Positions 1 through 59,857 of a stretch of DNA of 59,857 nucleotides are shown here, piece after piece. The stretch spans positions 1 to 59,857 of the IMG/VR virus record IMGVR_UViG_3300012347_000101. One strand, given 5' to 3'. The position numbers and the translations under genes were made by a program. The notes under the pieces are model-generated. The model did not search any database. It was not told the origin of the DNA and worked only from the letters and a program-made list of their open reading frames with translations. Position 1 is the stretch's first letter, and each line of letters opens with the position of its first letter. This stretch comes from a virus. Taxonomy: Duplodnaviria; Caudoviricetes.

Positions 1-55
1 CCTTCGGCGACGAGCCTGATAAGGTCTTCAACAGTCTGTCCGTCAAGTTCGGCTC
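1..55. repeat. 55-bp terminal direct repeat (identical to 59803-59857); assembly overlap of a circular contig
   Basis: Exact match ccttcggcga...ttcggctc at both ends; two ORFs continue in frame across the join. Confidence 0.95.
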
Positions 56-190
56 GCGCTTGTGCATTGTTGCCGGCAGTGGAGGCACATCCACTCGCGG
101 GGGCGAGGGGGACGTACAGCCTTGGGCGGCTAGCAATAACGGTAGACAGCTTAGTTTCAAAATCTTGCTTAACGGCTTCATCTTTGACAT
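1..190 (-). CDS. rz1: Rz1-like outer-membrane lipoprotein spanin, 80 aa, nested in Rz in another frame (190..1 then 59802..59750)
   Basis: MSKMKPLSKILKLSCLPLLLAAQG-C-TSPSPPRVDVPPLP...: basic N-region, hydrophobic core, lipobox-like AQGC, Pro-rich mature part; AAGGA upstream. Confidence 0.7.
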   Translation of the reverse strand, partial: MSKMKPLSKILKLSCLPLLLAAQGCTSPSPPRVDVPPLPATMHKREPNLTDRLLKTLSGSSPK

Positions 191-347
191 CTTGTTCATC
201 CTTCAGAGTCTGCATCTGGTGGTTCTTCTGAGCTATCAGGGCTGCATCCTCGGCTTCCTTTAGCGCATAGCCGACATGGTGGCCGGTTAAGTACACAGTT
301 AAAGCGGCAGCGATAGCCCCTAGAATCATCCAAGGGTTGGGCATCAT
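1..347 (-). CDS. rz: Rz-like inner-membrane spanin, 141 aa, spanning the join (347..1 then 59802..59724)
   Basis: Manual translation MMPNPWMILGAIAAALTVYLTG...RLYVPLAP...AELDGQTVEDLIRLVAEGDRAIIELNSCIDRY; N-terminal TM, coiled coil, directly upstream of the endolysin; 426 nt total. Confidence 0.8.
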   Translation of the reverse strand, partial: MMPNPWMILGAIAAALTVYLTGHHVGYALKEAEDAALIAQKNHQMQTLKDEQDVKDEAVKQDFETKLSTVIASRPRLYVPLAPASGCASTAGNNAQARAELDGQTVEDLIRLVAE

Positions 348-844
348 ACTCCCTCCAGTCGTGCGGCTGCTCGTTCACGGGCGATGTCCTCCACGGCGGG
401 GTCTACGTAGTTAGCAGGGGTTGAGGGCGGTGGGGGTGCGCGCCACTCTTCGTCCAGCTCAGGGTTCTTGAACCCATTGAAGTTAAAGTCAAACATGCCC
501 GACTGAACCGTAGGCGCGGGGCTAACACTAGGCGCTACGGTTTGGGGCTGTGGGGGTTGCACCTGTGAGGTGGCGATACGCTCTGAAATGGCCTGAACAC
601 CCTTCTTCGACATCACCCCGCCTATGCCGCCAACAATCAACAACACGATGTCGTTGAGCATCTTAGCAAAGGCTTGATCCATCGGAGCCATGCTCTTGAG
701 CGGCTGCGTGACGTAAGCAAGGCTGTACAGCATAAACATCACGATTCCGGCAAGGATGATCGTGACGATGATGACCACAACGGCCCAGACTCGGACCTCG
801 ATCTCTTCAGCGGTCAGCCGATGCGGCGGGTATTGGTGCTTCAA
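344..844 (-). CDS. Two-TM membrane protein in the lysis cassette (holin/antiholin candidate)
   Basis: Two hydrophobic helices; stop overlaps the Rz start. Confidence 0.55.
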   Translation of the reverse strand: MKHQYPPHRLTAEEIEVRVWAVVVIIVTIILAGIVMFMLYSLAYVTQPLKSMAPMDQAFAKMLNDIVLLIVGGIGGVMSKKGVQAISERIATSQVQPPQPQTVAPSVSPAPTVQSGMFDFNFNGFKNPELDEEWRAPPPPSTPANYVDPAVEDIARERAAARLEGV

Positions 845-1022
845 TTTTCTTCTCCATTACGGGGGCTACAAGGTAATCGGGGCAGTCTTGTGTGAACTGA
901 CAGTCGGGCCGCTGGCAGCGCTTCTGCGCCCAGTTGGCGGGGTCTTGGCAATAGTAACGGAACCGCTCCTCGCAGGCCGTCAAACTACTCAGGATCAATA
1001 GGATCGCGGCGAGTTTTTTCAC
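807..1022 (-). CDS. Small Cys-rich lipoprotein
   Basis: Signal peptide with LTAC lipobox; mature part with four more Cys. Confidence 0.7.
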   Translation of the reverse strand: MKKLAAILLILSSLTACEERFRYYCQDPANWAQKRCQRPDCQFTQDCPDYLVAPVMEKKIEAPIPAASADR

Positions 1023-1167
1023 GTTTCTTTTCCTTCTCTTCTAAGCGGACGACTAACGCCTTCACTTCTTTGAGTTGCTTGTTTGTGTGTAGGGCGATCA
1101 TGGACAGAGCCATGATGCAGAATATCAGCAATGTGACGATTGCAACCCAAAACCAAAATTCCTTCAT
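985..1167 (-). CDS. Small single-TM membrane protein (start likely ATG 1167)
   Basis: MKEFWFWVAIVTLLIFCIMAL TM followed by a charged coil; overlaps neighbours. Confidence 0.6.
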   Translation of the reverse strand: MKEFWFWVAIVTLLIFCIMALSMIALHTNKQLKEVKALVVRLEEKEKKREKTRRDPIDPE

Positions 1168-1892
1168 AGAGTGAAATACATTCCAATCATTTGCAGCAGC
1201 CCCATTGCGGTTGCTACTACGTAGGTCAGCTTGGCCACCAGAATTTCTTTGCGGTGTTCTTGTCGCCATCGGTTGTCCCGTTCTCTCTTTGCTTTGAGTT
1301 CCCGAGCAACCTCTTGCTCTTCTAAAATCTCATCGTACTTGGACAAAAACTCTTTGTACATTGACCCCAACCCTAGAGACTCTGGTGTACCGTAGATCAT
1401 GGACTGCTTCAGCTGCGCAGACAGTTGATCCATCTGCCACTGAATCTCTATGCGGTCAATCGCACTGTCGGCAACTTTGTCGGTGGTCAAGGCCAGCTCG
1501 TCTAGTTCTCGGCAGTGTGCTTTGAGGTGCCTCATGGCTTCAAAGTAGACTTTCAAATTCTCACAAATCTCATGCACCGCGCGCGCCTGAAACTCCTCAT
1601 AACTCAGTTCGGGCTCAGGCTCGCGCTTGGCTTTAGGCTTTGCGGCTTCTTGAACAGGTTTCTGAACATCAAGTGGTACCGCAGTCTTTTTCGGTGCAAC
1701 TCCACATAAGTTTTGCACCCAAGCCCACAACCCCGTGACCTCTTTGAAGATCGCTTTTGCATCCGCTACGCCGCCTTCGACTTGCTTTTTGAACTTGCCA
1801 ATTTCAGCCTTCCCCTCGGATAGCATCTGGCAGCCAGCGCGTATAGCGCCAACCGCACTTTGTGCCATGAGGAGAAGACTGATTGGATCCAC
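1164..1892 (-). CDS. Hypothetical coiled-coil protein with C-terminal TM
   Basis: 242-aa ORF, MDPISLL start, tight operon packing. Confidence 0.7.
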   Translation of the reverse strand: MDPISLLLMAQSAVGAIRAGCQMLSEGKAEIGKFKKQVEGGVADAKAIFKEVTGLWAWVQNLCGVAPKKTAVPLDVQKPVQEAAKPKAKREPEPELSYEEFQARAVHEICENLKVYFEAMRHLKAHCRELDELALTTDKVADSAIDRIEIQWQMDQLSAQLKQSMIYGTPESLGLGSMYKEFLSKYDEILEEQEVARELKAKRERDNRWRQEHRKEILVAKLTYVVATAMGLLQMIGMYFTL

Positions 1893-1894
1893 AT

Positions 1895-2101
1895 TTACAT
1901 GCCGATCAACCGTTTGAAGAACTCAGCCGCCGCTCCAGGCCCGAGCAGGACAGCCGCAAGCACCGCATAAATGAGGTATTGCATCTTGTCCATACGCTCC
2001 GCACCTTTGTCTAGGCGGTCACTGATGGTCTCGTAACGTTGAGCACACACGGCTTCGTGAGTGTCCAAACGGGCTGCGGTTACTGAGATTGTATCGGTCA
2101 T
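1895..2101 (-). CDS. Small membrane protein (holin/XhlA-like)
   Basis: RLDTHEAVCAQRY coiled coil plus one TM; first gene of the lysis block. Confidence 0.55.
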   Translation of the reverse strand: MTDTISVTAARLDTHEAVCAQRYETISDRLDKGAERMDKMQYLIYAVLAAVLLGPGAAAEFFKRLIGM

Positions 2102-2103
2102 GA

Positions 2104-2634
2104 TTAACCCTGCACAGCGGCGATCAGTTCTTCAACACTGGTAGCAGCGGCAATTGCTGCCTCCTTGGCGGCGCACTCAGAGACGATTGCGGCGCGCTCT
2201 ACGGCCACCTCAGGCGTCACTTCGATGCCGCGCTCGGCCTTGCGGATAACTTGCCAGTCAGTCGTAGCTAGTGCAGCACCGGCAGCAGCTTTTGCTTGAG
2301 CGATGAACTGAGACTTCAAGCCTTTGGTGGTCACGGGCTCTTCAGCGCCTTCAGGTGTCTCGGTGACATCTTCCAGAGCTTTGGCAGTAGCTGGGTAGCT
2401 TGCCTCAACAGTGCTGTTGACTTCGTTAACGTGGTAGCTGGCGTTTGACACCCAGTAGAAGCGATCGTCAGGGCGTGTGCCTTCGATGATTTCCCACACA
2501 CCAGCTTCCAGCTTTTCTTCTGGGGTGCTGTTGCGCAGGAATGCGCTTGAGTATTGTTTGTCGCCCACTGTGAAGGCGATGTCCATTTGCAGGACTTGAC
2601 GAATTTGACCGTTTTGAACGACTGCGAAGCTCAT
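2104..2634 (-). CDS. Tail fibre assembly chaperone-like protein
   Basis: L..TDWQVIRKAE motif; follows the fibre genes. Confidence 0.65.
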   Translation of the reverse strand: MSFAVVQNGQIRQVLQMDIAFTVGDKQYSSAFLRNSTPEEKLEAGVWEIIEGTRPDDRFYWVSNASYHVNEVNSTVEASYPATAKALEDVTETPEGAEEPVTTKGLKSQFIAQAKAAAGAALATTDWQVIRKAERGIEVTPEVAVERAAIVSECAAKEAAIAAATSVEELIAAVQG

Positions 2635-2646
2635 GGTTGTTTCTCC

Positions 2647-5184
2647 TTAACGAGCGTTTGAATATTTGAAGGGGTTTTCGGCAAAAGCCATGTAGATGTA
2701 CGTGCCGCCTGATGCGTTCATACCGGTGCCGCTGTTTCTTTGCTTGAATCCGTTTGAAAGAATATCAGGGTTTGAATACGTGTAGGTGCTATCGGATACG
2801 TTTGGAAACAGCCACTCATTCACTACGTTGTATGCGTTTCTCGAAGTGTCAACCACGATCCAGTTATCTGCACTGTCGGTACGCTTAACCATCAAATATC
2901 TTGGACGGAAGCCAAGATACACAAACGGGCCGTCAGCCGAGCCGTTACCTGTGTACGAGCCAAACTTGGAGTACCCTGCTACTTCTGCAAAGCAGTAGGC
3001 GACGTAGGTCGCTGCGTTTGCATTAACACCGCTATTTGTCCCCACTGTGAATACAGAAGAAGTCGGGCTTGTGTTATTCCACCAAACGATATTGGTGTTG
3101 CTCGCGCCTGTTGAGTTCAACACCAACGCCGAAAGATTACCAACAGAGGAATGGTAGACAGGCCATCCATTAGCGCCGAGGCTGCGAGACTTCACGATCA
3201 CCATCTTAGGCGCAACACCCAATCCATGGCCCACAGTCGCATTAGCGCCCGTACCTGTGTATGTCACCACAGAGAACCCTTGAGTAGTTCCTGCGTTCAC
3301 AGTAGAGGTGATAGAGCCGCTTGTGTTGCTCACAGATGAGCCAGCAGCTTTCCACTGCCAACCGATGTAAGTATAGCCGCTTGCGTTCAAAGTGCTTGAT
3401 GCGGTAGCGCCAATCGTGACCCCGTTTGAGTTGAATGAACTCAAATAAGTGCCAGTGTATTCTGCGTCTGCCGAATCAGAAATTAAGAGTTTGCTTCCGC
3501 CGCGAACGGAGTCAAACAAACCGTTGTTTGACGCGTTGTTTCTAGACTTGAACCACACAAAGTCTGGTTGGAACGTAGTAGCAGTGGTGTTGTTACCGCT
3601 GTTCACAATCGACTGTGCAGCGCCCGTACCGGTGTAGGTAGTCGCAGCCATGTACTGCGCACCCAGCTTGATCGTTGGCTCAGGCAGGTTGGTTGTGCAC
3701 AGGGTTGTGAACCCTGCTGGGGGTGTGTAGGTGAAAGGGCGCTGGCCGAAGTTAAAGTTGACCGTAGCAGGGCCAGATGAGCCGGATGCGTCTGACGCGC
3801 TTGGGTAATATGGACCGCTTGTCAAACCCGTAAACGCAGTTCCTTGGCTTGTACCGTTTAAATAGAAAGCAAGTGTTCCGTTATCGGCATCGAATGCAAC
3901 GCCAATGATGTAAGTTTGGCCGCTTGTGTACCAAGCGGTTCCGTAAGACGCACCGACGTTACTATTTATTTTTTGACCGTTTCCGTTGTAATAGCCATAA
4001 CCCGTTGACAAACCACCTGCGGCGATGGTTGAAGACGTTGTGCTAATCGCAAACGGATTAGAGTCAATACCCACATACAAACCTTGTGCGTTGTATGTTT
4101 GCGTGATTTCCCAATACCATTTTCCGCTTGACATTCCAAATGAGCCGAGCACACTGCTGGTTGAAAGATTAGCAAGAGATGCAGTAAGGTTGCCGTTAGT
4201 AATTGCCCCACGCGCATTTGAATTGATGGCCAACGGGTTCAACGTGCAGTAGTTACCACGAGTCACAGACGCGCCGCCATCGGTGTTGTAGCCCACCCAA
4301 GGCGTTGGAACGTCCAACATTGAGTCGTAGGTAACCCCAGCAGTCAAACTGATGTTGTTGGCAGTCCAGTTGTTGCTGTTTCCGCTGTAGTCGTAACCCA
4401 GCGTTGTGGTGCTAGTGTTGTCTTTGAAGTTCATGTACCAACCAGTGGTGCCGTATGTACCTGTGTAGGCCATAGGCACCCAAGCGCCAGTGAAGGCGTC
4501 AGTTGTACCGAAACTAGAAGGTGTCAGAGCTTGGCCATCAACGAAGTTGGCTTCTGTCATGTAGCCGTCGTAGTAGTACGTTGATGCAAGGTCGTAAAAC
4601 TTACCAACAGTGTGCGTCCAAGTGCCGCCAGAGCACATGTATGTGTCAGAGTTAAGTGGTGGGTATGTGGCGGTGCCAAATGCCGTGACCTGCACACCGT
4701 TGACATACAGCTTCACGCGGTTGCTCGATGTGGCTTGCGTAGAATCCACGGCAACGACGATGTGGTACCAAGCAGAAGGATCACGGAAGACTTGAGAAGT
4801 CTGCAAGTTGATCGCGGCGCTACCTGTCCATTGCAAGATGTTCAAATTACCTGTGGCGTTGAAATAAATACCGCAGTGGTAAGTTGAGGTGTAGTACACG
4901 CGCAACAAGTCACCAGCCACCGTGGCCAAACTCCCGCGCTTGACCCATGCACTGTATGTCCAAGTGGTGGAGCTGCCAGAGGTCGGGAAGAGCTTGCTGA
5001 AAAACGCAGAAGCAGACTCGCGCAGACGCACAGAGCGGCTAATAGGGTCAGGCACACCCGCCACAGGCCAGATGTTGTTCTCTACCGCTGCGGCAGCATC
5101 AGTCACCGTCCACACCCCAGAGGCCGCTTGTTGAGTCGGCACTACGGGGGTCTTGCGGATAATCTTTCCAGAGTATTGAGTCAT
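2647..5184 (-). CDS. Receptor-binding/tail fibre protein with ConA/LamG-like and SPRY-like domains (paralogue A)
   Basis: FRDPSAWYHIVVAVD (LamG-like), SGKWYWE...IIGVAFDAD (SPRY-like), YTGNG/PDFVW repeats, C-terminal YIYMAFAENPF. Confidence 0.8.
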   Translation of the reverse strand: MTQYSGKIIRKTPVVPTQQAASGVWTVTDAAAAVENNIWPVAGVPDPISRSVRLRESASAFFSKLFPTSGSSTTWTYSAWVKRGSLATVAGDLLRVYYTSTYHCGIYFNATGNLNILQWTGSAAINLQTSQVFRDPSAWYHIVVAVDSTQATSSNRVKLYVNGVQVTAFGTATYPPLNSDTYMCSGGTWTHTVGKFYDLASTYYYDGYMTEANFVDGQALTPSSFGTTDAFTGAWVPMAYTGTYGTTGWYMNFKDNTSTTTLGYDYSGNSNNWTANNISLTAGVTYDSMLDVPTPWVGYNTDGGASVTRGNYCTLNPLAINSNARGAITNGNLTASLANLSTSSVLGSFGMSSGKWYWEITQTYNAQGLYVGIDSNPFAISTTSSTIAAGGLSTGYGYYNGNGQKINSNVGASYGTAWYTSGQTYIIGVAFDADNGTLAFYLNGTSQGTAFTGLTSGPYYPSASDASGSSGPATVNFNFGQRPFTYTPPAGFTTLCTTNLPEPTIKLGAQYMAATTYTGTGAAQSIVNSGNNTTATTFQPDFVWFKSRNNASNNGLFDSVRGGSKLLISDSADAEYTGTYLSSFNSNGVTIGATASSTLNASGYTYIGWQWKAAGSSVSNTSGSITSTVNAGTTQGFSVVTYTGTGANATVGHGLGVAPKMVIVKSRSLGANGWPVYHSSVGNLSALVLNSTGASNTNIVWWNNTSPTSSVFTVGTNSGVNANAATYVAYCFAEVAGYSKFGSYTGNGSADGPFVYLGFRPRYLMVKRTDSADNWIVVDTSRNAYNVVNEWLFPNVSDSTYTYSNPDILSNGFKQRNSGTGMNASGGTYIYMAFAENPFKYSNAR

Positions 5185-5187
5185 GTG

Positions 5188-7686
5188 TTATCTCGCACGG
5201 GCGATGTTGAAGGGGTTCTCAGCGAAGGCTGCGTAGATGTATGTACCACCACTGGTGTTAAATCCTGTCGCAGTACCGCGCAACTTAAATCCGTTTGAAA
5301 GAATATCCAATGCGGACAGCGTTTGCTCTGCGGAAGATGCCGCTGGTAGAAGGTACTTTCCAGCCACGTTGATCGTGTCTCTTGATGTGTCAAAAACAAA
5401 CCAGCCGTCTGCTCCGGCATCCGTTCGTTTCCACATTACCCAACGCGGTCTAAATCCACAATACACAAACGGCCCATCAGTAGAACCGTTGCCTGTGTAG
5501 CTGCCGAACTTGGAGTAGCCAGCGACTTCTGCGAAACAGTAGGCGGCCATGTTATTGCCGTTACCGTTGACTTGGTTGTCAGTAGAGACAGTAAAAACGC
5601 TTGAAGTCGGTGCTGTGTTATTCCAATACAGACTGTACGTCACAAAAGCGTCAGTCAGGTTTAGACGTAAACCGCCGGTTGCGGGTGATGCCGCTGCGTT
5701 CTTTTGGTAAACAATCCAGCCTGTTGAACCAGCAGAGCGGTTCTTCACAATCACCATTGCAGGGGCAACACCAAGGCCGTGACCCACCGTGGCGTTAGCA
5801 CCTGTACCGGTATACGTCACCACCGAGAACCCAGCAGCCGTATTCGCACTCACAGATGAAGTGATAGAGCCGTTGGTGTTGCTGACGGCAGTGCCGCCCG
5901 CTTTCCATTGCCAAGCTACGTAGTTGTAGGTGCTTTGGTTCAAAACGTAGTTTGAGCCGGAATTTGACACGGTAAAACCGGTACTTGTGATCGCACTCAC
6001 GCCGCCGTAAGTTGAGCCAGGATACGTGTCTTCGGCTTCTGTGGTGTTTGAGTAAAGTGTTTTGTAAAAACCAGAAGACGTCCCTCGGACGCTGTCATTC
6101 AAGTTGTTGAAATAACCCTGAGCTGGGTTTGTTCTTGACTTGACCCATACAAAGTCCGGCTGAAACGCTGTGCCGATTGTGGTGTTCGCTCCGTTGTTGA
6201 TGGTTTGAACACCACTGTTACCGCTGTAGGTCGTAGCCGCCATGTACTGAGCACCATTGTTGATGTTCACTGCTGGCAGGTTTTGTGTGTTCAGTGCAAC
6301 GAAGCCTGTTGGTGGGGTGTAGGCAAAGGGGCGTTGGCCGAAGTTTATAAATCCGACCATTGTGTAGTCGCCAACAGCAGGAAAATACGGGCCGTTTGTC
6401 AGGCCAGTAAATGCCGTACCTTGGCTTGTACCGTTTTTGTAGAATGTCAGTGTTCCAACGTCAGCATCAAAGGCAACGCCAATAATGTCACCCGCGCCAA
6501 GAGTTGCGCCGTAAGCCGTCCCAGTTCCAGCGTTGTACTTGCTACCGTTCCAAGCGTAACCCCAAGAGCCAGCATCGCCGCCTGTGAATGTTGATTTGTT
6601 GGTAGAGCTAATGGCCACACCACCTGCACCATAAGTGCCAGACGTTGCGCCATATTCCCAATACCACTTTCCACTGGTCATGCCGATTGTGCCAAGCACA
6701 TGGGCATCATCAGTTGAAACACTAAGGTTCAAGTTTGCGTTTGAAATGGTGATTGAGCTGTATGAGTCGAGCGGGTTGAGCGTTGCATAATTCCCACGCC
6801 CATCCCCGCCATCAGCGTAGTTGCTAGGCGAGTCAAGCATCCAGTCATACGTCACACCGGCAGTGACGCTGATGTTGTTCGGTGTCCAGTTGTTGCCGTT
6901 GCCTGAGTAGTCCTTACCCAGAGTCGTAGCCGTGGCTGCGCTGTTGTCAGCAAAGGTCAGGTAGAAACCGTTTGTGCCGTAGGTGCCTGTGTAGGGTAGC
7001 GGTTGCCACACGCCGTTGCCGTCGAACGCGCCGAACGAGCTGGCAGCGAGAGCTTGGCCGTCAATCCAATTTACTTCTGCTATGTAGCCATCGAAAAACC
7101 CCGCGCCCGTGTTATCAACCCTACGCCCGATATTGATCGGGTTAGTTGAGTTGAATTGCAAATCCGCGTTTTGAGCTGGGTAGCTGGCCGTGGAAAATGC
7201 GGTCACTTGAACGCCGTTGACATACAACTTAATGCGGTCAGAGGCGGTGGCTTGCGTTGTATCAATTGCGTAAACAAGATGATACCAAGCGGACGGATCA
7301 CGGAACACCTGTGTCGTGTAAACGCCAACGGCTGCGGCAGTGCCTACGCTGTAAAACTGAAGAGTGTTGTCGCTATAAAATTCAATTGAATGGTTGTTTG
7401 CGGTTGAAACACCAGACCATGAAAACAACGCTTGACGAGCACTGAGAGAGCCGCGCTTAACCCAAAAACTCAGGGTGCTTGTTTTGTAGTTACTAGCAAT
7501 CGCAGGTGTGCGATTCAAATAAGCACTTGCACTAGAGCGTAGGCGAACGCTGTTACCAATAGTTCTTGGCGAGACGCCCTGCAAGTATTGGAATTGCTGC
7601 TCAAGCGTCCACACGCCCGAAGCTGACGCCGTTGTAGGCGTAGTAGGGTTTGCGGTGATGACACCGCCGAGGTAACGCTGAGACAT
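5188..7686 (-). CDS. Receptor-binding/tail fibre protein with ConA/LamG-like and SPRY-like domains (paralogue B)
   Basis: Same domain order and motifs as 2647-5184. Confidence 0.8.
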   Translation of the reverse strand: MSQRYLGGVITANPTTPTTASASGVWTLEQQFQYLQGVSPRTIGNSVRLRSSASAYLNRTPAIASNYKTSTLSFWVKRGSLSARQALFSWSGVSTANNHSIEFYSDNTLQFYSVGTAAAVGVYTTQVFRDPSAWYHLVYAIDTTQATASDRIKLYVNGVQVTAFSTASYPAQNADLQFNSTNPINIGRRVDNTGAGFFDGYIAEVNWIDGQALAASSFGAFDGNGVWQPLPYTGTYGTNGFYLTFADNSAATATTLGKDYSGNGNNWTPNNISVTAGVTYDWMLDSPSNYADGGDGRGNYATLNPLDSYSSITISNANLNLSVSTDDAHVLGTIGMTSGKWYWEYGATSGTYGAGGVAISSTNKSTFTGGDAGSWGYAWNGSKYNAGTGTAYGATLGAGDIIGVAFDADVGTLTFYKNGTSQGTAFTGLTNGPYFPAVGDYTMVGFINFGQRPFAYTPPTGFVALNTQNLPAVNINNGAQYMAATTYSGNSGVQTINNGANTTIGTAFQPDFVWVKSRTNPAQGYFNNLNDSVRGTSSGFYKTLYSNTTEAEDTYPGSTYGGVSAITSTGFTVSNSGSNYVLNQSTYNYVAWQWKAGGTAVSNTNGSITSSVSANTAAGFSVVTYTGTGANATVGHGLGVAPAMVIVKNRSAGSTGWIVYQKNAAASPATGGLRLNLTDAFVTYSLYWNNTAPTSSVFTVSTDNQVNGNGNNMAAYCFAEVAGYSKFGSYTGNGSTDGPFVYCGFRPRWVMWKRTDAGADGWFVFDTSRDTINVAGKYLLPAASSAEQTLSALDILSNGFKLRGTATGFNTSGGTYIYAAFAENPFNIARAR

Positions 7687-7696
7687 GCTCTAGTCC

Positions 7697-8074
7697 TTAA
7701 CTGTTGATTTCTTCCCAAGACGCGGTCACGGTCAGGTAGTTGGCAGTGCCAGCGGTTGCGCCGATGGACTTGTCTTCCAACAAATAGAACGAGGTCGTCT
7801 TGTCTGTCACAACAAGTGTAGCGTTGGCAGGAACAGAGATCGTAGAGGCGATCGGGAATGCAGTGCCACCCAACGCAGCGGCTGAGTATGTGTTGATCGT
7901 GATGTTGGCAGCCGTGGTGCCGTTGGTGTTAGCCACCACGATTGAGTTGATCTTGTACACTTTACCGCTACCGGAGGCATTGCTGGCCACAGAAGTTGCA
8001 GAGGTTGTGCTCAGAGCGACAGTTGACGTATTTCCATAAATGGTCGTTACGTTTACGATGTTTGGGTTTGCCAT
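7697..8074 (-). CDS. Small beta-rich virion/tail adaptor protein
   Basis: 125 aa, Thr/Ser/Ala-rich, between fibre genes, AAGGA RBS. Confidence 0.65.
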   Translation of the reverse strand: MANPNIVNVTTIYGNTSTVALSTTSATSVASNASGSGKVYKINSIVVANTNGTTAANITINTYSAAALGGTAFPIASTISVPANATLVVTDKTTSFYLLEDKSIGATAGTANYLTVTASWEEINS

Positions 8075-8077
8075 TGC

Positions 8078-8392
8078 TTAGCCTCCGAAGATCATCGCCA
8101 TGGCGATGGATTTACCGGTCGAGATACCAGTGTTGGTTACAAAAGAAAGATTGCCCGCGCCGTCCGTTTGTACGATCTGATTCGCCGTGCCGTCCGCCGT
8201 GGGGTATTTGAGGCCCGCAGGGTTGTTAATCAAGCGGGTGACGGTTCCGCTAGCGTTCTCAGCATACAACGCCATGTCGGCATCGTTGATGTTGATAGCC
8301 AACTCGCCCGCAGCGAGGTTACCCGCAGACGGGGCCGCGCCGCTCGTGGTCGTGCGGTACAGCTGAATGGGAGTGTAGCCGGATTGTGCCAT
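8078..8392 (-). CDS. Short tail fibre connector protein
   Basis: IQLYR...P....L..GELAIN N-terminal motif; PTADGTANQ; C-terminal KSIAMAMIFGG. Confidence 0.65.
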   Translation of the reverse strand: MAQSGYTPIQLYRTTTSGAAPSAGNLAAGELAININDADMALYAENASGTVTRLINNPAGLKYPTADGTANQIVQTDGAGNLSFVTNTGISTGKSIAMAMIFGG

Positions 8393-8451
8393 ATGTTTAC
8401 CTCAAACTTTCTAAGCCTCGATGGGTTTCAACGGGCGAAATGATGAACGAA

Positions 8452-8479
8452 ATTCTAGCCTTGGGGTGGGCTTTTGCAA
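8452..8479 (-). promoter_or_regulatory. Sigma70-like promoter for the distal tail genes
   Basis: TTGCAA-16 bp-TAGAAT on the minus strand, intergenic. Confidence 0.5.
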
Positions 8480-8509
8480 CTTTTTCAAATGAATCAACCG
8501 TATTCATCG

Positions 8510-10903
8510 TCAGAACGTACCACCGTTGATCCCGCCCCAAGCCGGTGCGCTCGTTCCGGCAGATGTTAAGACCTGCCCCGCAGTGCCGTTAGCGATGAAG
8601 CTCGTAGCGCCTGCGCCGGTTTGGTAAGGGATCTGGCTGGCGATACCGCCTGCGAGGTTGGTGGCTGTTCCGGTGGTGACCGTGCTCGGGGCCACGTTAG
8701 TCCAGTAAGGGCCGCTCGAGTTGTACTGCAGCAGGTTGCCGTTAGCTAGGGTGCCTGAGTTGATGTAAACATCATGCAGTTCGCTAATCTCGTAACCGTT
8801 CTGCGTATGTACGTAGATTGAACCAGCCCCGCCTGAGCCACCTTTAACCACGTAACCGACCATCACCAAATGCTGCGGCGCTACCGGTTTTGTAGCTGTC
8901 CAAGCGCCTGGAGTAGTGGGCGACAGGTAAATGATTTGACCATCGGTGAACCCAGTGGTGTTCAAACCGTTTACGGTACCTTGAGTGGTCACAAAACCGC
9001 TCGAGTTGTTAGCAATAGACTCGGTCACAACGCCGATAATCGCCGCCGAGTCAGCATCAGAGTCCGCTTGTGCTAGCGCTACGGTCAAACGCTGGCCCTG
9101 TGAACCGCTACAGTAAACCACTTGGCCGTCAGTCAGCGTGGAGCCGGTGTTGTTGTAAACGTAAATGACGGTCTCTTGACCGACCTGCAAGTTCACGTTT
9201 CCACCTACCATACCCACCTGAGGGCCGCCGTTAGTTGTGTCCCATTGGAAACGACCGACGGTAGGGGTTGTGGTGGCTGCCGTGTTGAGCTGAACGTAAT
9301 CTGTACCCACCGCAGTCAAACCCGTAGCCGAGCCGCCGGTGATAGCCACGGCGTTAGCGTTCTGGGTTGACATAGTGCCCAAGCCCGAGACCTGAGTGTT
9401 GGCGATAGCGATGTTGGTGTCAGCTAGCGCGGTGAGTTGGCCCTGTGCGTTCACAGTGGCGGTCAAAGTCTTGCTCGCAGCGCCGTAACTCGCAGCCGTA
9501 ACGCCGGTGTTGGCGATAGCCGCTGTGACCGCCGCCGAGCCGTCAAAGCTCGTGCCGGAAAGACCAGTTCCGAGGGTCAACGCATTCGCGACTTTACCCG
9601 CCGTGGTTGCTGAGGTAGCCGAAGTGGCTGTTGCAGCGTTGCCGCTGATGTCGATAGCCCAAGTGCCTGTGGCGTTAAGTCCGCTCACCGAAGGCGCGCC
9701 TACGCTGGCGTAATTCAGGCTGACAACGCCGGTTTGCCCGTTGACCGAGCTGACCGTGTTGGTCTGGTCAATTTTCTGCCAAATCGTGCCGTTGAAGATA
9801 GCCCAGTCGCCCACTTGCCAGTCAGTGATGCCGTCCAAGTTAGTCGTACCCGCAACCGACACCACGTAGTACCAACCGGACGTTCCGGTGCTTGACACTA
9901 AGGTCGGGGTGTTAGTAGAAGCGTCCCAAGCCCCCTTGTACACCAATCCTGGCACGAACGCCTGAGTGGTGATACCGGTAATGACACCCTTGGAGTTTAC
10001 AGTAACCACAGGGTAAGTGGACGTTGAGCCGTAAGTGTTAGCGGTGACGCCTGAATCGGGCAGGTCAGCGTTCACGATGTTACGGAAAGACGTAGGGGCG
10101 GAAGGGCCGCTAGCTGGCCCAGCGTAGAACAGGTTAGCTGCTTGGTCGGTCTGGATCAGCGCCGAACCCCAAGTATACTCACCGTTGCCGCCTGAGACGA
10201 GCACCTGACCGGCGAGTCCAGGAGGGCCAACGTACAAGCCGTCAGCGCCGCACCAGATGATCGCACCTGCGTCGGGGACGAGGCTCTTAGCCGTACCGCC
10301 GTTGCTCAGGCCGAGGATGTTGTCAACTTCGTCATCGCTTGACAAGTCCACAGCGGGGTGCTTGTGGTCGGAGCGAGACATCTCGGTTGAAACGCCCGCA
10401 GCTCCAGACTGGAAGCCTGACTCGGGTGTGCCGTCTGACAAGTTGGCAATGATGGTGACGTTGTTGTTCAACGTACCGCCACCCGACAAACCCGTTCCGG
10501 CAATGACCTCACGGGTCTCAGGCACATAGCCCGACACTTGTAACTGGGCCGTAGAAGCCGCCGTTACGCGACCCGTAGAGTCTACCGTGAAGACCGGAAC
10601 CTGTGTGGACGAACCGTAAACACCGGCAGACACGCCCGTGTCAGACAGCAACGAGCCGTTAATACCCTTTGAGGCCACACTGAGCGTGACGTTGTTGAGC
10701 AGCTGCCCACCGCCCGACAAACCCGTACCCGCAATGACTTGACGCGAAACCGGCACACCGGCTACGCTCAACAGGTCACCGGCGCGAATTTGGTAGTTGT
10801 TACCTTGATACACGATGAGCAGCAGGCTGTCCTCAGAGGCCACGGGGGCCGTAGGCAGCTGCGTGATTCGCGTGGGGATTAGATTGCTAGGTACGTCTGA
10901 CAT
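8510..10903 (-). CDS. Long tail fibre protein
   Basis: 797 aa Gly/Thr/Ser-rich; AGTGLSGGG, TVDSTGRVTAA and YKGAWDAS repeats; ends INGGTF. Confidence 0.8.
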   Translation of the reverse strand: MSDVPSNLIPTRITQLPTAPVASEDSLLLIVYQGNNYQIRAGDLLSVAGVPVSRQVIAGTGLSGGGQLLNNVTLSVASKGINGSLLSDTGVSAGVYGSSTQVPVFTVDSTGRVTAASTAQLQVSGYVPETREVIAGTGLSGGGTLNNNVTIIANLSDGTPESGFQSGAAGVSTEMSRSDHKHPAVDLSSDDEVDNILGLSNGGTAKSLVPDAGAIIWCGADGLYVGPPGLAGQVLVSGGNGEYTWGSALIQTDQAANLFYAGPASGPSAPTSFRNIVNADLPDSGVTANTYGSTSTYPVVTVNSKGVITGITTQAFVPGLVYKGAWDASTNTPTLVSSTGTSGWYYVVSVAGTTNLDGITDWQVGDWAIFNGTIWQKIDQTNTVSSVNGQTGVVSLNYASVGAPSVSGLNATGTWAIDISGNAATATSATSATTAGKVANALTLGTGLSGTSFDGSAAVTAAIANTGVTAASYGAASKTLTATVNAQGQLTALADTNIAIANTQVSGLGTMSTQNANAVAITGGSATGLTAVGTDYVQLNTAATTTPTVGRFQWDTTNGGPQVGMVGGNVNLQVGQETVIYVYNNTGSTLTDGQVVYCSGSQGQRLTVALAQADSDADSAAIIGVVTESIANNSSGFVTTQGTVNGLNTTGFTDGQIIYLSPTTPGAWTATKPVAPQHLVMVGYVVKGGSGGAGSIYVHTQNGYEISELHDVYINSGTLANGNLLQYNSSGPYWTNVAPSTVTTGTATNLAGGIASQIPYQTGAGATSFIANGTAGQVLTSAGTSAPAWGGINGGTF

Positions 10904-10906
10904 GTG

Positions 10907-11212
10907 TCAAATCTCCAAATATCCGTCACCGTCTTCGGTGATGATGAACTGGTTGCCGGCTTCTTGAATCAAGCCCGCAGGGTTAGTGTTGACCGGCGTG
11001 TCAGGGCGGTTAAACGGCAGCACGATCTGGTCAGGACGGCGGGGCGCAAGGCGGTACGGATCGTACTCGTCGCGGTCCTCGTCACAAACCATGAGCGCGG
11101 GGTAGTTGGGGTCGGGTTTTAGCTTAGCCAGCAGGAACTTGCGCGAACAACGCGCGCAAATACCGATACCGTAGGTCGGTTCGCCGGTGGGGTCTAAAAA
11201 CATCCCGCTCAT
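10907..11212 (-). CDS. Small virion-associated protein with CxxC motif
   Basis: ICARCSRK...VCDED; C-terminal IITEDG; within the structural operon. Confidence 0.6.
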   Translation of the reverse strand: MSGMFLDPTGEPTYGIGICARCSRKFLLAKLKPDPNYPALMVCDEDRDEYDPYRLAPRRPDQIVLPFNRPDTPVNTNPAGLIQEAGNQFIITEDGDGYLEI

Positions 11213-12189
11213 TTAGTGTAGCATCCGATGCCAGGATTGATCTGCGTGGGCGAGCCGTCATTGTCGCCGTCCCAAGCACGTTGTAGCGAAATGTTCGCTT
11301 TCTGCTCAAGGATAGGAATGAGGTTCATGTCCACAGAGGGGGTTTCGCCCGCGACCTTAGCGGCGAGGCCGTCAATAATCGCCTGCAACCATCGTTGCGG
11401 CACTTCGACGTCTTGCTGCAGGTTCTCGGTGTCCATGATCTGACGATGACGCCACAAAACAAGCTGCGCGCCCTCGGCGTAAATAGCAGGAGCGGGCCAC
11501 AGGTTCACAATCGGGCGCACGAGGTCACGCTGGTAGTAGTAGTTACTGGGGCGACCAGGAAAAACCTTATTGCTCTGGTTCACATACGAGTCACGGTTCA
11601 GCTGCCCGAGCGGGATCTCTTGTGGTAAATTGCCCAGTGAGATCAAAGAGTACGGAATCGTGCTTGTAGACGTGGCGCGGAAGTACAGATAGGGGATGGC
11701 CCCAGAAATGTCTGTCCAGCTGATTTCGCCAGCGCTAGCCGTCACGTCGAGGGTGCCAACGGTAACCCAAGTGGCGTTGTCATTGCTGACTTGCAGGGTT
11801 AACGGAACCGCAGCCCCAGACCACTTGATACCAAACACGTCAACCGTGGTTGCCGAAGGGAACGCAACGGTGTAAGACGTAGAAAGGGAGACCGTTGTGC
11901 CGGTCACGGGCTGAATCTGACGGTAGTTCAGGTTCAGAACGTCAACAGTGCCGAGCGGAAGCTCTACGACTTGTTGGTTCTGGTACATCGGCAGGATGAC
12001 TTGCTCAATACACCAGCTGGGGGTCTTGATGTTGGCCAGTTCGGACAGCATCAAATACAGAGACTCAAGCGCGTAGCTTTGCATCTCGCCCGAAATTGCC
12101 TGAGCGGGCAGGCGGCAACGCCGGAAGGCGTGGTCAACCACCTTCAGGGCATTAAATGTTGTTGCGCTCACGTTGCCGGAAAAGGCCAT
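11209..12189 (-). CDS. Head-tail adaptor-like structural protein
   Basis: AFRRC...ALESLYLMLSE N-terminal helices, GRPSNYYY and LWPAP motifs of podoviral adaptors. Confidence 0.55.
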   Translation of the reverse strand: MAFSGNVSATTFNALKVVDHAFRRCRLPAQAISGEMQSYALESLYLMLSELANIKTPSWCIEQVILPMYQNQQVVELPLGTVDVLNLNYRQIQPVTGTTVSLSTSYTVAFPSATTVDVFGIKWSGAAVPLTLQVSNDNATWVTVGTLDVTASAGEISWTDISGAIPYLYFRATSTSTIPYSLISLGNLPQEIPLGQLNRDSYVNQSNKVFPGRPSNYYYQRDLVRPIVNLWPAPAIYAEGAQLVLWRHRQIMDTENLQQDVEVPQRWLQAIIDGLAAKVAGETPSVDMNLIPILEQKANISLQRAWDGDNDGSPTQINPGIGCYTK

Positions 12190-12271
12190 ACTAACTCCGA
12201 GAGGGGTGGTCAGATGGCCGCCGGTACAGCGCGCCCTACAATGACAGAAATTTTAGTTCAAGAAGCCTGAA

Positions 12272-12667
12272 TTAGCACTTCTTCATCGCTGGGCCGCCCT
12301 TTTTCAAGGCGATCATTGGCTCACGGGAAGCCACAGGCACAGCGCGGCGCGCGGGGGCGCGAACCACCGCCTCTTCCATCACCGCTTGGCGTTCCATGGT
12401 TGGCGTCTGAGTTGTCTCACGCTTCATCATGGTTTCGCGCTTGGGTATGACTTTGCCGCCCTTGGCGAGCTTGGTCAGGGGTTCACCTTTGTGCAGGGCT
12501 TTTTCATGCTTGTGCACAGCGGCGGACACCATCTGTTTGTCTTGCTTCATGTCGCTAGCAACAGCGCCGCCCTTGGCGTAGCCTTTGCCGGCCATACCGC
12601 CCTTGCACAGACCCACGGTTTTACCTGCGGAGCTGAAGTTGAAGTCTTTTACTTTACCGACTGTCAT
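12272..12667 (-). CDS. Basic protein with four xKGG motifs
   Basis: LCKGGMA, YAKGGAV, LAKGGKV, LKKGGPA. Confidence 0.65.
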   Translation of the reverse strand: MTVGKVKDFNFSSAGKTVGLCKGGMAGKGYAKGGAVASDMKQDKQMVSAAVHKHEKALHKGEPLTKLAKGGKVIPKRETMMKRETTQTPTMERQAVMEEAVVRAPARRAVPVASREPMIALKKGGPAMKKC

Positions 12668-12678
12668 AATTGTGCTCC

Positions 12679-13089
12679 TTAGGCGCTGGCGTATGTTTTG
12701 ATGAATTCGAGGATGAGCGTGTAGCGGTCACCGGAGGTAGCACCCACGGTAGTGAACGCCACGTCACCGGTCTTGCCGGTGCCAGCGTTGTTGCTGATTC
12801 CGCCAAAGTCGTTGTAGCTTGCGGTGTACATGACGTTCTGAGGAACGGTCTCGCATACCACGTCGGTGTCAGCGTCCCACAAGATGGTAACACCCATACC
12901 GTCAGTCTGGGCCCAGATCTTGTTCAGCTTTACGCCGTTGCAGGCGAGGTTAAATGAGTTACGTGCCAGAGTGGACACGTCGACCTTGGTGACTGCGCTC
13001 TCGCCAGTACCGTCGGACACGTTGGTGAATTTGGCAATATAAAGACGTTCGCCGTCCAGAATTACTTGCGTGCTTACTGCGTCAGCCAT
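12679..13089 (-). CDS. Virion structural protein (beta-sandwich; possible head decoration)
   Basis: 136 aa, AGGAG RBS, downstream of the capsid gene. Confidence 0.6.
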   Translation of the reverse strand: MADAVSTQVILDGERLYIAKFTNVSDGTGESAVTKVDVSTLARNSFNLACNGVKLNKIWAQTDGMGVTILWDADTDVVCETVPQNVMYTASYNDFGGISNNAGTGKTGDVAFTTVGATSGDRYTLILEFIKTYASA

Positions 13090-13152
13090 GATAGGCTCCT
13101 ATTGAAACGGGCAGGGACTAGCCCCGCCACCCGTTAATGAAAACCGCCAGTA

Positions 13153-13545
13153 TTAGGCAGCAACAGCGCCGTTCAAAGCGGTGATAGCCCAACCAGCAGC
13201 AGTGTACACCAAAGAGGCAGACTCGCCCACGCCGGTGAAGGTGATGGTGCTAAAGCCGATCTTGGTGGTTGGGGTCAACACAGCAGAGCCGCCGTCAACC
13301 ACGTGCACGATGGTCTTCATTTGACCGAGGGTGCCGTTAGCCAGCGTCAAAGCCTGTGCCGAACCGGTGCTTGTCAAACTGGTCAACATGTCTGTGACGT
13401 TGACAGCGCCTGCGCCAGAAAGAGCTTGGTTGCTAGCGATCACGTCACCTGTGAGGTTACCTGTGACGTTGCCGGTGATGTTGCCAGTGAATGTGCCCTG
13501 AAAGCCGTTCAAAGATACGACTGGGCCGGAGAAGGTAGTAGACAT
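13153..13545 (-). CDS. Head fibre/decoration-like protein (start ATG 13545, MSTTFSGPV)
   Basis: GNITGNVTGNLTG repeats; GAGGA RBS. Confidence 0.65.
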   Translation of the reverse strand: MSTTFSGPVVSLNGFQGTFTGNITGNVTGNLTGDVIASNQALSGAGAVNVTDMLTSLTSTGSAQALTLANGTLGQMKTIVHVVDGGSAVLTPTTKIGFSTITFTGVGESASLVYTAAGWAITALNGAVAA

Positions 13546-13554
13546 TGTTTGTTT

Positions 13555-13628
13555 CCTCACATGCGAGAATTGATGATACGTTTGTCTGCATGTCGTCAGC
13601 GCGGGGTTAGCTCGCTGTCGAACGTATC
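13555..13628 (-). ncRNA. Pseudoknotted cis-RNA downstream of the capsid gene (Mu-gpT-DE-like candidate)
   Basis: GAUACGUU/AACGUAUC stem, inner CAGCG/CGCUG hairpin, loop ACAUGC complementary to GCAUGU abutting the GAGGA RBS. Confidence 0.6.
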
Positions 13629-13643
13629 GGGGGAACCCCAAGG

Positions 13644-13676
13644 GAAAAACCCCCGCCGGTTGCCCAGCAGGGGTTC
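13644..13676 (-). terminator. Intrinsic terminator after the major capsid gene
   Basis: AACCCCUGCUGG-GCAA-CCGGCGGGGGUUUUU. Confidence 0.75.
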
Positions 13677-13686
13677 TTCAAGGTGA

Positions 13687-14601
13687 TTAGATACCAGCGG
13701 TACCGTACACACCACGTGGGTCAGTCCAACCCACCACATAACGCTCAGTTGCCTTGTAGCGCATGGAGTCAGTCTCGAAGTCACCTTCCATAGACTTTTC
13801 CAAACCACGACGCATCAACAGCTTCAAACCGTCTGGAGCATCGGTCTGCACCCACCAAGCGGTGGTAGAAGTGATACGAGACAAGTTAGCTTGGCCGTCA
13901 GCCAGCAAGCCCATAGACTTAACTGGGTTGATGTCGTTGTCAGCAGTGCCAGCACGCAGCACAGACTTCAACAAGACTTCAGCTTGGAACACGTTAGAAG
14001 GACCAGAAACGATCTTCTTAGGTGTCAAACGGATACGCTTACCGTTGTTGTCAACAGCGTTGCGGATCTGGATGAGCATCTGCTCCAATGAAGTTTGCGA
14101 CAATGCAGCAGCAGTAGTGAGCTGGTTGCTGAAAGTGCCGTTCACGATTGGATGGCTGTTGCTAACCAAAGCCACGCCGTCACCACCGGTGTAAGAACCG
14201 TTAAAGGCGCGGTTCAAGATGTTGGCAGCGAGGGTTTCCTTAGTCTCAATCAGAGATTGAGCCAAGTGCTTGGCGTAGGTCTGACCGATACGGATATGGT
14301 CGCCGTCCTCAACCAACACTTTTGTCAAAGCGAAGGCGAGGCCATACACTTTGTACAAGTAGCGTTGCAAGAACAACACACCACCGGATTGGTAAGTCAC
14401 AGCCATACCGTCTGGCAACTCAGGAGCTGCACCGAAACCGTACAAGACGGGTTCTTCGTGGTAGTTACGTGGGATACCTTTTTGTTCACGGAAGACCATC
14501 TTCCATTCGTCGGCACGTTGGTCATAAACGCCGTCGAAGACTTCGTTCATGATTGGTTCGACTACGGAGCGGAAGTCCGTACTGCGCATAGGGGTTGCCA
14601 T
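13687..14601 (-). CDS. Major capsid protein (Mu gpT-like family)
   Basis: 304 aa; AANILNRAF..GGDGVAL..HP, F.TD..RYKATERY..GWTDPRG.YG motifs; strong codon bias. Confidence 0.85.
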   Translation of the reverse strand: MATPMRSTDFRSVVEPIMNEVFDGVYDQRADEWKMVFREQKGIPRNYHEEPVLYGFGAAPELPDGMAVTYQSGGVLFLQRYLYKVYGLAFALTKVLVEDGDHIRIGQTYAKHLAQSLIETKETLAANILNRAFNGSYTGGDGVALVSNSHPIVNGTFSNQLTTAAALSQTSLEQMLIQIRNAVDNNGKRIRLTPKKIVSGPSNVFQAEVLLKSVLRAGTADNDINPVKSMGLLADGQANLSRITSTTAWWVQTDAPDGLKLLMRRGLEKSMEGDFETDSMRYKATERYVVGWTDPRGVYGTAGI

Positions 14602-14614
14602 TGTCTAACCCTCC

Positions 14615-15214
14615 TTAGATTGAGTTAACCGCAGCTTTGTATGCGTGTTCGTTGATACGAACGGTCACAACAGCATAAGCATCGGTGATTGAGTCATTGA
14701 TTTCATAGCCAAAGCCGGTGATCTGGAACTGGCCAGAAGTCGACTGAATAGCTGTGAGCTGGGTGCTGGACAAACCAGTACGTGTGCTGCCGCCAGGAGA
14801 GGCCACAGTCCAATCGCACTCTTCGCCAACCGCAGTTTGCATAGTGGTAACACCGGCTGTGCCTGGATTGGTGTATTGCACTTCAAACAACGTTTCAGGA
14901 TCATCGTAGACCCAAGCGGTGATGTTCGTAGCAGTTGTACCAGTTGGCCAGAAAGGCGAAATGGTAGGCTTGCCCGATGCGTCATCGTATTGGCAGCCGG
15001 CAAAAATGCCGAGCAAGGTGACGCCGTCAACGGTGCCCGAACGAGTACCGTCAGAGGTGCCCAATTCGATGACGCCAGCGTCAGTGAGCTTCACGGGGTC
15101 ACCCGAGAAGATGTTTGCAGCATAACCGGTTGCAACGGTATAGGCTTTCGCGCGGATCTGGCCACTGTTGTGGAAAGAAGCACGGAAGCCGAAAGGTGCG
15201 CTAGTCGAAGACAT
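14615..15214 (-). CDS. Capsid decoration/minor head protein
   Basis: APFGFR...IFSGDPV...GIFAGC.Y...VYDDP motifs; directly upstream of the capsid gene. Confidence 0.65.
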   Translation of the reverse strand: MSSTSAPFGFRASFHNSGQIRAKAYTVATGYAANIFSGDPVKLTDAGVIELGTSDGTRSGTVDGVTLLGIFAGCQYDDASGKPTISPFWPTGTTATNITAWVYDDPETLFEVQYTNPGTAGVTTMQTAVGEECDWTVASPGGSTRTGLSSTQLTAIQSTSGQFQITGFGYEINDSITDAYAVVTVRINEHAYKAAVNSI

Positions 15215-15254
15215 TAGCTCAGCTCCTTAAGGTTGGTTGAATTAAAAAATTGCG

Positions 15255-15785
15255 TCAAGACAGCTCAAACTGAGCGTCTCGCTTTTGTCCAATTTCCATA
15301 TTACCGTCGCCCATAGTGATCTTCGACTTAGATGCGCGCGCTTGTTGTTCCATGAACTCAGCCGTGTCAGTGAGTTTTTCTTCCTCACGTAACGGAGCAT
15401 CATGGTGTGCCTCTTTCATGTACTTTTCGTACAATGACATCGGCAGCTTAAAAGCCAGCATCTCATTAACCCCTACAAACCCGTTCCAGTCACCTGTTTT
15501 AATGGTGGCGTATTCCCATCCAGGAACATCTTCCGGCTTGATGGGCTGGTAGCCCAGACGGATGCGCATCTGGATAGAGTCGCGGGGGTTAGTCGTTGTC
15601 AGCCAGCACGTGTGCCAGCCAGGAATCTTCGGTAAATCAGGCAATGAAGACTGAAAAAACTGTTGACGGAACATTTCAACTCGCTCATCATCAGACAACT
15701 CACGGTTTTCAGTTTTCGTGCGATCTTCCATCTCACGGACTGTGCGGTTGTCACCAGCGGATTTCTTTAAGCGTTCGTCGGACAT
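15255..15785 (-). CDS. Head-module hypothetical protein
   Basis: 176 aa between scaffold and decoration genes; AAGGAG RBS. Confidence 0.65.
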   Translation of the reverse strand: MSDERLKKSAGDNRTVREMEDRTKTENRELSDDERVEMFRQQFFQSSLPDLPKIPGWHTCWLTTTNPRDSIQMRIRLGYQPIKPEDVPGWEYATIKTGDWNGFVGVNEMLAFKLPMSLYEKYMKEAHHDAPLREEEKLTDTAEFMEQQARASKSKITMGDGNMEIGQKRDAQFELS

Positions 15786-15813
15786 TACTCGCTCCTTTCA
15801 GCGATTGATTTAA

Positions 15814-15842
15814 ATTTTAGGCGTGAATTGCGCGGAAGGCAA
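15814..15842 (-). promoter_or_regulatory. Sigma70-like promoter for the capsid genes
   Basis: TTGCCT-17 bp-TAAAAT. Confidence 0.65.
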
Positions 15843-15843
15843 T

Positions 15844-16830
15844 TCAAGCACGGTTCTGGCGGTCGTATTCAGCGTAACGCTTGACATACTTCATGCGGAG
15901 GATGGGGTCGTCCCAAACACCTGCATCAATCAGAGCCTGCTTGCGCTCGGGGCTCACGTAGACTTCCTTGCGAGTAGAAGTGGGGGCGTGTTCACGGCCT
16001 GAGCCGATACCAGGACCACCGCGCGCTACGCGCTCTTCTTTTTGCTCAGCCTTAGCTTCACCCTTGAATCGTTCAGGCAGGCGGCGGGCAGCGCGGGCGC
16101 GCAGCTCGTTCCAGTACTCTTCGCTCTTCGGGTCGTAGCCGTCACGCACCAGACCTTGGTCAATAGCGAGCACGATGGCGGAGTCTTCGTTACGGCCTTG
16201 GGGGTCGTACCATTTGTTCTCGTCAAGGAACTCACGTGCGTGCAACATGACGCGATCGTCCATGCCGCCGTCTTGCGCTACGGGTTTGGCTTGCGCTGCT
16301 TGGTTCTTAGCAAAGGCGAGTTGGTTAGCCTTGGCGATAGCCTCGTCGCGGTACTTCAGGGCTTGGGCTACGTCAGCGCCGTTGCCGGCCTCAACCGCCT
16401 TAGCAATGACACGCTCGGCCATCTCGGCTTCGTTCTTGGCAGCAGCGATTTGTTGGTCGTAGCTGTTCAGGTCGGCCTGATAGGTGCGTTGTTCAATTGT
16501 GCTAAAGCGGCGCTCAAGGTCGTCGTTGCGTTTGCGCAGGAACTCCAACTCCACCTTGTCACGGGTGATGGCCTTCTCGCGGCGCTCTTTGCGCTCGAGC
16601 TTTTCAAGGCGGCGGCGCTCACGAATGGCTTCGCGTTCGTCGTCGCTGGCGTCTTTTTCTTCGTCGGCAGCTTTGGTGCTGCGTTCGTCGTCTTCGTGTT
16701 CGTCGTCTTCGGAGTCCTTAGCCGCCTTAGCGTCTTCCTCGGCTTTCTTAACCGCAGGATCCTCCTCAACGATCACGATCTCTTGGTCTCGCTCCAAGTT
16801 TTCGTCGTCTTCTTTCAATACTTCAGCCAT
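15844..16830 (-). CDS. Capsid scaffolding protein
   Basis: Acidic N-terminus, long coiled coil, position between portal and capsid genes. Confidence 0.7.
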   Translation of the reverse strand: MAEVLKEDDENLERDQEIVIVEEDPAVKKAEEDAKAAKDSEDDEHEDDERSTKAADEEKDASDDEREAIRERRRLEKLERKERREKAITRDKVELEFLRKRNDDLERRFSTIEQRTYQADLNSYDQQIAAAKNEAEMAERVIAKAVEAGNGADVAQALKYRDEAIAKANQLAFAKNQAAQAKPVAQDGGMDDRVMLHAREFLDENKWYDPQGRNEDSAIVLAIDQGLVRDGYDPKSEEYWNELRARAARRLPERFKGEAKAEQKEERVARGGPGIGSGREHAPTSTRKEVYVSPERKQALIDAGVWDDPILRMKYVKRYAEYDRQNRA

Positions 16831-16845
16831 TGCTCATCTCCTTTA

Positions 16846-17253
16846 TCAGATGAATGCTCGGATAGCCAACGGGTCGCCTTCGACTTTGCCGATGATATCC
16901 AAATCGTTAAAGATCACGAACAGCGCGGATTCGCCGTTCTCCAGTGGGACCTCCCAGCGGTCACCGCCGTACTTAGGGACGCGAACGTAGTCACCAGGAT
17001 GAGCCCATGAGCCTTCGGGCCAAGGTTCCAAGTTGTTACGGTTGCGGTAAGCAACGGGGCCGTGCTGAATCACTTTGGCCACTTGTGTGTTCCACTTCTC
17101 AGTATCACGCGACCCAGTGTCGATGATGATGCCCGAGGCGGTGGTTTGCTTTGGTGTGCGGATCTGTACCAGAACACGGCTACCGAAGGGCTGCACACCA
17201 GCATTTACTGCTGGAAAAGCCGCTTCCATGGCGTTCTCATAGGTCTTTGTCAC
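16846..17253 (-). CDS. groES: GroES-like co-chaperonin (start likely GTG 17253)
   Basis: PFGSRVLV...TASGII...V...GP...GDYV..PKYGG...NDLDIIG. Confidence 0.85.
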   Translation of the reverse strand: MTKTYENAMEAAFPAVNAGVQPFGSRVLVQIRTPKQTTASGIIIDTGSRDTEKWNTQVAKVIQHGPVAYRNRNNLEPWPEGSWAHPGDYVRVPKYGGDRWEVPLENGESALFVIFNDLDIIGKVEGDPLAIRAFI

Positions 17254-17434
17254 TATTTCTCTCCTCATCGAGAATTGCAAGAAGTACGTTGATGGCGGCC
17301 TCGTAACCAGCTACGACACCGACGCGATACCCGTACTCAAAAGTATCACGGTTTTGGGGACGCTTGAGGGACTCAAGCGCGAATTCTTGCTGCTTAACTT
17401 TGAGGTTGTTAAGCAGTTGAGCTTCTATGCTCAC
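17237..17434 (-). CDS. Small helical hypothetical protein
   Basis: 65-aa ORF overlapping both neighbours. Confidence 0.65.
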   Translation of the reverse strand: MSIEAQLLNNLKVKQQEFALESLKRPQNRDTFEYGYRVGVVAGYEAAINVLLAILDEERNSDKDL

Positions 17435-17568
17435 GCAGGCGTCTTTTTCTCAGCGGGGGCTGAGGGTGTGGTCTGGCCCGTGACGGGTTGACCAGCAGCC
17501 ATGCGGTGGTGCTGCTTGACGGCAGCGTTGTTCATAGGGACGGTGCCCGTGGTTGGTTTGTCAGCCAT
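17431..17568 (-). CDS. 45-aa hypothetical protein (not in the ORF track)
   Basis: AAGGAG RBS; MADKPTTGTVPMNNAAVKQHHRMAAG...; stop overlaps the next start. Confidence 0.6.
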   Translation of the reverse strand: MADKPTTGTVPMNNAAVKQHHRMAAGQPVTGQTTPSAPAEKKTPA

Positions 17569-17579
17569 TTAGCTTCTCC

Positions 17580-20078
17580 TTAGGGGTTGGGGTTGATACC
17601 GGTGCCAGTGCTGACAGCGATGCGGTCACCGGTGGCGATCTCAGCGGCGGCGAGTCGCATGGCGGTGTCGTTGTCGGCGGTGTTCATAGCCATGCGGGCC
17701 TTGACCTCGATAGCGGTGCGTTGGTCTTCGGCGCTCTGACGCAGCTGTTCGCGCTCGTTTTCGGCCTGCAAACGGGCAGCATCGACCGCTGTTTTCTGCT
17801 GATCGGCCTGAGCGGACTGCTGAATCTTGGCTTTGTCCAGCTCGAGCTTCTGTGCGTCCAACTGAGCGCGCTGTTGTAGGGCTTGGCCCTGCACTTGGGC
17901 GTTGAGTTGAGCAATTTGCATGCTGCTGTCAGGTGGCATTGGCGGTTGAGGCTTGAATTGCTGTGCAGCCTCGTCAATTTGCGCCAATTCTTGTGCAAAA
18001 CCGCCGAGTTGCTTCTCAATTTCTTGCTGAACCTGCAGAATTACCTGAATTTGCGCTTCGGCTTCCTCAGGAATCAGGTTCTTACGCTGTGCGATGTCCA
18101 CGGCCTCATGAGCTTCAACAAGATAGTAGTTGAGCAGGTGATCGCGCAGGTGCATCGCCATGGGGTAGAGGAAAGTTTTGACAATCGCGGGGTTCTGACC
18201 GAACAAAGGCGACTTGAGGAACGCCAAATGGGTCTTCATATGCGCGATGTGCTCCTGACGGGGCAAAACGTACACGGGGCGGCCCATAGCGGCGGCCACG
18301 TTCTCGCTGACGGGGTCGATGTCCTCGCTGGCGGGCTTGGGTTGCAGCACATCGTCGTCGCTGATCTTCAAGTTGCGCAGGAACATCTCCTCCACTTTAC
18401 GTTGATCGTAAAGCTGAGGCACAACGGCGGAGCGTTGCATGAGCGCCTGCACCTGAGCAAAGCGTTGGGCCTCGCTGAAGATGGCAGGATCGCTAACGGG
18501 GACGATGTCCATCGGGCCGTCAAAGTCCGCAGGGCTAATCTCACCACCTGCGTACTGGGCTTGGATGTCTTCCTGAGACAAGTAAGCCGAGTTGATGCGG
18601 TGGATGATCTTGAACGAACGCGACATCGAGCTGTGCAGGCGCGAGTGGATGCTCGAGAACACCACCATACCTTGCTCGATGAGCGCCATCGTAGTGCCTA
18701 CCGGCTGTTGAGCGTTAGCGTCACTGAGTTTCTCAAACGAGGTCTGCACCACACCTTTGCCGGCGTCCACGACAAAGCCGAGGAGCTGGAACAGCGTGGG
18801 TGAGGGGCCGCCGAAGGGCAGGGGCATAGCCAGCTTGCGCACGTCATCAATCAGAGCGCCGCCCTCAAGCTCAGTCACCTCTGTCGGTTGTACGTTCAGG
18901 GTCTGACCTGTGGGGCCGCCCTTCAGCTTCAACAACGTGGGTACGTTTTGAATGTGGGCTGAGTCCAGCAGGGCACGGAGCGCGCCGGTAGCTGCACCGC
19001 TCAAGCCGCCAATCAGGTGGGTGAGGCCGATGGGGTAAGCGCCACGCCAAGGCACAAAGCCGAACTCAACAATCCAGTCCAGTTCGTTCTTGTACAGGTC
19101 TTCCTCTTCCCAGTTACGGTAGAGCGACAAGCCCTGTGAGCTTGACTTGTCAATGCTGAGGATGTAAGGCTCAGGGCCGTCACCGAAGTCCAGATGAGTG
19201 TAGACCTCAAACACGGTGCGCAGACCGTCTTCGTTGTACGCTGAGTCCTTACGACCTTCAATCTTGTCGTTGGCCTTGGTAGCCTTGCTGAACTCGGGCG
19301 CGTCCGGCGCGCCGAGGTTGACGTCGATGTACAAACCGGCCTTAACACGGCGCTTGTACTCAAACTCCGTAATGTACTGCACGTGCGTCTTACGCTCGGC
19401 AGAGTAGAAGTTGGTGGCCGCAAACGGCAGGTACACGTCATCAATCGCGATGAACTCGGACTGCGGACGGCGATGCTGCGGGCTCCACATGTACTTCATG
19501 TACTGTGCGCCACCCAGCGGCAGTTGCGTGCTCAGCTGCTCCAGCTCACCACGGAACTCCACCATCTGCTCGGTGGTCTGCCAGTTCATAAAGTCGGCTT
19601 TGCGCTCGGCGCGCTCTACCTTCTCTTTTTCCTTCTCACCGATGATCTTGCTCTTGACAGGGCCAGACGGTGGGAAGAGTTCCTTCATGACTCGGGCGCT
19701 GAAGTCCACGCATGCCTCAACGAGCATCGGGTGAACGACCTTGTTGGCACCGCTGAATTGCGCACCACCAGGAGCATCGTCACCGAGGCCGGTGCGTCGC
19801 AGCCCTTCCTCGTACAACTTGTCACGCTTCTCACGTGCGTCCTTGTCCTTGCTGATCTTGTCGAGCAGGTCAGAGATGTAAGACTTCAGCTCGTCTTGGG
19901 GGACATCGTCGATGATGTTGGCAAAGTGAGCGGCCTTGGCCTTGTTGTCGTCTTCGCCGCCGGTGCGGATGATCGCGCCACCGTCTTCGGTGTCTTCAAC
20001 GTCAGAGGCGGCCTCGTCGTACTCGACGTTCTCGCCTTGGAGTTGCATTTTCAGATCATCGTTTCGTTGTTCAGGCAT
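17580..20078 (-). CDS. Portal protein with long C-terminal barrel (P22-like)
   Basis: VVHPMLVEA...ELFP..GPVK, PVGTTMALIEQG, DIVPVSDP motifs; Gln-rich C-terminal coil. Confidence 0.85.
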   Translation of the reverse strand: MPEQRNDDLKMQLQGENVEYDEAASDVEDTEDGGAIIRTGGEDDNKAKAAHFANIIDDVPQDELKSYISDLLDKISKDKDAREKRDKLYEEGLRRTGLGDDAPGGAQFSGANKVVHPMLVEACVDFSARVMKELFPPSGPVKSKIIGEKEKEKVERAERKADFMNWQTTEQMVEFRGELEQLSTQLPLGGAQYMKYMWSPQHRRPQSEFIAIDDVYLPFAATNFYSAERKTHVQYITEFEYKRRVKAGLYIDVNLGAPDAPEFSKATKANDKIEGRKDSAYNEDGLRTVFEVYTHLDFGDGPEPYILSIDKSSSQGLSLYRNWEEEDLYKNELDWIVEFGFVPWRGAYPIGLTHLIGGLSGAATGALRALLDSAHIQNVPTLLKLKGGPTGQTLNVQPTEVTELEGGALIDDVRKLAMPLPFGGPSPTLFQLLGFVVDAGKGVVQTSFEKLSDANAQQPVGTTMALIEQGMVVFSSIHSRLHSSMSRSFKIIHRINSAYLSQEDIQAQYAGGEISPADFDGPMDIVPVSDPAIFSEAQRFAQVQALMQRSAVVPQLYDQRKVEEMFLRNLKISDDDVLQPKPASEDIDPVSENVAAAMGRPVYVLPRQEHIAHMKTHLAFLKSPLFGQNPAIVKTFLYPMAMHLRDHLLNYYLVEAHEAVDIAQRKNLIPEEAEAQIQVILQVQQEIEKQLGGFAQELAQIDEAAQQFKPQPPMPPDSSMQIAQLNAQVQGQALQQRAQLDAQKLELDKAKIQQSAQADQQKTAVDAARLQAENEREQLRQSAEDQRTAIEVKARMAMNTADNDTAMRLAAAEIATGDRIAVSTGTGINPNP

Positions 20079-22053
20079 TGAGTTCCTCGCGCAGCGCATT
20101 CACCAGACTGGAAATTTTAGCTGGATTGTATTCAACCAGTCCGCCTTCAGCGTAACCGTGTTCTGGTTCTGGCGTTTCATGCTGGCCTGACATCACGTTA
20201 CCGATGATGTAGTCGACCTCAAGCGGGCTGTACTCGGCGTGGCCGACTAGGCCGCCTTCAGCGAAGCCTTTAGCCTTGTTCAATGCATTCAGCGCGCTGT
20301 TTATCTCTTCAGCCGTCCCATACTCAGGAGCCTCTACACCATGTTGTTTCATCTCTTGAATCAACTCTGGAGTCCAATTGCTACGCTGCATACGAGCGTT
20401 GCTCAGGTCGCCAACTTCACCCCACTTACCAGAGCGCACAAAGTCCTGCACGAACGGTAGGTATTCTTCCTTGGGAGCCTTGTTGGCTTTACCTTTGATC
20501 TGAACTATCTTTTCAGGAACTTGAGACGAAGCCGCTTCATACGCTGCTGAAGTTTCAGGATGGTATTCCTGCAACCACTCAGACAACGACTTACCTGCTC
20601 CGCTCTCATCCGTGAAGTATTTGCTAAACAGCTTCGGATCATGCTTCTGCAACCAGAGCTGACCTTCAAAACTTTGGGGAGAAGTCTCAACCGTCACATG
20701 AGGCTCGCCGGTCTTCTTGTTGCGTAGGCTGAAGATTCGCGACTTACCCTCAAGCACGTCTGGGCAGTAACCGCCGACGCAGTGGCCCATGGTCTCGCCT
20801 TCGTACTTGAGGGCGTCTTCAAGGGCTGCGTGGCGAGGATCTCTGTTGACTTCTTGCAGTTTACCCTCAGAGTCCACCCACTGTTCTTTACCGAAGCGGT
20901 CGGTCGTAGTTGTCCAACCTTCAGGCAGGTCATCAGGCTTCTTCAACTCCACCCACTTGTACGGGGCGTCCTCGTAGTCTTTATGCGTGAACGCCGCAGC
21001 GTTGTTGGCGCGAGCCTGATCAGCTGCGACTTTCTGCGCCGCTCTCCAGTCGTTAATCGCAGCCACACGCTCAACCGCCTGAGGCACTGTCACTTTGTCA
21101 AGATCTTGGTACTTCCAACGCAGGTTAGCGGGCAGGCCGCTCTCAGGGTTCACGGTGTTGCGGAGTTCGTCAATCAGATGATTGAAGCCGAGGTCATCTC
21201 CTAAGTCTCGCGGGTTACCAACCCCGTAAACTGAAGTTTCCGGAGGAACCTTAGCCAACCACGGGTTTTCTCTCACTTCTCTTGGGTAGTCTACCAGCTT
21301 ACCGGCGAGGTTAGGCTCAACAGACAAGTCTGAGGCTGTTTCCCACTGCTTAGCTAACTCGGATCGCCCTAAGCCTTGGCCGGCAAAGCCTTCCATCTCA
21401 CGGATATGTCTCAAATCATCGGTCTTACTCGGCCCGTATGTCCTAGGTTCAGCATGCAACACGCCCCGCTCAGCCAGCGCCCGCAAAGGATCCTCAGGGG
21501 TGCCCATCTCGTTCTTGATGTACTTGCTGAGCTTGGTGTCGAGCCACTTGTTGACAACGGCGTTAGGATCTGATTTCAAATACTCAGCCCACTGCTCATC
21601 AGAAGCTATGTCCGGCTTTGAAGTAACCCGCGACTTCATCGGCTCAACGGCCTTCTCAACCGAGCCGGCAAGCCAGTTACCACCCTTGGGCTTGATGACG
21701 TGCGGAACGCCGGCAGCCGAGGCGTGAGCAAAGTCCTTGGCGGCCTGAGTCACAGCGAACTTGGCGGCACGGGGTACACGGGCCAAAGCTGGCGCAGCAA
21801 ACATCATCGCGTCTGCCGTGTCGTCTTGAAGCATAGGCACGTTGGCCTTGCCGATGTTCGTTACCGGCTCGCCGTAGCTCATGCGCTCAACAGTACGGGC
21901 CGTGGCCGGTAGGCCGAGCGCCTCACTTAGCAAACGGGCCGGTGGGTTAGAGTAGCCGAAAGGCTTGCTGGCGAACTCGTGGGTGCCTTGCAGCAGACGG
22001 GCTAACTGCGCCAACGCAGGGGACTGAGGGGTTGCTCTCAGGTTATCGGCCAC
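20071..22053 (-). CDS. Large protein with a PcfJ-like domain and C-terminal AEGGLV motifs
   Basis: L.YEGETMGHCVGGY...IFSLR...PHVTVE...QIKGKAN; AAGGAG before GTG 22053. Confidence 0.65.
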   Translation of the reverse strand: MADNLRATPQSPALAQLARLLQGTHEFASKPFGYSNPPARLLSEALGLPATARTVERMSYGEPVTNIGKANVPMLQDDTADAMMFAAPALARVPRAAKFAVTQAAKDFAHASAAGVPHVIKPKGGNWLAGSVEKAVEPMKSRVTSKPDIASDEQWAEYLKSDPNAVVNKWLDTKLSKYIKNEMGTPEDPLRALAERGVLHAEPRTYGPSKTDDLRHIREMEGFAGQGLGRSELAKQWETASDLSVEPNLAGKLVDYPREVRENPWLAKVPPETSVYGVGNPRDLGDDLGFNHLIDELRNTVNPESGLPANLRWKYQDLDKVTVPQAVERVAAINDWRAAQKVAADQARANNAAAFTHKDYEDAPYKWVELKKPDDLPEGWTTTTDRFGKEQWVDSEGKLQEVNRDPRHAALEDALKYEGETMGHCVGGYCPDVLEGKSRIFSLRNKKTGEPHVTVETSPQSFEGQLWLQKHDPKLFSKYFTDESGAGKSLSEWLQEYHPETSAAYEAASSQVPEKIVQIKGKANKAPKEEYLPFVQDFVRSGKWGEVGDLSNARMQRSNWTPELIQEMKQHGVEAPEYGTAEEINSALNALNKAKGFAEGGLVGHAEYSPLEVDYIIGNVMSGQHETPEPEHGYAEGGLVEYNPAKISSLVNALREELNA

Positions 22054-22483
22054 AAGCACACTCCTTGTACTGGACGAGACCGCCCACGGCTTTGTTGATC
22101 CACGGTAGACCTTTGGTCTGCTTTGTCTTTGCCTGCTCAGCGAGCTGGGCGGCTAGCGTTTCTAACTCTTCTTGAGACTTTGCACGCTGTGCTAGGGCAA
22201 CCCCTAGGGCGTTGTTGTGCAAGTCCTGAGCGTAGTCTGAAGGCATCTGACCCACACCGAAGGCGGTCTTGAGCGCAGCCAGCGGAGACTCTTTGTACTC
22301 ATGCCAACGACCCAACCGCTCGGCCCACTCGGGGCCGTACTTGCGGGCGAGGGTTCCGGCAGCCAACATGTGACGCAGTGCGTCCTGTTGAGTGTCCTGC
22401 CCCAACTGGCCAGGATAAAACTCATACGCCGTCTGGCGCGAGTAGTTGGGTACGGAAATGAGCAGGGGTGCGTCAGAAGCCAT
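22043..22483 (-). CDS. DUF6973-like protein
   Basis: DALRH...HE...DLHNNALG motif set. Confidence 0.55.
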   Translation of the reverse strand: MASDAPLLISVPNYSRQTAYEFYPGQLGQDTQQDALRHMLAAGTLARKYGPEWAERLGRWHEYKESPLAALKTAFGVGQMPSDYAQDLHNNALGVALAQRAKSQEELETLAAQLAEQAKTKQTKGLPWINKAVGGLVQYKECACGR

Positions 22484-22486
22484 AGG

Positions 22487-22660
22487 TTACTTCGATTTGC
22501 GTGCGGCGCGCATGTTGTCAACGAGGTTGGGGTAAGGGCGACCGGCCTTCTCAGCCGCAGCCTTAGCAGAGCCCTTGGCGCTCGGGCTCAAGGACTTGCT
22601 CTCACCGAGAGACTTGGGGCGGGCTTTGTCCCAGACGGGCTTGGCGGGTTTAGGCGGCAT
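22487..22660 (-). CDS. 57-aa basic protein (not in the ORF track)
   Basis: MPPKPAKPVWDKARP...AGRPYPNLVDNMRAARKSK; fills the gap between terL and the next gene. Confidence 0.65.
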   Translation of the reverse strand: MPPKPAKPVWDKARPKSLGESKSLSPSAKGSAKAAAEKAGRPYPNLVDNMRAARKSK

Positions 22661-24221
22661 AGGGGTTCACTCGTTCCTTCTTGGGTCGATGGTCAGCTTC
22701 CATGTCCTTTGCTCGTGGCAACTCGAACCATCCTTCGTTCTTCAAGAAGATGATGACCTGCGTGAACGTGTCCACGTAGTCATCGTGCTCGGCCACTGGG
22801 AACTTGGTCAGCTGCTTGAGGAACGGGGCCGCCCAACTCACGGGGTGTCCTGGGTTCTTAGCCGACTCGGGTATCCAGATGATGCCAAGCTCGAGGGTCG
22901 GTGAGGCCTGATGAGCGCGGGCAATCTTGTCTGCGTTTCCAGGATTGTACCCCACCGCTGGCACATTCGCCAAGCGCAAGTCTTGCAGCAATGATTGACC
23001 GCTGGCTTTTGCTTCAACTAGGACACGGTCGGGACGCTTGGGCCGTGACCATGCGTGCTTCTTGTCGGCCCCGCCGTACTCGCTCCCCCACTCGCTGATA
23101 GCGCGCTTGCGCAGCTCGGGGTAGCTCAGGTGCTCGTCCCATGCATCAAGCAACAGCAGGTTGCGTACGCCTTTGTGCGTGAATACGCCATAGGCCGTGA
23201 ATGCCGTGGGGTCGTTCTGGGTCTTCTCGCTGAAGGCGCAGTCGTAGGACTGGATGACGTACTCAAACTGAGGCAGGCCGTTAGCGACCGGCCACAGGCC
23301 GAAGCACTTGGTGTTCAGGATACCACCCTCGGTCGGTGTGGGGTCTTGCTGCAGCTGGCCGCTGGAGCCGTAAGTGCCTAGGAGCTGCTTCAGCTTCTTG
23401 ATCTCCTCCGGCCCGAAGCGTTCAGGACAGATGAGTTCCCCCACTACCTTGCGCGGGTCGTAGGTGCCCATGCTGGTCTTGCGGGTCACGCCGTCCCACT
23501 CAGCAGGGATGCAGATATGCTCCCACCCGCCAATGTCGTGCAGGATGTGACCGCTGACGTCCTTCTCGTGTAGGCGTTGCATGACGGTGACCATTGCATC
23601 GGTCTTGGGGTTGTTCAGGCGGGTTGACCACACCATGTCAAACCACTCAAGGTCGGACTCACGCACTGCGTCTGACTGCGCGGCCTGAGCGCCGTGAGGA
23701 TCGTCAAGGATGAGGCGCGAGCCACCTTCACCCGTGGCCGTACCGCCGACTGACGTGGCGAGCCGGTAGCCGGTCTTGTCGTTCTCAAAGCGTTGCTTGG
23801 CGTTCTGGTCACCCGCGAAGGCAAACATGTGGCCCCAACGCTCTTGATACCACGGCGACTGTATGAGTCGTCGGGTCTTCAAGTTGTCACGGGTTGACAG
23901 CACACCTGAGTACGAGGCACACAGGAACTTCTCCTCCGGCTTCGCTATCCACTCCCACGCAGGCCACATCACCGACACGATTGTCGACTTTGAGTGCCGT
24001 GGCGGGATGTTGATGAGCAGACGGGTTATCTCCCCCGCGCTCACGGCCTCAAGGTGCTCGCAGATCTGCTCAATGTGCCAGCTGCCAATGAACGGGATTC
24101 CTGGCTCAACCACGTGCCATGACTGCTTGACGAACTCGTACAGGGAAGCGCCCGCCCTGCGGCGGAGCTGCTCCTTCTCGATCATCTCGAGCATGACTAC
24201 GGGGCTGAGGGGTGCGTTCAT
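22650..24221 (-). CDS. terL: Terminase large subunit
   Basis: Walker A INIPPRHSKST, Walker B LILDDPH, nuclease SYDCAF and HDDYVD. Confidence 0.95.
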   Translation of the reverse strand: MNAPLSPVVMLEMIEKEQLRRRAGASLYEFVKQSWHVVEPGIPFIGSWHIEQICEHLEAVSAGEITRLLINIPPRHSKSTIVSVMWPAWEWIAKPEEKFLCASYSGVLSTRDNLKTRRLIQSPWYQERWGHMFAFAGDQNAKQRFENDKTGYRLATSVGGTATGEGGSRLILDDPHGAQAAQSDAVRESDLEWFDMVWSTRLNNPKTDAMVTVMQRLHEKDVSGHILHDIGGWEHICIPAEWDGVTRKTSMGTYDPRKVVGELICPERFGPEEIKKLKQLLGTYGSSGQLQQDPTPTEGGILNTKCFGLWPVANGLPQFEYVIQSYDCAFSEKTQNDPTAFTAYGVFTHKGVRNLLLLDAWDEHLSYPELRKRAISEWGSEYGGADKKHAWSRPKRPDRVLVEAKASGQSLLQDLRLANVPAVGYNPGNADKIARAHQASPTLELGIIWIPESAKNPGHPVSWAAPFLKQLTKFPVAEHDDYVDTFTQVIIFLKNEGWFELPRAKDMEADHRPKKERVNPYAA

Positions 24222-24478
24222 TGGAACATCTTACTCTTCATGTCCGGCGGTAGGCGCGGAGTGGCCTTGCCCCCGCTCACGCCCTCAAGCGCGATACGGC
24301 AGAGCACTGCGGTCTGAGCAGCCTCAAGCGTGGTGTAACGCAACTTGGTGGTGTCCACCTTGTACGTGTCATCGGCGGTGCTGTGACGGATCTCATCCAT
24401 GACCGCGCCGTCATCACCCTCAAGGAGCCAGAGCCCCATCTTACGGTTAAGCCACTTCATGTGCATCTCCAAATCCAA
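24218..24478 (-). CDS. Hypothetical protein
   Basis: ATGA overlap with terL. Confidence 0.5.
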   Translation of the reverse strand: MDLEMHMKWLNRKMGLWLLEGDDGAVMDEIRHSTADDTYKVDTTKLRYTTLEAAQTAVLCRIALEGVSGGKATPRLPPDMKSKMFQ

Positions 24479-24524
24479 AACAAAGCGATGATCGTTACGC
24501 AGATCATTTGAATGTCGTCTGAGT

Positions 24525-24728
24525 TCATGCTCGCCACTCCTGCGTCACGCTACACCAATACACACCTTCGGACTCAGTGATGACGTGCCCAGCGACAACG
24601 TCCTCCACTTGACCGCCAAGACGGTAGAAGCTATCATCACGGAAACTCATCAGGTAGTCTTTCTCATCAAGCACCACGGTCAGCTCGCGCTTACCTTGGC
24701 GGTTGATCTTCTGTTTGATGACCTTCAT
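24525..24728 (-). CDS. Hypothetical protein
   Basis: GGAGG RBS, ATGA overlap. Confidence 0.6.
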   Translation of the reverse strand: MKVIKQKINRQGKRELTVVLDEKDYLMSFRDDSFYRLGGQVEDVVAGHVITESEGVYWCSVTQEWRA

Positions 24729-24934
24729 GCTTTCCTCCTTGCGCGGATAGCGGTTTCAATCGGGCCATTGTCGTCAGGCTCCATGTTCCAAGCCACCTTC
24801 GCACACGCCTCGTTCTCCTCATCGAGCAGCAATGTAGCAAACGCTTCCAGCTTGTGCATCGGCACCTGTGTACCGTGTGAGCCCATGATACCGGCCCGAA
24901 CCGCGATGCGGCGGATTTGTTCTGGGTCGTTCAT
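24725..24934 (-). CDS. Hypothetical protein
   Basis: LEAFA.L...ENEACAKV...AIRAR pattern; overlaps both neighbours. Confidence 0.6.
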   Translation of the reverse strand: MNDPEQIRRIAVRAGIMGSHGTQVPMHKLEAFATLLLDEENEACAKVAWNMEPDDNGPIETAIRARRKA

Positions 24935-25533
24935 TTCGCCTCTCCCGCTTTGCTCATCAGTTTTTGCATCTGCGCCAGCTCATCATCACTGAGCCCCTTC
25001 AGGTTCACGGCAGCCATCTGAATCGGGCCACCATCAGCGCCCGTGTGTTCCTGCGTCACCTTGTCGCCGTACACCTTGGGCAGCATCTTGCTGAGTACCC
25101 ACTTCTTGGTGTCGATCTGCAACCGGCGTAGCGCCACCACGTCAGGGCTCAGGGTGACCAGCGCCTTCTCCAGCAGGGGCTCACCGGCTGAGTCGTACAT
25201 CAGGTTGCCGGTGGCGTCACGCTTGTGCACCATGACCACTTCATGGGTGCGGTGCGCGAGTTCATTGATCTCCTCTGCGAGCAGGGCATACCCCCTCGCG
25301 CGCGCATGCGTGTACTGCTCCTTGAGGGAGGGGTCTCTCTCCACCCAGCCCAAGAACGTACTAGCCGAGGGCGCACCCTGCACGGCCTCACATGCTTGAT
25401 AAAGCGACAGCCCGCGCTCAAGCTCCGTACACACCTGAGCCGCCAACACGTCCTTTGCCGCCTTCGGTACAATGGTGCGGGTCTTTTTGACAGCGGGCGT
25501 TGCAGCCAGCTTCGTTTTTGTTTCTTTGGTCAT
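24931..25533 (-). CDS. terS: Terminase small subunit (Sf6-like)
   Basis: HTH-like N-terminus, YTHAR, RLQIDTKKWVLSKMLPKVYGDK, EHTGADGGPI. Confidence 0.9.
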   Translation of the reverse strand: MTKETKTKLAATPAVKKTRTIVPKAAKDVLAAQVCTELERGLSLYQACEAVQGAPSASTFLGWVERDPSLKEQYTHARARGYALLAEEINELAHRTHEVVMVHKRDATGNLMYDSAGEPLLEKALVTLSPDVVALRRLQIDTKKWVLSKMLPKVYGDKVTQEHTGADGGPIQMAAVNLKGLSDDELAQMQKLMSKAGEAK

Positions 25534-25570
25534 GCTGAGAATTTTACACCTGTTTTTGAATTCTTGAGGT

Positions 25571-25830
25571 TAATCGTTCGGCTCTTCGAGAGGGGTAACC
25601 GAACGAACGATTAAAACCTAATAACCGTGAGGGTTCCAGAGGGGGTTGAAAAGTGACCGAACGATTAACCGAACGATTACCCGTTTGAACCATTCAGATC
25701 GACTACGGAGAGAGGCTGAAGCGCCCTCTCCTCCGTCCATCGAATCGTTTTTGGGTATGGCAAAACACCAATCGTTCGTTCGGCCTGATCGTTCGAACCA
25801 TTACCCGAACCATTACCCACACGATTAAAA
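25571..25830. repeat. Iteron-like cluster of CCGAACGATTA direct and inverted repeats around a central hairpin
   Basis: Direct copies 25657, 25669; variants 25599, ~25795, ~25806; inverted copies 25571, 25770; hairpin ACGGAGAGAGG/CCTCTC-CTCCGT. Confidence 0.75.
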
Positions 25831-25832
25831 CT

Positions 25833-27036
25833 TTAGTGGCCACCCCCTAACGCCGACTGACTGGTTTTCATCTTTTCAAAGCTGTCCACCAGTTGACGCA
25901 ACTGGCTCAAGGTGTACTCCCCCTCAGGCAACCACAACCATGGCTCAGGGTTGTGGTCACGTTGGTGCTTCTGAGCACGAGAGATGGCCTCGAATGCTTC
26001 GTTTTCTTCTGGAGTGGGGTTGGTGTCGGTGGTCATTATTTGTTCCTTAAAAGTGCGGCTCGGTCAAGGTTGCGGACGGTTTGTTCAAGCTGTCTTATGC
26101 GGGCTTGCAGTTCGCTTATCTGAGTCGCTTGGGCTTTGATTATTGCCTCCGGACTGCGGTGCGGAACCGTGAGCCCGATGGGTTTCCTGTTGTTCATGTT
26201 GTGCTTTCTTACCCCAGATGAGGTCATAGTTGGAGCTGTAGCTCTCGTAATTGGTAGGACGGCGTCCGTCGCCTTTACCGGCTTCACGTGCCATGGTGTT
26301 TCTCCTTGAGGGCTTTAATCTGGTCATCCCAGCGTAACGCCGTCCGGCCTCTCCACTTCTCTAGCTTCTGCGCTAGGAAGTTCTCGTTACCTTTGAACAA
26401 CCGTGTGTTCAGCGCCATACTCGCCACAACTTCCATGTCAGCGGCTTGCTCACAGGCTTTGTGCATCTTCTGCTCACACCCACCAATCGCGGAGTTGATA
26501 ATGCTGCGCATCATGTTCGGGTCTTGGCTTCTGCTCGCGACTTCGCTCAAGAACTTTAAGTCTTCCGGTGTCATTTTGGCTCCCTCAGTAATTTAGGCAA
26601 CGGTGCCCAGTGTGTATAGAATGTCTCTTTGCCTTGGTACGTGCCGTACATTGCCACCCCGCCTTGCCCGAGCAGTTGAACCTTAGCCCCGCGCGGACAG
26701 GTGCTGATGGGCTGCCAGAAGTAGTTATGGTCTACCGCCGCCGCCCCTGTGCTGTCAAGCTGAGTGGTCATTTCTCGCTCCTAGCTGCCGCAAAAATAGT
26801 GTGGCCACAACGGGCGCAGCACCACCAGTAGTCCTTAGGGTTGCGGTACTTGATGCCGAACAGGGTCGGCTCGTAACGATGTTTGCAGGTCATGTGTTTT
26901 CCAATTTCTTCATCATCTTTTGAGCAGCTTCTGACTCTAGGCAGACAAGCTCCAAAATTTCGTACAACTCGACGCATCTGTTTTGCCAAGCAATAGCGTT
27001 GTGAAGCGCCTTTAAAAACAACTCACGGTCTGTCAT
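25833..27036 (-). other. Run of seven small hypothetical genes (25833-26036, 26036-26197, 26085-26294, 26284-26574, 26571-26771, 26768-26893, 26890-27036)
   Basis: Mostly chained start/stop overlaps; 26571-26771 has a DUF551-like WQPI..CP...THWAPLP; 26085-26294 has GKGD..RP. Confidence 0.55.
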
Positions 27037-27596
27037 GTGTTCTTCTCCTTGAGTTCGGCTTCAATAGCTTTTGCTAAGTCCAAAGTTGCGCTAACCGTAG
27101 CTTGTCCCCACCCGTTAAAGACTGCAAGTTCAACGCGTCTTTCATCCGTCAGCCCAACCCATGTGCGTTGTTGTGGTGTGGTGTAGAGAGGGACTGTGTA
27201 ATAGTCAGTCCAATTAGGAATTAAGCCGACATCCTCAGCCGAAGTAAAACTGTCCATGGTTGGCCACATATACGCCACAGGCTCTTGCTTGGGCTGTGCT
27301 ACTAATTGAGCTTGTAATTCTGCAATTTGTCTTTCCTGAATGTGTGTTTTTTGAATCAACACTTGGCATAAATCATCGGTATGTTTATCTACCTTTGGTT
27401 GTTGTGGTGTGGTGTAGTAAGCCGTAGGTAGCTCATTGTTTGGGCCACCTGCTGCCCACGGGGTGTAGCAAATATGGACGCAACAATCGTTTTTATCCAT
27501 GAATCCATGAAAAGCAGGCTCACCGTACCCTTGCTTAGCGCTACCGTCAGTAACGCCGGTTGCTACTTGCTTTTGTTGTTCTTGCCAGTTACTCAT
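27033..27596 (-). CDS. Hypothetical protein with duplicated EPxA...YTTPQQ modules
   Basis: Two modules plus WVGLTDE...AIEAELKEKN tail; locally AT-rich. Confidence 0.65.
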   Translation of the reverse strand: MSNWQEQQKQVATGVTDGSAKQGYGEPAFHGFMDKNDCCVHICYTPWAAGGPNNELPTAYYTTPQQPKVDKHTDDLCQVLIQKTHIQERQIAELQAQLVAQPKQEPVAYMWPTMDSFTSAEDVGLIPNWTDYYTVPLYTTPQQRTWVGLTDERRVELAVFNGWGQATVSATLDLAKAIEAELKEKNT

Positions 27597-29722
27597 ACCC
27601 CGAACCTACCTTTCTCAATTGCATTGACCACGTCCTCGTCGACGCGAACATAGTGATTAGCGCGCCCCTTGGGGCTCTCAAGTTCAACCCGTACGACTGA
27701 GCCGTCGTTGATCATCGAGGTCATGGCGCGCTCCTTGCGGTCTTGGCTCGCCTTGACCCCGCCCTTAGCCACCGGCATGCGTTCGTAGTGTGAACGCGAG
27801 TGGCCTGGATCCTTGCGGATCAGCTCCAGCAACTCATCACACATCGCGTTCCAGCTGTCCTGCTCACGGGCCTCCTTGCGGTCTTCCTTGAGCTGGGCGC
27901 GTTCGCCCTGCTTGAGCGGGCGGGCCACCGAGTGGCTGAACCAGACGTCCTTGTCAAACCCGAGCACATCTTTGTGGCGCTCCTTGTTGGTGACGAGGTC
28001 AAAGGTCAACTCGCTGAACGCCGTAGGGAAGCGCACCTTAGCCACCTTGAGCACACGGGGCGCGTCCTCGCTGTCGCCGTCTTTGAAGACGGTGTACACA
28101 CCCTGCGCATCACCCGTCCACGCTGACGCACCGCGAGGTGAGAGCGAGTCGGTTTCCATCATCCCGTTGATCTTGGCAGCATGGGCTACGATGATGATCG
28201 GGAAGGCGGCGAACGCCTGCTTGATGTAGGCCATAGCGCGGCCCACCTCAGCGTTGTCGTTCTCATTCTCAAGGTCAAACACGGCGTTGGCAGTGTCAAA
28301 CACGACGAGCGGTAGCGCGGGGAACACGCCCCCGTCTGCGGTCTCGTTGTCAACCACCCAGTGACGGTACTCCTCGGCAACTTCGGCCACGACCTTCGGG
28401 TCTAGGCGGTGAGCGGGGATAACCCGAACACGGTCTTCAAAGTCGTGCGTACTCATTCCGGTGTAACCCCAAGAGTACAACGAGTAGATGACGCGCTGAA
28501 CCTGCACTACGGACTCGGTAATGATGATGACGTTGCGGCGCACCTTGGGCATCAGGGGGTAGTCACTGGGGCACAGGTGAGCAGTGGCTAAGGCCATCGG
28601 CACAATCAGCGTGGTCTTACCCACACCAGGAGCCCCAGCAACCACGTTCACGCCGGTGCTCATGTAGTCGTCGTAGATGTATTCAAACATCGTGACCGTT
28701 GACGCGCCGCTCTCCTTAGCGTTACCCAGCGACAGCGGATGCTTCTCTTTGGGTTCGGTTGAGCTGGCGGTTGTGGTCTTGTTGTTGCCCTTCCAACCGT
28801 TGTCAATCGCCATGCGGAAGATTGAGCGGTAGGTAATTGAGTGCGGGGCGCTAATGTCGCGTTCCCACTTGCGGCGCTGCGCAGATGCGTCAAACTTGTC
28901 AGAGCGCGCGGCCCACTCAGTCCATACCTTGTAGCCGTTCTCGCCGTAAGGCTTAAGCACCATACCCACGTTGACCCACGTTGTGTAGTCATCAAAGTCC
29001 ACGTGCTCAAGGGCGGAGCGGAGATCGTCAAACGTCTGCGCAGTAGCCACCGGCACACCGCCACGCTCGGTGAGCGAGTAGTCAACCGGCGCGCGAGCCT
29101 TGCTAGCAATCAGGTGCGGCAGGGGTGAAGGTTGAGCGGGGGTGGACTTACTCAAAGGCGAGCGCCCCGCTTCCCATTGGTAAACACCTGACGGGCCGGA
29201 GGTAGGCGCGACGCAGATATAACCATGATGCTTGAGGTCAAGCCCCGCGCCCAGAGTTCCTGGATAGCTCAGGGTTGAGTCTGCACTGAACAACCGATGC
29301 TCCCCGCCGCCTTGCGTTACCGCTGTGCAGTCGGAGTGCAACACACCATGCTCAGCCTCAAGCGCGCGGAGCGACTCATCACCACCGTTTTGCGGGTCAA
29401 TGTCCAGCGCCAGCAGCCCTGAGGTAGACAACTCAATGCCGATACCGGCGTCAGGGTCAGTGGCCCACCAGTCACGGATGGTCGCCTCGTCAGTCGTAGC
29501 ATCATGATGACCGTGGGGTACGAGGTCGGACTGCGGATGCTTGCCCGCCTTATGCCCCTTCTCGTGGTTAGGGCGGCCACAGCGACATTGACCGTGATCG
29601 TCTACTGACCATACGGGCAACACGTTCCAGCCGAGCTTTGCGTAGGCGAGGGCGTAGTCAAGAGGGGTTGGGCCTTTGCTCACCGAGACGTCCCACATGT
29701 GATTCTTATTCTTCGTCGCCAC
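27593..29722 (-). CDS. Prim-Pol primase + PriCT-2 + RepA/AAA_25-type helicase fusion
   Basis: LALDID and T..GG.H (Prim-Pol), DYTTWVNVGM.L (PriCT-2), GAPGVGKT, VVFDT, RGASA. Confidence 0.9.
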   Translation of the reverse strand: MATKNKNHMWDVSVSKGPTPLDYALAYAKLGWNVLPVWSVDDHGQCRCGRPNHEKGHKAGKHPQSDLVPHGHHDATTDEATIRDWWATDPDAGIGIELSTSGLLALDIDPQNGGDESLRALEAEHGVLHSDCTAVTQGGGEHRLFSADSTLSYPGTLGAGLDLKHHGYICVAPTSGPSGVYQWEAGRSPLSKSTPAQPSPLPHLIASKARAPVDYSLTERGGVPVATAQTFDDLRSALEHVDFDDYTTWVNVGMVLKPYGENGYKVWTEWAARSDKFDASAQRRKWERDISAPHSITYRSIFRMAIDNGWKGNNKTTTASSTEPKEKHPLSLGNAKESGASTVTMFEYIYDDYMSTGVNVVAGAPGVGKTTLIVPMALATAHLCPSDYPLMPKVRRNVIIITESVVQVQRVIYSLYSWGYTGMSTHDFEDRVRVIPAHRLDPKVVAEVAEEYRHWVVDNETADGGVFPALPLVVFDTANAVFDLENENDNAEVGRAMAYIKQAFAAFPIIIVAHAAKINGMMETDSLSPRGASAWTGDAQGVYTVFKDGDSEDAPRVLKVAKVRFPTAFSELTFDLVTNKERHKDVLGFDKDVWFSHSVARPLKQGERAQLKEDRKEAREQDSWNAMCDELLELIRKDPGHSRSHYERMPVAKGGVKASQDRKERAMTSMINDGSVVRVELESPKGRANHYVRVDEDVVNAIEKGRFGV

Positions 29723-30011
29723 CGTCTGCCTCCTCTACCGCCGCATTTTTGTCTTGATAAGGCCGCACGGGGAACAGCGCGCACGTGATGACCGTACACA
29801 CCTTGATCTCTTCACGCTGGTAGCCACAGCACTGCAAGCACTTGACTCGGATAGCTGTGCTGCGGGTGATTTGCCCGAGCAATGCGCGCTGAGTGGCCAG
29901 CTTGTGTTTGTCGGGAACGCTTTGTTCGACGTAAGCGTCGATCTTCTTGCGGTCATCGGTTTGCACCGCCCGTTCGGGCTTGATGCGGTTCTTACGTAGC
30001 AGGTTTGTCAT
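29706..30011 (-). CDS. Small Cys-rich (Zn-binding) protein
   Basis: AIRVKCLQCCG...C....CALFPVR. Confidence 0.7.
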   Translation of the reverse strand: MTNLLRKNRIKPERAVQTDDRKKIDAYVEQSVPDKHKLATQRALLGQITRSTAIRVKCLQCCGYQREEIKVCTVITCALFPVRPYQDKNAAVEEADGGDEE

Positions 30012-30013
30012 TT

Positions 30014-31564
30014 TTATTCCTGTGGTTGTTGAAAGTGTTCCGCCGTGACGTTCCAGTACTTACCTGACTTGCGTGCGGTGAGGTAAAGCGGCATGTGTGA
30101 GCCACGCACTTGCCACTGGAGCGTTCCGGCGAGGGCTGGCAAGTTTACTGCCAGTTTGCGGTTTTTGAAAAACAAGTGGTCGCCCGCCTTGGGGTTCTCG
30201 GTATTCACGAACAGGGTAGCATCAATGCGCGCACCCTCAGGAGTCGTACATGCGTATTGAACCATGAGCACAGGTTTGTTAGGGTCACGGCGGGTCTTTA
30301 TGGGCACTGCGCTCACCCCGTGAACCTCAACGGTCAGGGTAGCGCCGTCCTTAGCCTGCTCACCGGTCATGGGGTCGAGCGGGATCATCGAACGGACTCC
30401 TGGCAGCACCTTGCGCTTAGGCTTACGCTCTGCCGGAGCAGCCATGATAGGGTCGCCGGCAACGCCGTTCTTCTCACGGACGTAGGTCTCAAGCATGTCA
30501 ACACCGCCAAGGCGTTGCAGGTTGCCGACGAAGTCCAGTAGCAGGCAGTTCTTCTTCGACTCGTGCAGGCGGGTTCCGCGCCCCATGATTTGTACCCACA
30601 GGTTTGAGCTGACCGTGGGGCGCAGGCAGACGATACAGTCCAGCGCGGGGAAGTCAAAGCCGGTGGTAATTGTGTCAACGGAGCACAGGAAGTGAATCTC
30701 ACCGCTCTTGAACCGGCGGAGCGTGTCATCACGGTCACGCTTGTGCATTGCGCCGGTCAGTATCGCCGTGGGGCGGCCCGTGACGCGCCCAATGGTAGCC
30801 GCAGCGCGCATAGCCCCGTTCACAGTCGGGCAGTACACCGCGCCGTGTTTACGGTTACGGGCGAAGGTGAGCAGTGACTTAGCTACTCCCTCGAGCCAGT
30901 TGGCATCTTGAAGCTCGTTCACTTCGTCCATCACGAAGTCATCATTCACCGTGACGTCATCTAGCTCAAGCTGCAGTTCAGTCTCAACGCCGACTAGCGG
31001 GGCGAGGTATCCGTCCTCAACCGCTTGAGGCACAGTGTAAGTGTAAGCGAGGTGATTGAACCAGAACCGCTCAGAGTCATCGCCGTAGATGAGACCATTG
31101 TCAGTGCGCCAAGGGGTGGCGGTCATCGCTAGGCGGGCGGCATCAGGGTAACGAGTAAAGATGCGCCCGTACATACCCAACTCGCCCGTCTGGTGCGGGA
31201 CTCGGTGTGCCTCGTCAATGATGATGAGTTCCGGCGGCGGTAGCTCACCGCGCAGCGCGGGGTTGATGATTGACTGAATGGTAGCGAAGATCACCGGCGC
31301 GTCAAAGTCAGCGCGGTTCAGCCCTGAGCAGACGATACCGGCTTGGCAGCCTGTATGACGGTAATACGTTTCAGCGTTCTGCTTGACCAGCTCTTGAACA
31401 TGGGTCAGGATCCAAACCGACCCAGACCATATGTTAGTTGCCACGTCAGCAATGATGAGAGACTTACCCGTACCGGTGGCGAGTTGAAGCACTGGGTGCT
31501 TACCGGCGCTGATACTATCTAGCGCGGCCTGTGCCGCTGCTTCTTGGTAATATCTGAGTTCCAT
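30014..31564 (-). CDS. Superfamily 2 helicase (RadD/YejH-like)
   Basis: LRYYQ, TGTGKS, DEAH, TATP, TGFD, QIMGRGTR. Confidence 0.92.
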   Translation of the reverse strand: MELRYYQEAAAQAALDSISAGKHPVLQLATGTGKSLIIADVATNIWSGSVWILTHVQELVKQNAETYYRHTGCQAGIVCSGLNRADFDAPVIFATIQSIINPALRGELPPPELIIIDEAHRVPHQTGELGMYGRIFTRYPDAARLAMTATPWRTDNGLIYGDDSERFWFNHLAYTYTVPQAVEDGYLAPLVGVETELQLELDDVTVNDDFVMDEVNELQDANWLEGVAKSLLTFARNRKHGAVYCPTVNGAMRAAATIGRVTGRPTAILTGAMHKRDRDDTLRRFKSGEIHFLCSVDTITTGFDFPALDCIVCLRPTVSSNLWVQIMGRGTRLHESKKNCLLLDFVGNLQRLGGVDMLETYVREKNGVAGDPIMAAPAERKPKRKVLPGVRSMIPLDPMTGEQAKDGATLTVEVHGVSAVPIKTRRDPNKPVLMVQYACTTPEGARIDATLFVNTENPKAGDHLFFKNRKLAVNLPALAGTLQWQVRGSHMPLYLTARKSGKYWNVTAEHFQQPQE

Positions 31565-31591
31565 TCATGCTCCAAGTTATTGAGTTATAGG

Positions 31592-31727
31592 GTGTTGGTG
31601 CTGCGATTCAGATGCCTACGATTCGAACGTAAGTGCCTACATCTTTAAGTGCGCGGGGCGTCGACTCCCTTTGCACCTGCTGGCCAGCATTCGCTGATAT
31701 GTGCGCTAACACACATCACACCAACAC
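31592..31727 (-). ncRNA. Candidate multibranch leader RNA with a tRNA-like T-loop
   Basis: Closing stem GUGUUGGUG/CACCAACAC; internal hairpins including CUUACG-UUCGAAU-CGUAGG. Confidence 0.55.
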
Positions 31728-31731
31728 GTTT

Positions 31732-31778
31732 ATTTTAGGCAACTTTTTGTGTGGTCGTGATTGTTTTTTCAAATCACG
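31732..31778 (-). promoter_or_regulatory. Leftward promoter: TAAAAT -10 with an upstream 23-bp palindromic box
   Basis: CGTGATTTGAAAAAACAATCACG (minus strand of 31756-31778), 18 bp, TAAAAT. Confidence 0.6.
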
Positions 31779-31825
31779 TTCAGGAAGTTGGTTCAAAAAT
31801 ACAATGGAAATATTTTGGCGAGGGG

Positions 31826-31912
31826 GTTGTTTTGTTGAATTTTTTGAGGCAAAATTCAATACGTTGGTTCAGCAATGAATGAACAATGAATAACTTAATA
31901 ACTGGAGTAACT
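31826..31912 (+). promoter_or_regulatory. Rightward promoter and ATAACT-repeat leader of the early operon
   Basis: TTGTTT-17 bp-CAAAAT in an AT-rich divergence point; ATAACTTAATAACTGGAGTAACT before ATG 31913. Confidence 0.55.
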
Positions 31913-32470
31913 ATGAAAACCATCAACGTCAAATCCGCCACCACCCGTGAACTGGTTGAGTTCTACAACGCTCATTCAGGCTGCGACCCGATCAAGAAAT
32001 TCAGCGACCGTCGCAACGCTGAAAAGAGAGTTGAGAAACTCATGGCGGAGCGTCAGTTCAAAGCCCCCTCACCCCTCGTTGACAATCAACACTGCCCAGT
32101 GTGCAATAGTGCTGATTTGTACTTCGGCAAATTGGTCAGAGAGCAACTGGTTGACGAAGAACACATCGTCACCTGCCGCTCATGCGGTTACACCGTTGAC
32201 TGGCGCAAGAGCAAAAACGCCAAGCCGGTCACCAAGGTCGGCCCCCGCCCCGCTATGAAGCAGTCCTTGAAGCTCGACCGCCGCATCCTTCACTTTGAAA
32301 CCGGCACCGTCTACGCTAACGCTTGTCAAGTGTGGAAGGCTAACCTCGTCACCAGCTCACAAGGTGATCGTCTGTCGGCTACGCTCTACGGCGCTGCCAA
32401 GCGCGGTGAGTACCCCATGTTGACCGTCAATGGCCAAAACTTTAAACTGGTGACGGGCGGTGCAAAATGA
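31913..32470 (+). CDS. First early gene; Zn-ribbon protein
   Basis: HCPVC...TCRSC; GGAG RBS supports ATG 31913. Confidence 0.7.
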   Translation: MKTINVKSATTRELVEFYNAHSGCDPIKKFSDRRNAEKRVEKLMAERQFKAPSPLVDNQHCPVCNSADLYFGKLVREQLVDEEHIVTCRSCGYTVDWRKSKNAKPVTKVGPRPAMKQSLKLDRRILHFETGTVYANACQVWKANLVTSSQGDRLSATLYGAAKRGEYPMLTVNGQNFKLVTGGAK

Positions 32471-32730
32471 GCTACGACACTAACCCTTACGTGTTGATGT
32501 GCCGCAGCAAGTACCTGCACCTGAACGATCCACGTTGCTACAACGGCGCGTACTTTGATGCTGAAATGATGTGGAGCAGCTGGCAGGTGCTTGACCGCCT
32601 TGTTGACCGAGAAACCGCTGACCGTAAGCTGAAGTTCTGGCGCGAGCTGAATGACTACGCTGTGAGCCAGCGAGGTGAAGACTCTCGCCGTGAGTTCAAG
32701 ATTGTTGAGCAGGAAGAGGTGACAGCATGA
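32467..32730 (+). CDS. Hypothetical protein
   Basis: ATGA overlaps on both sides. Confidence 0.65.
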   Translation: MSYDTNPYVLMCRSKYLHLNDPRCYNGAYFDAEMMWSSWQVLDRLVDRETADRKLKFWRELNDYAVSQRGEDSRREFKIVEQEEVTA

Positions 32731-32837
32731 GTAACTGGCCCTTCCCGCCCATCACCGGCCCCGTGCCTTGGACTAACAAACAGAAGAGCGAGTACGCTCG
32801 TCAGCAACGCGAACAGCAAGAGGAGTCACCGTTATGA
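32727..32837 (+). CDS. 36-aa peptide with WPFP motif (not in the ORF track)
   Basis: GAGG RBS; MSNWPFPPITGPVPWT...; ATGA overlaps on both sides. Confidence 0.55.
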   Translation: MSNWPFPPITGPVPWTNKQKSEYARQQREQQEESPL

Positions 32838-33550
32838 GCAAGCAAACCCGAGTCCGTTGGACTGGTGAAGAGCGCACGTTGATCGTGCAGCGTATGGTTC
32901 AACTGTTGAACAAATCCGGTAGGAACTATTCAAAAGCCGGTTTAGCCTTGTTGGCTCAAGAGGCTCTGCCCGCCAATCGCCGCCGTAAGATCTTTACCCC
33001 TAAAGAACTCAAAGACATGAACGCCAAGGCTCACACCTTAGCAGCTGAAGCAATCAAGCCGATGATCCGTGAGGCTGAGGCCGCCGTGGTTGAGCATGCG
33101 GTCATTCCTCAGCGTGACGAGCTGGCAACCCTGCTTGAGTCGTTGATTGACAAGATCGCTGATAAGGTGGCCGAGCGCCTCGCAGCGCAGCTCCAAGTGC
33201 ACGTCAACACAACGACCACAACACACAGCGAGCACCGCCCTCGCCACAACCCTCAGCCACCTTGCAACGCTCCCCGTGAGCCTAAGGTCGGTGTGCTAAT
33301 CTTAGGTATGCAACCTCATCAGGGTAACATCCTTAAGCAGGAGTTCCCGATGCTTGACATCACCTGTTACGACTCTGACGAGGCCCGCACCAAGCAGGTC
33401 ATCATGCGCAAGCACACCATCGGTATGACCCGCTTCTTGAGCCACCAAGTTGAAGACCGTTACCGCAAGTGCCCCCGCTATCATCGCCACGCTACCGGCG
33501 TGTCTGAGCTGAAGACCCTGTTGAAACAAATTGCCGAAGGAACCGTATGA
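32834..33550 (+). CDS. Hypothetical protein (possible N-terminal DNA-binding domain)
   Basis: 238 aa; RWTGEER start; AGGAG RBS. Confidence 0.65.
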   Translation: MSKQTRVRWTGEERTLIVQRMVQLLNKSGRNYSKAGLALLAQEALPANRRRKIFTPKELKDMNAKAHTLAAEAIKPMIREAEAAVVEHAVIPQRDELATLLESLIDKIADKVAERLAAQLQVHVNTTTTTHSEHRPRHNPQPPCNAPREPKVGVLILGMQPHQGNILKQEFPMLDITCYDSDEARTKQVIMRKHTIGMTRFLSHQVEDRYRKCPRYHRHATGVSELKTLLKQIAEGTV

Positions 33551-33849
33551 GTACGAACCACATTGAGGCCCGAGGCCGCACCATGTACTGCACCCGCTGT
33601 GAGTGCGCTGCGACTGTTAAAATGCCCGCCAACATTGACAACATCATCAAGCAGATGGACGACTTCCGTGATACGCATGAGAAATGCCCGCCCCGCGCTA
33701 GCGAGGCAGAGATGTCTGAGTACATTAGGGGTTTTGATGCCGGTTGCGAGCACCTGATGCGTGAGATAGAATTATTCAACAACCGAGCACCCCTGCAACC
33801 TGCGTTGGTTCCGGAAGTGCTGAAACACCTGCGTAAAGGCTTGAAATGA
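33547..33849 (+). CDS. Hypothetical protein with CxxC...HxxC
   Basis: YCTRC...HEKC; ATGA overlaps. Confidence 0.6.
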   Translation: MSTNHIEARGRTMYCTRCECAATVKMPANIDNIIKQMDDFRDTHEKCPPRASEAEMSEYIRGFDAGCEHLMREIELFNNRAPLQPALVPEVLKHLRKGLK

Positions 33850-34808
33850 CACAATCAATTTTCCCCGTCCTCGCACTTGACCGCGCTCAGGTGCAATGGG
33901 AGCAACACCTCGGGGACCTCACCCCGTGGGAGAACCGCGACGGTATCTGGTTCAAACGTGAGGACTACTTCGCGCCCCTCGGCTACGGCGGCCCTAACGG
34001 GTCTAAGATGCGCCAGCTCATTTGGTACATGAACCGCTACCGTGAGGGCAAGACTCACGTGCTGACCGGCGCGAGCATTCAGAGCCCACAGCTCAGTATG
34101 TCCGCCATCGTCGGCGCGCACTTCGGCCTCAAGTGCCGTCAGGTGGTCTACAGCAAGCCGCATACGGTGCTGACGCATGAGAACCCGAGTATCTCAGCCG
34201 GTTTCGGCGCTGTGTTTGAGTACGTGAACGGGCCGTACAACCCCATCATCCAACGGCGCGTGGTTGACCTGACTCAGCCCACCTCACTGGTGGTTGAGTA
34301 CGGCATCACGGTGCCGCACAAGACGCGCCCCGCTGAAGATGTGTTGAAGTTTCATGAGGTCGGCGCTAACCAGATTCGCAACTTGCCCGCTGAGGTGAAG
34401 ACGCTGATCGTACCTGCCGGCTCATGCAACTCGCTTTGCAGCATGTTGTTAGGTCTCAGCCGAGACTCCAAGAACCTGAACCGCCTGCGCATCGTGGGTA
34501 TCGGCCCTGACAAGCGTAAGTGGGTGCGTGAGCGTATGGTGATTATGGGGGTTGACATTGACCGCCTGCCGTTCGTCACCGAGTACCACAGCCTGCACGA
34601 CACCGGCTTCAGCAAGTACAGCGACAAGTTCAAAGGTGAAAACCACTCCGGTATCAATTTTCACCCCACGTATGAGGCCAAAATTTGGCGTTACCTGCGT
34701 GAGTCGGCCTCGCTTTACGCTGATGACAAGACTGGGTTCTGGATCGTCGGTAGCGCGCCTAATCCCGCAATCGTGAAGCCGTTCTACACTAACACAGGAG
34801 CCGCCTGA
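33846..34808 (+). CDS. PLP-dependent (fold type II) enzyme; putative decarboxylase acting on amino-acylated DNA thymidine
   Basis: LTP...WFKRED...NGSKMRQ (Schiff-base Lys), VPAGSCNS loop, FHPTYEAK; context of the modification cluster. Confidence 0.8.
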   Translation: MTQSIFPVLALDRAQVQWEQHLGDLTPWENRDGIWFKREDYFAPLGYGGPNGSKMRQLIWYMNRYREGKTHVLTGASIQSPQLSMSAIVGAHFGLKCRQVVYSKPHTVLTHENPSISAGFGAVFEYVNGPYNPIIQRRVVDLTQPTSLVVEYGITVPHKTRPAEDVLKFHEVGANQIRNLPAEVKTLIVPAGSCNSLCSMLLGLSRDSKNLNRLRIVGIGPDKRKWVRERMVIMGVDIDRLPFVTEYHSLHDTGFSKYSDKFKGENHSGINFHPTYEAKIWRYLRESASLYADDKTGFWIVGSAPNPAIVKPFYTNTGAA

Positions 34809-35648
34809 TGTTTAACCGTATTTACACAATCATCAAGCGTCGAGTCAAGCGCAAGCTAACCGTTGTCATCTACAAGAAGCCCAAGATCGTGCGTGCCTCA
34901 ACGCTTGAGCGCGCCCAACACTACGTTGACAACCACGGCTGCCCGACGACACGATGCTTCCCTCGCACCACGGACGATGCGTTCCGCCACTTGGGTGACG
35001 GCATGGAGACGTTCTTCCCCCCTGAGCAACGCTGGCAAGACAAAGCAATGTTTGCCGTTGGCGTTTGCTGCTGGATCGCCCTTGGCATTTTTTACTGGAG
35101 ATACCTATGAACATACATCAATGCCAAAAATGGGCAGAAACAAACGGCTTTGACGGGGCTGAGTTTTATGCAGACTTTCCAGCAGGTAGGAAAAAGTGCA
35201 AGTGGCTTGATGCGTACTTTGGGATGTTTGAGATTCCTGGGGTAACAGACGGTTTCCTTATGGTCAGCCAAATAGACGAAATGTTTCCAAATCTTTCTTG
35301 TGAACCGATTGAGGGTAAAAATGAACAAATTCTTTAAAGACGTAGTTAGCCTGCTTTACTGGCTCTTTCCCTTCATCTGCACCTGCGCGTTTGCGTACGT
35401 GTTCGGCGCGTTCATCGAGTGGTCACGCGACCCCGCTGACTGGGCTTGGCAGGCGCGTTTCTGCGCCGTTATCTTTGGTGTCTCGCTCGGGTTCGCGGTT
35501 GACCGCCGCCTTGAGTTCAACGTGCGGGACTGAGATGGAAGCTGTTGAAAATATCGTATTGATGGCGCTACTCATGGCGCTCGGTGTCAGCGTCACTGTC
35601 GCGGTGCTGATTGGTTTCTTATATCACTTGGAGGCTCAGAATGATTGA
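34808..35648 (+). other. Four small hypothetical genes (34808-35110, 35107-35337, 35321-35533, 35535-35648), three with TM helices
   Basis: Overlapping or abutting ORFs between the PLP enzyme and the transferase. Confidence 0.55.
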
Positions 35649-36633
35649 CTACCGCCTGCCGGAGAAGCGTGAGGAGTACTTCACCGCGCTCTACAAGATG
35701 AACCTCGAGTACGGCGTCATGCCTGGACTCGTGTACTTGTACATGCCCGCCTTGGCAAAGGCTAACGGCTGGGACGCTGAGCAGAAGCTCTGGTTCGCGT
35801 TCCTGAACGGGTTGACTCAGAACCCTATCACCTCGTTGCGTATGTTCCAACGCCTGTCAGAGTGTCCGCCCGAAGGCGCACCCCTCACTGGCTTTGAGCA
35901 GTGGTTCAACGACAACTGGGAGACCTTGCAATTTGACACCGACCGCCGGTATCAAAAGAAGGACACCCTGCCCGCTATCCGCCAGTACGCAAAGCTCGTC
36001 AAGCAATACGGCTCGCAGGAGCAAATGCTCACCGGCGCTTACGCTGATCTGTGGAAGTTGGTTCGTGAGAACTACTACACGTTCGGTCGCCTGAGTTCCT
36101 TCAGCTACCTCGAGTACGTACACATCATGGGGTTCGGTGATGACTGTGACGACTTGATCTTCAGCGACAAGTCGGGCAGCAAGTCACACCGTAACGGTAT
36201 GTTGTTCCTCATCGGCAAAGACGACTTGGTGTGGGACAAGCGCCTGCCTAACGGTCAAGACGGCAACTACAACAACTTCAAGATGATGTGCGGGTTCTTA
36301 GCCTCTAGCGCAGATGCGCACATTGAGAAGTTCAAAGCCCTGAACCCTGACGTACCTAATGTGGGTCGGTTCACCTTTGAGTCTAACCTGTGTACGTTCA
36401 AGAATCACTTCTTCGGTCGTCGCTATCCAGGAGTCTACGCCGACATGGCACAAGACCGTATTGAGTGGGCAGACGAGCGCGGGCAGCAGGAACACACCGA
36501 GGTGTTCAAAGGTATGCGCGCGGGGCTGTTGCCTGAGTGGTTGCGTCGTGAGTGCTCACCGGCCTCAGTAAAGTCGGTTGGCGCTTTGTTCCCTGAAACG
36601 GGTGTCCCTTATCGTGCGGAGTACTTCTTATGA
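35641..36633 (+). CDS. Amino acid:DNA transferase (aGPT-Pplase2 family)
   Basis: DYRLPE.R, LWFAFL.G.T, FDTDRRYQK, FGRLSSFSYLE, SHRNG, ESNLCTFK, RYPG.Y.D. Confidence 0.8.
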   Translation: MIDYRLPEKREEYFTALYKMNLEYGVMPGLVYLYMPALAKANGWDAEQKLWFAFLNGLTQNPITSLRMFQRLSECPPEGAPLTGFEQWFNDNWETLQFDTDRRYQKKDTLPAIRQYAKLVKQYGSQEQMLTGAYADLWKLVRENYYTFGRLSSFSYLEYVHIMGFGDDCDDLIFSDKSGSKSHRNGMLFLIGKDDLVWDKRLPNGQDGNYNNFKMMCGFLASSADAHIEKFKALNPDVPNVGRFTFESNLCTFKNHFFGRRYPGVYADMAQDRIEWADERGQQEHTEVFKGMRAGLLPEWLRRECSPASVKSVGALFPETGVPYRAEYFL

Positions 36634-37176
36634 ATCCAACCCCTCGTTTGCGCTTTGTTGAGCGCGGTGTAATAGAACACGAAAGCCCTGACGGAACGGT
36701 CACGGTGGTGCGTAAGGTTCGCATCCTGCAGCAGTGGTTTGCGTACGACATCGAATACCCGATGACTAAAGGTGAATGGAAGGATGTACCATGCGAAACC
36801 GAACAATGACCGAACGCTCACGCCAAGCTGCAATCCGCCGCTTGAGCAAGTACCCTCTCGGCGGTGACAACTTCGGCTGGCACAAGTACTACGCTGAACG
36901 GTTCAACAAGACAGGTCGCCCTGACTGCGCCCATCTGGCGATTTGGTACTTGTTGCTACATCTTGCGTTAGGAGAAGAACAATGAAGTTGTCACGGTATA
37001 GAATCATCAAAGACAGCTACGCAGGGTTCGAAGTTCAGAAGTGGCGGTTGTGGTGGCCGTTTTGGATGCAATGTCACACGGGTCTTACACTGTGCAACAC
37101 TCATGACAGTCTTGAAAAGGCTTTGGCTTTTGTCGAATGGCATAAGGCCGGCAAAGAAGTTTGGAGGGAACAATGA
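36630..37176 (+). other. Three small hypothetical genes (36630-36809, 36806-36985, 36982-37176)
   Basis: Chained ATGA overlaps; 36630-36809 (LRFVER...ILQQW...GEWKDVP) is absent from the ORF track. Confidence 0.6.
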
Positions 37177-37754
37177 ATTTTCAAATCGTAAACATTCGCG
37201 GCTGTAACGGCTCAGGCAAGACCACAATCGTGCGCCGGTTCCTTGATCGCCTGCACACCGTCAAGCTCGGCCCTAACCAGAGCAAGCCTTGGGGCTATAG
37301 TGTTGACGCCTCTGCTTGGGGTATCCAGACCCCGATCATGGTCATCGGCTCGTATGAGAACACCTGTGGTGGTACTGATGGTATTAGCACTCAGGAAGAG
37401 ATCGCTGACCGCGTGGTTAGGGCTCGTGACTACGGACATGTGCTGGTTGAAGGTTTGCTCATGAGCAAAAGTTCCGCTGGTGGTCACGTAGCTCCGATCC
37501 TAAAAGACTACGGCGCTATCTTCGGGTTCCTTGACACGCCTTGGGATGTCTGCTTGCAGCGCGTGCTTGACCGCCGTAAGGCCGCCGGCAACGACAAGCC
37601 GTTCGACCCCGAGAAGACCATGCGCTCGGCCTATGAACAATGTCACCGCTCGGCTGAGCTGTTGACTCAAGCCGGTGGGTATGATGTCCGCTGGATCGAC
37701 CACCTGAACGCCGTCGGAACCGTCGTGCAATATTTGAAAGATGCTGAAGTATGA
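37173..37754 (+). CDS. P-loop nucleotide kinase associated with base modification
   Basis: IRGCNGSGKTT, IGSYENTCGGTD, LDTP...CLQRVLDRR lid. Confidence 0.8.
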   Translation: MNFQIVNIRGCNGSGKTTIVRRFLDRLHTVKLGPNQSKPWGYSVDASAWGIQTPIMVIGSYENTCGGTDGISTQEEIADRVVRARDYGHVLVEGLLMSKSSAGGHVAPILKDYGAIFGFLDTPWDVCLQRVLDRRKAAGNDKPFDPEKTMRSAYEQCHRSAELLTQAGGYDVRWIDHLNAVGTVVQYLKDAEV

Positions 37755-37984
37755 AAGTTAAATTTAGCGGTTGGCCTTGGCAGCCGGTTTATGATCATTG
37801 GTCCACCGGCCTCGACAAGACGGCTGGCGAAAAGTGGGGTTGGAACCCGTTCAAAGTTAAAGGTGCTGGTCGCTTCGGCGGTTGGTGGGCGTTCAAGTTC
37901 GGAATCACAATCTCGAGCAGTCTGCGGGACGTTATCATCGACCTAGGAATAGGTTCAATCCGCATCACTGGAGAACGTAAATGA
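37751..37984 (+). CDS. Hypothetical Trp/Gly-rich protein
   Basis: ATGA overlaps on both sides. Confidence 0.6.
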   Translation: MKVKFSGWPWQPVYDHWSTGLDKTAGEKWGWNPFKVKGAGRFGGWWAFKFGITISSSLRDVIIDLGIGSIRITGERK

Positions 37985-38898
37985 TTGATGTCTGCCCGTA
38001 CAAGCGCCCTGACGAGCGCACCGTGACCTCGCTTGAGGGGTTGCTGTACTTCGTCTGGGAACGTGAAGCCGTTCGAGTCGCCAAAGAGGGCGGCTGGCCG
38101 GTTGACTCACTCACCAATGACCCTGTACTCAAGAAGTACAAGTTCACCAATATTCGCCGCCGTGATGATCGTGTCTCTCAGTGGGTCATTGATCACTTGA
38201 TTGAGCCTCACTACGATGACAGCAGTTTGTGGTTTACGTTGCTCATCGCGCGCCTAATCAACTGGCCCCCGACCTTGCAGGCGTTGATGCATGAACGCGT
38301 CATCCCTTGCGGCCCTTACGAGTTTGACGCTGAGTTGTTCTCAGTGACGATTGAGGCGCTCAAGGGTGACGGAGCTAAGGTCTACTCGGGCGCTTACATG
38401 GTCTACCCGACCAAGATGGACGTGGGGGGTAACAAGTCTTCCGCGATCGCCACGCATATCATCGGGGACGTCATCAAACACTCGGATGATATCCACTCGG
38501 CGCTCTGGTATTGCCAGCCCACGGTGGCGGGGTTTGTCGAGGCGCTCTCTAAATGTTTTGGCCTGAGCACTTTTATGGCGGGCCAAGTGGCTGCTGATTT
38601 GACATATTGCCCTCACCTGAGTGGGGCGGCTGATTTGTTCACCTACGCGCCAATCGGCCCAGGAAGCTCTCGCGGTCTGAACTACTTGAAGGGCCGCCGC
38701 CCGTTTGCGAGCTGGGGTCAGGCGGACTTCAACAAGGCGCTCATCGAGGTGCGCGAGGCGATTGAAGAGCGCCTTGACATACAAGACATGACGCTACATG
38801 ATGTGCAAAACGTTATGTGCGAATTCAGCAAGTATTGCCGCTGTGTCCTGAATGAGGGCGTCCCTAAAACTATCTACAAACCCGAGGAGTTGTTCTAA
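37981..38898 (+). CDS. 5-hydroxymethyluracil DNA kinase (aGPT-Pplase1 family)
   Basis: ERE, T.DPVL..YKFTNIRR.DDRVS, YSGAY, FMAGQVAADL, GPGS.RGL, CEFSKY. Confidence 0.85.
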   Translation: MIDVCPYKRPDERTVTSLEGLLYFVWEREAVRVAKEGGWPVDSLTNDPVLKKYKFTNIRRRDDRVSQWVIDHLIEPHYDDSSLWFTLLIARLINWPPTLQALMHERVIPCGPYEFDAELFSVTIEALKGDGAKVYSGAYMVYPTKMDVGGNKSSAIATHIIGDVIKHSDDIHSALWYCQPTVAGFVEALSKCFGLSTFMAGQVAADLTYCPHLSGAADLFTYAPIGPGSSRGLNYLKGRRPFASWGQADFNKALIEVREAIEERLDIQDMTLHDVQNVMCEFSKYCRCVLNEGVPKTIYKPEELF

Positions 38899-39894
38899 AT
38901 GGAAATTACTGTACGCAACGTGAATCAGGCTTTTGGTGAGGTCTTCTGGAAGATGAAGGCGCTCGGGCTCAAGCCTGAAAACACCCGTAACGGCCCCGCG
39001 CTCGTGTTCCCTGAGCCGGTCATCACCACCTACCGCTACCCGCAGGAGCGAGTGTTGTTCCACAAGGGGCGCGATGCGAACCCGATATTCCATCTGATGG
39101 AGTCGATCTGGATGCTAGCGGGCCGCCGTGACGTGCAGTTCCTGCAGCACTTCAACAGCACTATTGGCCAGTTCAGCGATGACGGCAAGGTGTTCAACGC
39201 TGCATACGGCTACCGCTGGCGTAGGCACTTCGGGTTTGACCAACTTGAGGAAGTCATCAAAGCCCTGCGCCGTGACCCTGAAACCCGTCAGGCCGTTATT
39301 CAGATGTGGGATCAAGATGACCTCGTCAAGCGTACTAAGGACAAGGCGTGTAACACACAGGTCGTCTTTGACACCCGTGGTAACAAACTGAACATGACCG
39401 TGTTCAACCGCTCTAATGACATCTGGTGGGGTGCCTACGGCGCTAACGCTGTGCACTTCAGTTTCCTGCAAGAGTTCGTCGCCTGCGCCATCGGTATGCG
39501 CTGTGGGGCTTACCGTCAGGTGAGTAACAATCTTCACTTGTACACTGAAGTCTACAACGCCACAAAGTATGTGGAATCACCCCCGAACCATGAAGACTTT
39601 GACCTGTATTCATCGGGTATCGTTCGCCCCACACCTATCATGCTCAACGGCGACTACAAGTCGTTCCTAGCTGACTGTGAGAAGTTCTGCTGCGATCCGT
39701 TCAATCAGTCAGCTGAGTACAAGAATCCGTTCTTCACGCATGTGGCGCAGCCGATGGCCATGGTCAGCCGCATTCGCAAGATCCGCGCCGGTGACGGCAC
39801 AGGCTTCGCTGCTAAGATCCGCGCTCAAGACTGGAAGCGCGCGGTGTTCGATTGGATCCACAAGCGCGAATTGCTTAGGGCCGAGAAAGAGTAA
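38899..39894 (+). CDS. Thymidylate synthase superfamily dUMP hydroxymethylase
   Basis: TRNG, ANP.F...E, AYG.R, catalytic ACN, NRSND, GANAVHF (Asn indicates dUMP specificity), NLHLY; adjacent to the 5-hmdU kinase. Confidence 0.85.
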   Translation: MEITVRNVNQAFGEVFWKMKALGLKPENTRNGPALVFPEPVITTYRYPQERVLFHKGRDANPIFHLMESIWMLAGRRDVQFLQHFNSTIGQFSDDGKVFNAAYGYRWRRHFGFDQLEEVIKALRRDPETRQAVIQMWDQDDLVKRTKDKACNTQVVFDTRGNKLNMTVFNRSNDIWWGAYGANAVHFSFLQEFVACAIGMRCGAYRQVSNNLHLYTEVYNATKYVESPPNHEDFDLYSSGIVRPTPIMLNGDYKSFLADCEKFCCDPFNQSAEYKNPFFTHVAQPMAMVSRIRKIRAGDGTGFAAKIRAQDWKRAVFDWIHKRELLRAEKE

Positions 39895-39908
39895 ATCATG
39901 AATACCGG

Positions 39909-39956
39909 CGCGATTTGAAAATACAATCGCGCTGGTGTTAAATCTGAGGCTAAAAT
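39909..39956 (+). promoter_or_regulatory. Promoter with 23-bp palindromic box and TAAAAT -10
   Basis: CGCGATTTGAAAATACAATCGCG, 19 bp, TAAAAT; the palindrome extends to a 15-bp stem 39901-39939. Confidence 0.6.
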
Positions 39957-39962
39957 TCAACT

Positions 39963-40108
39963 CATGCTGACGGACAAGTAGGTTTGAAGCCAGTAGCGAA
40001 CACGAGTAACCCCTAGGGGTGAAGGGCTAGTAGTGAAGACGATGAAATCCGAACCTCCTAAATGCATGTCGTGCAGACGTAAAGGCTGACGCCTCGGAAA
40101 GACGAGGG
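39963..40108 (+). ncRNA. Candidate structured leader RNA
   Basis: CAUGC/GCAUG, AGGUUUG/CGAACCU, ACCC-CUAG-GGGU and CCUCG-GAAAGA-CGAGG stems; no ORF in the track. Confidence 0.4.
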
Positions 40109-40136
40109 CTTATAACTGAATAACTGGAGTAACTTG

Positions 40137-40262
40137 ATGAAATTTGACACCTCTGAACTTTTGAAGATCTTGGCGCACTTGTCCCTTGAGGGTGAGACGT
40201 TTGAGATTTGCCGCGCGGCGCTCAAACTTCAAGTCGCCCTGCAAGCTGCTCAGCGCGGTTGA
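40137..40262 (+). CDS. 41-aa helical peptide (not in the ORF track)
   Basis: GGAG RBS; MKFDTSELLKILAHLSLEGETFEICRAALKLQVALQAAQRG. Confidence 0.6.
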   Translation: MKFDTSELLKILAHLSLEGETFEICRAALKLQVALQAAQRG

Positions 40263-40292
40263 CCGTATAACTTGATAACTGGAGTAACTTGA

Positions 40293-40793
40293 ATGCGACA
40301 CACCCTTGAATTTATTATGGCCGGCAGTGAGGTCAAGCGGTATCACACCGTGCGCACACTGACGACCGAAACCGTGGGGCACCACTCTCACGGCGTGGCA
40401 ATGCTTTGCCTGTTGTTGAAGCCTGCCGCCTCTGAAAACCTGTTAAAAGCCGCGCTGTATCATGACCTCGCCGAGTGCATCACAGGTGACATTCCTTCCC
40501 CTGCTAAGCGCCTTTACGGTATCGGTACTCAAGTCAGTGATCTTGAAGACAAGTTACTGGCTGACCACGGTTTGCAGATGCCGAAACTTTGGCCCGCTGA
40601 GAAACGCATCCTCAAACTGGCTGACATCGCTCAAGGTGCGTTGTTCTGCACCCGTGAGGTCGAGCTGGGCAACCGCAAAATGAGCCTCATCTACGCTCGC
40701 TATATCTCTTACGCTGAGGACATGATCCTCGTTGGGCGCGAGCGCGAACTCTTCGATTTCATCAACACTAAATTTTTGGAGATCTTCAAATGA
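40293..40793 (+). CDS. HD-domain deoxynucleotide phosphohydrolase (YfbR-like)
   Basis: KRYH...ETVGHHS, ALYHDLAE.ITGDIPSP.K, KLAD. Confidence 0.85.
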   Translation: MRHTLEFIMAGSEVKRYHTVRTLTTETVGHHSHGVAMLCLLLKPAASENLLKAALYHDLAECITGDIPSPAKRLYGIGTQVSDLEDKLLADHGLQMPKLWPAEKRILKLADIAQGALFCTREVELGNRKMSLIYARYISYAEDMILVGRERELFDFINTKFLEIFK

Positions 40794-41227
40794 CTGCAAA
40801 CACTATGCAAATCGGCGGCAACCACTACCGCTCAGGTATCCAGCACTGGGACTTGATGGACGACTACCGTGTCGGCTATCTTGAGGCCGCCGCGACTAAG
40901 TACATCACCCGCTGGCGCAACAAAGACGGCGTCAAGGACTTGCAGAAGGCTTTGCACTTCGTCAAGAAACTCGCTGAGAAGCGTCAAGACGCGCCGCAGG
41001 TTGAGATCTCTGAGCGCATCCCTCAGGTGCCCCGTCAGGCTATCAACAAGTTCCTCGAGGCTAATCAGCTCACCGGCGACGATGCCGACATCATTAGCCA
41101 CCTGCTCACTTGGCAGAGTACCGGTACTTTACACCTTGTTGCGGGTCGCATTCAGCAGGTCATCAACGGCGCTACGCCTGATGACGGCGCTGACGCCTCA
41201 ATCGGTTACGTCAATCAGGATCGTTAA
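40790..41227 (+). CDS. DUF3310 (SaV/T7 gp1.7-like) protein; possible nucleotide kinase
   Basis: QIGGNHY...KYITRWRNKDGVKDLQKA.H. Confidence 0.8.
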   Translation: MTANTMQIGGNHYRSGIQHWDLMDDYRVGYLEAAATKYITRWRNKDGVKDLQKALHFVKKLAEKRQDAPQVEISERIPQVPRQAINKFLEANQLTGDDADIISHLLTWQSTGTLHLVAGRIQQVINGATPDDGADASIGYVNQDR

Positions 41228-43068
41228 TGCCTACTTTCGTGTTCGACATCGAGACACTCCCCAACTACACTCTGGTGTCCTTCAAGGACATCGAGTCGAA
41301 GGAGTATTTCCGCTTCCGCCGTAACGAGCCGGACGCAGTCGAGCGCCTGAAAGCCTTCCTCAACTCTGATGACACGTACATCGGGTTCAACAGCAACAGC
41401 TTTGACAACATCGTGCTGGCGGCCTTCCTAGCAGGGCGCACAACGATTGAGATCAAGCGCATAGCTGATGACCTGATTGTGAACCGTGTGTCACCTTGGC
41501 AGGCGTACACCAAATACTCCCTGCTGCGCCCTGCGATTGACACCATCGATTTGATTGAGGTTGCACCCTCATTTGTTGGCCTCAAAGCCTACGGCGCGCG
41601 TATGCATATGCCGCTGCTGCAGGACATGCCGATAGCTCACGACGAGTGGATCACTGAAGAGCAGCGCCCTATTGTTGACTCGTACTGCGACAACGACTTG
41701 GACACCACGGAAGAGCTGGTCAACCGGCTCGAGCCTGAGCTGATGCTCCGCATCGCGATGTCTAAGCAGTATGGCGTGGACATGCGTAGCAAGTCTGATG
41801 CGCAAATGGCTGAGCAGGCGTACATCACCTCGATGGGCCTGCAACGCCGTGACAACAAGATCCCTAAGACGATCACCTACACGCCGCCCGCCTTCCTGAA
41901 GTTTCAAGACGCCGAGCTGCAACACCTGCTTGAAAGGGTCTCCCGCCATGTCTTCGATATCAACCAAGCAACAGGACATGTTATCCTACCTGACTTTCTT
42001 GGCGGGGAAGTCATCAGCTTTGGGAGCGGAACCTATCAGCTCGGTGTTGGCGGCATCCATAGCACCCACGATAAGTCAGTTTGCTACGTTGCCGGCGGAG
42101 AAACAATCTGCGATATTGACGCAGCTAGCTTCTACCCGAGCATCATCCTTGAGTGCGGATTTGTACCTGCGAGCCTTGGAAAGCGGTTTGTCGATGAGTA
42201 TCGTCAAATTTACGAGCGACGACTTGAAGCTAAGCGTACAGGAGATAAAGCAACCAATGAAACCCTGAAGATTTCGCTCAACGGCACGTTCGGCAAGCTC
42301 GCTTCTAAGTACTCTGTGTTGTACTCGCCTGACCTGATGCTCGCCGTTACGCTCACCGGCCAGTTCACATTGCTGATGCTGATTGAGTGGCTCGAAATCC
42401 TCGGGGCTACCACCCTTAGCGCCAACACTGACGGCATCGCGATCCGTTACGGAAACCACCTCGAGGCTGGCGTTCAGAAGGTGGTTAAGCGTTTCAGCGA
42501 GGTGTCTCGGTTTGAATTTGAGTTCACGCCGTACCGTGTACTGGCTATGAAAGACGTCAACAACTACATCGCGGTCAAACCTGACCGTAAACTGAAGGCG
42601 AAGGGAATCTATGCTCCACTCTCTCTTAAGAAAAACCCGACTGCTCAGGTGGCAGCGGATGCAGTGTCGGAATGGTTGGCAACGGGAACTCCGTTTCAAG
42701 ATACGATTAAAGCTGCGCCTTTCACAGATTTTATCAGTGCGCGTAACGTCACGGGTGGCGGTGAGCAAAATGGCGTGCCCCTCGGTAAAGTTGTCCGGTG
42801 GTATCAATCGTCGGATGCTAGCCTACCGCCACTTAAGTACATTAAAAATGGCAACAAAGTACCAAAGACGGAAGGCGCGCGGGCGTGTATGACTTTGAAA
42901 GACAAGGTCACGCATCCCGCAGACCTTGACTACGAATGGTATCATAAAGAGGCAATCAAGATCGCACTCGCGGTTGGGTGTCACGCATACCTCACTGACG
43001 AACAGCTTAAACTTGTTGCCCCGCCCCCAAAGAAAACTCGAAAGAAGAAAACAGATGTCACAACATGA
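41227..43068 (+). CDS. Family B DNA polymerase with 3'-5' exonuclease
   Basis: Exo FDIE, FN...FD, YC.ND; polymerase DAASFYPS, KISLNGTFGK, NTDG, DVNNY. Confidence 0.9.
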   Translation: MPTFVFDIETLPNYTLVSFKDIESKEYFRFRRNEPDAVERLKAFLNSDDTYIGFNSNSFDNIVLAAFLAGRTTIEIKRIADDLIVNRVSPWQAYTKYSLLRPAIDTIDLIEVAPSFVGLKAYGARMHMPLLQDMPIAHDEWITEEQRPIVDSYCDNDLDTTEELVNRLEPELMLRIAMSKQYGVDMRSKSDAQMAEQAYITSMGLQRRDNKIPKTITYTPPAFLKFQDAELQHLLERVSRHVFDINQATGHVILPDFLGGEVISFGSGTYQLGVGGIHSTHDKSVCYVAGGETICDIDAASFYPSIILECGFVPASLGKRFVDEYRQIYERRLEAKRTGDKATNETLKISLNGTFGKLASKYSVLYSPDLMLAVTLTGQFTLLMLIEWLEILGATTLSANTDGIAIRYGNHLEAGVQKVVKRFSEVSRFEFEFTPYRVLAMKDVNNYIAVKPDRKLKAKGIYAPLSLKKNPTAQVAADAVSEWLATGTPFQDTIKAAPFTDFISARNVTGGGEQNGVPLGKVVRWYQSSDASLPPLKYIKNGNKVPKTEGARACMTLKDKVTHPADLDYEWYHKEAIKIALAVGCHAYLTDEQLKLVAPPPKKTRKKKTDVTT

Positions 43069-43387
43069 ACTCGGTAACACTCGCACGGTCTACGTCGTGC
43101 AGGTGGACAACAATAAGGACTTGTCTGACGCCAAAAAGTATGGGGCGTTACGGGCAGTGTTTGCGAACCCACGCAAGCCTTATGACACAGACAGTATGGT
43201 CGCCAAGGCGCGCCATATTTTGAAGGATTGGCAAGAAGGCGACTTCTTGTTGATGATTGGAGACCCTGCGTTGTGTGCAATATGCACAGCGATCGTCTCT
43301 GACATGGTTGGTAAAGTAGACCTGCTCAGCTGGGATAGGAATACTTTTCAGTACGTACCGCAAGAGTGGTATTTTGACGGGGCGTAA
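43055..43387 (+). CDS. Small alpha/beta hypothetical protein (start ATG 43055)
   Basis: VYVVQ...A.KYG...DFLL.IGDP...LLSWD. Confidence 0.65.
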   Translation: MSQHELGNTRTVYVVQVDNNKDLSDAKKYGALRAVFANPRKPYDTDSMVAKARHILKDWQEGDFLLMIGDPALCAICTAIVSDMVGKVDLLSWDRNTFQYVPQEWYFDGA

Positions 43388-43417
43388 GCCTCATAACTTA
43401 GAAAGTGAGAAAGTAAA

Positions 43418-44158
43418 ATGGCAAATTGGATGGACAATCTTCGGGTCGGCAAGCAAGCCGTCCCACCCCGTATCTGCATTTATGGCGGACACGGTATCGG
43501 TAAGTCAACACTGGCAAGCCAGTTCCCCGCGCCCATCTTCATCAGCACCGAAGACGGCTTGGACTCGCTTGATGTGACCTCGTTCCCCCGCGCTAAAACG
43601 CTGACCGATGTGGTTGACAGCATCAAGACCCTGCTCAAAGAAGACCACGAGTTCAAGACTGTGGTGGTTGACTCGGTGGACTGGTTGATTGAGCCGCTGA
43701 TTGTTGAGAGCGTTAACTCTAAGTATGACGACAAGGAACAATCGTTCGGCAAAGGTCAGATGTTCATCGCAGAGGAGTTCCGTGAGATCCTGCAAGGGCT
43801 TGACGCACTCCGCTTGAAAAAGGGTATGAATGTGGTGCTCATTGCTCACGCCGCTGTGGTCAAGTTTGAAGACCCCCGCACCGAGCCGTATGACCGCTAT
43901 CAGCCTAAGCTGCCTAACCGCTGCAATGCGTTGTTGCAGGAGTGGGCCGATGTGCTGGCGTTCGCGGCCTTCAAAGTCATCATCAAGAAAGACGACTCAG
44001 GCTTTAACGCTAAGAAGACTCGCGGCACCACCAACGGTGACCGCCTGCTGCACTTTATTGAGACCCCAGCGTATGCGGCTAAGAACCGTTACGACTGCCC
44101 CGAGGACATCGAGATGACAATCGAGAACCTCGCCAAACTGATCCCTATCGCTCACTAA
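43418..44158 (+). CDS. Sak4-like (AAA_24) ssDNA annealing ATPase
   Basis: IYG..GIGKST, TEDG, TVVVDSVDW, LIAH, AKNR. Confidence 0.88.
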   Translation: MANWMDNLRVGKQAVPPRICIYGGHGIGKSTLASQFPAPIFISTEDGLDSLDVTSFPRAKTLTDVVDSIKTLLKEDHEFKTVVVDSVDWLIEPLIVESVNSKYDDKEQSFGKGQMFIAEEFREILQGLDALRLKKGMNVVLIAHAAVVKFEDPRTEPYDRYQPKLPNRCNALLQEWADVLAFAAFKVIIKKDDSGFNAKKTRGTTNGDRLLHFIETPAYAAKNRYDCPEDIEMTIENLAKLIPIAH

Positions 44159-44187
44159 TCCCCCCGCCATTTCAAAGGAGAAACAAC

Positions 44188-44682
44188 ATGGCTAAATTTG
44201 GTTTTGACACGTCTGAAGTCGACGTTAACGACATCCCTTCCGGTAACTACGACCCCATCCCTGATGGCGAGTACACGCTCGTTGCCTTGGACGCCGAAGA
44301 GAAAAGCACCGCCGCTGGTGGTGAGATGATCAAGGTTAAGTTCGAAGTCGTCGGCGGCGAACACAACGGTCGCTTCATCTGGCAGAACTTCAACGTGGTC
44401 AACAAGAGCGAGATGGCTCAAAAGATCGGTCGTCAACAGCTCGTGGCTTGGGCTACCGCCTGCGGCAAAGCAGACTGCGACGATACCGACAAGTTGATCG
44501 GCAAGAAGTTCCAAGCCGAGGTGGGTATTGAGAAGGGTACCGGCGGCTACAAAGACAGCAACCGTGTGCGCGCATTCTTGTTCGCTGCGGAAGAGAAGCC
44601 CGCTCGCGCCGCTGCAAAGGCCACCGCCCCCGCAAAGGCTGCTGCTCCTGCCGGTGAGAAGAAGGCAAATCCTTGGGACTAA
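44188..44682 (+). CDS. Single-stranded DNA-binding protein (DUF669-like)
   Basis: PIPDGEY, OB-like strands, C-terminal PWD; follows Sak4. Confidence 0.8.
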   Translation: MAKFGFDTSEVDVNDIPSGNYDPIPDGEYTLVALDAEEKSTAAGGEMIKVKFEVVGGEHNGRFIWQNFNVVNKSEMAQKIGRQQLVAWATACGKADCDDTDKLIGKKFQAEVGIEKGTGGYKDSNRVRAFLFAAEEKPARAAAKATAPAKAAAPAGEKKANPWD

Positions 44683-44753
44683 CCTGAGTTCGACCCCCTG
44701 CGCTTCCGATTAACCGGAGCTACAGACCCTGCGTAGGGGGTCACCCTCTAAAC

Positions 44754-44945
44754 ATGAAACATCTCATAGTCCTAACGCTGCTAGTGTTCGTATGTTATTT
44801 CGGTTGGTACTACCTACCGGAAGAAGCTAAGGACATTTTGCGTAAGTGGCGTGGTACGCATCTGTTCAAGGTGCTCATGCTGTTCTTACTCGTGTGGCTC
44901 GCGTTCATTACACAGGCCACTTTTGGTTCAGGAAAAATCTTCTAA
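44754..44945 (+). CDS. Small two-TM membrane protein
   Basis: Two hydrophobic segments; precedes the SPFH gene. Confidence 0.55.
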   Translation: MKHLIVLTLLVFVCYFGWYYLPEEAKDILRKWRGTHLFKVLMLFLLVWLAFITQATFGSGKIF

Positions 44946-44955
44946 GGAAACGAAT

Positions 44956-45759
44956 ATGAAAAAGCTATTGATCATCATAGCAGCTTTTTGGCTCACGGCG
45001 TGTTCTCAAATTGACACGGGTAATATCGGTGTGGAGTCTACGCTCGGGCAGGTCAAACATGAGACCATGCCTCCAGGGGTGTACTTCACGATGTTCAAGC
45101 GCGTGACTGAGGTCTCCGCTAAAGAGCTGCTGCTCAAGTTTGACGACATGAAGCCGCAGACGTCTGACAAGATCACGCTGTCTGACTTGGACGTGGACAT
45201 CTACATCCAAATTGACCCTAGCAAGGCGGCTGACATCATGACCCGCTGGCCAGGAGACGTGACGTATGAGAAAGGTGAAGACGGCGCTCGTATCGGTATG
45301 AACTACGTTACCCGTCAAGCCCGTGAGAACATCTACAACACGGTGACTAAGTACGGCTCCGCTACGGTTCACACCGAGCGCACCGCTATCGCGGCTGACG
45401 TGGTTAAGCAGTTGCAGGCCGACCTTGATGAGTCCGCCGGCAAAGGTTGGTTCTTTGTTCGCTCGGCTAACGTGCGTAACCTCGTGACTGACCCTGCGCT
45501 TGAGAAGGCTATCATGGAAGCGGCTAACCGCCAGTTCCAGATCAACGCCAAGCAGAAAGAAGTCGAGCTGGCTAAGGCTGAAGCCGAGCGCATGCGTGTT
45601 GAGGCACAAGGTGTGGCTGACGCGATTCGCATCAAAGCCTCGGCGGTGTCTGCTCAAGGCGGGCAGCAGTTTGTTGACCTCGAGGCCATCAAGAAGTGGG
45701 ACGGAAAGTTACCGCAGACAATGTCAGGTAACGCTACCCCGTTCATACACGTTAAATAA
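44956..45759 (+). CDS. SPFH/band-7 (prohibitin-like) lipoprotein
   Basis: LTAC lipobox, IDTGNIGV, AEAER..VEAQG.ADA, IKKWDGKLP. Confidence 0.88.
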   Translation: MKKLLIIIAAFWLTACSQIDTGNIGVESTLGQVKHETMPPGVYFTMFKRVTEVSAKELLLKFDDMKPQTSDKITLSDLDVDIYIQIDPSKAADIMTRWPGDVTYEKGEDGARIGMNYVTRQARENIYNTVTKYGSATVHTERTAIAADVVKQLQADLDESAGKGWFFVRSANVRNLVTDPALEKAIMEAANRQFQINAKQKEVELAKAEAERMRVEAQGVADAIRIKASAVSAQGGQQFVDLEAIKKWDGKLPQTMSGNATPFIHVK

Positions 45760-45925
45760 AAGACGTGGGAGCACCCCGACCTAAGCTGAGGCCGCTCACT
45801 CGGTAAAAGCCTGAATGCTGTCGAAACTCTGGGGGTGCGCCCCCAACCCTTCGGGGTTTGGGTTCATGAAATCAGGGGGCGAATTCAGGAACGAGCAAAC
45901 TGTTCATAACTAAGAAAGACATAAC

Positions 45926-46780
45926 ATGGCAGCAATACCTAAAAGCCCTGAGCAGCAGATCATAGGCCGGATGTACCGTTCGTATGAGCTGGCTGAGGCG
46001 AGAAGCATTGTGGAGCGCGGAGGTATCTACCTAGGTAGACTCGGCGCTTCTAGTATCGGCAATGAGTGTATCCGTAGTATCTGGCTCGACTGGCGCGGCT
46101 ACGCCCGTAAGGGGTTCAGCGGTCGAATGCTGCGCCTGTTCGGCACCGGCCACTTGCAGGAAGATCGCGTTGTAGCCGATTTGAAGGCCGCCGGTCTGCA
46201 GGTGTTTGAGAAAGACGCAGACGGCAAGCAATTTGAGTTCCTAGACCCCACCGGCCACCTCATCTGTAAAGTAGACGGCGTGATTAAAGGTGTGCCCGAG
46301 AGCGCCGAAAAGCCGCACAATCTTGAAATCAAGACCCATAACCAGACCAGCTTTAACGCTGTGGTCAAGCATGGTGTTGAGAAGCACAAGCCGATGCATT
46401 ACGTTCAGATGCAGGTGGGTATGTGGCTCGGCGGATTCACCCGTTCGCTCTACGTGTCGCTCTGCAAGAACGACGAGCAGTATGACGTGCAACGTGTGCG
46501 CACTGACCGTAAGGTGCAGAAAGGTGTCGAGCAGAAGGTCATCAAGCTGGTAGAGGCCCGCATGCGCCCCGCCGGTATCAGCGACGACAAGACGAGTTTC
46601 ACCTGCAAGTTCTGTGACATGGCGGACGTGTGCTACGGCGATGCTGAACCCTTGCGCCACTGCCGGACTTGTGTGAATTGCGCCCCGACTGAGAACGGCA
46701 CTTGGACGTGCGAGCTGAAAGGCGAACACCTTGACATCAACCAACAGCGCGCAGGCTGTACACATTATGAGGTCTTATGA
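45926..46780 (+). CDS. Cas4-like PD-(D/E)XK exonuclease
   Basis: GAS.IG..C.R, G...E, DG, LEIKT, QMQ..M, CKFC.....C, CRTC. Confidence 0.85.
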   Translation: MAAIPKSPEQQIIGRMYRSYELAEARSIVERGGIYLGRLGASSIGNECIRSIWLDWRGYARKGFSGRMLRLFGTGHLQEDRVVADLKAAGLQVFEKDADGKQFEFLDPTGHLICKVDGVIKGVPESAEKPHNLEIKTHNQTSFNAVVKHGVEKHKPMHYVQMQVGMWLGGFTRSLYVSLCKNDEQYDVQRVRTDRKVQKGVEQKVIKLVEARMRPAGISDDKTSFTCKFCDMADVCYGDAEPLRHCRTCVNCAPTENGTWTCELKGEHLDINQQRAGCTHYEVL

Positions 46781-47067
46781 AAACCCCACACAAACACGCT
46801 GAACTCATCAAGGCTTGGGCTGATGGGGCAGAGATTCAATTAAAACTGAATGCGGTACAATGGGGGGATTGTGTAGACCCGTATTGGAACCCTGACCTCG
46901 AATACCGCATCAAGCCCGAACCAAATCCTGAGGTGATGTCTTACTACTATGTGGGTCTTGACGGAGACTTGTTGCGTTGGTCTGGTCTGAACAAACATGA
47001 CGCACATTTACGACTTATCGTAGACACCAAGACTCTTAAAATAAAATCAGCAGAGGTGCTCCAATGA
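46777..47067 (+). CDS. Hypothetical protein
   Basis: HKHAELIKAWADGAEIQ...EYRIKP; ATGA overlaps. Confidence 0.7.
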   Translation: MKTPHKHAELIKAWADGAEIQLKLNAVQWGDCVDPYWNPDLEYRIKPEPNPEVMSYYYVGLDGDLLRWSGLNKHDAHLRLIVDTKTLKIKSAEVLQ

Positions 47068-47540
47068 TCACTATCGGAATTGACCCAGGACTCACAGGCG
47101 CTATCGGTGTGCTCAGAAGTGGCGTTTTCGTGGCCGTAGAGGACATGCCAACGGTTGCCAAGGGCTCGGGTAGTGTGAAGCGCGAAGTTGACCCCGCAGG
47201 GCTGTTTTCGCTGCTTCGTTCGCATGTGCCGCCGGTGGATGCAGTCAGCGTTGTGCTTGAGCGTGTGAACGCCATGCCAGGACAGGGAGTGAGTTCGGTG
47301 TTCAGCCTTGGGGACTCGTTCGGTACGGCGCGAGCCGTCATCGCGGCCCTCGGCTGGGAGCTGCACTACGTAGCGCCGGTGACTTGGAAAAAGAGCTTCG
47401 GCCTCGCCTCTGACAAGGAGATGAGCCGCGCCCTCGCAGTCCGCACTTTCCCCACCGCGCCGCTCAACTTGAAAAAACACAGTGACCGTGCTGAGTCCCT
47501 GCTCATGGCTCGCTGGCTTTACAACACGAGGTTCAAATGA
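47064..47540 (+). CDS. ruvC: RuvC-like Holliday junction resolvase
   Basis: IGIDPG..GA, VLERV..MPGQGVSS.F..G, P..WK, D.AE..L. Confidence 0.85.
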   Translation: MITIGIDPGLTGAIGVLRSGVFVAVEDMPTVAKGSGSVKREVDPAGLFSLLRSHVPPVDAVSVVLERVNAMPGQGVSSVFSLGDSFGTARAVIAALGWELHYVAPVTWKKSFGLASDKEMSRALAVRTFPTAPLNLKKHSDRAESLLMARWLYNTRFK

Positions 47541-48946
47541 CTGATGACGAAGACGAGGGCAAAACCTGCCCCGTATGCAACAACCCTGACGTACCGGTCG
47601 TGACAACGCGAGTCAAGGGTAACGACGAAGTCGCCTTCGCGACCCGTGAGTACCGCTGTGACTGTTGTGACTGGCGTAGTGCGAGTTGGGAGGAAGAGGT
47701 ATGAGTTTGTCAACTTACGATCATGAGAAAGGATGCTTTGTGCTCAAAGACACACGCCCCCCTGCTAACGCCTTCGACTGGCGCAGGTACAACGCAGAAG
47801 AGGCAGCCCGCAACGGTGGCCTCAACGTCAAGCAGATGAACACCGAAGCCAACAAGGGTAAAGGCGTAACGGCCTACCTTGAAAAGCGCCGCGAGACTAA
47901 CCCCTCACACGGGACGTTCTTCGGTATTTCAGACAAAGAAGCCTCACCTCGAGTGGTGGGTAAGTTGGTTCGTAAATGACCAAGCTACCCCGCCTGCCTA
48001 GTCAAGTGGTCTTGTTAGGCTCAAAGGGGTACACCCCGAAACAGATGCGCGAATATGCGCTCAAAGCAATTGAAACCTACAAACTGGAGAAACAGAATGA
48101 AAAAGTTAGCAACCCTAGCGTTATTGTTGAGCATGGTTGGCTGCTCGACCGGAAACCATCAAGAACTGGTAATGGACAAGCGTCTCCAGCCGATGAGTCG
48201 TAACGAGACTATCGTTGCGGTTCGCGAGTGCGAGACTAACGGCCTGCGCGCCGTCATGATCTACGGCAAACGTCAAATCAACGGCTACAGCGCCGAAGTC
48301 GTGATCGAAGTGTCTTGCGCCCCTAAATGGTGACCTCATGTTGTACCAACAAAAAGTCGTAAGCCGTAACGCAGGTGTGAACCGTGTGGCTAGGGCGATA
48401 GCGCAGAGCCGACTCAAATCCTCCGTGCTAGACCAGAAGATCATGCTCTACATGACCGATGACGGTGAGGAGTGTTTGGACATCTGCACCGGCGTAGGTA
48501 TGACGCTGTCAATCTTGGGTTACGCCTCTGAGCTAGACCCCAAGATCAGGAAGAACGACTTGCAGGTGCGCATACTGCGCGGGGGTTTGTCCGCCCTCGC
48601 ACAGATGTCAGAGACTAACAGCTTTGACCGCAACAACTTGGTCTCTATTGACAAGGCGCTTGATGCCGCCGTAGACCTGAACGCCCGCCTCAGCCCTGAT
48701 GCGGTTAATCAGGCGTGGCTCAGAATAACCACGGCGGGGGCTTGAGTGCCTTGGGGTTACATACGCAAGCTGTTAGGCTCAGGGCTCCACTGGGGTAAGA
48801 CTCAAGAGGAGCTACAGACCGCTATTGCTCAGGCCGAACGGGACGGTATGCCCAAGGCCGCCGAGCATATACGAATCATCTTGCGGCTACGCAACAAGGT
48901 GATGATGGAAAAAGAAAACCCCGCACAAGGCGGGGCTGTAAAGTGA
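47537..48946 (+). other. Six small hypothetical genes (47537-47704 Zn ribbon, 47701-47979, 47976-48203, 48097-48333 lipoprotein, 48338-48745, 48746-48946)
   Basis: Abutting or overlapping ORFs; CPVC...CDCC; MVGC lipobox. Confidence 0.55.
48909..48936 (-). terminator. Intrinsic terminator of the leftward virion operon at the convergence point
   Basis: CCCCGC-CUUGU-GCGGGG-UUUUCUUUUU on the minus strand. Confidence 0.7.
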
Positions 48947-48966
48947 CACCTGCAAAAGTGTAGGTG

Positions 48967-50895
48967 TTATTTTACGTCTTTTTTGTTCAACTCAGCCTCG
49001 ATGTCAGCCTCAATGTCGGGGCCAGCTGTCGGGGCTGCTTCGCTTTCAAGTTGCACGTCTTTTTCCATGTCTGCCTGAGGAGCCGAGCCCTCGGGTGACG
49101 GGAAGATCGCCGTCGCAGTGCCGGTGGTGGCCGCGCCCTCGGTAGCTGAAGCCTTGACCGCCTTGGGGATAGCGGCTGCGGCCTGTTCGTCAAGCATCTT
49201 AACGACTGCGGCAACTTCGTGCGGGTCTTTTGACATAAGCATGTCGGCCAACTTGGCTGATGTCTTCTCGGTCATCTGCCCTTTGCGCAGGCCGCTCACC
49301 ACGGCGTTGGCGAGCGAACTCTTCCAACCACCGGTGATAGCGCCCATCATCGCATCACCAATACCCGAGCCGTCTTCAAGGCTCTCACGCATCTGCATAC
49401 GCTTACCCGTAGGGCTACCGCCGAGGATCTTGCTTGACTGGTTGAACAGCTGTGCCTCGCGCTCAAGAGCGTTCTTGAACAACTCAAACTGGGCAGGGTT
49501 GTCAAACAACGGCTGCAGCTTGGCTTGCATCTCGGGTGAACCAATCACACGTTGAGCAGCATTGAAGTTGCCTGACGGTTTCATGATCTTGTCATACAAA
49601 TCACGCGCCACGCCGGTGCGGAACGCATGCTTCTCTGACTCACCCATCTTTGACACGAGCTTGATGACCTGCTCATGATCCATACGACCGAACTCGTTGA
49701 TACCCTTACGCATAGCGTCAGAGAGTTCAGCGCCACCGGCGTAAATACCGCGCGCCAGTTCGTAGTCCGGAACGGCTTTGTCAAGGTCTTTCAGGAACTC
49801 ATTTTTCTTTTGAGTGTAGACGCGACCGAGCGAGGTGGTCTTGCCGGTGATGGCGTCTGTCTGGCCTTCAATCAAAGAGTCCAGACCGCGCTTCACTTGG
49901 TCTAACACCTCAACCGTGGGCTTGCTCAAATCAAGCTCGCGGCCCTCGGCCTTGAGTAGCTTGTCGGCTTCCTTCAAAGCCTGTTGGAACTGCGGCAGCT
50001 CCATGTACTTGAGCACCTTAGGGTCAGTTACCTCGCCGTACGAGTAGGCTTGTTGGTATGCTGGGCCTGCGAGGGTGCGCATTTCCTCTTGCAACTTGGT
50101 CAAGTCGTCGTAGTAGTCTCCTGGCTTGAGGGCTTTGACCGCCTGCTGCTGAGTGCGCTCACGCGCGCCCAGTTTCTGATCCATCAACGTCTTCTCAATC
50201 TTACGCGCGCCTGAGCCGGTGCGCTGGGCCACGGCTTCGGCTAAGTCAGCGAGCGCGGGGTTGGTGTTAGCGATCACCGAAGGTACACCCATCGCTTTGT
50301 CCTTAGCCATCTGGGCTTGGATTTGAGCAGTAGTGAGTTTGTCTTGAGCCATGGCTTCGGACATTTTCTCAGCCGCTTTGCGCTCAACGAGGGCATCAGT
50401 GGGGAAGAGGCGCTCTCGCAGCCAGCTTGAAGCGCCCTTAGTGCCGCGAACGGCCATCGGCACAGCCAACCCTAGGGTTGTACCCATTACACCGCCGGTA
50501 AACGCGCCTGAGCCACGGCTACCTTCTTCAGCCGAACCTGCACCGCTGACAGCGCCTGTGACCCCGCCCGCGCCCGCGAGCTTGGCCCATGCGGGAATGC
50601 GTGAAGCCACGGCTGCCGCCGTACCTTGGACCTGCTGAGCGCCCGCCTGACGAGTCGGGGGGTACATCATCAGCGCCACTCCAGGAGCCGCCCCGCCCGC
50701 AAACTCAGCTGTGCCAGCGGTGATCGGGTATTGCTGTGAGAACTGGCCGTACTCGCTACGTACCTTCTTCAAGTTGTCTTCGTAGCTCTCGTTGCCGAGC
50801 TTGGAGCGGAGCCATGCTTCGGCCTCATCACCCCAACCCATACCGAGACCTTGACCAAATGCGGCCCGAGCGCCGCCGACTAATGGATCAGCCAT
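48967..50895 (-). CDS. Internal virion/DNA ejection protein
   Basis: GQG...GWGDE N-terminus, Gly/Ala-rich then helical; last of the ejection block. Confidence 0.65.
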   Translation of the reverse strand: MADPLVGGARAAFGQGLGMGWGDEAEAWLRSKLGNESYEDNLKKVRSEYGQFSQQYPITAGTAEFAGGAAPGVALMMYPPTRQAGAQQVQGTAAAVASRIPAWAKLAGAGGVTGAVSGAGSAEEGSRGSGAFTGGVMGTTLGLAVPMAVRGTKGASSWLRERLFPTDALVERKAAEKMSEAMAQDKLTTAQIQAQMAKDKAMGVPSVIANTNPALADLAEAVAQRTGSGARKIEKTLMDQKLGARERTQQQAVKALKPGDYYDDLTKLQEEMRTLAGPAYQQAYSYGEVTDPKVLKYMELPQFQQALKEADKLLKAEGRELDLSKPTVEVLDQVKRGLDSLIEGQTDAITGKTTSLGRVYTQKKNEFLKDLDKAVPDYELARGIYAGGAELSDAMRKGINEFGRMDHEQVIKLVSKMGESEKHAFRTGVARDLYDKIMKPSGNFNAAQRVIGSPEMQAKLQPLFDNPAQFELFKNALEREAQLFNQSSKILGGSPTGKRMQMRESLEDGSGIGDAMMGAITGGWKSSLANAVVSGLRKGQMTEKTSAKLADMLMSKDPHEVAAVVKMLDEQAAAAIPKAVKASATEGAATTGTATAIFPSPEGSAPQADMEKDVQLESEAAPTAGPDIEADIEAELNKKDVK

Positions 50896-52172
50896 TATTC
50901 AATCCCTTCAGCCGCTGCGGGCGTTGTGTCACGGTAGAGACCTTGGTTAATCTCGTTCAAGCGTTTACGGCTACGCTCTGATACGGATTTGAGCGCGGCG
51001 TAGCCGCTCTTCATGATACGGGCTCGCTCTTCGATGCTCTTCGCGCCCAAGCCCTGAACGTCTTGCAGCGCCTTGCGCTCGTCGTTAGAGATAGCTCCTG
51101 GGAACGTAGACTTGAGCGACGACAACGCAGCTTTTTCAAGCATGTTCTCAAGCTCGCGAGTGTTGATGACTTTGGGGTCTTTTGAGCCCGTGGCCTCAAG
51201 CAGTTTACGTTGCGCTGTGTCCGGCAGGGACGTGTCAAACGTGTTGGGGTTCAAGGCGTAAGCCTTCTTCAAAGTCAACATCGCCTGATCGGTCTGCGCC
51301 AACATGTCTTCGGTGTCGGTCTTGAGTTTGACTTCAACAGGGGTGAGCTTGGCGGCGGCCTTCTTAGACTCGTCAAACTTCTGTTGATTCAAAGCCAAGT
51401 TAGCCTGCGCAACGGACATATTTGCGAGGGTGGCGTTGATGGTGGACATCTGCTTCTCGACGTTCATGTCTGCGATCTGCCCCACGCGCTTCTGGAACTC
51501 AGGGGTTCCTGGCTTCAAGCCTTCGTCTTGAGCCTGCTTACCCGCCGTAGACTGAGGCTGGCCGGACTTGATGTAGTCCTTGAGCAACTCGGCGGAGATC
51601 GCGCGCTTGTCTTTCATCTCTTCGCCGGCAAGGGTGCGCAGCGTGGTGAGGTCGTCTTTCGCGCCTTGCATCTTGATCTTTTGACCTTCGAGTTGGAGCT
51701 GCTTTTTGAGGGCGCTTTGGCCTTTAGTGTACTCACCCATGGTCGCACCGACGTTGCCGAGAGTCTCAGCGAAGTTGCCGGTCTTAGTTGGAGCACCGAA
51801 AGCCGCTGCAAGGCGGAAGTACATCTCGGCCTTGTCGGTGGGGGAACCCTCGACCGAGCTTTGCAGCATCTTCTGGAATGCCTCGGTTTCAGCGTTAGCG
51901 CGACCGCGCGCGCTTTTCAACTCAGCGCCGTAAGTCGACTCGCCTGAGGTGTATTTGCTCAACATGTCGAGCAGCTGGGGCGGGACTGAACCCTGCTGTG
52001 CTGGGGCGGCCTCAATACCTTGGGCTTGCACCGGCGTAACCGTGCTACCCGCTGCGGCAGGGATACTCTCAACCGGCCCCGCGACTTGCGCGGCGGGATT
52101 GTTGTAGTACTTGGCGAGGAGTTCGTCCACACCGCCGATACCGTACTGGCTGGCTAAATCTTGAATTTCCAT
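50895..52172 (-). CDS. Internal virion/ejection protein
   Basis: Helical, GAISNDE motif; position. Confidence 0.6.
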   Translation of the reverse strand: MEIQDLASQYGIGGVDELLAKYYNNPAAQVAGPVESIPAAAGSTVTPVQAQGIEAAPAQQGSVPPQLLDMLSKYTSGESTYGAELKSARGRANAETEAFQKMLQSSVEGSPTDKAEMYFRLAAAFGAPTKTGNFAETLGNVGATMGEYTKGQSALKKQLQLEGQKIKMQGAKDDLTTLRTLAGEEMKDKRAISAELLKDYIKSGQPQSTAGKQAQDEGLKPGTPEFQKRVGQIADMNVEKQMSTINATLANMSVAQANLALNQQKFDESKKAAAKLTPVEVKLKTDTEDMLAQTDQAMLTLKKAYALNPNTFDTSLPDTAQRKLLEATGSKDPKVINTRELENMLEKAALSSLKSTFPGAISNDERKALQDVQGLGAKSIEERARIMKSGYAALKSVSERSRKRLNEINQGLYRDTTPAAAEGIE

Positions 52173-52181
52173 CTTGGCTCC

Positions 52182-53069
52182 TTAGCCGTTAGCCATCTTG
52201 TACAAGCCCATACCCGCCGCGCCCGCAGAGGCGAGCTGTGACAACGGTGAGGCGCTGTAAGTCTGGCCGGTGGTTGAACCTGCGTTGGTGGTGGTTGTAG
52301 GTGTGATTGGAGCCATACCACGCACCTGTGTTGACAACCAGTCCGCCATTTGACGGGGGTAGAGTTGTGCGTTTTGATACTGTTGGTAGGCTGCATCGGC
52401 CTCTTTTTGAGCCAACTGTTGTTGGGCTGAACCTGCGGCCTCGAGCGCGGCGGTGTCGGCAGTGCGCATCTGTTGGCCTTGACCTGCCATAGTGGCGAGC
52501 TGTTGTAGCGCGGACTGTTGACGGTTCAAATCGGCTGAAGACGCGCCGAGGGCTTGAGTGTAGCCTTGTTGCAACGCCTGACCCTGCTGACCTAAGATCG
52601 ACTCTTGAGTGTCACGCAGCGCACGGCTACCGAACTCACCCATGCGTGTCCCGCCGAACGAACCGGCTTTTATGAACGCATCTGAGACTCCTGGCAGCAG
52701 GTTCTCGCTCAAGTTACGAGCGCCGAGCTGGGCGATACGGTCAGTCACGTTCTGTGTGTACGGGTTCATGTAGGCGTCCACGTTGCCTACTGAAGTGGTG
52801 TTGGTCAGGTTTTGCGTGCCTGCGGTGGCTTGCTGGTACGGCTGTTGCCACTGGCCTACGTTCTGCCCGACTTGCTCGTAGGCTTGCTTCTGCTGAGGCG
52901 TGAGCCCCGCTACGAGGGGTTTGTCGTAGGCTTGATAAGGCTGCGCAGCGAGGTTAGACGCAAGCTGAACCTGCGTGTAGATCGCATCCTGCATCCACTT
53001 TGGGGTCTCGGTGGATGAGGTGGTGTAAGACGTTGCCGTCTGGGGGGTGCCTGAGAAAATTCCAGCCAT
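52182..53069 (-). CDS. Internal virion/ejection (DNA pilot-like) protein
   Basis: Gln/Ala-rich, YMNPY, GSFGGTR. Confidence 0.65.
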   Translation of the reverse strand: MAGIFSGTPQTATSYTTSSTETPKWMQDAIYTQVQLASNLAAQPYQAYDKPLVAGLTPQQKQAYEQVGQNVGQWQQPYQQATAGTQNLTNTTSVGNVDAYMNPYTQNVTDRIAQLGARNLSENLLPGVSDAFIKAGSFGGTRMGEFGSRALRDTQESILGQQGQALQQGYTQALGASSADLNRQQSALQQLATMAGQGQQMRTADTAALEAAGSAQQQLAQKEADAAYQQYQNAQLYPRQMADWLSTQVRGMAPITPTTTTNAGSTTGQTYSASPLSQLASAGAAGMGLYKMANG

Positions 53070-54904
53070 TACGCTGCTCCCTTCAAATATGCGAGGGGTG
53101 ACTTAGCCGCAGGGCTGAAGCCGCCTTTAGCGAGTGTTTTGCCTTTTTGCATACGCAACTTCTTACGCATCTCATCAAGGCGTTTAGCGCCTTCCTTGGT
53201 GGAGCCGTCACCGAGCAGGGCTACGGTCTCAGCGTCCATGACGTATTCGCCATCTGACAACTTGGCGTGGATGGTGTCCGCGCGGCCTGAGCCACCACCT
53301 TGAGCCAAGGCGTTCAGAGCCCCGCCGCGAGCGTAACCAGGAGTTTCGCTCTGCGTAGTACCGACCTGTTTGTTGTATTGACCACTAGAAACAGCGTTCC
53401 AGTTGTTAGCCATGTACGTGCCGAGGTCTTGACCCTGAGCCGAAGCATCCGCCATCATTTTGTTCCAATCCCAAACCACGGTTGGGCGGTTGAAGTATTC
53501 TTTTTGAGACGGGCTCATAGACTCGATAGCCTGTTGAGCCTCGACCGGAACCTCAGGGGTGGCAGCCGCGCCAGCGAGGCCCGCCAACGCCAAACCGCCG
53601 TAACCCGTTGCGTTGTTCATACCGATGTTAGTTGTGTCTAGGCCGAGCTTAGTTGGTAGGTCTTGTGGCGGGGTGTAGAGCTGGTTAGCGTTGTTAGCAG
53701 CTGCGGCCTCAAGCGGGCTCGGAGTGGGTTGTGTTTTCAGGCTGTAGTCAACCGTCATGTCTGGGTTCAGCTCGGTTCCGCTGTTTGAGACTGCGTACTT
53801 GTTCAAACCGCCGCCAGACACGCTGTTAGGGTCAAGCTCGGTCTTAGAGCCGAACTGACCCTCACCGCCTGAAGACTGCTTCAAACCCATACCGTCAGTC
53901 ACGGTGGTAGAGGGTTTGGTGTTCTGGTAACCTTGCATACCCGCAGCGGTTAAACCACCCATCAAACCGCCTCTAATAGCGGTTTTAGCATCAGCGCCTG
54001 TGGCTAACAAATTACCCGCCGTCATACCGCCAGCGCGGATGCCCGCATTGAGTGCGCTGTTACCTGCACCGGCCATACCGCCGATAGCGTTGCTAGTCAT
54101 ACCGCCCGCAGCACCCATAGCCGCACCCTTGGCAAACCCTTGTCCGGTGGCTTGGCCTACTGCACCGCCGATCAAAGAGCTACCTAGCGCGTTCTGAGCG
54201 CCCGCGCTCAAAGTAGTACCCATAGCGCTGTTAGCTGCGCCACCTAACGCGCTACCCGCACCTGCGCCCAACGCCCCGAAAGCTGCGCCCGTCAAAGCGC
54301 CTTTCAAACCGCCGCCGCCAGCAGCACCCATGACACCGCCAAGCGCGGCTGACATAGCCATACCCATACCAGGAAAAGCCATATTGAGCGCGATAGGGGC
54401 TGCGATTTTGATCAAACTTTTAAGACCGCCGCCCTTGAACTCGCGCAGACCAGTGTTAGGGTTGATGCCACCAGAGCCACCCATACGGCGTAGCATCTCG
54501 GCTTCCATAGGGTTGATGTGGGCCAACATCGTATCACCGCCGCGACCTTGAGCAGCGAGTTGGGCAAGGCCGCCGCGAGCAAAAGCCGCTTGTTGCTGGC
54601 CGGATTGGTCTTTAATACCGTAGAACACGATGAGCAGGGAAGCGATAGCGAGAGGGTTGAACTCTTCTGGGAGATCGTCTTGATCAACAAACCCGTCACG
54701 GATAGCCGCTGCGCGAACGGCAGGGTAGTCTTGCGGACTGTCCATGACGTGTTCAAGCACTTGAATGATCTCATCGATCATCTGTGGGTTGAGGTTCATT
54801 TGAGCGACCTCTTGTTTGGCCACCTCTACTGCCTGCTGAACCTGCGGGTTCTGGCTGGCGATTTGCATGATTTGTTGACGATCCATCTTTACTTCCTTCG
54901 CCAC
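53069..54904 (-). CDS. Internal virion protein with Gly-rich membrane-like segment and ARGG motifs
   Basis: GRGGDTMLAHINP.E, INPNTGLREF, GSGRAD.I.A.LSDGEYV. Confidence 0.65.
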   Translation of the reverse strand: MAKEVKMDRQQIMQIASQNPQVQQAVEVAKQEVAQMNLNPQMIDEIIQVLEHVMDSPQDYPAVRAAAIRDGFVDQDDLPEEFNPLAIASLLIVFYGIKDQSGQQQAAFARGGLAQLAAQGRGGDTMLAHINPMEAEMLRRMGGSGGINPNTGLREFKGGGLKSLIKIAAPIALNMAFPGMGMAMSAALGGVMGAAGGGGLKGALTGAAFGALGAGAGSALGGAANSAMGTTLSAGAQNALGSSLIGGAVGQATGQGFAKGAAMGAAGGMTSNAIGGMAGAGNSALNAGIRAGGMTAGNLLATGADAKTAIRGGLMGGLTAAGMQGYQNTKPSTTVTDGMGLKQSSGGEGQFGSKTELDPNSVSGGGLNKYAVSNSGTELNPDMTVDYSLKTQPTPSPLEAAAANNANQLYTPPQDLPTKLGLDTTNIGMNNATGYGGLALAGLAGAAATPEVPVEAQQAIESMSPSQKEYFNRPTVVWDWNKMMADASAQGQDLGTYMANNWNAVSSGQYNKQVGTTQSETPGYARGGALNALAQGGGSGRADTIHAKLSDGEYVMDAETVALLGDGSTKEGAKRLDEMRKKLRMQKGKTLAKGGFSPAAKSPLAYLKGAA

Positions 54905-55329
54905 TTGTGTGACTCAAAATTTTCCCTTAAAAACCCATAAACGCAAAGGTCATCATCAATGAATGCCCTGCGCATGACCCCTTCGAGCTGGAAGCCGATG
55001 TGTTCGTCAAACCGGCGAGCAGCCGTATTCTTTGAACGCACAAGCCCCGTGACCCGCTGCAATTTCAATCTGTCAAACACGAACTCAAAGAGTTCGTTAA
55101 ACATCTTGACGATCTCCCGAGGGCGAGCCCAGCTCGCGCCAGGAACCGCCGCAGTGTGCATGTCTACCCCGAGCGCACTGAAGTTTGACAACACGATGAC
55201 AAACACAAAGTTGTCATTCTCATCAACCGCCGACACCGCCCTGCAGAACCCCGTCACACCCTCGATACCGAGCACGTTCTTAGCCCATTCCACAGCCTCA
55301 AGCTCACGCTCAAACCCTATGTACCGCAT
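54889..55329 (-). CDS. GNAT-fold tail assembly protein (start ATG 55329)
   Basis: F..LKLQRVTGLV...N......EHIGFQLEG..R; between tail hub and ejection genes. Confidence 0.7.
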   Translation of the reverse strand: MRYIGFERELEAVEWAKNVLGIEGVTGFCRAVSAVDENDNFVFVIVLSNFSALGVDMHTAAVPGASWARPREIVKMFNELFEFVFDRLKLQRVTGLVRSKNTAARRFDEHIGFQLEGVMRRAFIDDDLCVYGFLRENFESHKWRRK

Positions 55330-55556
55330 CAGCTCAGGCTCTGGCAGAACCGGTCTGCCCATTCACGCCAATCTTCATACGCATACGGTATAGGCGGGTT
55401 ACGCCCGATTGTTGTGTTGTTGAGGAACTGAACTGCCCAGTCTTGCCAGTGGGCTTCGTCGGTGAGACGACCGAACGCACCGTAGGGGTCGAGGTCTAAA
55501 ATGACCTGATTGGCCCAGTCGAGGAGTTCGAGGTTGGTCGGCAGTGTGACTATCAT
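55329..55556 (-). CDS. Small Trp-rich tail-module protein
   Basis: WQDWA...P.PY...DWREWA; overlaps neighbours. Confidence 0.65.
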   Translation of the reverse strand: MIVTLPTNLELLDWANQVILDLDPYGAFGRLTDEAHWQDWAVQFLNNTTIGRNPPIPYAYEDWREWADRFCQSLS

Positions 55557-57094
55557 CCCAGCACCGTCTTGTCTGTTTTGTTGCCGTCTTCAAGATGACC
55601 GATGATTTGCCCCATCTGGTAGTTACCGCCCACGCAGTACGACTTGAACTTGACACGCAGCTCGCGGCGTTGTTCTTTGAGCATGGTGATCTGCTCGTAG
55701 GGTTTGTCAATGTTTGAAGGGTCAACAATCGTGAACTCAGAGCTAATGACCTCAGGGGCACGAGCGTTAGCGCGGCCTGTGACCTGTACGGTCATGTCGC
55801 CGGACTGAACGAAGTCAGGCTCAATAGTGCTGATTCTCAGGTAAGAGTTAACGCCCTTAGTCGCCATTGAGGACAGGTCACAGGTCTCAAAATAAGACTC
55901 GATCGGCATCATGCTCTGGCCGTCGATCTCATCTGTACCTTGTTCATGGATCCAGACCTTGTAGTCTGTACCGGTCACGTTGGCGGGCAGGATGGGGGCG
56001 GCGTAGGCGTTGCAGTAAGTCGCAGCCACGCGACCCGAGGCCGGTAGCTCGGTATCATACCAAGTGTTCTCGCGCACGTTGTACACCACGGCGTGGGTGC
56101 ACTCAGTGGCGTCACCGCGCGGGTACGCCCACCAGATCTCACCGTAGCGCGGTGTGGTGTAGGCGTAAACCTTGCTACGCTGCTGGGGGTTCAGGCCGTC
56201 AAAAAACCAGTTCAGGTTCAACTGGTTAGGCACTTCGCGCACCACGCCGTTAAACATGAGGAAGCGATCAACCCCCGCCCAGTAGAACACACCGTCATAG
56301 TCAATCACGCTGTCGGCGGACATAATAGAGGTGTTGGTGGCAATGGTGTCAAAAGCGAACACAGTTGAGCCGCCCGTAAAGGTCATACGGATGACGGCAT
56401 CGTACGCCCACAAGACACCCGCAGGGGCTGAGCCCGAACCGGCGCGCAGGGGTAGACCTTTAACGATTTTCTGACCCCAAGCGCGAGCGATACCTGAGCC
56501 CGAGCCGCTCAAATCAGTAGGGTCTCCCGCCACAGACCAACCCACAACGCCCGCCGTGCCGTAGTACACGAGGTAGGGGTGTAACACCACGATGCCGCCA
56601 GTTGCATTAGCACCGGCGGGCAGGGTGATCTCAGCTAAAGCCGAAGTGCCCGTAACGGGGCCGTGAAAAATCTGCCCGCCTTGGTCATTACAGATACATT
56701 GTCCGTTAGGGGCCACGTGCGCAATGATACTGTTTTCAGTCGTCGAGGAGTCGTACATGTAGTCGAACATCCAGCGGTTCTGCTGAGAAACATCTAACGT
56801 AGAGGGTGTCCGGTCTGAGATGACCGAGCTGTTCTTGTTACCGTCGAGTGTGAAGCGTTCTAACGCCTCGGTGGAACCTGAATGGCAATAAACCAGACCC
56901 TGCTGAACGAAGTTAGTGAACCCGCGCGACAGAGCCGACAGCGTCTTCACGATTGAGCGGTAGCCGCCTATTTTGCGAGGCAACCCGCGCTGAAACCGCA
57001 CCCATTGGCCATCGGTGTAAAAGTCTCCGTCAAACTTAGTACCATCCCGCTTGATACCAGGAAGAGAGCGTAGGATTGAGGTAGACACCGGCAT
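55553..57094 (-). CDS. Tail hub/nozzle protein (P22 gp10-like beta-propeller)
   Basis: PGIKRDGT...WVRF..G.P.KIGGY, EIWW.YP, YN..EN.W; position. Confidence 0.7.
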   Translation of the reverse strand: MPVSTSILRSLPGIKRDGTKFDGDFYTDGQWVRFQRGLPRKIGGYRSIVKTLSALSRGFTNFVQQGLVYCHSGSTEALERFTLDGNKNSSVISDRTPSTLDVSQQNRWMFDYMYDSSTTENSIIAHVAPNGQCICNDQGGQIFHGPVTGTSALAEITLPAGANATGGIVVLHPYLVYYGTAGVVGWSVAGDPTDLSGSGSGIARAWGQKIVKGLPLRAGSGSAPAGVLWAYDAVIRMTFTGGSTVFAFDTIATNTSIMSADSVIDYDGVFYWAGVDRFLMFNGVVREVPNQLNLNWFFDGLNPQQRSKVYAYTTPRYGEIWWAYPRGDATECTHAVVYNVRENTWYDTELPASGRVAATYCNAYAAPILPANVTGTDYKVWIHEQGTDEIDGQSMMPIESYFETCDLSSMATKGVNSYLRISTIEPDFVQSGDMTVQVTGRANARAPEVISSEFTIVDPSNIDKPYEQITMLKEQRRELRVKFKSYCVGGNYQMGQIIGHLEDGNKTDKTVLG

Positions 57095-58425
57095 CAGAAC
57101 GATCCGCCGTTAACCGTACCAGCAGGGGCGACCCCGAGCGTTGTCCATGCCGCCGCTGTGTCCGCTGCCGTAAATAAAGCTGCGCCGACAGTGGTCGCGC
57201 CGAGGTCAGTTCTAGCAGCGGAAGCCGAGGCCGCCGTAAACACCGCCGCACCAACCGAAGTTGCGCCGAGGTCAGTTCTAGCGGCAGAAGCCGAGGCCGA
57301 AGTGAACAGAGAGATACCTAACGAGGTGCCGCCGAGGTTGATTCGAGCGCCCGCCGCCGTAGTTGCGCCGGTTCCGCCTTCGGCCACGAGAATAGGTAAC
57401 GCAACGCCAGCTGTGTCAGCCGGAACCACGTTTGTACCGTTACAGTACAAGATCACGCTCTGACCTTGAGCAATGGTGTAGCCGGTGCCCGCAGCGGTTT
57501 TGACCGTGAGGTCGTAAGCACCGGTGGTGCTGTTAGTCACCCAGTATTGTTGCACCGTGACCGGTACAATCACGTTACGGTCACCGGTCAAGGTTCCCGT
57601 AAAGTCGTAGGCGATGCGGTTCAGCTCAGAACCCGTGAGGGTGTAGTCACCCGTGCCGCCGATAGCGATGGACGTGTAGTCAAACGCAAACACGGCGTCT
57701 TTACCGTAGCCGATGGTGAAGTAGTTGACCCCGTCTGTGACGATCATTGACGACTCGCCAGGATTGTAGGTCTTTGTGGAGCTACCGTCAATAGAGACAG
57801 AACCTGACGGGTCAACGAGCAGCGCGCCCGAGCCTTGGTTGCTCACGTTGATGAACCAACCGTTACCCACTGTGGCTGCTGAGGGTAGCGTCAAAGTACC
57901 GCCTGCGCCGTTCCACACAAAGAACTTTGAACGGTCAGTGTCACCGGCGGTGTAGCTGCTGTTGAAGTCTGTGGTGGGCATGTCCTGAGACAACGCCGTT
58001 CCGACTGCGATTAAGCCGGTTCCCGCTAACGTAGAAGCGTTGGCCGCCGACAGCGCAGCGCCGTACTGGAACGTGCGCCACACGCCAGCCGCAGTGGTGT
58101 TGTTGGTCAGATAAATTTGCCAGCTCGTACCCGCCGCCATCGCGATCTGTTGCGTACCGGCTGAGTTCTTAACCAGTACTTGGGTCGCACCATAGTTGGT
58201 GAACAAGATGGTCTCACCGGTGCCTGCCTTGTTAGCTTCGGGCAGGTAGATGCTCCAACCGCCAACCGCCGCTGTCACATCGATGATACGGGTGGCGAGG
58301 TTGTCGTTAGTGGAGGTTTCCTCTGGCCAGCTGAGCACAACGTCTGCCGTCAGCGTCAGAGAGCTATAGCTGACCTCGCTGGGGTAGATGTTAGCGCCGC
58401 CAAAGACGTTAGTGTAGGTCGTCAT
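57094..58425 (-). CDS. Tail fibre/needle-like structural protein
   Basis: TLPSAATVGNGW, GGTGATTAAGARINLG, 22-aa tandem repeats (66-bp period at 57197/57263), ends NGGSF. Confidence 0.65.
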   Translation of the reverse strand: MTTYTNVFGGANIYPSEVSYSSLTLTADVVLSWPEETSTNDNLATRIIDVTAAVGGWSIYLPEANKAGTGETILFTNYGATQVLVKNSAGTQQIAMAAGTSWQIYLTNNTTAAGVWRTFQYGAALSAANASTLAGTGLIAVGTALSQDMPTTDFNSSYTAGDTDRSKFFVWNGAGGTLTLPSAATVGNGWFINVSNQGSGALLVDPSGSVSIDGSSTKTYNPGESSMIVTDGVNYFTIGYGKDAVFAFDYTSIAIGGTGDYTLTGSELNRIAYDFTGTLTGDRNVIVPVTVQQYWVTNSTTGAYDLTVKTAAGTGYTIAQGQSVILYCNGTNVVPADTAGVALPILVAEGGTGATTAAGARINLGGTSLGISLFTSASASAARTDLGATSVGAAVFTAASASAARTDLGATTVGAALFTAADTAAAWTTLGVAPAGTVNGGSF

Positions 58426-59057
58426 TATGCTTCACTCCGGTTTGCGGTACGATCCAGAATGCGCTTGAGGTCTTCACCGTTCAAGGCTTGTGCGGCGCGG
58501 TCGTACATGTTTTGCCATGTTTGGATACGTTCATCGTTCTTGAGGAACGGGGTGGCCTCGAGCAGCGTGGCGTAAAGCAAAACGTCAGGTGCGTACTCGG
58601 TGAGCCAGTTGGTTTGTACATCGTCGCCCAACAGGGGCGGCTGCTCGTAGTACACGATCTCTAACGTGCTGGTGGCGTTAGGTGTGGGGGTGATGAGCCA
58701 GTGTTGGTAGTCGTAGTCGGCGTAGAACTGAGGGGTGCCGGTTTGAGCCTCATCAGGCCAATATGAACGGCAGTACTCGTACGAGCGGGTGAAAATGGGC
58801 TTACCGTTCACGGTCATACTCACGGTATCACGCCAACGATCGGGCTTCATGTAGACGGCCACGCCGGTTTGTAGCGGGGTGGTCACAGCGGTAATAAAAC
58901 CGGTGATCTTCAGCTCACGCGCGATGCGCCGCTCACCTAGCGTAACTAGGCGCGGCAACTGCTCGTAAACATACTGGTCGCTCTCTTGCGTAAAACCACG
59001 CTCAAGGTAGCGCCGTACATCTTGCAGCAGCGAAGAATACGTCATTGAATAGCTCAT
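58425..59057 (-). CDS. Head-tail adaptor protein (start ATG 59057 or 59045)
   Basis: MTYSSL...E.RI.R.L, G.P.FYA, PTP, NWL...PD.LLY..L.EA..FLKNDER. Confidence 0.7.
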   Translation of the reverse strand: MSYSMTYSSLLQDVRRYLERGFTQESDQYVYEQLPRLVTLGERRIARELKITGFITAVTTPLQTGVAVYMKPDRWRDTVSMTVNGKPIFTRSYEYCRSYWPDEAQTGTPQFYADYDYQHWLITPTPNATSTLEIVYYEQPPLLGDDVQTNWLTEYAPDVLLYATLLEATPFLKNDERIQTWQNMYDRAAQALNGEDLKRILDRTANRSEA

Positions 59058-59104
59058 TAATACTCCAAAGGTACAAGCAGCTGATTCAGCCAACGCTGGT
59101 GGAA

Positions 59105-59133
59105 ATTATAGGTGGGAAACATGAATGGAGCAA
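59105..59133 (-). promoter_or_regulatory. Sigma70-like promoter for the tail/ejection operon
   Basis: TTGCTC-17 bp-TATAAT. Confidence 0.7.
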
Positions 59134-59137
59134 AATT

Positions 59138-59737
59138 TTAAACGGACAATACGTTCAAGGCTTCATTGGTGTGTTTGATGCGGTCATCAAGGCCGATGGT
59201 GCCGCCGTTGATCTTCTTTGTCAAAGCTGTCCAGTTAGCCTCATCCGCTAGAGGGTTGCACCCGTGCGTAGACCAGAACCACGCCGCAGTCAACGCCGCA
59301 AAGCGCGGGGTCGCCACGAGGTCGGGTTCTTTGACGAAGTCAAACCCTAGAGCTTGCCCAGCATGAAAATAGTTAGCATGCCCAGTAAGCTGGATACAGC
59401 CGCGACCACGAAAACGATACCCATCACCAGAAGACTCATCACGATTTCCCATTCGAGACGCATAAACAGAGTTCGCAATTTTCTTAGGGTTTCCGGCATA
59501 CTGGTTGGCGATTTCTAATGAGGGGAAACGGCGGGGCCAGAGCTTCATCAGCGTGGCGGCGCGGTAGTTCAGGTTCTCTTCTAGGATACGGAAATTGCCA
59601 CACTCATGGCCACATTGACCAATGAAGGCCGCCCGCTGGCGCAGGGACTTGATGTTGAAGCGGTCAAATGCCTCATTTAACGCATCAACCCACTGGGGGC
59701 CGATGTGGAGCTTCTGGAGTTGTTCAGCGGTTACCAC
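59138..59737 (-). CDS. Glycoside hydrolase family 19 endolysin
   Basis: FIGQCGHEC, ENLNY, FRGRGCIQLTG..NY, INGG..GL.DR. Confidence 0.9.
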   Translation of the reverse strand: MVTAEQLQKLHIGPQWVDALNEAFDRFNIKSLRQRAAFIGQCGHECGNFRILEENLNYRAATLMKLWPRRFPSLEIANQYAGNPKKIANSVYASRMGNRDESSGDGYRFRGRGCIQLTGHANYFHAGQALGFDFVKEPDLVATPRFAALTAAWFWSTHGCNPLADEANWTALTKKINGGTIGLDDRIKHTNEALNVLSV

Positions 59738-59802
59738 TCAGGGTCTCCTTTACTTGGTTGTACCGGTCGATACAGGAGTTGAGTTCGATGATTGCTCGGT
59801 CA

Positions 59803-59857
59803 CCTTCGGCGACGAGCCTGATAAGGTCTTCAACAGTCTGTCCGTCAAGTTCGGCTC
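59803..59857. repeat. Second copy of the 55-bp terminal overlap
   Basis: Identical to 1-55. Confidence 0.95.

What the first reader, a model, noticed from the sequence alone, without database searches (positions are those of the whole stretch)
1..59857. CCNGG purged genome-wide except CCWGG sites flanked 5' by T: possible footprint of the modified thymine
Seen (manual scan): CCGG, CCAG and CCTG are abundant, yet I found no CCCGG/CCGGG. Each of the roughly 40 CCWGG sites I found reads TCCWGG on at least one strand (e.g. TCCAGG 1934 and 45072; CCAGGA 6017, 38659, 57057; TCCTGG 9947). By chance under half should have such a flank, and well over 100 CCWGG would be expected at this GC content (rough estimate). 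Established: EcoRII (^CCWGG) and SsoII (^CCNGG) cut directly 5' of the first C, and m5C at such sites deaminates to give CTNGG; CTAGG, CTTGG and CTCGG look common here. Inference: a host CCNGG/CCWGG restriction or methylation system erased the sites, and a modified T next to the site shields the survivors. This would reveal the sequence context of modification (T before CC).
Basis: partly seen in the sequence, partly recalled or inferred. Interest (0 to 1): 0.85.

Follow-up and report, generated by a model that had tools for sequence, protein, structure and literature searches.

The report
Modified-thymine flank spares restriction sites
A complete phage genome that encodes thymine-hypermodification enzymes has lost every CCWGG and GCCGGC restriction site except those with a T directly in front. 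The same pattern appears in phages whose modified thymines are proven, so DNA sequence alone can reveal where such a modification protects.

Summary
The window is a complete 59,857-bp phage genome. It has 0 CCSGG and 40 CCWGG sites, and all 40 have T at -1 or A at +1.

Against 300 codon-preserving shuffles, non-T-flanked CCWGG is 0 vs 82.9±7.2 and T-flanked CCWGG is 40 vs 56.4±6.4. GCCGGC obeys the same rule: 17 T-flanked vs 13.8 expected, 0 unflanked vs 16.0.

The genome carries a ViI/M6-type 5-hmdU hypermodification cluster and no DNA methyltransferase. Two close relatives with the cluster show the same footprint. Relatives without it purge T-flanked copies too.

The T-specific rescue recurs in phages with proven modified T:
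- ViI CCGG: 227 flanked vs 8 unflanked (175 expected).
- phiW-14 GCCGGC: 23 vs 1.
- SP10 GGCC: 39 vs 1.

Best reading: a hypermodified T 5' of the site shields it from host restriction.

No deamination signature is visible. The context is T before G/C, not only T before CC.

Caveat: one complete relative (G035) shows the strongest footprint yet has no known modification genes.

The parts
1..59857 (.). Genome-wide footprint in a complete phage genome (55-bp terminal repeat). VCCWGGB and VGCCGGCB are absent, while T-flanked copies are kept: 40 CCWGG and 17 GCCGGC.
9947..9952 (+). Example of the fully spared class, TCCTGG: the T flank lies on the strand that carries the central T.
   Evidence: Single-flank TCCTGGB is 28 vs 23.0 expected, whereas TCCAGGB is 6 vs 23.6.
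1934..1939 (+). Example of the partly spared class, TCCAGG.
71..78 (+). Example of a T-flanked GCCGGC (tGCCGGCa). All 17 GCCGGC sites have T at -1 or A at +1.
   Evidence: shuffle expectation.
33846..34808 (+). PLP-dependent enzyme of the hypermodification cluster. Its nearest named relatives are the PLP enzymes of ViI-like Ackermannviridae.
   Evidence: Pfam PALP 21.8 bits, below the cut-off of 35. phrog_3650 at 6e-80. tblastn gives 348 phage records, 33-35% identity, E to 6e-58.
35611..36633 (+). Amino acid:DNA transferase (ADDT / aGPT-Pplase clade 2 type).
   Evidence: PF18724 66.9 bits, above the cut-off of 26.2. tblastn gives 376 phage records, mostly ViI-like.
37161..37754 (+). P-loop kinase, the candidate 5-hmdU DNA kinase.
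   Evidence: Only weak Pfam P-loop hits, including HMUDK_HMUD1 at E 0.0065, below the cut-off. phrog_800 at 2e-17, labelled 'terminase small subunit', the same label RefSeq gives M6 gp54. M6 gp54 is described as the putative kinase in the PMC8989533 passage read. The gene sits directly upstream of the HMUDK_hel gene, as in M6.
37981..38898 (+). HMUDK_hel / aGPT-Pplase clade 1 protein, the homologue of M6 gp55.
   Evidence: PF18723 132.6 bits, above the cut-off of 25. tblastn gives 152 phage records including M6, phiW-14 and SP10.
38899..39894 (+). Thymidylate-synthase homologue, the candidate dUMP hydroxymethylase.
   Evidence: PF00303 80.7 bits; phrog_5131 at 5e-108. A synthase and a hydroxymethylase cannot be told apart by these profiles.
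40293..40793 (+). HD-domain nucleotide phosphohydrolase, possibly for clearing the dTTP/dTMP pool.
   Evidence: PF12917 and HD hits; phrog_6047 and phrog_7076. The role is inferred.
41227..43068 (+). The phage's own DNA polymerase.
   Evidence: phrog_1252 at 7e-166.

Best explanation
The window is a complete phage genome. It probably replaces T with 5-hydroxymethyl-dU during replication and then hypermodifies a subset of these bases on the DNA. The route would be kinase, then amino-acid:DNA transferase, then PLP enzyme, which is the ViI-like route.

Its hosts carry many Type II restriction systems, and selection has removed nearly all of their sites from the genome.

For CCWGG and GCCGGC, and partly for CGWCG, a copy is exempt when the base directly 5' of the site on at least one strand is T. 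That T sits in a T-G/C dinucleotide, the context that 5-hmdU DNA kinases are reported to prefer. It is therefore hypermodified, and its bulky amine side chain lies in the major groove at the edge of one half-site.

Blocking one half-site is enough to stop double-strand cleavage, so these copies are invisible to selection and stay at about chance frequency.

Shown here: the counts, the T-specificity, the gene cluster and the comparative pattern.
Inferred: that the T is modified, the chemistry, and steric blocking as the mechanism.
For: 1. Window statistics.
- VCCWGGB is 0 vs 82.9±7.2; T-flanked CCWGG is 40 vs 56.4±6.4.
- VGCCGGCB is 0 vs 16.0±3.9; T-flanked GCCGGC is 17 vs 13.8 (300 codon shuffles).
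- CGWCG is 23 vs 105 unflanked and 61 vs 98 flanked.
- Only 5' T works. VCCWGGT[CG] is 0 vs 26.4, and in the flank matrices only row T and column A are filled.

2. Genes. HMUDK_hel, ADDT, a P-loop kinase, a PLP enzyme and a TS homologue lie together at 33.8-39.9 kb. There is no C5, N4/N6 or Dam-type methyltransferase.

3. Close relatives G001 and G002 carry the same cluster.
- CCWGG flanked/unflanked is 39/1 and 46/0; GCCGGC is 15/0 and 16/0.
- Where their sites differ from the window's, the flank T moves together with the central W. Examples: GACCAGGAA vs GTCCTGGGA at 11555, and GTCCTGGGT vs GGCCAGGAT at 22849.

4. Relatives without the cluster purge T-flanked copies too.
- G005 has CCWGG 0 of 123 and GCCGGC 0 of 21 expected. 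G006 has 1 of 100 and 1 of 18.
- 12 of the 52 portal-relative loci of at least 9 kb have 0 CCWGG in both classes.

5. Phages with the cluster from other lineages.
- ViI CCGG: 227 flanked vs 8 unflanked (175 expected), p 2e-52.
- phiW-14: GCCGGC 23 of 24, GGGCCC 23 of 23 and NotI sites 6 of 6 are T-flanked.
- SP10: GGCC 39 vs 1 (51.5 expected); GGWCC 26 vs 0 (42.5 expected).
- RHph_I65: GANTC 30 vs 0 (92 expected).
- Bordetella CN1: GCCGGC 14 vs 0 (50 expected).
- M6: GCCGGC 6 of 6 are T-flanked.

6. Tally over 30 genomes with one fixed criterion.
- 12 genomes with the cluster: T 21 of 785 testable cases, A 0 of 773, C 1 of 778, G 0 of 792.
- 15 genomes without it: T 2 of 836, A 1 of 836, C 0 of 835, G 0 of 831.

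7. Same host species (B. subtilis per the SPO1 record; the SP10 and SPP1 records name no host, so shared host is recalled), three states of T, for GGCC.
- SP10 (hypermodified): 39/1.
- SPO1 (plain 5-hmU): 3/1 of 65/59 expected.
- SPP1 (unmodified): 62/64.

8. Published in-vitro work (PMC6449724, section 10 and passages read).
- Resistant sites in M6, ViI and phiW-14 are enriched for TG/TC.
- The authors name tGCCGGC as a possible flank effect.
- phiW-14 DNA resists ApaI, NaeI, NgoMIV, NotI and PspOMI. These are exactly the sites I find to be almost wholly T-flanked.
Against: - No chemical or sequencing-signal evidence exists for this phage, and its host is unknown. Capsid relatives sit in metagenome bins of many taxa.
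- G035 is a 100%-complete relative from another clade and shows the strongest footprint: CCWGG 43/0, CCGG 42/2, GGWCC 37/0, GCSGC 28/0. Yet it has no HMUDK_hel, ADDT or Tet_JBP hit. The known cluster is therefore not necessary for the pattern.
- 2 of 12 cluster-bearing genomes (the Nodularia phage and Microbacterium Golden) show no event by my criterion.
- PB1, with no known modification, shows two small T events (0 vs 13 and 1 vs 16 expected). Felix O1 keeps GGCC only with an A flank (40 vs 1).
- A T flank does not rescue CCSGG, GGCGCC, CGGCCG, CCGCGG or GAGCTC in the window. GAGCTC even contains an internal TC.
- The central T of CCTGG lies in a TG context yet does not protect by itself.
- The rescue is asymmetric: TCCTGGB is 28 vs 23, while TCCAGGB is 6 vs 23.6. 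A simple 'any TS is modified and protective' rule does not predict this.
- G000, G001 and G002 share 30 of 40 sites, so they are not independent samples.
Confidence: 0.72

Rival explanations
1. The host enzymes themselves have extended specificity, cutting VCCWGGB and VGCCGGCB and ignoring T-flanked sites on any DNA. The phage's modification would then be irrelevant to the pattern.
For: Degenerate flank rules do occur without known modification. In this window CGCG is purged only as MCGCGK (8 vs 83.8). Felix O1 keeps GGCC only with an A flank. From recall, not checked here: EcoRII and NaeI are Type IIE enzymes known for flank-dependent cleavage rates.
Against: Two unrelated specificities in the window would have to share the same T exception. 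The same exception would have to recur for about ten other specificities in unrelated hosts, and only in phages with modified T. Family members without the cluster that purge CCWGG and GCCGGC keep no T-flanked copies.
Confidence: 0.07
2. The shield is a modification of the flanking T:A base pair that the aGPT-Pplase/HMUDK cluster does not make. It could sit on the adenine at +1, or come from an unrecognised pathway, as must be the case in the G035/G009 clade.
For: G035 shows the footprint without known genes. Sequence alone cannot tell which base of the pair carries the group. The window has an unexplained GNAT-like gene at 54889-55362.
Against: The window holds a full T-hypermodification cluster. 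The footprint is seen in ViI, phiW-14, SP10 and M6, where the modified base is known to be T. No adenine-modifying gene was found in the 40 of 83 ORFs scanned.
Confidence: 0.12
3. Mutational decay rather than selection: host Dcm-type methylation of CCWGG followed by m5C deamination removed the sites, and the methylase disfavours T-flanked sites.
For: CTCGG/CCGAG is somewhat enriched, 172 vs 124.
Against: CTWGG/CCWAG is 244 vs 223.5 and CTGGG/CCCAG is depleted, 98 vs 141. Decay would not give 0 of 83. GCCGGC and five 6-mers are purged as well. The T exception would still need its own explanation.
Confidence: 0.03
4. Chance, or a codon or composition artefact.
For: None beyond the fact that the expectations depend on the model used.
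Against: Three null models agree. 40 of 40 has p about 2e-16. An A flank with the same AT content gives no rescue.
Confidence: 0.01

Closest known systems
In-vitro restriction resistance of 5-hmdU-hypermodified DNA from M6, ViI and phiW-14 (Flodman et al. 2019, PMC6449724; section 10 and passages read)
   Same: The modification family is the same. The proposed context is the same (T before G/C). The paper explicitly suggests that a flanking T, as in tGCCGGC, may contribute to resistance of GC-only sites.
   Different: That work is enzymology on three phages. It says the flank T 'cannot explain all resistant sites' and makes no genome-composition analysis (the terms 'avoid' and 'selection' are absent from its text). 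Here the effect appears as an evolutionary footprint. My counts show that phiW-14's NaeI, ApaI and NotI sites are 52 of 53 T-flanked.
Salmonella phage ViI (5-aminoethoxymethyl-dU)
   Same: The window's ADDT and PLP enzyme find ViI-like phages as their main named relatives. ViI shows the same T-flank rule at CCGG and also purges CCSGG regardless of T.
   Different: ViI is a 157-kb myovirus of enterobacteria that does not avoid CCWGG (285 vs 293 expected). The window is a 60-kb phage of unknown freshwater host that also carries a clade-1 HMUDK_hel protein like M6.
Classical restriction-site (palindrome) avoidance in phage genomes
   Same: Short palindromes are purged relative to codon-preserving expectation. 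Absent 6-mers such as GCCGGC and GGCGCC are catalogued across viruses (PMC8034619, Table 4 passage read).
   Different: Classical avoidance is unconditional. Here it depends on one flanking base, and that base is the one the phage modifies.
Sequence-specific phage T-dioxygenases (PNAS 2026, PMC13229309; passages read)
   Same: This is another route to modified T with NTC or NTG preference, so T before G/C is a recurring context.
   Different: No Tet_JBP hit was found in the window, G009, G035 or G036.

Membership tests
5-hmdU-derived thymidine hypermodification system (aGPT-Pplase/AADT type) | Amino acid:DNA transferase (aGPT-Pplase) | tested here: met
   PF18724 at 66.9 bits (cut-off 26.2) for 35611-36633. 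PF18723 at 132.6 bits (cut-off 25) for 37981-38898.
5-hmdU-derived thymidine hypermodification system (aGPT-Pplase/AADT type) | 5-hmdU DNA kinase (P-loop) | tested here: inconclusive
   37161-37754 gives only sub-threshold P-loop hits, including HMUDK_HMUD1 at E 0.0065. It matches phrog_800 at 2e-17. Its position next to the HMUDK_hel gene matches M6 gp54/gp55.
5-hmdU-derived thymidine hypermodification system (aGPT-Pplase/AADT type) | dUMP hydroxymethylase that supplies 5-hmdUTP | tested here: inconclusive
   A TS homologue is present (PF00303 at 80.7 bits; phrog_5131). The profiles do not separate a hydroxymethylase from a thymidylate synthase.
5-hmdU-derived thymidine hypermodification system (aGPT-Pplase/AADT type) | Tailoring enzyme (PLP decarboxylase of the ViI route) | tested here: met
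   33846-34808 matches 348 phage records, mostly ViI-like, at 33-35% identity over 95-98% of its length, E to 6e-58. Pfam PALP is below its cut-off.
5-hmdU-derived thymidine hypermodification system (aGPT-Pplase/AADT type) | Non-canonical thymidine actually present in virion DNA | not testable with these tools
   This is a metagenomic record, and no chemistry or raw-signal data were examined.
Restriction-site avoidance | Short palindromes depleted against a codon-preserving null | tested here: met
   Observed vs expected: CCSGG 0 vs 72, GGWCC 9 vs 92, GGCGCC 0 vs 28, CGGCCG 0 vs 23, CCGCGG 0 vs 24, GAGCTC 0 vs 21, AAGCTT 0 vs 14 (one search gives 22.4, 20.7 and 15.0 for CGGCCG, GAGCTC and AAGCTT).
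Restriction-site avoidance | A cognate host enzyme for each avoided site | not testable with these tools
   The host is unknown. Capsid relatives lie in bins of many taxa.

The most novel reading that the evidence does not exclude
Survival of restriction sites only when a T sits directly 5' of them is a sequence-only detector of thymine-directed DNA modification. Applied to this phage family, it flags the G035/G009 clade, which includes a complete 58.5-kb genome. There, seven GC-only or W-centred palindromes survive almost only when T-flanked. The genome has no HMUDK, aGPT-Pplase or Tet/JBP gene. Its early module instead holds ThyX, an FAD/NAD-oxidoreductase-like protein, a HAD phosphatase, an SDR and its own Pol III alpha. 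This clade would then carry an undescribed pathway that modifies T, or the T:A pair.
Probability: 0.4. Interest if true: 0.8.

Novelty: new variant of a known kind. Interest (0 to 1): 0.7.

Why it matters
Hypermodified thymines are known to block restriction in the test tube. [quoted passage not shown]

The footprint gives an evolutionary read-out of three things:
- Which sites the modification really protects in vivo.
- That a single modified base outside the recognition sequence on one strand is enough.
- That only the 5' position counts.

It also explains why GC-only enzymes fail on phiW-14 DNA.

It offers a cheap screen for modified-T phages in metagenomes, including ones with unknown pathways. 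This matters for phage sequencing, cloning and phage-host prediction.

Tried and rejected
- Single CCNGG enzyme: rejected. T does not rescue CCSGG, and relatives separate the two pressures.
- Deamination signature: not seen.
- Phage-encoded methyltransferase as the protector: none found. Only 40 of 83 ORFs were profile-scanned.
- A simple 'every TS-containing site is protected' rule: only weakly supported. Observed/expected for 6-mer palindromes is 0.72 with an internal TS, 0.49 with T but no TS, and 0.55 for GC-only. GAGCTC is purged despite its TC.
- The TCCTGG-over-TCCAGG asymmetry as a general law: rejected. L074 shows the reverse, and SP10 and G009 favour doubly flanked sites.
- Host identification: the capsid search in genome contigs gave only phage contigs binned with many taxa, and there are no tRNAs.
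- Extra cluster-bearing relatives among long MAG contigs: the one HMUDK_hel hit lay on a separate 7.7-kb contig.
- L074, whose flank pattern matches the window's, comes from a record only 38% complete, so its gene content cannot be judged.
- Literature searches found no paper describing flank-conditional avoidance.
- Miller et al. 1985 on phiW-14 restriction was not held and may bear on priority.
- Supplements of PMC6449724 were not seen.

Full report
**What the window is.** The 59,857 bases are a whole IMG/VR virus record with direct terminal repeats, estimated 100% complete. The exact repeat is 55 bp. GC is 55.2%. Greedy ORF calling gives 83 genes covering 97% of the sequence. Structural and packaging genes lie on the minus strand. 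They include an Sf6-type small terminase, a large terminase, an SU10-type adaptor and a GH19 lysin. A plus-strand early module spans 31.6-48.9 kb. No tRNA was found.

**The observation.**
- CCCGG and CCGGG are absent.
- CCWGG occurs 40 times, and every copy has T at -1 or A at +1.
- Codon-preserving shuffles (300) expect 56.4±6.4 T-flanked and 82.9±7.2 other copies. Observed are 40 and 0.
- Markov models give the same picture.
- The chance of 40 of 40 is about 2e-16.

The T-flanked class is only mildly low, while the rest is erased.

**More than CCWGG.**
- GCCGGC has 17 copies, all T-flanked: 17 vs 13.8 expected, and 0 vs 16.0 for the rest.
- CGWCG shows a partial version: 61 vs 98 flanked and 23 vs 105 unflanked.
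- Several sites are erased whatever their flank: CCSGG (0 vs 72), GGCGCC, CGGCCG, CCGCGG, GAGCTC and AAGCTT. GGWCC is nearly erased (9 vs 92).
- TCCSGG is 0 vs 32.9. CCNGG is therefore two pressures, not one.

**Fine structure of the rescue.**
- Only a 5' T counts. VCCWGGT followed by G/C is 0 vs 26.4.
- In the flank matrices only row T and column A are populated.
- One flank suffices: doubly flanked sites are 6 vs 9.2 expected.
- The strand matters. TCCTGGB is 28 vs 23.0, but TCCAGGB is 6 vs 23.6. Both classes still differ from the zero of the unflanked class (Fisher 8e-5).
- A pyrimidine at -2 is favoured: 46 vs 18 against 43.8 vs 40.6 expected, p 9e-4. GCCGGC survivors are mostly TTGCCGGC (14 vs 4.6).

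**The genes.** Between 33.8 and 39.9 kb lie five relevant genes:
- a PLP enzyme;
- an amino-acid:DNA transferase (PF18724);
- a P-loop kinase;
- an HMUDK_hel / aGPT-Pplase-1 protein (PF18723);
- a thymidylate-synthase homologue.

An HD phosphohydrolase and a DNA polymerase follow.

The transferase and the PLP enzyme find mainly ViI-like phages. The HMUDK_hel protein finds M6, phiW-14 and SP10. I infer a ViI-like amino-alkoxy side chain, but this is not shown. No DNA methyltransferase family matches the genome.

**Relatives.** A portal-like protein found 156 related stretches in IMG/VR, of which 80 were kept.
- G001 and G002 are syntenic with the window at 80-99% protein identity. They carry the cluster and show the same footprint.
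- They share 30 of the 40 sites, so they are not independent. At variable sites the flank T switches strand together with the central base, or one of two flanks is lost while the other stays.
- G005 and G006 are complete or nearly so, share only structural genes with the window, and lack HMUDK_hel, ADDT and a TS homologue. They have essentially no CCWGG or GCCGGC of either class.
- 12 further loci show the same total purge.

Within this family, then, T-flanked survival goes with the cluster in the window's clade. Total loss is the usual state.

**Generality.** I fetched ten cluster-bearing phages from other lineages. The same T-specific rescue appeared in eight of them:
- ViI: CCGG 227 vs 8 (175 expected).
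- phiW-14: GCCGGC 23 vs 1, GGGCCC 23 vs 0, NotI sites 6 vs 0.
- SP10: GGCC 39 vs 1, GGWCC 26 vs 0.
- RHph_I65: GANTC 30 vs 0, GCCGGC 27 vs 2, GAGCTC 15 vs 0.
- CN1: GCCGGC 14 vs 0.
- Sonora and M6: GGGCCC.
- M6: GCCGGC 6 of 6.

I applied one fixed criterion to 30 genomes: the unflanked class at or below 10% of expectation, and the flanked class at or above 50%.
- 12 genomes with the cluster: T 21 of 785, A 0 of 773, C 1 of 778, G 0 of 792.
- 15 genomes without it: T 2 of 836 (both in PB1, small numbers), A 1 of 836 (Felix O1 GGCC), C 0 of 835, G 0 of 831.

Three phages that I recall share B. subtilis as host give a natural series for GGCC (only the SPO1 record names that host; the SP10 and SPP1 records name none):
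- hypermodified SP10: 39/1;
- plain 5-hmU SPO1: 3/1 against 65/59 expected;
- unmodified SPP1: 62/64.

This suggests that the hypermodification, not 5-hmU itself, is the shield.

**Fit with print.** Flodman et al. (PMC6449724; section 10 and several passages read) found resistant sites enriched for TG/TC. They suggested that the kinase prefers these contexts. They noted tGCCGGC as a possible flank effect that 'cannot explain all resistant sites' for ApaI, NaeI, NgoMIV, NotI and PspOMI on phiW-14. My counts show those sites are 52 of 53 T-flanked. A 2026 paper reports NTC or NTG preference for phage T-dioxygenases (PMC13229309, passages read). Five searches found no description of the genomic footprint.

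**Mechanism (inferred).**
- A T at -1 of a G/C-initial site is by definition in the preferred T-G/C context.
- From recalled structural knowledge, enzymes that cut to give 5' overhangs approach through the major groove, which is bordered by the 5' part of each strand. A long cationic C5 substituent on the 5'-flanking T would then lie under the enzyme, while one on a 3'-flanking T would not.
- Blocking one subunit of a dimer prevents a double-strand break.
- Enzymes that do not contact that position would be unaffected, which would explain the sites purged regardless of flank.

**The main caveat.**
- G009 is a 75%-complete fragment and G035 is a 100%-complete, 58.5-kb genome of another clade. 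Their GC is 41%.
- They show the broadest T-flank rescue of all: CCWGG 43/0, CCGG 42/2, GCGC 75/11, GCWGC 92/11, GGWCC 37/0, GCSGC 28/0, GGSCC 24/0.
- They have no HMUDK_hel, ADDT or Tet_JBP hit.
- Their early module holds an FAD/NAD-oxidoreductase-like protein, ThyX, a HAD phosphatase, DUF6378, an SDR, DnaQ, Pol III alpha, an SNF2 helicase and DUF932.
- Seven specificities sharing one flank rule cannot be explained by host-enzyme preference. I therefore read this as an unknown modification rather than a refutation.
- It does show that the known cluster is not required for the pattern.

**Verdict.**
- The mechanism belongs to a known kind, anti-restriction by hypermodified T. The flank-conditional, T-specific avoidance footprint and its generality appear to be undescribed.

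Noticed in passing
G035 (IMG/VR record behind L227; loci L230-L232) and G009 (L106-L107): A complete 58.5-kb relative shows T-flank-only survival of CCWGG, CCGG, GCGC, GCWGC, GGWCC, GCSGC and GGSCC. It has no HMUDK_hel, ADDT or Tet_JBP gene. Its early module holds ThyX, an FAD/NAD-oxidoreductase-like 301-aa protein, a HAD phosphatase, an SDR and Pol III alpha. This may be an unknown DNA modification.
   Followed up: partly
window, genome-wide (CGCG sites): CGCG is purged only as MCGCGK (ACGCGT, CCGCGG, ACGCGG/CCGCGT): 8 vs 83.8 expected. GCGCG and TCGCG forms are kept. This is a degenerate 6-mer avoidance that I cannot match to an enzyme.
   Followed up: partly
G007, G008 and loci L059-L066, L080: This clade shows the opposite rule. 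T-flanked CCWGG is depleted (for example 9 vs 41) while non-T-flanked copies stay near expectation (33 vs 49). CCGG and GGWCC are purged wholly.
   Followed up: no
window 1-59857, + strand: ACCWGGA occurs 8 times (8.1 expected), but its reverse complement TCCWGGT occurs 0 times (8.4 expected) on the + strand. This is a strand asymmetry among spared sites.
   Followed up: no
window 54889-55362 (-): A GNAT-like acetyltransferase sits inside the structural gene block and is conserved only in G001 and G002. Its Pfam Acetyltransf_3 hit (E 1e-4) is below the cut-off. Acetyltransferases take part in the PaMx11 T-hypermodification route (passage read in PMC8989533), so it might tailor the base.
   Followed up: no
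Salmonella phage Felix O1 (NC_005282.1): GGCC survives only with A at -1 or T at +1: 40 vs 35 expected, against 1 vs 21 for the rest. This is a flank rule with a different base in a phage not known to be modified.
   Followed up: no
Pseudomonas phage PB1 (NC_011810.1): GACGTC and GTCGAC survive only when T-flanked (8 vs 0 and 11 vs 1). GTAC, GATC and CGCG lean the same way. No HMUDK_hel gene is present.
   Followed up: no
Bacillus phage SPO1 (NC_011421.1): GATC is kept when T-flanked (255 vs 224 expected) and depleted otherwise (52 vs 208). GGCC, CGCG, GCWGC and CGWCG are purged in both classes. Plain 5-hmU thus seems to shield only some sites.
   Followed up: no
Nodularia phage vB_NspS-kac65v151 (NC_048756.1): CGATCG occurs 119 times, 118 of them G-flanked (26 expected), i.e. 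within GCGATCG/CGATCGC. This extended form resembles the HIP1 palindrome that I recall from cyanobacteria.
   Followed up: no
G036 (IMG/VR record behind L229; loci L233-L235): This complete 54.8-kb phage shows partial T-flank rescue at CCGG (114 vs 28), CGWCG (31 vs 3) and CGCG (40 vs 8). CCWGG is purged in both classes (2 of 63). No HMUDK_hel or ADDT gene is present.
   Followed up: no

What the first reader, a model, noticed from the sequence alone, without database searches (positions are those of the whole stretch)
33846..43068. Complete thymidine-hypermodification pathway in a podovirus-like, PolB-encoding phage
Seen: a co-oriented cluster of PLP enzyme, aGPT-Pplase2-type transferase, P-loop kinase, aGPT-Pplase1-type kinase, TS-family enzyme with the dUMP-specifying Asn, HD hydrolase, DUF3310 protein and family B polymerase. 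Established: in ViI, M6, PaMx11, phiW-14 and SP10, 5-hmdU replaces T, is phosphorylated on DNA by 5-hmdU DNA kinase, substituted by an amino acid:DNA transferase and often tailored further. Those phages are myo- or siphoviruses. Inference: this genome replaces T with 5-hmdU plus a hypermodified T, in a head/tail chassis that I do not know to carry such a pathway.
Basis: partly seen in the sequence, partly recalled or inferred. Interest (0 to 1): 0.85.

Follow-up and report, generated by a model that had tools for sequence, protein, structure and literature searches.

The report
Thymidine-hypermodification cluster in short-tailed phage lineage
This complete 60-kb uncultured phage genome carries a conserved gene set for replacing thymine in its DNA with an amino-acid-derived hypermodified base, a known anti-restriction strategy, here found in a podovirus-like virus type where it had not been noted.

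Summary
Window 33846-43068 (+ strand) encodes, in order:
- a PLP enzyme homologous to the ViI gp226 decarboxylase;
- an amino acid:DNA transferase (AADT, PF18724);
- a P-loop 5-hmdU DNA kinase;
- an aGPT-Pplase1/HMUDK_hel protein (PF18723);
- a thymidylate-synthase-family enzyme with the signature of dUMP hydroxymethylases;
- an HD nucleotidase;
- a DUF3310 protein;
- a divergent family-B-like DNA polymerase.

Catalytic residues are invariant in the relatives examined. The downstream gene order is collinear in 42 of 44 related IMG/VR loci that were long enough to test.

The window is a complete viral genome. Its structural module (major capsid protein 85% identical to Caulobacter phage RW; portal, terminase and an SU10-type adaptor shared with the TEM-verified podovirus HTVC023P) supports a short-tailed virion.

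- 37981-38898 is not the kinase. The P-loop protein at 37173-37754 is.
- By analogy with ViI and M6, mature DNA should hold T plus hypermodified T, not 5-hmdU.
- Nucleotide-pool functions are only partly present.
- The donor amino acid is unknown. ViI-like O-serine followed by decarboxylation is my best guess.

Such combinatorial clusters in metaviromes were already described (Lee 2021). I rate this a new member of a known kind, of moderate interest.

The parts
33846..34808 (+). PLP-dependent enzyme (fold type II), homologue of the ViI gp226 decarboxylase; predicted Schiff-base lysine K54
   Evidence: phrog_3650 6e-80. 32.6% identical to ViI gp226, E 4e-60. K54 aligns with ViI K92 and M6 gp52 K36. 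K54 is present in 56 of 56 lineage sequences. Pfam PALP is below its cut-off.
34808..35110 (+). 100-aa ORF of unknown function; not a conserved part of the cluster
   Evidence: No Pfam or PHROG hit. Found in only 2 of 80 related loci.
35641..36633 (+). Amino acid:DNA transferase (AADT, aGPT-Pplase2); predicted catalytic Cys251 and metal ligands E247/S248 (numbered from ATG 35641)
   Evidence: PF18724 66.9 bits. AF2 model pLDDT 94. Top PDB fold match is PaMx11 gp46 5-PmdU glycinyltransferase, probability 1.00, TM 0.53-0.61. C251 is invariant in 44 of 44 sequences. The motif matches M6 gp51.
37173..37754 (+). P-loop 5-hmdU DNA kinase (5-HMUDK); the ORF could also start at TTG 37161
   Evidence: 30% identical to M6 gp54, E 2e-16. 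Profile against M6 gp54: 99.3% probability, E 1e-20. 29 of 29 lineage members hit PF18748. Walker A GSGKT is invariant.
37751..37984 (+). 77-aa ORF of unknown function; possibly not a gene
   Evidence: No family hit. Found in 0 of 80 related loci.
37981..38898 (+). aGPT-Pplase1 / HMUDK_hel protein, helical and DNA-glycosylase-like; role unknown; Cys280 invariant
   Evidence: PF18723 132.6 bits. 30% identical to M6 gp55. Matches the C-terminal part of SP10 gp186. AF2 model pLDDT 89.9; best folds are HhH 8-oxoG glycosylases, but weakly (probability 0.93, TM 0.37-0.49). C280 is present in 74 of 74 sequences.
38899..39894 (+). Thymidylate-synthase-family enzyme, predicted dUMP 5-hydroxymethylase
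   Evidence: 43.5% identical to M6 gp58. 46% identical to SPO1 gp29, annotated dUMP hydroxymethylase, E 3e-48. Best PDB match is the CMP hydroxymethylase MilA at 2.9e-24, against 1e-12 for the best TS. All NCBIfam TS equivalog models score far below cut-off. Signature residues are shared with five hmU-phage enzymes.
40293..40793 (+). HD-domain YfbR-like 5'-deoxynucleotidase; candidate enzyme for depleting dTMP/dT nucleotides
   Evidence: PF12917 51 bits. NCBIfam 5'-deoxynucleotidase 2.5e-9, below cut-off. 38% identical to M6 gp59. The HD motif is present in 71 of 71 sequences.
40790..41227 (+). DUF3310 protein; possible nucleotide kinase acting on 5-hmdUMP (inference)
   Evidence: PF11753 25.6 bits. 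37% identical to M6 gp61. The same domain forms the C-terminal part of T7 gp1.7, annotated 'nucleotide kinase'. PHROG relatives are labelled nucleotide kinase.
41227..43068 (+). Divergent family-B-like DNA polymerase
   Evidence: phrog_1252 7e-166. About 39% identical to the polymerases of 9g/Seurat-type and other phages, which are annotated polymerase B / polymerase II. Weak matches to Pol II in NCBIfam and PDB.
58425..59093 (-). Tail adaptor of the SU10 (short-tailed phage) type; context for the chassis claim
   Evidence: PF24175 104.1 bits, E 1.7e-29. Homologues in RW (61%) and HTVC023P (28%) and in 5 of 5 complete relatives.
17580..20099 (-). Portal protein; context
   Evidence: 51% identical to Caulobacter phage RW and 32% to HTVC023P/027P. 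Found in 5 of 5 complete relatives at 42-76% identity.
13687..14601 (-). Major capsid protein; context
   Evidence: 85% identical to RW over 248 aa and 39% to the HTVC023P capsid protein. PHROG major head families.

Best explanation
The cluster is a working thymidine-hypermodification pathway of the 5-hmdU / 5-PmdU type. It is a core trait of an uncultured lineage of roughly 56-61-kb podovirus-like phages.

Proposed mechanism. Steps 1-4 follow from homology to enzymes that were characterised biochemically. The details of the product are inferred.

1. Before replication, the TS-family enzyme (38899-39894) makes 5-hmdUMP from dUMP. The HD nucleotidase probably drains dT nucleotides. The DUF3310 protein may help phosphorylate 5-hmdUMP. 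The phage's own polymerase incorporates 5-hmdU in place of T.
2. On DNA, the P-loop kinase (37173-37754) phosphorylates the hydroxymethyl group, giving 5-PmdU.
3. The AADT (35641-36633) attacks C6 with Cys251, expels phosphate and adds a free amino acid.
4. The PLP enzyme (33846-34808, Lys54) tailors the attached amino acid, most likely by decarboxylation. There is no radical-SAM isomerase. The PLP enzyme is of the ViI gp226 type and needs a free alpha-amine. The amino acid is therefore most likely attached through its side chain. My best single guess is O-serine followed by decarboxylation to a 5-aminoethoxymethyl-dU-like base.
5. As in ViI and M6, only a subset of T positions would be hypermodified, and the rest would end up as T.

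The role of the PF18723 paralogue is unknown.
For: Family assignments:
- AADT: PF18724 66.9 bits. The AF2 model has as its top PDB match the PaMx11 gp46 5-PmdU glycinyltransferase.
- Kinase: the lineage profile matches the experimentally verified M6 gp54 at 99.3% probability, and 29 of 29 members hit PF18748.
- PLP enzyme: E 4e-60 to ViI gp226, with K54 aligned to K92.
- TS homologue: 46% identical to SPO1 gp29 dUMP hydroxymethylase.

TS signature: it shares with 5 of 5 hmU-phage enzymes compared the loss of ThyA W80, W83->F/Y, H147->N and L143->D. It keeps C146, R166, S167, D169 and N177.

Lineage-wide residue invariance:
- AADT C251 in 44 of 44.
- PLP K54 in 56 of 56, TS C151/N152/N183 in 72 of 72, HD motif in 71 of 71.

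Synteny:
- kinase, Pplase1, TS, HD and DUF3310 mirror M6 gp54-55-58-59-61.
- The order is collinear in 42 of 42 loci that carry all six downstream genes, out of 44 testable loci.

Precedent: a phage with the ViI gene set was shown by LC-MS to carry 5-NeOmdU (phiHS2; passages read).
Against: - There are no chemical data. Everything rests on homology.
- The AADT is only 26-29% identical to the serine transferase ViI gp247.
- Its closest cultured relatives (37%) are uncharacterised mycobacteriophage AADTs that sit beside T-dioxygenase/ParB genes.
- By motif alignment, the residue after the catalytic Cys is Thr. It is Lys in the Gly-transferases and Gly in the diamine transferase. It appears to be Trp in ViI, though that part of the alignment is uncertain. 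The donor therefore cannot be read off.
- The PLP enzyme's closest solved relatives are desulfhydrase/deaminase-type enzymes, so a reaction other than decarboxylation is possible.
- 7 of 44 relatives with enough upstream sequence lack the PLP gene, so this step is dispensable.
- I recognised no dCMP deaminase, dTTPase or classical dNMP kinase.
- For this one sequence, the single-sequence Pfam scores for the kinase and for PALP are below their cut-offs.
Confidence: 0.8

Rival explanations
1. The pathway is the same, but the donor and product are new. The AADT uses a substrate other than serine, glycine, putrescine or 1,3-diaminopropane, and the PLP enzyme tailors that adduct. The result is a thymidine hypermodification that has not been described.
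For: The AADT falls outside all characterised clusters. Its E-value to ViI gp247 is 1e-24, against the 1e-50 network cut-off used by Li et al.. It has no BLAST match to M6 gp51. Pocket positions differ from the characterised enzymes. Li et al. state that many Pplase2 clusters remain uncharacterised.
Against: The PLP partner is clearly of the ViI gp226 type (E 4e-60). The gene set equals the ViI set. In phiHS2, that set gave 5-NeOmdU.
Confidence: 0.4
2. The TS-family gene is an ordinary thymidylate synthase, and the cluster is only nucleotide metabolism. The DNA stays canonical.
For: The Pfam Thymidylat_synt domain is present, and the uracil-specifying Asn and catalytic Cys are kept.
Against: All six NCBIfam TS equivalog models score far below cut-off, for example 79 against 174.55 bits. 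The best solved match is a hydroxymethylase. E-values are 3e-48 to SPO1 gp29 but 1.5e-7 to T4 td. W80 and H147 of ThyA are lost, as in all five hmU-phage enzymes compared. The gene sits beside a 5-hmdU DNA kinase and an AADT, which have no substrate in T-DNA.
Confidence: 0.03
3. The genes are a decaying or silent remnant in this genome.
For: None directly. Expression was not tested.
Against: All ORFs are intact. Catalytic residues are invariant across 29-74 relatives that are 40-90% identical. The gene order is kept in 42 of 44 loci.
Confidence: 0.04
4. The virion is not short-tailed. It is a siphovirus or myovirus whose tail genes are too divergent to be recognised.
For: Many structural ORFs have no annotation. 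I found no morphology for the closest cultured relative, RW, in the passages I read.
Against: An SU10-type adaptor domain scores 104 bits, and SU10 is short-tailed (abstract in the listing). Homologues of the portal, MCP, TerL, adaptor and other structural ORFs occur in HTVC023P, which its authors place in Podoviridae and describe as resembling podoviruses in morphology. No tape measure, tail tube or sheath family turned up among the 30 structural or packaging ORFs scanned. One lead points to a P22 gp10-like 'Phage_stabilise' family (17% of a neighbouring cluster's members).
Confidence: 0.15

Closest known systems
Salmonella phage ViI 5-NeOmdU pathway (dUMP hydroxymethylase, 5-HMUDK gp67/gp243, AADT gp247, PLP decarboxylase gp226)
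   Same: The set of enzyme types is the same and there is no radical-SAM step. The PLP enzyme is 32.6% identical with the aligned Schiff-base Lys. ViI gp247 is the closest characterised AADT.
   Different: ViI is a 157-kb myovirus with its genes scattered over the genome. Here they form one compact operon-like block in a 60-kb podovirus-like genome. The AADT is only 26-29% identical. The kinase, TS, HD and Pplase1 proteins are closer to the M6 type. There is a single kinase rather than two.
Pseudomonas phage M6 / YuA 5-NedU cluster (gp51-gp62)
   Same: The order kinase, Pplase1, TS homologue, HD, DUF3310, polymerase is the same, at 30-44% identity.
   Different: M6 has a radical-SAM isomerase, which is absent here. 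Its glycine AADT, PLP enzyme and polymerase give no significant BLAST match to the window's proteins. M6 is a siphovirus.
Mycobacteriophage ParB / T-dioxygenase / AADT / kinase cassettes (for example phage Prince genes 1-4)
   Same: These are the closest cultured AADT homologues, at 37% identity over 96% of the length.
   Different: They make 5-hmU on DNA with a TET/JBP-type dioxygenase instead of a dUMP hydroxymethylase. No PLP gene is adjacent, and they are siphovirus genomes. I found no report of their product in the passages I read.
Caulobacter phage RW (Riverwalkvirus) and HTVC023P-type pelagiphages
   Same: The structural and packaging module is shared. 15 of 87 window ORFs match RW (MCP 85%, portal 51%). 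9 of 87 match the first 50 kb of HTVC023P.
   Different: None of the window's replication or modification ORFs match them at E 1e-5. RW carries a PolA-type replication module.

Membership tests
5-hmdU-derived thymidine hypermodification pathway (Lee et al. 2018, 2021) | TS-family dUMP hydroxymethylase rather than thymidylate synthase | tested here: met
   46% identical to SPO1 gp29 and 43.5% to M6 gp58. The hydroxymethylase-type signature is shared with 5 of 5 hmU-phage enzymes. NCBIfam TS equivalog cut-offs are not reached. Enzyme activity itself was not tested.
5-hmdU-derived thymidine hypermodification pathway (Lee et al. 2018, 2021) | P-loop 5-hmdU DNA kinase (PF18748) | tested here: met
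   The single sequence scores 16.4 bits, below the cut-off of 27. However, 29 of 29 lineage members hit PF18748 at E<=0.01 (best 6.8e-8), and hhalign to M6 gp54 gives 99.3% probability.
5-hmdU-derived thymidine hypermodification pathway (Lee et al. 2018, 2021) | AADT / aGPT-Pplase2 (PF18724) with a catalytic cysteine | tested here: met
   66.9 bits against a cut-off of 26.2. Top fold match is PaMx11 gp46. The Cys251 motif is invariant in 44 of 44 sequences.
5-hmdU-derived thymidine hypermodification pathway (Lee et al. 2018, 2021) | Virion DNA contains a hypermodified thymidine | not testable with these tools
   The virus is uncultured. No chemical or raw-signal data were examined.
ViI-type 5-NeOmdU sub-pathway | PLP-dependent decarboxylase of the gp226 type with the Schiff-base lysine | tested here: met
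   E 4e-60. K54 aligns with K92 and is conserved in 56 of 56 sequences.
ViI-type 5-NeOmdU sub-pathway | Serine-specific AADT (gp247 cluster) | tested here: inconclusive
   26-29% identity and E 1e-24. Pocket positions are not identical and the alignment is offset by one residue around the Cys.
M6-type 5-NedU sub-pathway | Radical-SAM glycinyl-thymine isomerase next to the PLP enzyme | tested here: not met
   The ten ORFs of the region that I scanned have no radical-SAM hit. M6 gp53 has no significant BLAST match to any of them: nothing at E<=1e-3 and only chance-level matches (E>=1) at E<=10.
Canonical thymidylate synthase (ThyA) | Reaches the equivalog cut-off and keeps the folate/hydride-transfer residues W80 and H147 | tested here: not met
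   The best NCBIfam TS model scores 79.1 bits against a cut-off of 174.55. W80 is deleted and H147 is replaced by N152.
Short-tailed (podovirus-type) virion | Podovirus-type adaptor, and structural homologues in phages described as podoviruses | tested here: met
   PF24175 SU10 adaptor at 1.7e-29. Portal, MCP, TerL and adaptor homologues occur in HTVC023P. The authors place that phage in Podoviridae.
Short-tailed (podovirus-type) virion | No tape measure, tail tube or sheath | tested here: met
   No such family appeared in the PHROG and Pfam scans of the structural ORFs. This is negative evidence only, because several ORFs remain unannotated.
Short-tailed (podovirus-type) virion | Short tail seen by electron microscopy | not testable with these tools
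   There is no isolate.
Family B DNA polymerase | Significant match to family-B polymerase models | tested here: inconclusive
   No Pfam hit. NCBIfam Pol II scores 30.6 bits against a cut-off of 570. PDB Pol II gives E 3e-3 over residues 326-419. Homologues at about 39% identity are annotated polymerase B / II.

The most novel reading that the evidence does not exclude
This abundant uncultured podovirus-like lineage makes a thymidine hypermodification that has not been described. Its AADT belongs to an uncharacterised subclade whose pocket residues match none of the Gly, Ser, putrescine or diaminopropane enzymes. Natural variants with and without the PLP gene would carry the tailored and untailored forms. 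In addition, the PF18723 paralogue carries an invariant Cys in a motif like the AADT catalytic motif. It could be the missing enzyme that turns the remaining 5-PmdU into canonical T.
Probability: 0.3. Interest if true: 0.65.

Novelty: new member of a known kind. Interest (0 to 1): 0.42.

Why it matters
Hypermodified thymidines block many restriction enzymes, and their enzymes are useful tools for writing chemistry onto DNA.

This finding extends the pathway to a third virion type and to a compact single-block gene arrangement. It also defines a large, internally consistent family: at least 80 IMG/VR loci, and 596 protein clusters for the AADT. That family includes natural variants with and without the PLP gene and an uncharacterised transferase subclade.

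This gives a ready set of genes for donor-specificity screens. It also gives a defined place to test what the aGPT-Pplase1 paralogue and the DUF3310 protein do.

It does not change the concept. Lee et al. 2021 already reported modular recombination of these genes in metaviromes.

Tried and rejected
- Nucleotide search of the region against 50,697 phage records found nothing. The lineage has no close cultured relative in that collection, which runs to August 2025.
- Sequence searches of the PDB with the AADT, alone and as a 23-row profile, found no transferase. Only the fold search did.
- hhalign of the AADT profile against M6 gp51 gave 2.6% probability. I use only the short shared Cys motif from it, and I do not treat the pocket mapping as established.
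- hhalign between the Pplase1 and AADT profiles gave nothing.
- The Pplase1 model did not retrieve PaMx11 gp46. It gave only weak matches to HhH glycosylases.
- I asked whether the kinase and the Pplase1 protein bind each other, because they are fused in SP10 gp186. The complex-prediction job gave no verdict (score 0.00). I draw nothing from it.
- I considered the GNAT acetyltransferase at 54889-55362 as a possible tailoring enzyme, as in PaMx11. I rejected it as a core part because only 1 of 5 complete relatives have it.
- The PHROG label 'terminase small subunit' for 37161-37754 was rejected. The real TerS is at 24931-25533. The label follows the GenBank names of M6 gp54 and SP10 gp186, which are proven kinases.
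- Promoter and terminator scans of 31500-43500 did not exceed shuffled controls.
- No tRNA genes were found.
- I did not build a TS-family tree, an AADT tree with all characterised members, or a host prediction.
- I did not use sequencing-run tools.
- Literature searches for a short-tailed phage with this pathway found none. The library lacks most subscription journals, and supplementary files were not consulted. In particular, I could not check the contig lists behind Figure 2 of Lee 2021. This lineage may already be among their 352 IMG/VR2 contigs.
- Recalled and not checked by any search: L. casei TS Trp82 mutants release hydroxymethyl-dUMP; T7 gp1.7 biochemistry beyond its GenBank label; Lys51 as the PLP lysine of D-cysteine desulfhydrase.

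Full report
**What the window is.** The window is a whole IMG/VR virus record of 59,857 bp. It is classed as having direct terminal repeats and as 100% complete. I found an exact 55-bp repeat at the two ends. It has no tRNA genes. GC content is about 52-60% throughout.

Genes on the minus strand at 344-24221 and 48967-59737 encode packaging and virion proteins: TerL, portal, MCP, tail fibres, an adaptor and ejection-type proteins. Genes on the plus strand between about 31.6 and 48.9 kb encode replication, recombination and nucleotide functions.

| Coordinates | Gene | Main evidence |
|---|---|---|
| 33846-34808 | PLP enzyme | PALP 21.8 bits, below cut-off 35; phrog_3650 6e-80 |
| 35611-36633 | AADT | PF18724 'Amino acid:DNA transferase' 66.9 bits, cut-off 26.2 |
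| 37161-37754 | P-loop kinase | Only weak P-loop hits; PF18748 16.4 bits |
| 37981-38898 | aGPT-Pplase1 | PF18723 'HMUDK_hel' 132.6 bits |
| 38899-39894 | TS-family enzyme | PF00303 80.7 bits |
| 40293-40793 | HD hydrolase | PF12917 YfbR-like 51 bits |
| 40790-41227 | DUF3310 protein | 25.6 bits, cut-off 24 |
| 41227-43068 | Polymerase | No Pfam hit; phrog_1252 'DNA polymerase' 7e-166 |

- The AADT's relatives align from residue 8-13 of the ORF, and an ATG with a GGAGG upstream lies at 35641.
- The small ORFs between the main genes (34808-35110, 37751-37984 and others) have no family hits. They occur in at most 4 of 80 related loci, so I do not count them as parts of the system.

**The weakly scoring genes, tested further.**

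*Kinase.*
- It is 30% identical to M6 gp54 (E 2e-16). Lee et al. showed that purified M6 gp54 phosphorylates 5-hmdU in DNA (section read).
- A 29-sequence alignment of lineage kinases matches M6 gp54 at 99.3% probability.
- 29 of 29 members hit PF18748 at E<=0.01.
- The PHROG label 'terminase small subunit' is an inherited misnomer. The real TerS is at 24931-25533.

*PLP enzyme.*
- By tblastn it matches 348 phage records, led by Salmonella, Vibrio, Klebsiella and Escherichia phages of about 145-160 kb.
- It is 32.6% identical (E 4e-60) to ViI orf00226 = YP_004327553. That protein is the PLP decarboxylase that converts O-serinyl-T to 5-NeOmdU (section read).
- Its K54 aligns with ViI K92 and M6 gp52 K36, the lysines those authors proposed for the internal aldimine.
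- K54 is present in 56 of 56 lineage sequences.

*Polymerase.* Its only matches to curated models are to family-B Pol II, and they are far below cut-off. Its phage homologues, at about 39% identity, are annotated polymerase B / II. I call it family-B-like, not proven.

**The TS homologue.** It is much closer to hydroxymethylases than to thymidylate synthases.
- Against the PDB, the best match is the CMP 5-hydroxymethylase MilA (2.9e-24). The best TS scores 1e-12.
- In whole phage records it matches SPO1 gene 29, annotated dUMP hydroxymethylase, at 46% identity and E 3e-48. It also matches SP10 gp188 (45%), the ViI homologue (39%) and the PhiW-14 homologue (33%). T4 td scores only 1.5e-7.
- It is 43.5% identical to M6 gp58.
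- All six NCBIfam TS equivalog models score far below their cut-offs.
- I aligned it with E. coli ThyA and those five phage enzymes. It keeps E58, Y94, R126, C146, R166, S167, D169, N177 (window N183), H207 and Y209.
- Like all five phage enzymes, it lacks W80 and has F/Y for W83, N for H147 and D for L143.
MilA has Asp at that position in the printed alignment.
- C151, N152 and N183 are invariant in 72 of 72 lineage sequences.

**The transferase.**
- Sequence searches of the PDB found nothing.
- An AlphaFold2 model built from 44 lineage sequences (pLDDT 94, pTM 0.91) has as its top three PDB matches the crystal structures of PaMx11 gp46, the 5-PmdU glycinyltransferase. Probability is 1.00, TM 0.52-0.61 and identity 14-15%.
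- PaMx11 gp46 uses Cys247 as the nucleophile (passages read).
- The window protein and M6 gp51 share a motif, E-[ST]-x-L-C-x-[FW]-K-x-H...Y-P.
- Within that motif, C251, E247 and S248 are invariant in 44 of 44 sequences.
- Li et al. 2026 report that an invariant Cys is catalytic, that an E-T pair binds the metal, and that the position after the Cys helps set donor preference: Lys in the YuA glycine enzyme and Gly in the diamine enzyme (sections read).
- Here that position is Thr. In ViI gp247 the motif is offset by one residue, and the equivalent position appears to be Trp.
- I therefore cannot assign the donor from sequence.

**The Pplase1 protein.**
- It is 30% identical to M6 gp55. It matches the C-terminal part of SP10 gp186.
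- Lee et al. found M6 gp55 dispensable for glycine transfer. They also found that an SP10 gp186 deletion containing only the kinase domain was still active. So this protein is not 'the kinase'.
- Its model (pLDDT 89.9) resembles HhH 8-oxoguanine glycosylases only weakly (probability 0.93, TM 0.37-0.49).
- It has a Cys that is invariant in 74 of 74 sequences, in a motif (M-C-E-Y-S-K-Y) that resembles the AADT motif.
- Its function remains open.

**Comparison with known clusters.**
- The block kinase, Pplase1, TS, HD, DUF3310, polymerase has the same order as M6 gp54, 55, 58, 59, 61, 62. The first five are 30-44% identical.
- The AADT, PLP enzyme and polymerase have no significant BLAST match in M6, and M6's radical-SAM gene has no counterpart here.
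- The PLP enzyme is of the ViI type.
- The AADT is closest to uncharacterised mycobacteriophage genes (37%) that sit in a ParB / thymidine hydroxylase / AADT / kinase cassette.
- The cluster is thus a hybrid of known modules. Lee et al. 2021 describe this kind of combinatorial shuffling for metavirome contigs (sections read).

**How widespread it is.**
- A scan of IMG/VR with the AADT gave 92 candidate stretches. Of these, 86 were confirmed and 80 kept as loci, at 54-95% identity. Many lie on contigs of 53-61 kb.
- Of 44 loci with at least 7.5 kb downstream, 42 carry all six downstream genes, collinear in 42 of 42. The two exceptions, L073 and L082, have other arrangements.
- Of 44 loci with at least 4 kb upstream, 37 have the PLP gene and 7 do not.
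- Five diverse complete relatives (56-61 kb) all have the same portal (42-76%) and adaptor (41-83%).
- A search of 5.8 billion proteins found 596 clusters at E<=1e-10. The 120 listed are all metagenomic, and none carries a phage name.

**The chassis.**
- 15 of 87 window ORFs match Caulobacter phage RW. All lie in the structural and packaging module (MCP 85%, portal 51%, adaptor 60%). None of the replication or modification ORFs match.
- RW has a PolA-type replication module and no annotated modification genes.
- 9 of 87 ORFs match the first 50 kb of pelagiphage HTVC023P: MCP 39%, portal 32%, TerL 32%, the adaptor and others. A whole-record search confirmed the adaptor.
- ORF 58425-59093 carries the SU10 adaptor domain (PF24175, 1.7e-29). 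SU10 is a short-tailed phage (abstract in the search listing).
- No tape measure, tube or sheath family was found.
- A neighbouring Atlas cluster of ORF 55553-57094 carries 'Phage_stabilise' on 17% of its members. This is a lead only.
- I put the short-tailed reading at about 0.8-0.85.
- The cultured 5-HMUDK phages in Table 1 of Lee 2018 are all myo- or siphoviruses (passage read).
- The cultured phages that hit the Pplase1, AADT or PLP proteins are spread over many host genera. None is named as a podovirus in the search output, which gives no morphotypes.
- My three literature searches found no short-tailed example.

**Mechanism and its limits.** The steps dUMP to 5-hmdUMP, incorporation, phosphorylation on DNA, amino-acid transfer and PLP tailoring follow from homology to characterised enzymes.
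- There is no isomerase to unmask an amine. The ViI-type PLP enzyme needs a free alpha-amine. These two facts point to side-chain attachment, with O-serine as the precedent.
- The phiHS2 preprint shows that a phage with the ViI gene set does contain 5-NeOmdU, at about 16% of dT (passages read).
- By analogy with ViI, M6, SP10 and PhiW-14, packaged DNA should contain no 5-hmdU.
- Pool manipulation is only partly encoded. The HD protein is a candidate dT-nucleotide hydrolase.
- The DUF3310 protein shares its domain with T7 gp1.7, annotated 'nucleotide kinase'. That link is weak: the BLAST E-value is 0.009 over 43 residues.
- I saw no dCMP deaminase and no dUTPase-fold dTTPase of the kind described for phage 15599.

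**Verdict.** The finding is real and mostly read correctly. It is a new member of a known kind of system, in a virion type and gene arrangement I did not find reported in my searches. Its transferase is uncharacterised. Interest is moderate.

Noticed in passing
window 54889-55362 (-): A GNAT-type acetyltransferase (phrog_4470, 3e-24) sits inside the virion-protein operon. Only 1 of 5 complete relatives have it, so it is an accessory gene. A role in acetylating a modified base, as in PaMx11, is conceivable but unsupported.
   Followed up: partly
L026, L062, L068, L070, L071, L074, L077: Seven of 44 related loci with at least 4 kb upstream of the AADT lack the PLP gene. In most of them the conserved 194-aa upstream gene abuts the AADT directly. 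These natural variants would be expected to keep the untailored adduct.
   Followed up: partly
L046:9241-10011, L049:2315-3061, L061:3726-4493, L066:9246-10013, L079:9228-10007; L021:7038-7859, L033:6857-7795: Some relatives carry an extra ORF of about 250-260 aa between the PLP gene and the AADT. Of the four I scanned (the L066 ORF was not scanned), none has a Pfam family apart from a weak GIY-YIG hint in L079. Two others carry a DHH/DHHA1 phosphoesterase-like ORF there.
   Followed up: partly
window 31886-32470 (+): A 194-aa protein with a weak Lar-like zinc-ribbon / HNH signal (below cut-offs) is the conserved upstream neighbour of the cluster. It is found in 53 of 80 related loci. Its function is unknown.
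   Followed up: partly
window 44851-45759 (+): An SPFH/Band-7 protein (PF01145, 9e-13; phrog_200 'lipoprotein') is inserted between the DUF669 gene and the Cas4-like exonuclease gene. It is absent from all 80 related loci.
   Followed up: no
window 20071-22059 (-): A 662-aa ORF between TerL and the portal carries a PcfJ-like domain (PF14284, 5.6e-10). Its role is unknown.
   Followed up: no
window 2647-5184 and 5188-7686 (-): Two tandem paralogous tail-fibre / virion proteins of about 840 aa each (both phrog_19943, about 1e-190).
   Followed up: no
window 16846-17280 (-): A GroES-like co-chaperonin gene lies in the head module. It is homologous to RW GP090 (62%) and HTVC023P gp36 (30%).
   Followed up: no
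window 37161-37754; M6 gp54; SP10 gp186: The PHROG family phrog_800 and the GenBank records label proven or predicted 5-hmdU DNA kinases as 'terminase small subunit'. This annotation error can hide such clusters.
   Followed up: yes
window 59138-59737 (-): An endolysin / glycoside-hydrolase-like protein (phrog_181, 2.7e-76) lies directly beside the adaptor gene, at the end of the virion operon.
   Followed up: no
P0081: One AADT homologue (67% identical) is deposited under a Micrococcales metagenome-assembled genome. It could be a mis-binned viral contig or a host hint.
   Followed up: no

What the first reader, a model, noticed from the sequence alone, without database searches (positions are those of the whole stretch)
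33846..36633. PLP enzyme plus transferase without radical-SAM, flavin lyase or linked acetyltransferase: final base undetermined
Seen: I found no CxxxCxxC radical-SAM gene or FAD oxidoreductase among the ORFs. Established: M6 needs a radical-SAM isomerase before PLP decarboxylation of glycyl-T, PaMx11 uses a flavin lyase plus acetyltransferase, and ViI decarboxylates O-seryl-T directly to 5-(2-aminoethoxy)methyl-U. Inference: the transferase must attach an amino acid through its side chain so that a free alpha-amino group remains for PLP. Ser would give the ViI base, whereas Thr, Cys, Lys or Orn would give a different and possibly new base.
Basis: partly seen in the sequence, partly recalled or inferred. 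Interest (0 to 1): 0.75.

Follow-up and report, generated by a model that had tools for sequence, protein, structure and literature searches.

The report
ViI-type thymidine hypermodification genes, M6-like cluster
This uncultured 60-kb phage carries a complete gene set for replacing thymine in its DNA with an amino-acid-derived base, made the way Salmonella phage ViI makes its base, but sequence alone cannot tell which amino acid is used.

Summary
The window is a complete 59.8-kb phage. On its + strand lie a fold-type-II PLP enzyme (33846-34808), an amino-acid:DNA transferase (AADT, 35641-36633), a two-part 5-hmdU DNA kinase, a thymidylate-synthase-like dUMP hydroxymethylase, an HD hydrolase and a DUF3310 protein.

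No radical-SAM gene or flavin lyase was found. The only acetyltransferase-like ORF is a weak GNAT 19 kb away, present in 3 of 10 complete relatives.

The core genes resemble M6/PaMx11 (30-44% identity). The PLP enzyme is a ViI gp226 homologue (33%, E 3e-60), not M6 gp52-like. The AADT belongs to the ViI-containing supergroup, not the glycine/polyamine group.

The PLP-AADT pair is adjacent in 56 of 80 related loci and fused in four proteins, so a ViI-style route is well supported: side-chain-linked amino acid, then decarboxylation.

The donor is not determined. The AADT is only 26% identical to ViI gp247 and differs at three confidently aligned pocket positions. The tree does not resolve whether it is ViI's nearest kin.

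Serine, giving 5-NeOmdU, is my single best guess (about 45%). A different amino acid and a new base is about 35%. Two complete relatives lack the PLP gene.

The parts
33846..34808 (+). Fold-type-II PLP enzyme, homologue of the ViI gp226 decarboxylase. Predicted Schiff-base lysine is K54.
   Evidence: 33% identity and E 3e-60 to ViI gp226; E 0.009 to M6 gp52. Motifs NGSK, SPQ, GSCNS, GIGP, HPxYExK and FWIxG are shared with the ViI clade.
35641..36633 (+). Amino-acid:DNA transferase (AADT, also called aGPT-Pplase2), 330 aa from the ATG. The longest ORF starts at a TTG at 35611. Catalytic C251, metal-site E247/S248.
   Evidence: PF18724 66.9 bits. Fold match to PaMx11 gp46 (8z2m). 26% identity to ViI gp247 (E 1.5e-24) and 37% to Mycobacterium phage RawrgerThat gp3.
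37161..37754 (+). P-loop 5-hmdU DNA kinase (5-HMUDK).
   Evidence: 32% identity to PaMx11 gp49 (E 1e-19) and 30% to M6 gp54 (E 5e-16), both listed as 5-hmdU DNA kinases in PMC8989533 Table 1. Pfam hits are only sub-threshold.
37981..38898 (+). 5-hmdU DNA kinase helical-domain protein, like M6 gp55 and phiW-14 gp72.
   Evidence: PF18723 132.6 bits; 30% identity to M6 gp55 (E 1e-38); 26% identity to phiW-14 gp72.
38899..39894 (+). Thymidylate-synthase-family enzyme, presumed dUMP hydroxymethylase that supplies 5-hmdU.
   Evidence: PF00303 80.7 bits; 43.5% identity to M6 gp58 and PaMx11 gp51. Hydroxymethylase versus methylase activity was not tested.
40293..40793 (+). HD-domain 5'-deoxynucleotidase-like protein. 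Its role in reshaping the nucleotide pool is inferred.
   Evidence: YfbR-like E 1.8e-13; 36-38% identity to PaMx11 gp52 and M6 gp59.
40790..41227 (+). DUF3310 protein, homologue of M6 gp61 and PaMx11 gp53. A conserved member of the module; role unknown.
   Evidence: Conserved next to the HD gene in most related loci.

Best explanation
This is a thymidine hypermodification cluster that works like the Salmonella phage ViI pathway. It sits on a gene backbone like those of Pseudomonas phages M6 and PaMx11.

Proposed steps:
1. The thymidylate-synthase-like enzyme makes 5-hydroxymethyl-dUMP. The phage polymerase puts it into DNA in place of T.
2. The P-loop kinase, together with its helical-domain partner, phosphorylates 5-hmdU in DNA to give 5-PmdU.
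3. The AADT attacks C6 with Cys251 and expels phosphate. It then lets the side-chain nucleophile of a free amino acid add to the exocyclic methylene. The alpha-amino and alpha-carboxyl groups stay free.
4. The PLP enzyme (Lys54) forms an aldimine with that alpha-amine and removes CO2, leaving a primary amine on a short tether.

My single most likely donor is L-serine. That gives O-serinyl-T and then 5-(2-aminoethoxy)methyl-dU (5-NeOmdU), the ViI base.

Shown here: the gene families, their conserved catalytic motifs, their folds, their linkage, and the absence of isomerase or lyase genes.
Inferred: every chemical step, and above all the identity of the amino acid.

I put about 0.8 on the pathway logic and 0.45 on serine and 5-NeOmdU. 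The stated confidence is for the latter.
For: PLP enzyme:
- 33% identity and E 3e-60 to ViI gp226 over nearly its full length, against E 0.009 to M6 gp52.
- All gp226-family motifs, including K54 = ViI K92, are conserved.
- Fold type II, with 1j0a at TM 0.66. 1j0a is the template PMC8989533 used for gp226.

AADT:
- PF18724 match, and a fold like PaMx11 gp46.
- Catalytic Cys and the E-S/T metal motif are aligned.
- Significant similarity only to the ViI-containing supergroup: E 1.5e-24 to ViI gp247, and E > 0.8 to the five glycine, putrescine and diaminopropane enzymes.
- Like ViI, it lacks YuA K159 and K248. It keeps D (= YuA E96), K (= K250) and R-Y (= Y257).

Linkage of the pair:
- In 60 of the 80 loci found with the AADT, a PLP homologue lies in the same locus. 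In 56 it is upstream on the same strand, with a median gap of 166 bp.
- 4 of 15 long AADT representatives tested carry a fused gp226-like PLP domain: P0015, P0022, P0031 and P0039, E 2e-44 to 1e-70.
- The pair also occurs together beside ParB and a TET/JBP dioxygenase in L075.

Other pathways:
- No radical-SAM, flavin lyase or PaMx11-type acetyltransferase homologue in the window.
- None in the 133 related loci at E <= 1e-5.

The core kinase, helical partner, TS-like, HD and DUF3310 genes are homologous to M6/PaMx11. Serine is the only donor shown experimentally for a gp226-partnered AADT (PMC8989533, sections read).
Against: - The AADT is only 26% identical to ViI gp247 and falls outside the 6-row ViI clade (SH-aLRT 99). 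It sits in a 66-row clade (SH-aLRT 98) with Mycobacterium-phage and fusion forms.
- At three confidently aligned pocket positions it differs from all 6 ViI-clade rows: R102 against Cys, S155 against Asn, and T252 (Thr in 11 and Gln in 4 of 15 rows of its clade) against Trp.
- T252 corresponds to YuA K248 / 15599 G227. PMC13458397 shows that position is one of two that switch donor preference.
- Among characterised AADTs, pairs at 27-35% identity use different donors: putrescine against 1,3-diaminopropane, and glycine against polyamines (PMC13458397).
- No enzyme of this clade has been assayed. No cultured phage in the phage collection carries a close copy; the best matches are 37% (AADT) and 35% (PLP).
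Confidence: 0.45

Rival explanations
1. Same pathway logic, but the AADT of this clade uses a different amino acid with a nucleophilic side chain, for example threonine, homoserine, cysteine, lysine or ornithine. Decarboxylation then gives a base other than 5-NeOmdU. It could be new, or in the ornithine case putrescinyl-T reached by a new route.
For: - Pocket differences from the ViI clade at R102, S155 and T252, the last at a proven specificity position.
- Trp to Thr and Asn to Ser are large-to-small changes, which would enlarge the pocket (inference).
- 26% identity, at which characterised AADTs differ in donor.
- The AADT is nearer in sequence (37%) and in pocket residues (R, S and T shared) to Mycobacterium-phage AADTs of unknown product than to ViI.
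Against: - The alpha-amino and carboxylate-side residues D101, K254 and R261-Y262 are shared with ViI.
- An AU test does not reject this clade plus the ViI clade forming one group (p 0.47, delta lnL 3.5, groups named after seeing the tree).
- The added Arg102 argues against cationic donors such as Lys or Orn (inference).
- Serine is the only proven donor for this enzyme pairing.
Confidence: 0.35
2. The amine made by the PLP step is tailored further. One candidate is N-acetylation by the GNAT-like ORF at 54889-55362 (-), by analogy with PaMx11 gp48. The mature base would then be an acetamide.
For: - Weak GNAT signal: Acetyltransf_3 E 1.2e-4.
- A 40-residue GNAT-motif match to PaMx11 gp48, E 5e-4 in a two-sequence comparison.
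Against: - The score is below the Pfam cut-off.
- The ORF lies 19 kb away on the other strand, among large ORFs of the late region.
- It was found in only 3 of 10 complete relatives. 5 relatives with the PLP gene lack it.
- tblastn with gp48 against the window found nothing at E <= 10.
Confidence: 0.06
3. The PLP enzyme does not decarboxylate a DNA-bound amino acid. It might act on a free metabolite to make the AADT's donor, or carry out another fold-type-II reaction such as elimination or deamination.
For: - Its nearest solved relatives are D-cysteine desulfhydrase and ACC deaminase, not decarboxylases.
- Two complete relatives do without the PLP gene, so it is dispensable for some form of modification.
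Against: - Its only characterised close homologue, ViI gp226, decarboxylates O-SerT on DNA (PMC8989533).
- Fusion to AADT and kinase domains in single polypeptides points to action at the same DNA site.
- Beta-elimination on an O-linked serine would undo the modification (inference).
Confidence: 0.09
4. The genes are present but the phage DNA is not hypermodified, because the genes are inactive or the modification stops at 5-hmdU.
For: No direct evidence of modification exists for this uncultured genome.
Against: - All ORFs are intact with catalytic motifs conserved.
- The module is conserved across about 80 related contigs at 50-99% protein identity.
Confidence: 0.05

Closest known systems
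Salmonella phage ViI (Kuttervirus) 5-NeOmdU pathway: gp67/gp243 kinases, gp247 serine:DNA transferase, gp226 PLP decarboxylase (PMC8989533)
   Same: - The same two tailoring enzyme families, with no isomerase or lyase.
- The PLP enzyme is a clear gp226 homologue with the same lysine and motifs.
- The AADT shares ViI's loss of the two glycine-carboxylate lysines.
   Different: - AADT only 26% and PLP 33% identical.
- Three pocket residues differ.
- The ViI PLP enzyme is about 100 residues longer, with an insert.
- ViI's genes are scattered over a 157-kb myovirus genome, whereas here they form one compact cluster in a 60-kb phage.
- The donor amino acid here is unknown.
Pseudomonas phages M6/YuA (5-NedU) and PaMx11 (5-AcNmdU) clusters
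   Same: - Gene order: tailoring genes, then kinase, gp55-like, TS-like, HD and DUF3310.
- The kinase, gp55-like, TS-like, HD and DUF3310 proteins are homologous at 30-44% identity.
   Different: - Their AADTs are N-linking glycine transferases with no significant similarity to this one (E > 1).
- M6 needs a radical-SAM isomerase and PaMx11 a flavin lyase plus acetyltransferase; none was found here.
- M6 gp52 is only marginally similar to this PLP enzyme.
Mycobacterium phage (Coopervirus) ParB - TET/JBP - AADT - kinase clusters, and ParB-dependent T-dioxygenase systems (PMC13229309)
   Same: The nearest AADTs among cultured phages (37% identity). They share the pocket residues Arg, Ser and Thr with this one.
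   Different: - They make 5-hmU after replication with a dioxygenase, not with a dUMP hydroxymethylase.
- No PLP gene lies in the 8.7-kb RawrgerThat region I looked at.
- Passages of PMC13229309 found with my search terms give no product.
Delftia phage phiW-14 gp109 and Acinetobacter phage SH-Ab 15599 Pplase2, which are diamine:DNA transferases (PMC13458397)
   Same: Same superfamily, same catalytic Cys and same metal motif.
   Different: They transfer free polyamines through nitrogen with no PLP step. They form the other deep branch of the family.

Membership tests
AADT / aGPT-Pplase2 (Pfam PF18724) | Match to the family profile above the curated cut-off | tested here: met
   66.9 bits against a cut-off of 26.2. 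A six-frame search of the whole genome finds exactly one copy.
AADT / aGPT-Pplase2 (Pfam PF18724) | The all-helical fold of the solved members | tested here: met
   Model pLDDT 97.5. PaMx11 gp46 (8z2m/8z2n) is the only PDB hit at E around 1e-3, probability 1.00, TM 0.57/0.64.
AADT / aGPT-Pplase2 (Pfam PF18724) | Catalytic cysteine and metal-binding Glu-Thr motif (15599 C226, E222, T223; PMC13458397) | tested here: met
   E247-S248-N-L-C251 aligns with YuA E243-T244-V-L-C247. Cys and Glu are present in all rows examined. Thr is replaced by Ser in this clade.
AADT / aGPT-Pplase2 (Pfam PF18724) | Transfer of an amine or amino acid to 5-PmdU in DNA | not testable with these tools
   This needs an enzyme assay.
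ViI gp247-type serine (O-linking) transferase | Placement inside the ViI gp247 clade | tested here: inconclusive
   The tree places it outside the 6-row ViI clade (SH-aLRT 99), in a 66-row clade (SH-aLRT 98). An AU test does not reject a joint clade (p 0.47).
ViI gp247-type serine (O-linking) transferase | Same donor-pocket residues as the ViI clade | tested here: not met
   Differs at the equivalents of YuA R97 (Arg against Cys), K159 (Ser against Asn) and K248 (Thr/Gln against Trp). Same at E96 (Asp), K250 (Lys) and Y257 (Tyr). The D262 equivalent is not confidently aligned.
ViI gp247-type serine (O-linking) transferase | Partnered with a gp226-type PLP enzyme and no isomerase | tested here: met
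ViI gp226-type PLP decarboxylase | Full-length homology to gp226 with the Schiff-base lysine | tested here: met
   33% identity, E 3e-60, query residues 3-305. K54 = ViI K92.
ViI gp226-type PLP decarboxylase | Fold-type-II PLP fold | tested here: met
   Model pLDDT 90.7. 4d9e E 8.5e-12; 1j0a TM 0.66, rmsd 3.7.
ViI gp226-type PLP decarboxylase | Decarboxylation of a DNA-bound amino acid | not testable with these tools
   This needs an enzyme assay.
M6-type 5-NedU pathway | Radical-SAM glycinyl-thymine isomerase (gp53) | tested here: not met
   PF04055 gave 0 candidates in six frames. tblastn with gp53 gave best E 1.0.
PaMx11-type 5-AcNmdU pathway | Flavin-dependent lyase (gp47) and linked acetyltransferase (gp48) | tested here: not met
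   gp47 best E 7.3, and gp48 no tblastn hit. Only a weak, unlinked GNAT-like ORF was found.
5-hmdU DNA kinase (5-HMUDK) with helical-domain partner | Homology to the proven kinases M6 gp54 and PaMx11 gp49, plus the PF18723 partner | tested here: met
   E 5e-16 and 1e-19. PF18723 132.6 bits. The kinase's own Pfam models score below cut-off.
dUMP hydroxymethylase (thymidylate synthase family) | TS-family fold, and hydroxymethylase rather than methylase chemistry | tested here: inconclusive
   PF00303 80.7 bits, and 43.5% identity to M6 gp58 and PaMx11 gp51. The residues that separate hydroxymethylase from synthase were not examined.

The most novel reading that the evidence does not exclude
The AADT of this widespread clade of uncultured 55-60-kb phages uses a side-chain nucleophile other than serine's hydroxyl. 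With the gp226-like decarboxylase, these phages would then carry a thymidine-derived base not yet described. Relatives that have lost the PLP gene would carry the undecarboxylated amino-acid-thymidine conjugate as their mature base, so the clade holds two natural chemotypes.
Probability: 0.35. Interest if true: 0.7.

Novelty: new variant of a known kind. Interest (0 to 1): 0.45.

Why it matters
Each new hypermodified thymidine has been a new piece of DNA chemistry, with consequences for resistance to restriction enzymes and for DNA labelling.

This cluster is compact and complete, and it stands for a large clade. The PLP protein alone has 601 relatives at E <= 1e-3 in the metagenome protein collection, and the 120 best are 67-99% identical.

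It offers a clean test of how donor choice is encoded in the ViI-like half of the AADT family. No structure and only one assayed enzyme exist for that half.

The PLP-less relatives are natural controls. If the base is simply 5-NeOmdU, the result still shows that the ViI chemistry has spread far beyond Ackermannviridae as a mobile two-gene module.

Tried and rejected
- Megablast of 33000-40000 against the phage collection found nothing.
- phmmer of the AADT against PDB sequences found nothing meaningful (best E 0.58, a kinase). Only the fold search linked it to PaMx11 gp46.
- The first tree run, with the mixture model, did not finish. I used LG+G4 instead.
- The phylogeny does not decide whether this AADT is nearest to ViI or to the Mycobacterium-phage clade (AU p 0.47).
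- The PLP tree groups ViI with the fusion forms and leaves this clade apart. M6 gp52 sits on a very long branch of 5.95. The two trees together give three lineages with no resolved order.
- The YuA D262 equivalent could not be aligned with confidence, so I left it out.
- Phage Carin-5 (PMC12686479; outline and passages) was checked as a possible relative and rejected. It is a 154-kb phage with an SP-15-like modification.
- The PMC13229309 passages give no product for TET/JBP-linked AADTs.
- The three small ORFs between the PLP and AADT genes (34808-35533) have no family match and are kept only in the closest relatives. I do not count them as pathway genes.
- I could not obtain residue-level structural superposition or ligand docking with these tools.
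- Supplements and figures were not visible. These include Fig. 2 of PMC8989533, and Fig. 3E/H and Supplementary Fig. S6 of PMC13458397. They may already list contigs of this clade or the ViI-cluster pocket logo.
Full report
**What the window is.** The window is a whole IMG/VR virus record of 59857 bp, rated 100% complete. Its first and last 55 bases are identical, the mark of a circular assembly. G+C is 52-60% and there are no tRNA genes. Megablast finds no close relative among 50,697 phage records. The nearest large terminases of cultured phages are those of Roseobacter phages CRP-901 and CRP-902, at 45-46% identity.

**The cluster.** The following genes lie on the + strand.

| Coordinates | Product |
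|---|---|
| 33846-34808 | PLP enzyme |
| 34808-35533 | three small ORFs with no family |
| 35641-36633 | AADT (longest ORF starts at 35611) |
| 36630-37176 | small ORFs |
| 37161-37754 | P-loop kinase |
| 37981-38898 | 5-hmdU DNA kinase helical-domain protein (PF18723, 132.6 bits) |
| 38899-39894 | thymidylate-synthase-family enzyme |
| 40293-40793 | HD 5'-deoxynucleotidase-like protein |
| 40790-41227 | DUF3310 protein |
| 41227-43068 | 613-aa protein with faint DNA polymerase B signals |

- The order tailoring genes, kinase, gp55-like, TS-like, HD, DUF3310 matches M6 and PaMx11.
- The kinase, gp55-like, TS-like, HD and DUF3310 proteins are 30-44% identical to their M6 and PaMx11 counterparts.
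- The 613-aa polymerase-like protein had no M6 or PaMx11 counterpart at E <= 1e-3.

- A six-frame search of the whole record for PF04055 (radical SAM) gave no candidate. The same search found the family in 14 of 14 control genomes.
- tblastn with M6 gp53, PaMx11 gp47 and PaMx11 gp48 gave best E values of 1.0, 7.3 and no hit.
- The four CxxxCxxC strings in frames of 60 aa or more fall outside the ORFs I took as genes.
- Pfam scans of 50 of 86 ORFs showed no radical-SAM or flavin family.
- One ORF, 54889-55362 (-), has a sub-threshold GNAT match and a 40-residue motif match to PaMx11 gp48.
- That GNAT-like ORF lies 19 kb away among large late-region ORFs. It occurs in 3 of 10 complete relatives, and 5 PLP-bearing relatives lack it.

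**The PLP enzyme.**
- It is 33% identical to ViI gp226 (E 3e-60) and barely similar to M6 gp52 (E 0.009).
- Lys54 in NGSKMRQ aligns with ViI K92 and M6 K36, the residues proposed in PMC8989533.
- The alignment of this clade, the ViI clade and the fused forms shares a string of motifs: WFKREDYF, NGSK, SPQ, YN..Q, YGIT, GSCNS, GIGP, HPxYExK and FWIxG.
- The model (pLDDT 90.7) matches D-cysteine desulfhydrase and the ACC-deaminase homologue 1j0a.
- Among cultured phages, gp226-like proteins appear in 347-348 records whose listed genera are those of the ViI-like large phages. None is above 38% identity to this clade or to its L139 relative.

**The AADT.**
- It passes the Pfam cut-off.
- Its model (pLDDT 97.5) matches PaMx11 gp46, the only PDB hit near E 1e-3.
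- By blastp it is 37% identical to Mycobacterium phage RawrgerThat gp3 and 26% to ViI gp247. It is not significantly similar to M6, YuA, PaMx11, phiW-14 or SH-Ab 15599 enzymes.
- tblastn shows the same split. This AADT finds ViI-like and Mycobacterium phages. phiW-14 gp109 mainly finds Pseudomonas and Bordetella phages, with a few actinophage AADTs far down its list.
- A search of 1.84 billion representatives gave 207 relatives at E <= 1e-3.

**AADT tree.** In a tree of 108 rows (LG+G4, quick search, SH-aLRT only), this AADT sits in a 14-row clade (100). With L135 it forms a 15-row clade (97). These lie inside a 66-row clade (98) that also holds the Mycobacterium/TET-JBP forms and the fusion proteins. 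The 6-row ViI clade (99) lies outside it. An AU test does not reject this clade plus the ViI clade as one group (p 0.47; the groups were named after the tree was seen).

**PLP tree.** The PLP tree (20 rows) puts ViI with the fusion forms and L137/L139 (91/99), apart from this clade. M6 gp52 is on a very long branch.

**The donor pocket.** PMC13458397 (sections read) defines the YuA glycine pocket as D24, E96, K159, K248, Y257 and D262. It shows that two positions, 15599 G227/D238 = YuA K248/Y257, switch donor preference. My numbering of the YuA and 15599 sequences reproduces these residues. The table gives the confidently aligned positions.

| YuA position | This protein | ViI clade (6 rows) | Notes |
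|---|---|---|---|
| E96 | D101 | Asp | same |
| R97 | R102 | Cys in 6 of 6 | differs |
| K159 | S155 | Asn in 6 of 6 | differs |
| C247 | C251 | Cys | catalytic, same |
| K248 | T252 (Thr 11, Gln 4 of 15 in its clade) | Trp in 6 of 6 | Thr in 9 of 9 Mycobacterium-type rows; Cys in 8 of 11 fusion-type rows |
| K250 | K254 | Lys | same |
| Y257 | Y262, preceded by R261 | Tyr | same |

- This AADT and ViI gp247 share the loss of both glycine-carboxylate lysines and keep the Asp, Lys and Arg-Tyr residues.
- They differ at three positions, one of which is a proven specificity switch.
- This is the main reason I do not call the product.

**Linkage of the two genes.**
- Of the 80 loci retrieved with the AADT, 60 hold a PLP homologue.
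- In 56 it lies upstream on the same strand (median gap 166 bp); in 3 it is on the other strand.
- The sixtieth is L052, where the AADT ORF is cut by the contig end.
- 9 lack a PLP homologue despite 2.5 kb or more of upstream sequence. 11 have too little upstream sequence to tell.
- No locus of the 133 examined holds a homologue of the M6 isomerase or the PaMx11 lyase or acetyltransferase at E <= 1e-5.
- Four of 15 long AADT representatives tested carry a gp226-like PLP domain in the same polypeptide: P0015, P0022, P0031 (which also carries a kinase domain) and P0039.
- In L075 a 66% / 61% identical PLP-AADT pair sits beside ParB and a TET/JBP dioxygenase, not a dUMP hydroxymethylase.
- The pair therefore behaves as a mobile two-gene unit.

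**Relatives without the PLP gene.**
- Whole-record searches of five relatives found no PLP homologue in two records rated 100% complete (those behind L070 and L076).
- One homologue lay elsewhere in a 101.8-kb record.
- A 20-residue remnant lay in a partial record (L028).
- Nothing was found in another partial record.
- The PLP-less AADTs keep the same pocket residues.
- If the pathway reading is right, these phages stop at the amino-acid conjugate.

**Mechanism and odds.**
- I put about 0.8 on the ViI-type order of events: hydroxymethyl-dUMP synthesis, incorporation, phosphorylation in DNA, Cys251-driven displacement of phosphate by an amino-acid side chain, then PLP-dependent loss of CO2.
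- All of this is inferred from homology to assayed enzymes in PMC8989533 (sections read).
- Within that order, serine and 5-NeOmdU get 0.45 and another donor 0.35.
- Further acetylation gets 0.06, a different role for the PLP enzyme 0.09, and no modification 0.05.

**Novelty.**
- Two literature searches turned up no paper describing the base or enzymes of this clade.
- PMC8989533 (section 21) already reports that metaviromes hold many permutations of these gene families, including kinase-PLP-AADT fusions. The kind is therefore known.
- What is new is the variant: an M6-like core joined to a ViI-type tailoring pair, with an AADT of a separate, unassayed clade.
- That paper's Fig. 2 and supplements, which I could not see, may already show contigs of this clade.

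Noticed in passing
window 54889-55362 (-): A 157-aa ORF with a weak GNAT acetyltransferase signal (Acetyltransf_3 E 1.2e-4, below cut-off). It lies among large late-region ORFs. It is present in 3 of 10 complete relatives, at 41-93% identity.
   Followed up: partly
records behind L070 and L076; also L028: Two complete relatives keep the AADT (65% identical) and the rest of the cluster but have no PLP gene anywhere. A partial relative (L028) keeps only a 20-residue remnant of it.
   Followed up: partly
L075 347-5208: ParB, a TET/JBP dioxygenase, a second weak AADT-like gene, the PLP gene (66% identical), a 252-aa unknown ORF and the AADT (61% identical) lie in a row just before the terminase genes. 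The same tailoring pair is here joined to a post-replicative 5-hmU source.
   Followed up: partly
proteins P0015, P0022, P0031, P0039, P0010, P0033, P0025: Various AADT fusions: with a gp226-like PLP domain (either order), with kinase plus PLP, and with a TET/JBP domain. P0025 is an AADT interrupted by an intein with an HNH domain.
   Followed up: partly
related loci L007-L135, kinase gene: Identity of the P-loop kinase to the window's falls into two bands, about 38-50% and about 67-83%, while neighbouring genes vary smoothly. This suggests that two kinase types are exchanged among relatives.
   Followed up: no
window 2647-5184 (-) and 5188-7686 (-): Two adjacent paralogous proteins of 845 and 832 aa share the same Laminin_G_3, SPRY and DUF7483 domain order. 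They are probably receptor-binding or fibre proteins.
   Followed up: no
window 31886-32470 (+): A 194-aa protein with a CxxC...CxxC zinc-ribbon-like stretch (phrog_4730). It is kept just upstream of the PLP gene, or of the AADT where the PLP gene is missing, in most relatives.
   Followed up: no
window 1-55 and 59803-59857: An exact 55-bp repeat at both ends of the record. It is most simply an assembly overlap of a circular or permuted genome, not a physical terminal repeat.
   Followed up: partly
window 44851-45759 (+) and 20071-22059 (-): An SPFH/Band 7 protein lies in the replication module, and a 662-aa protein in the late region has a PcfJ-like domain.
   Followed up: no
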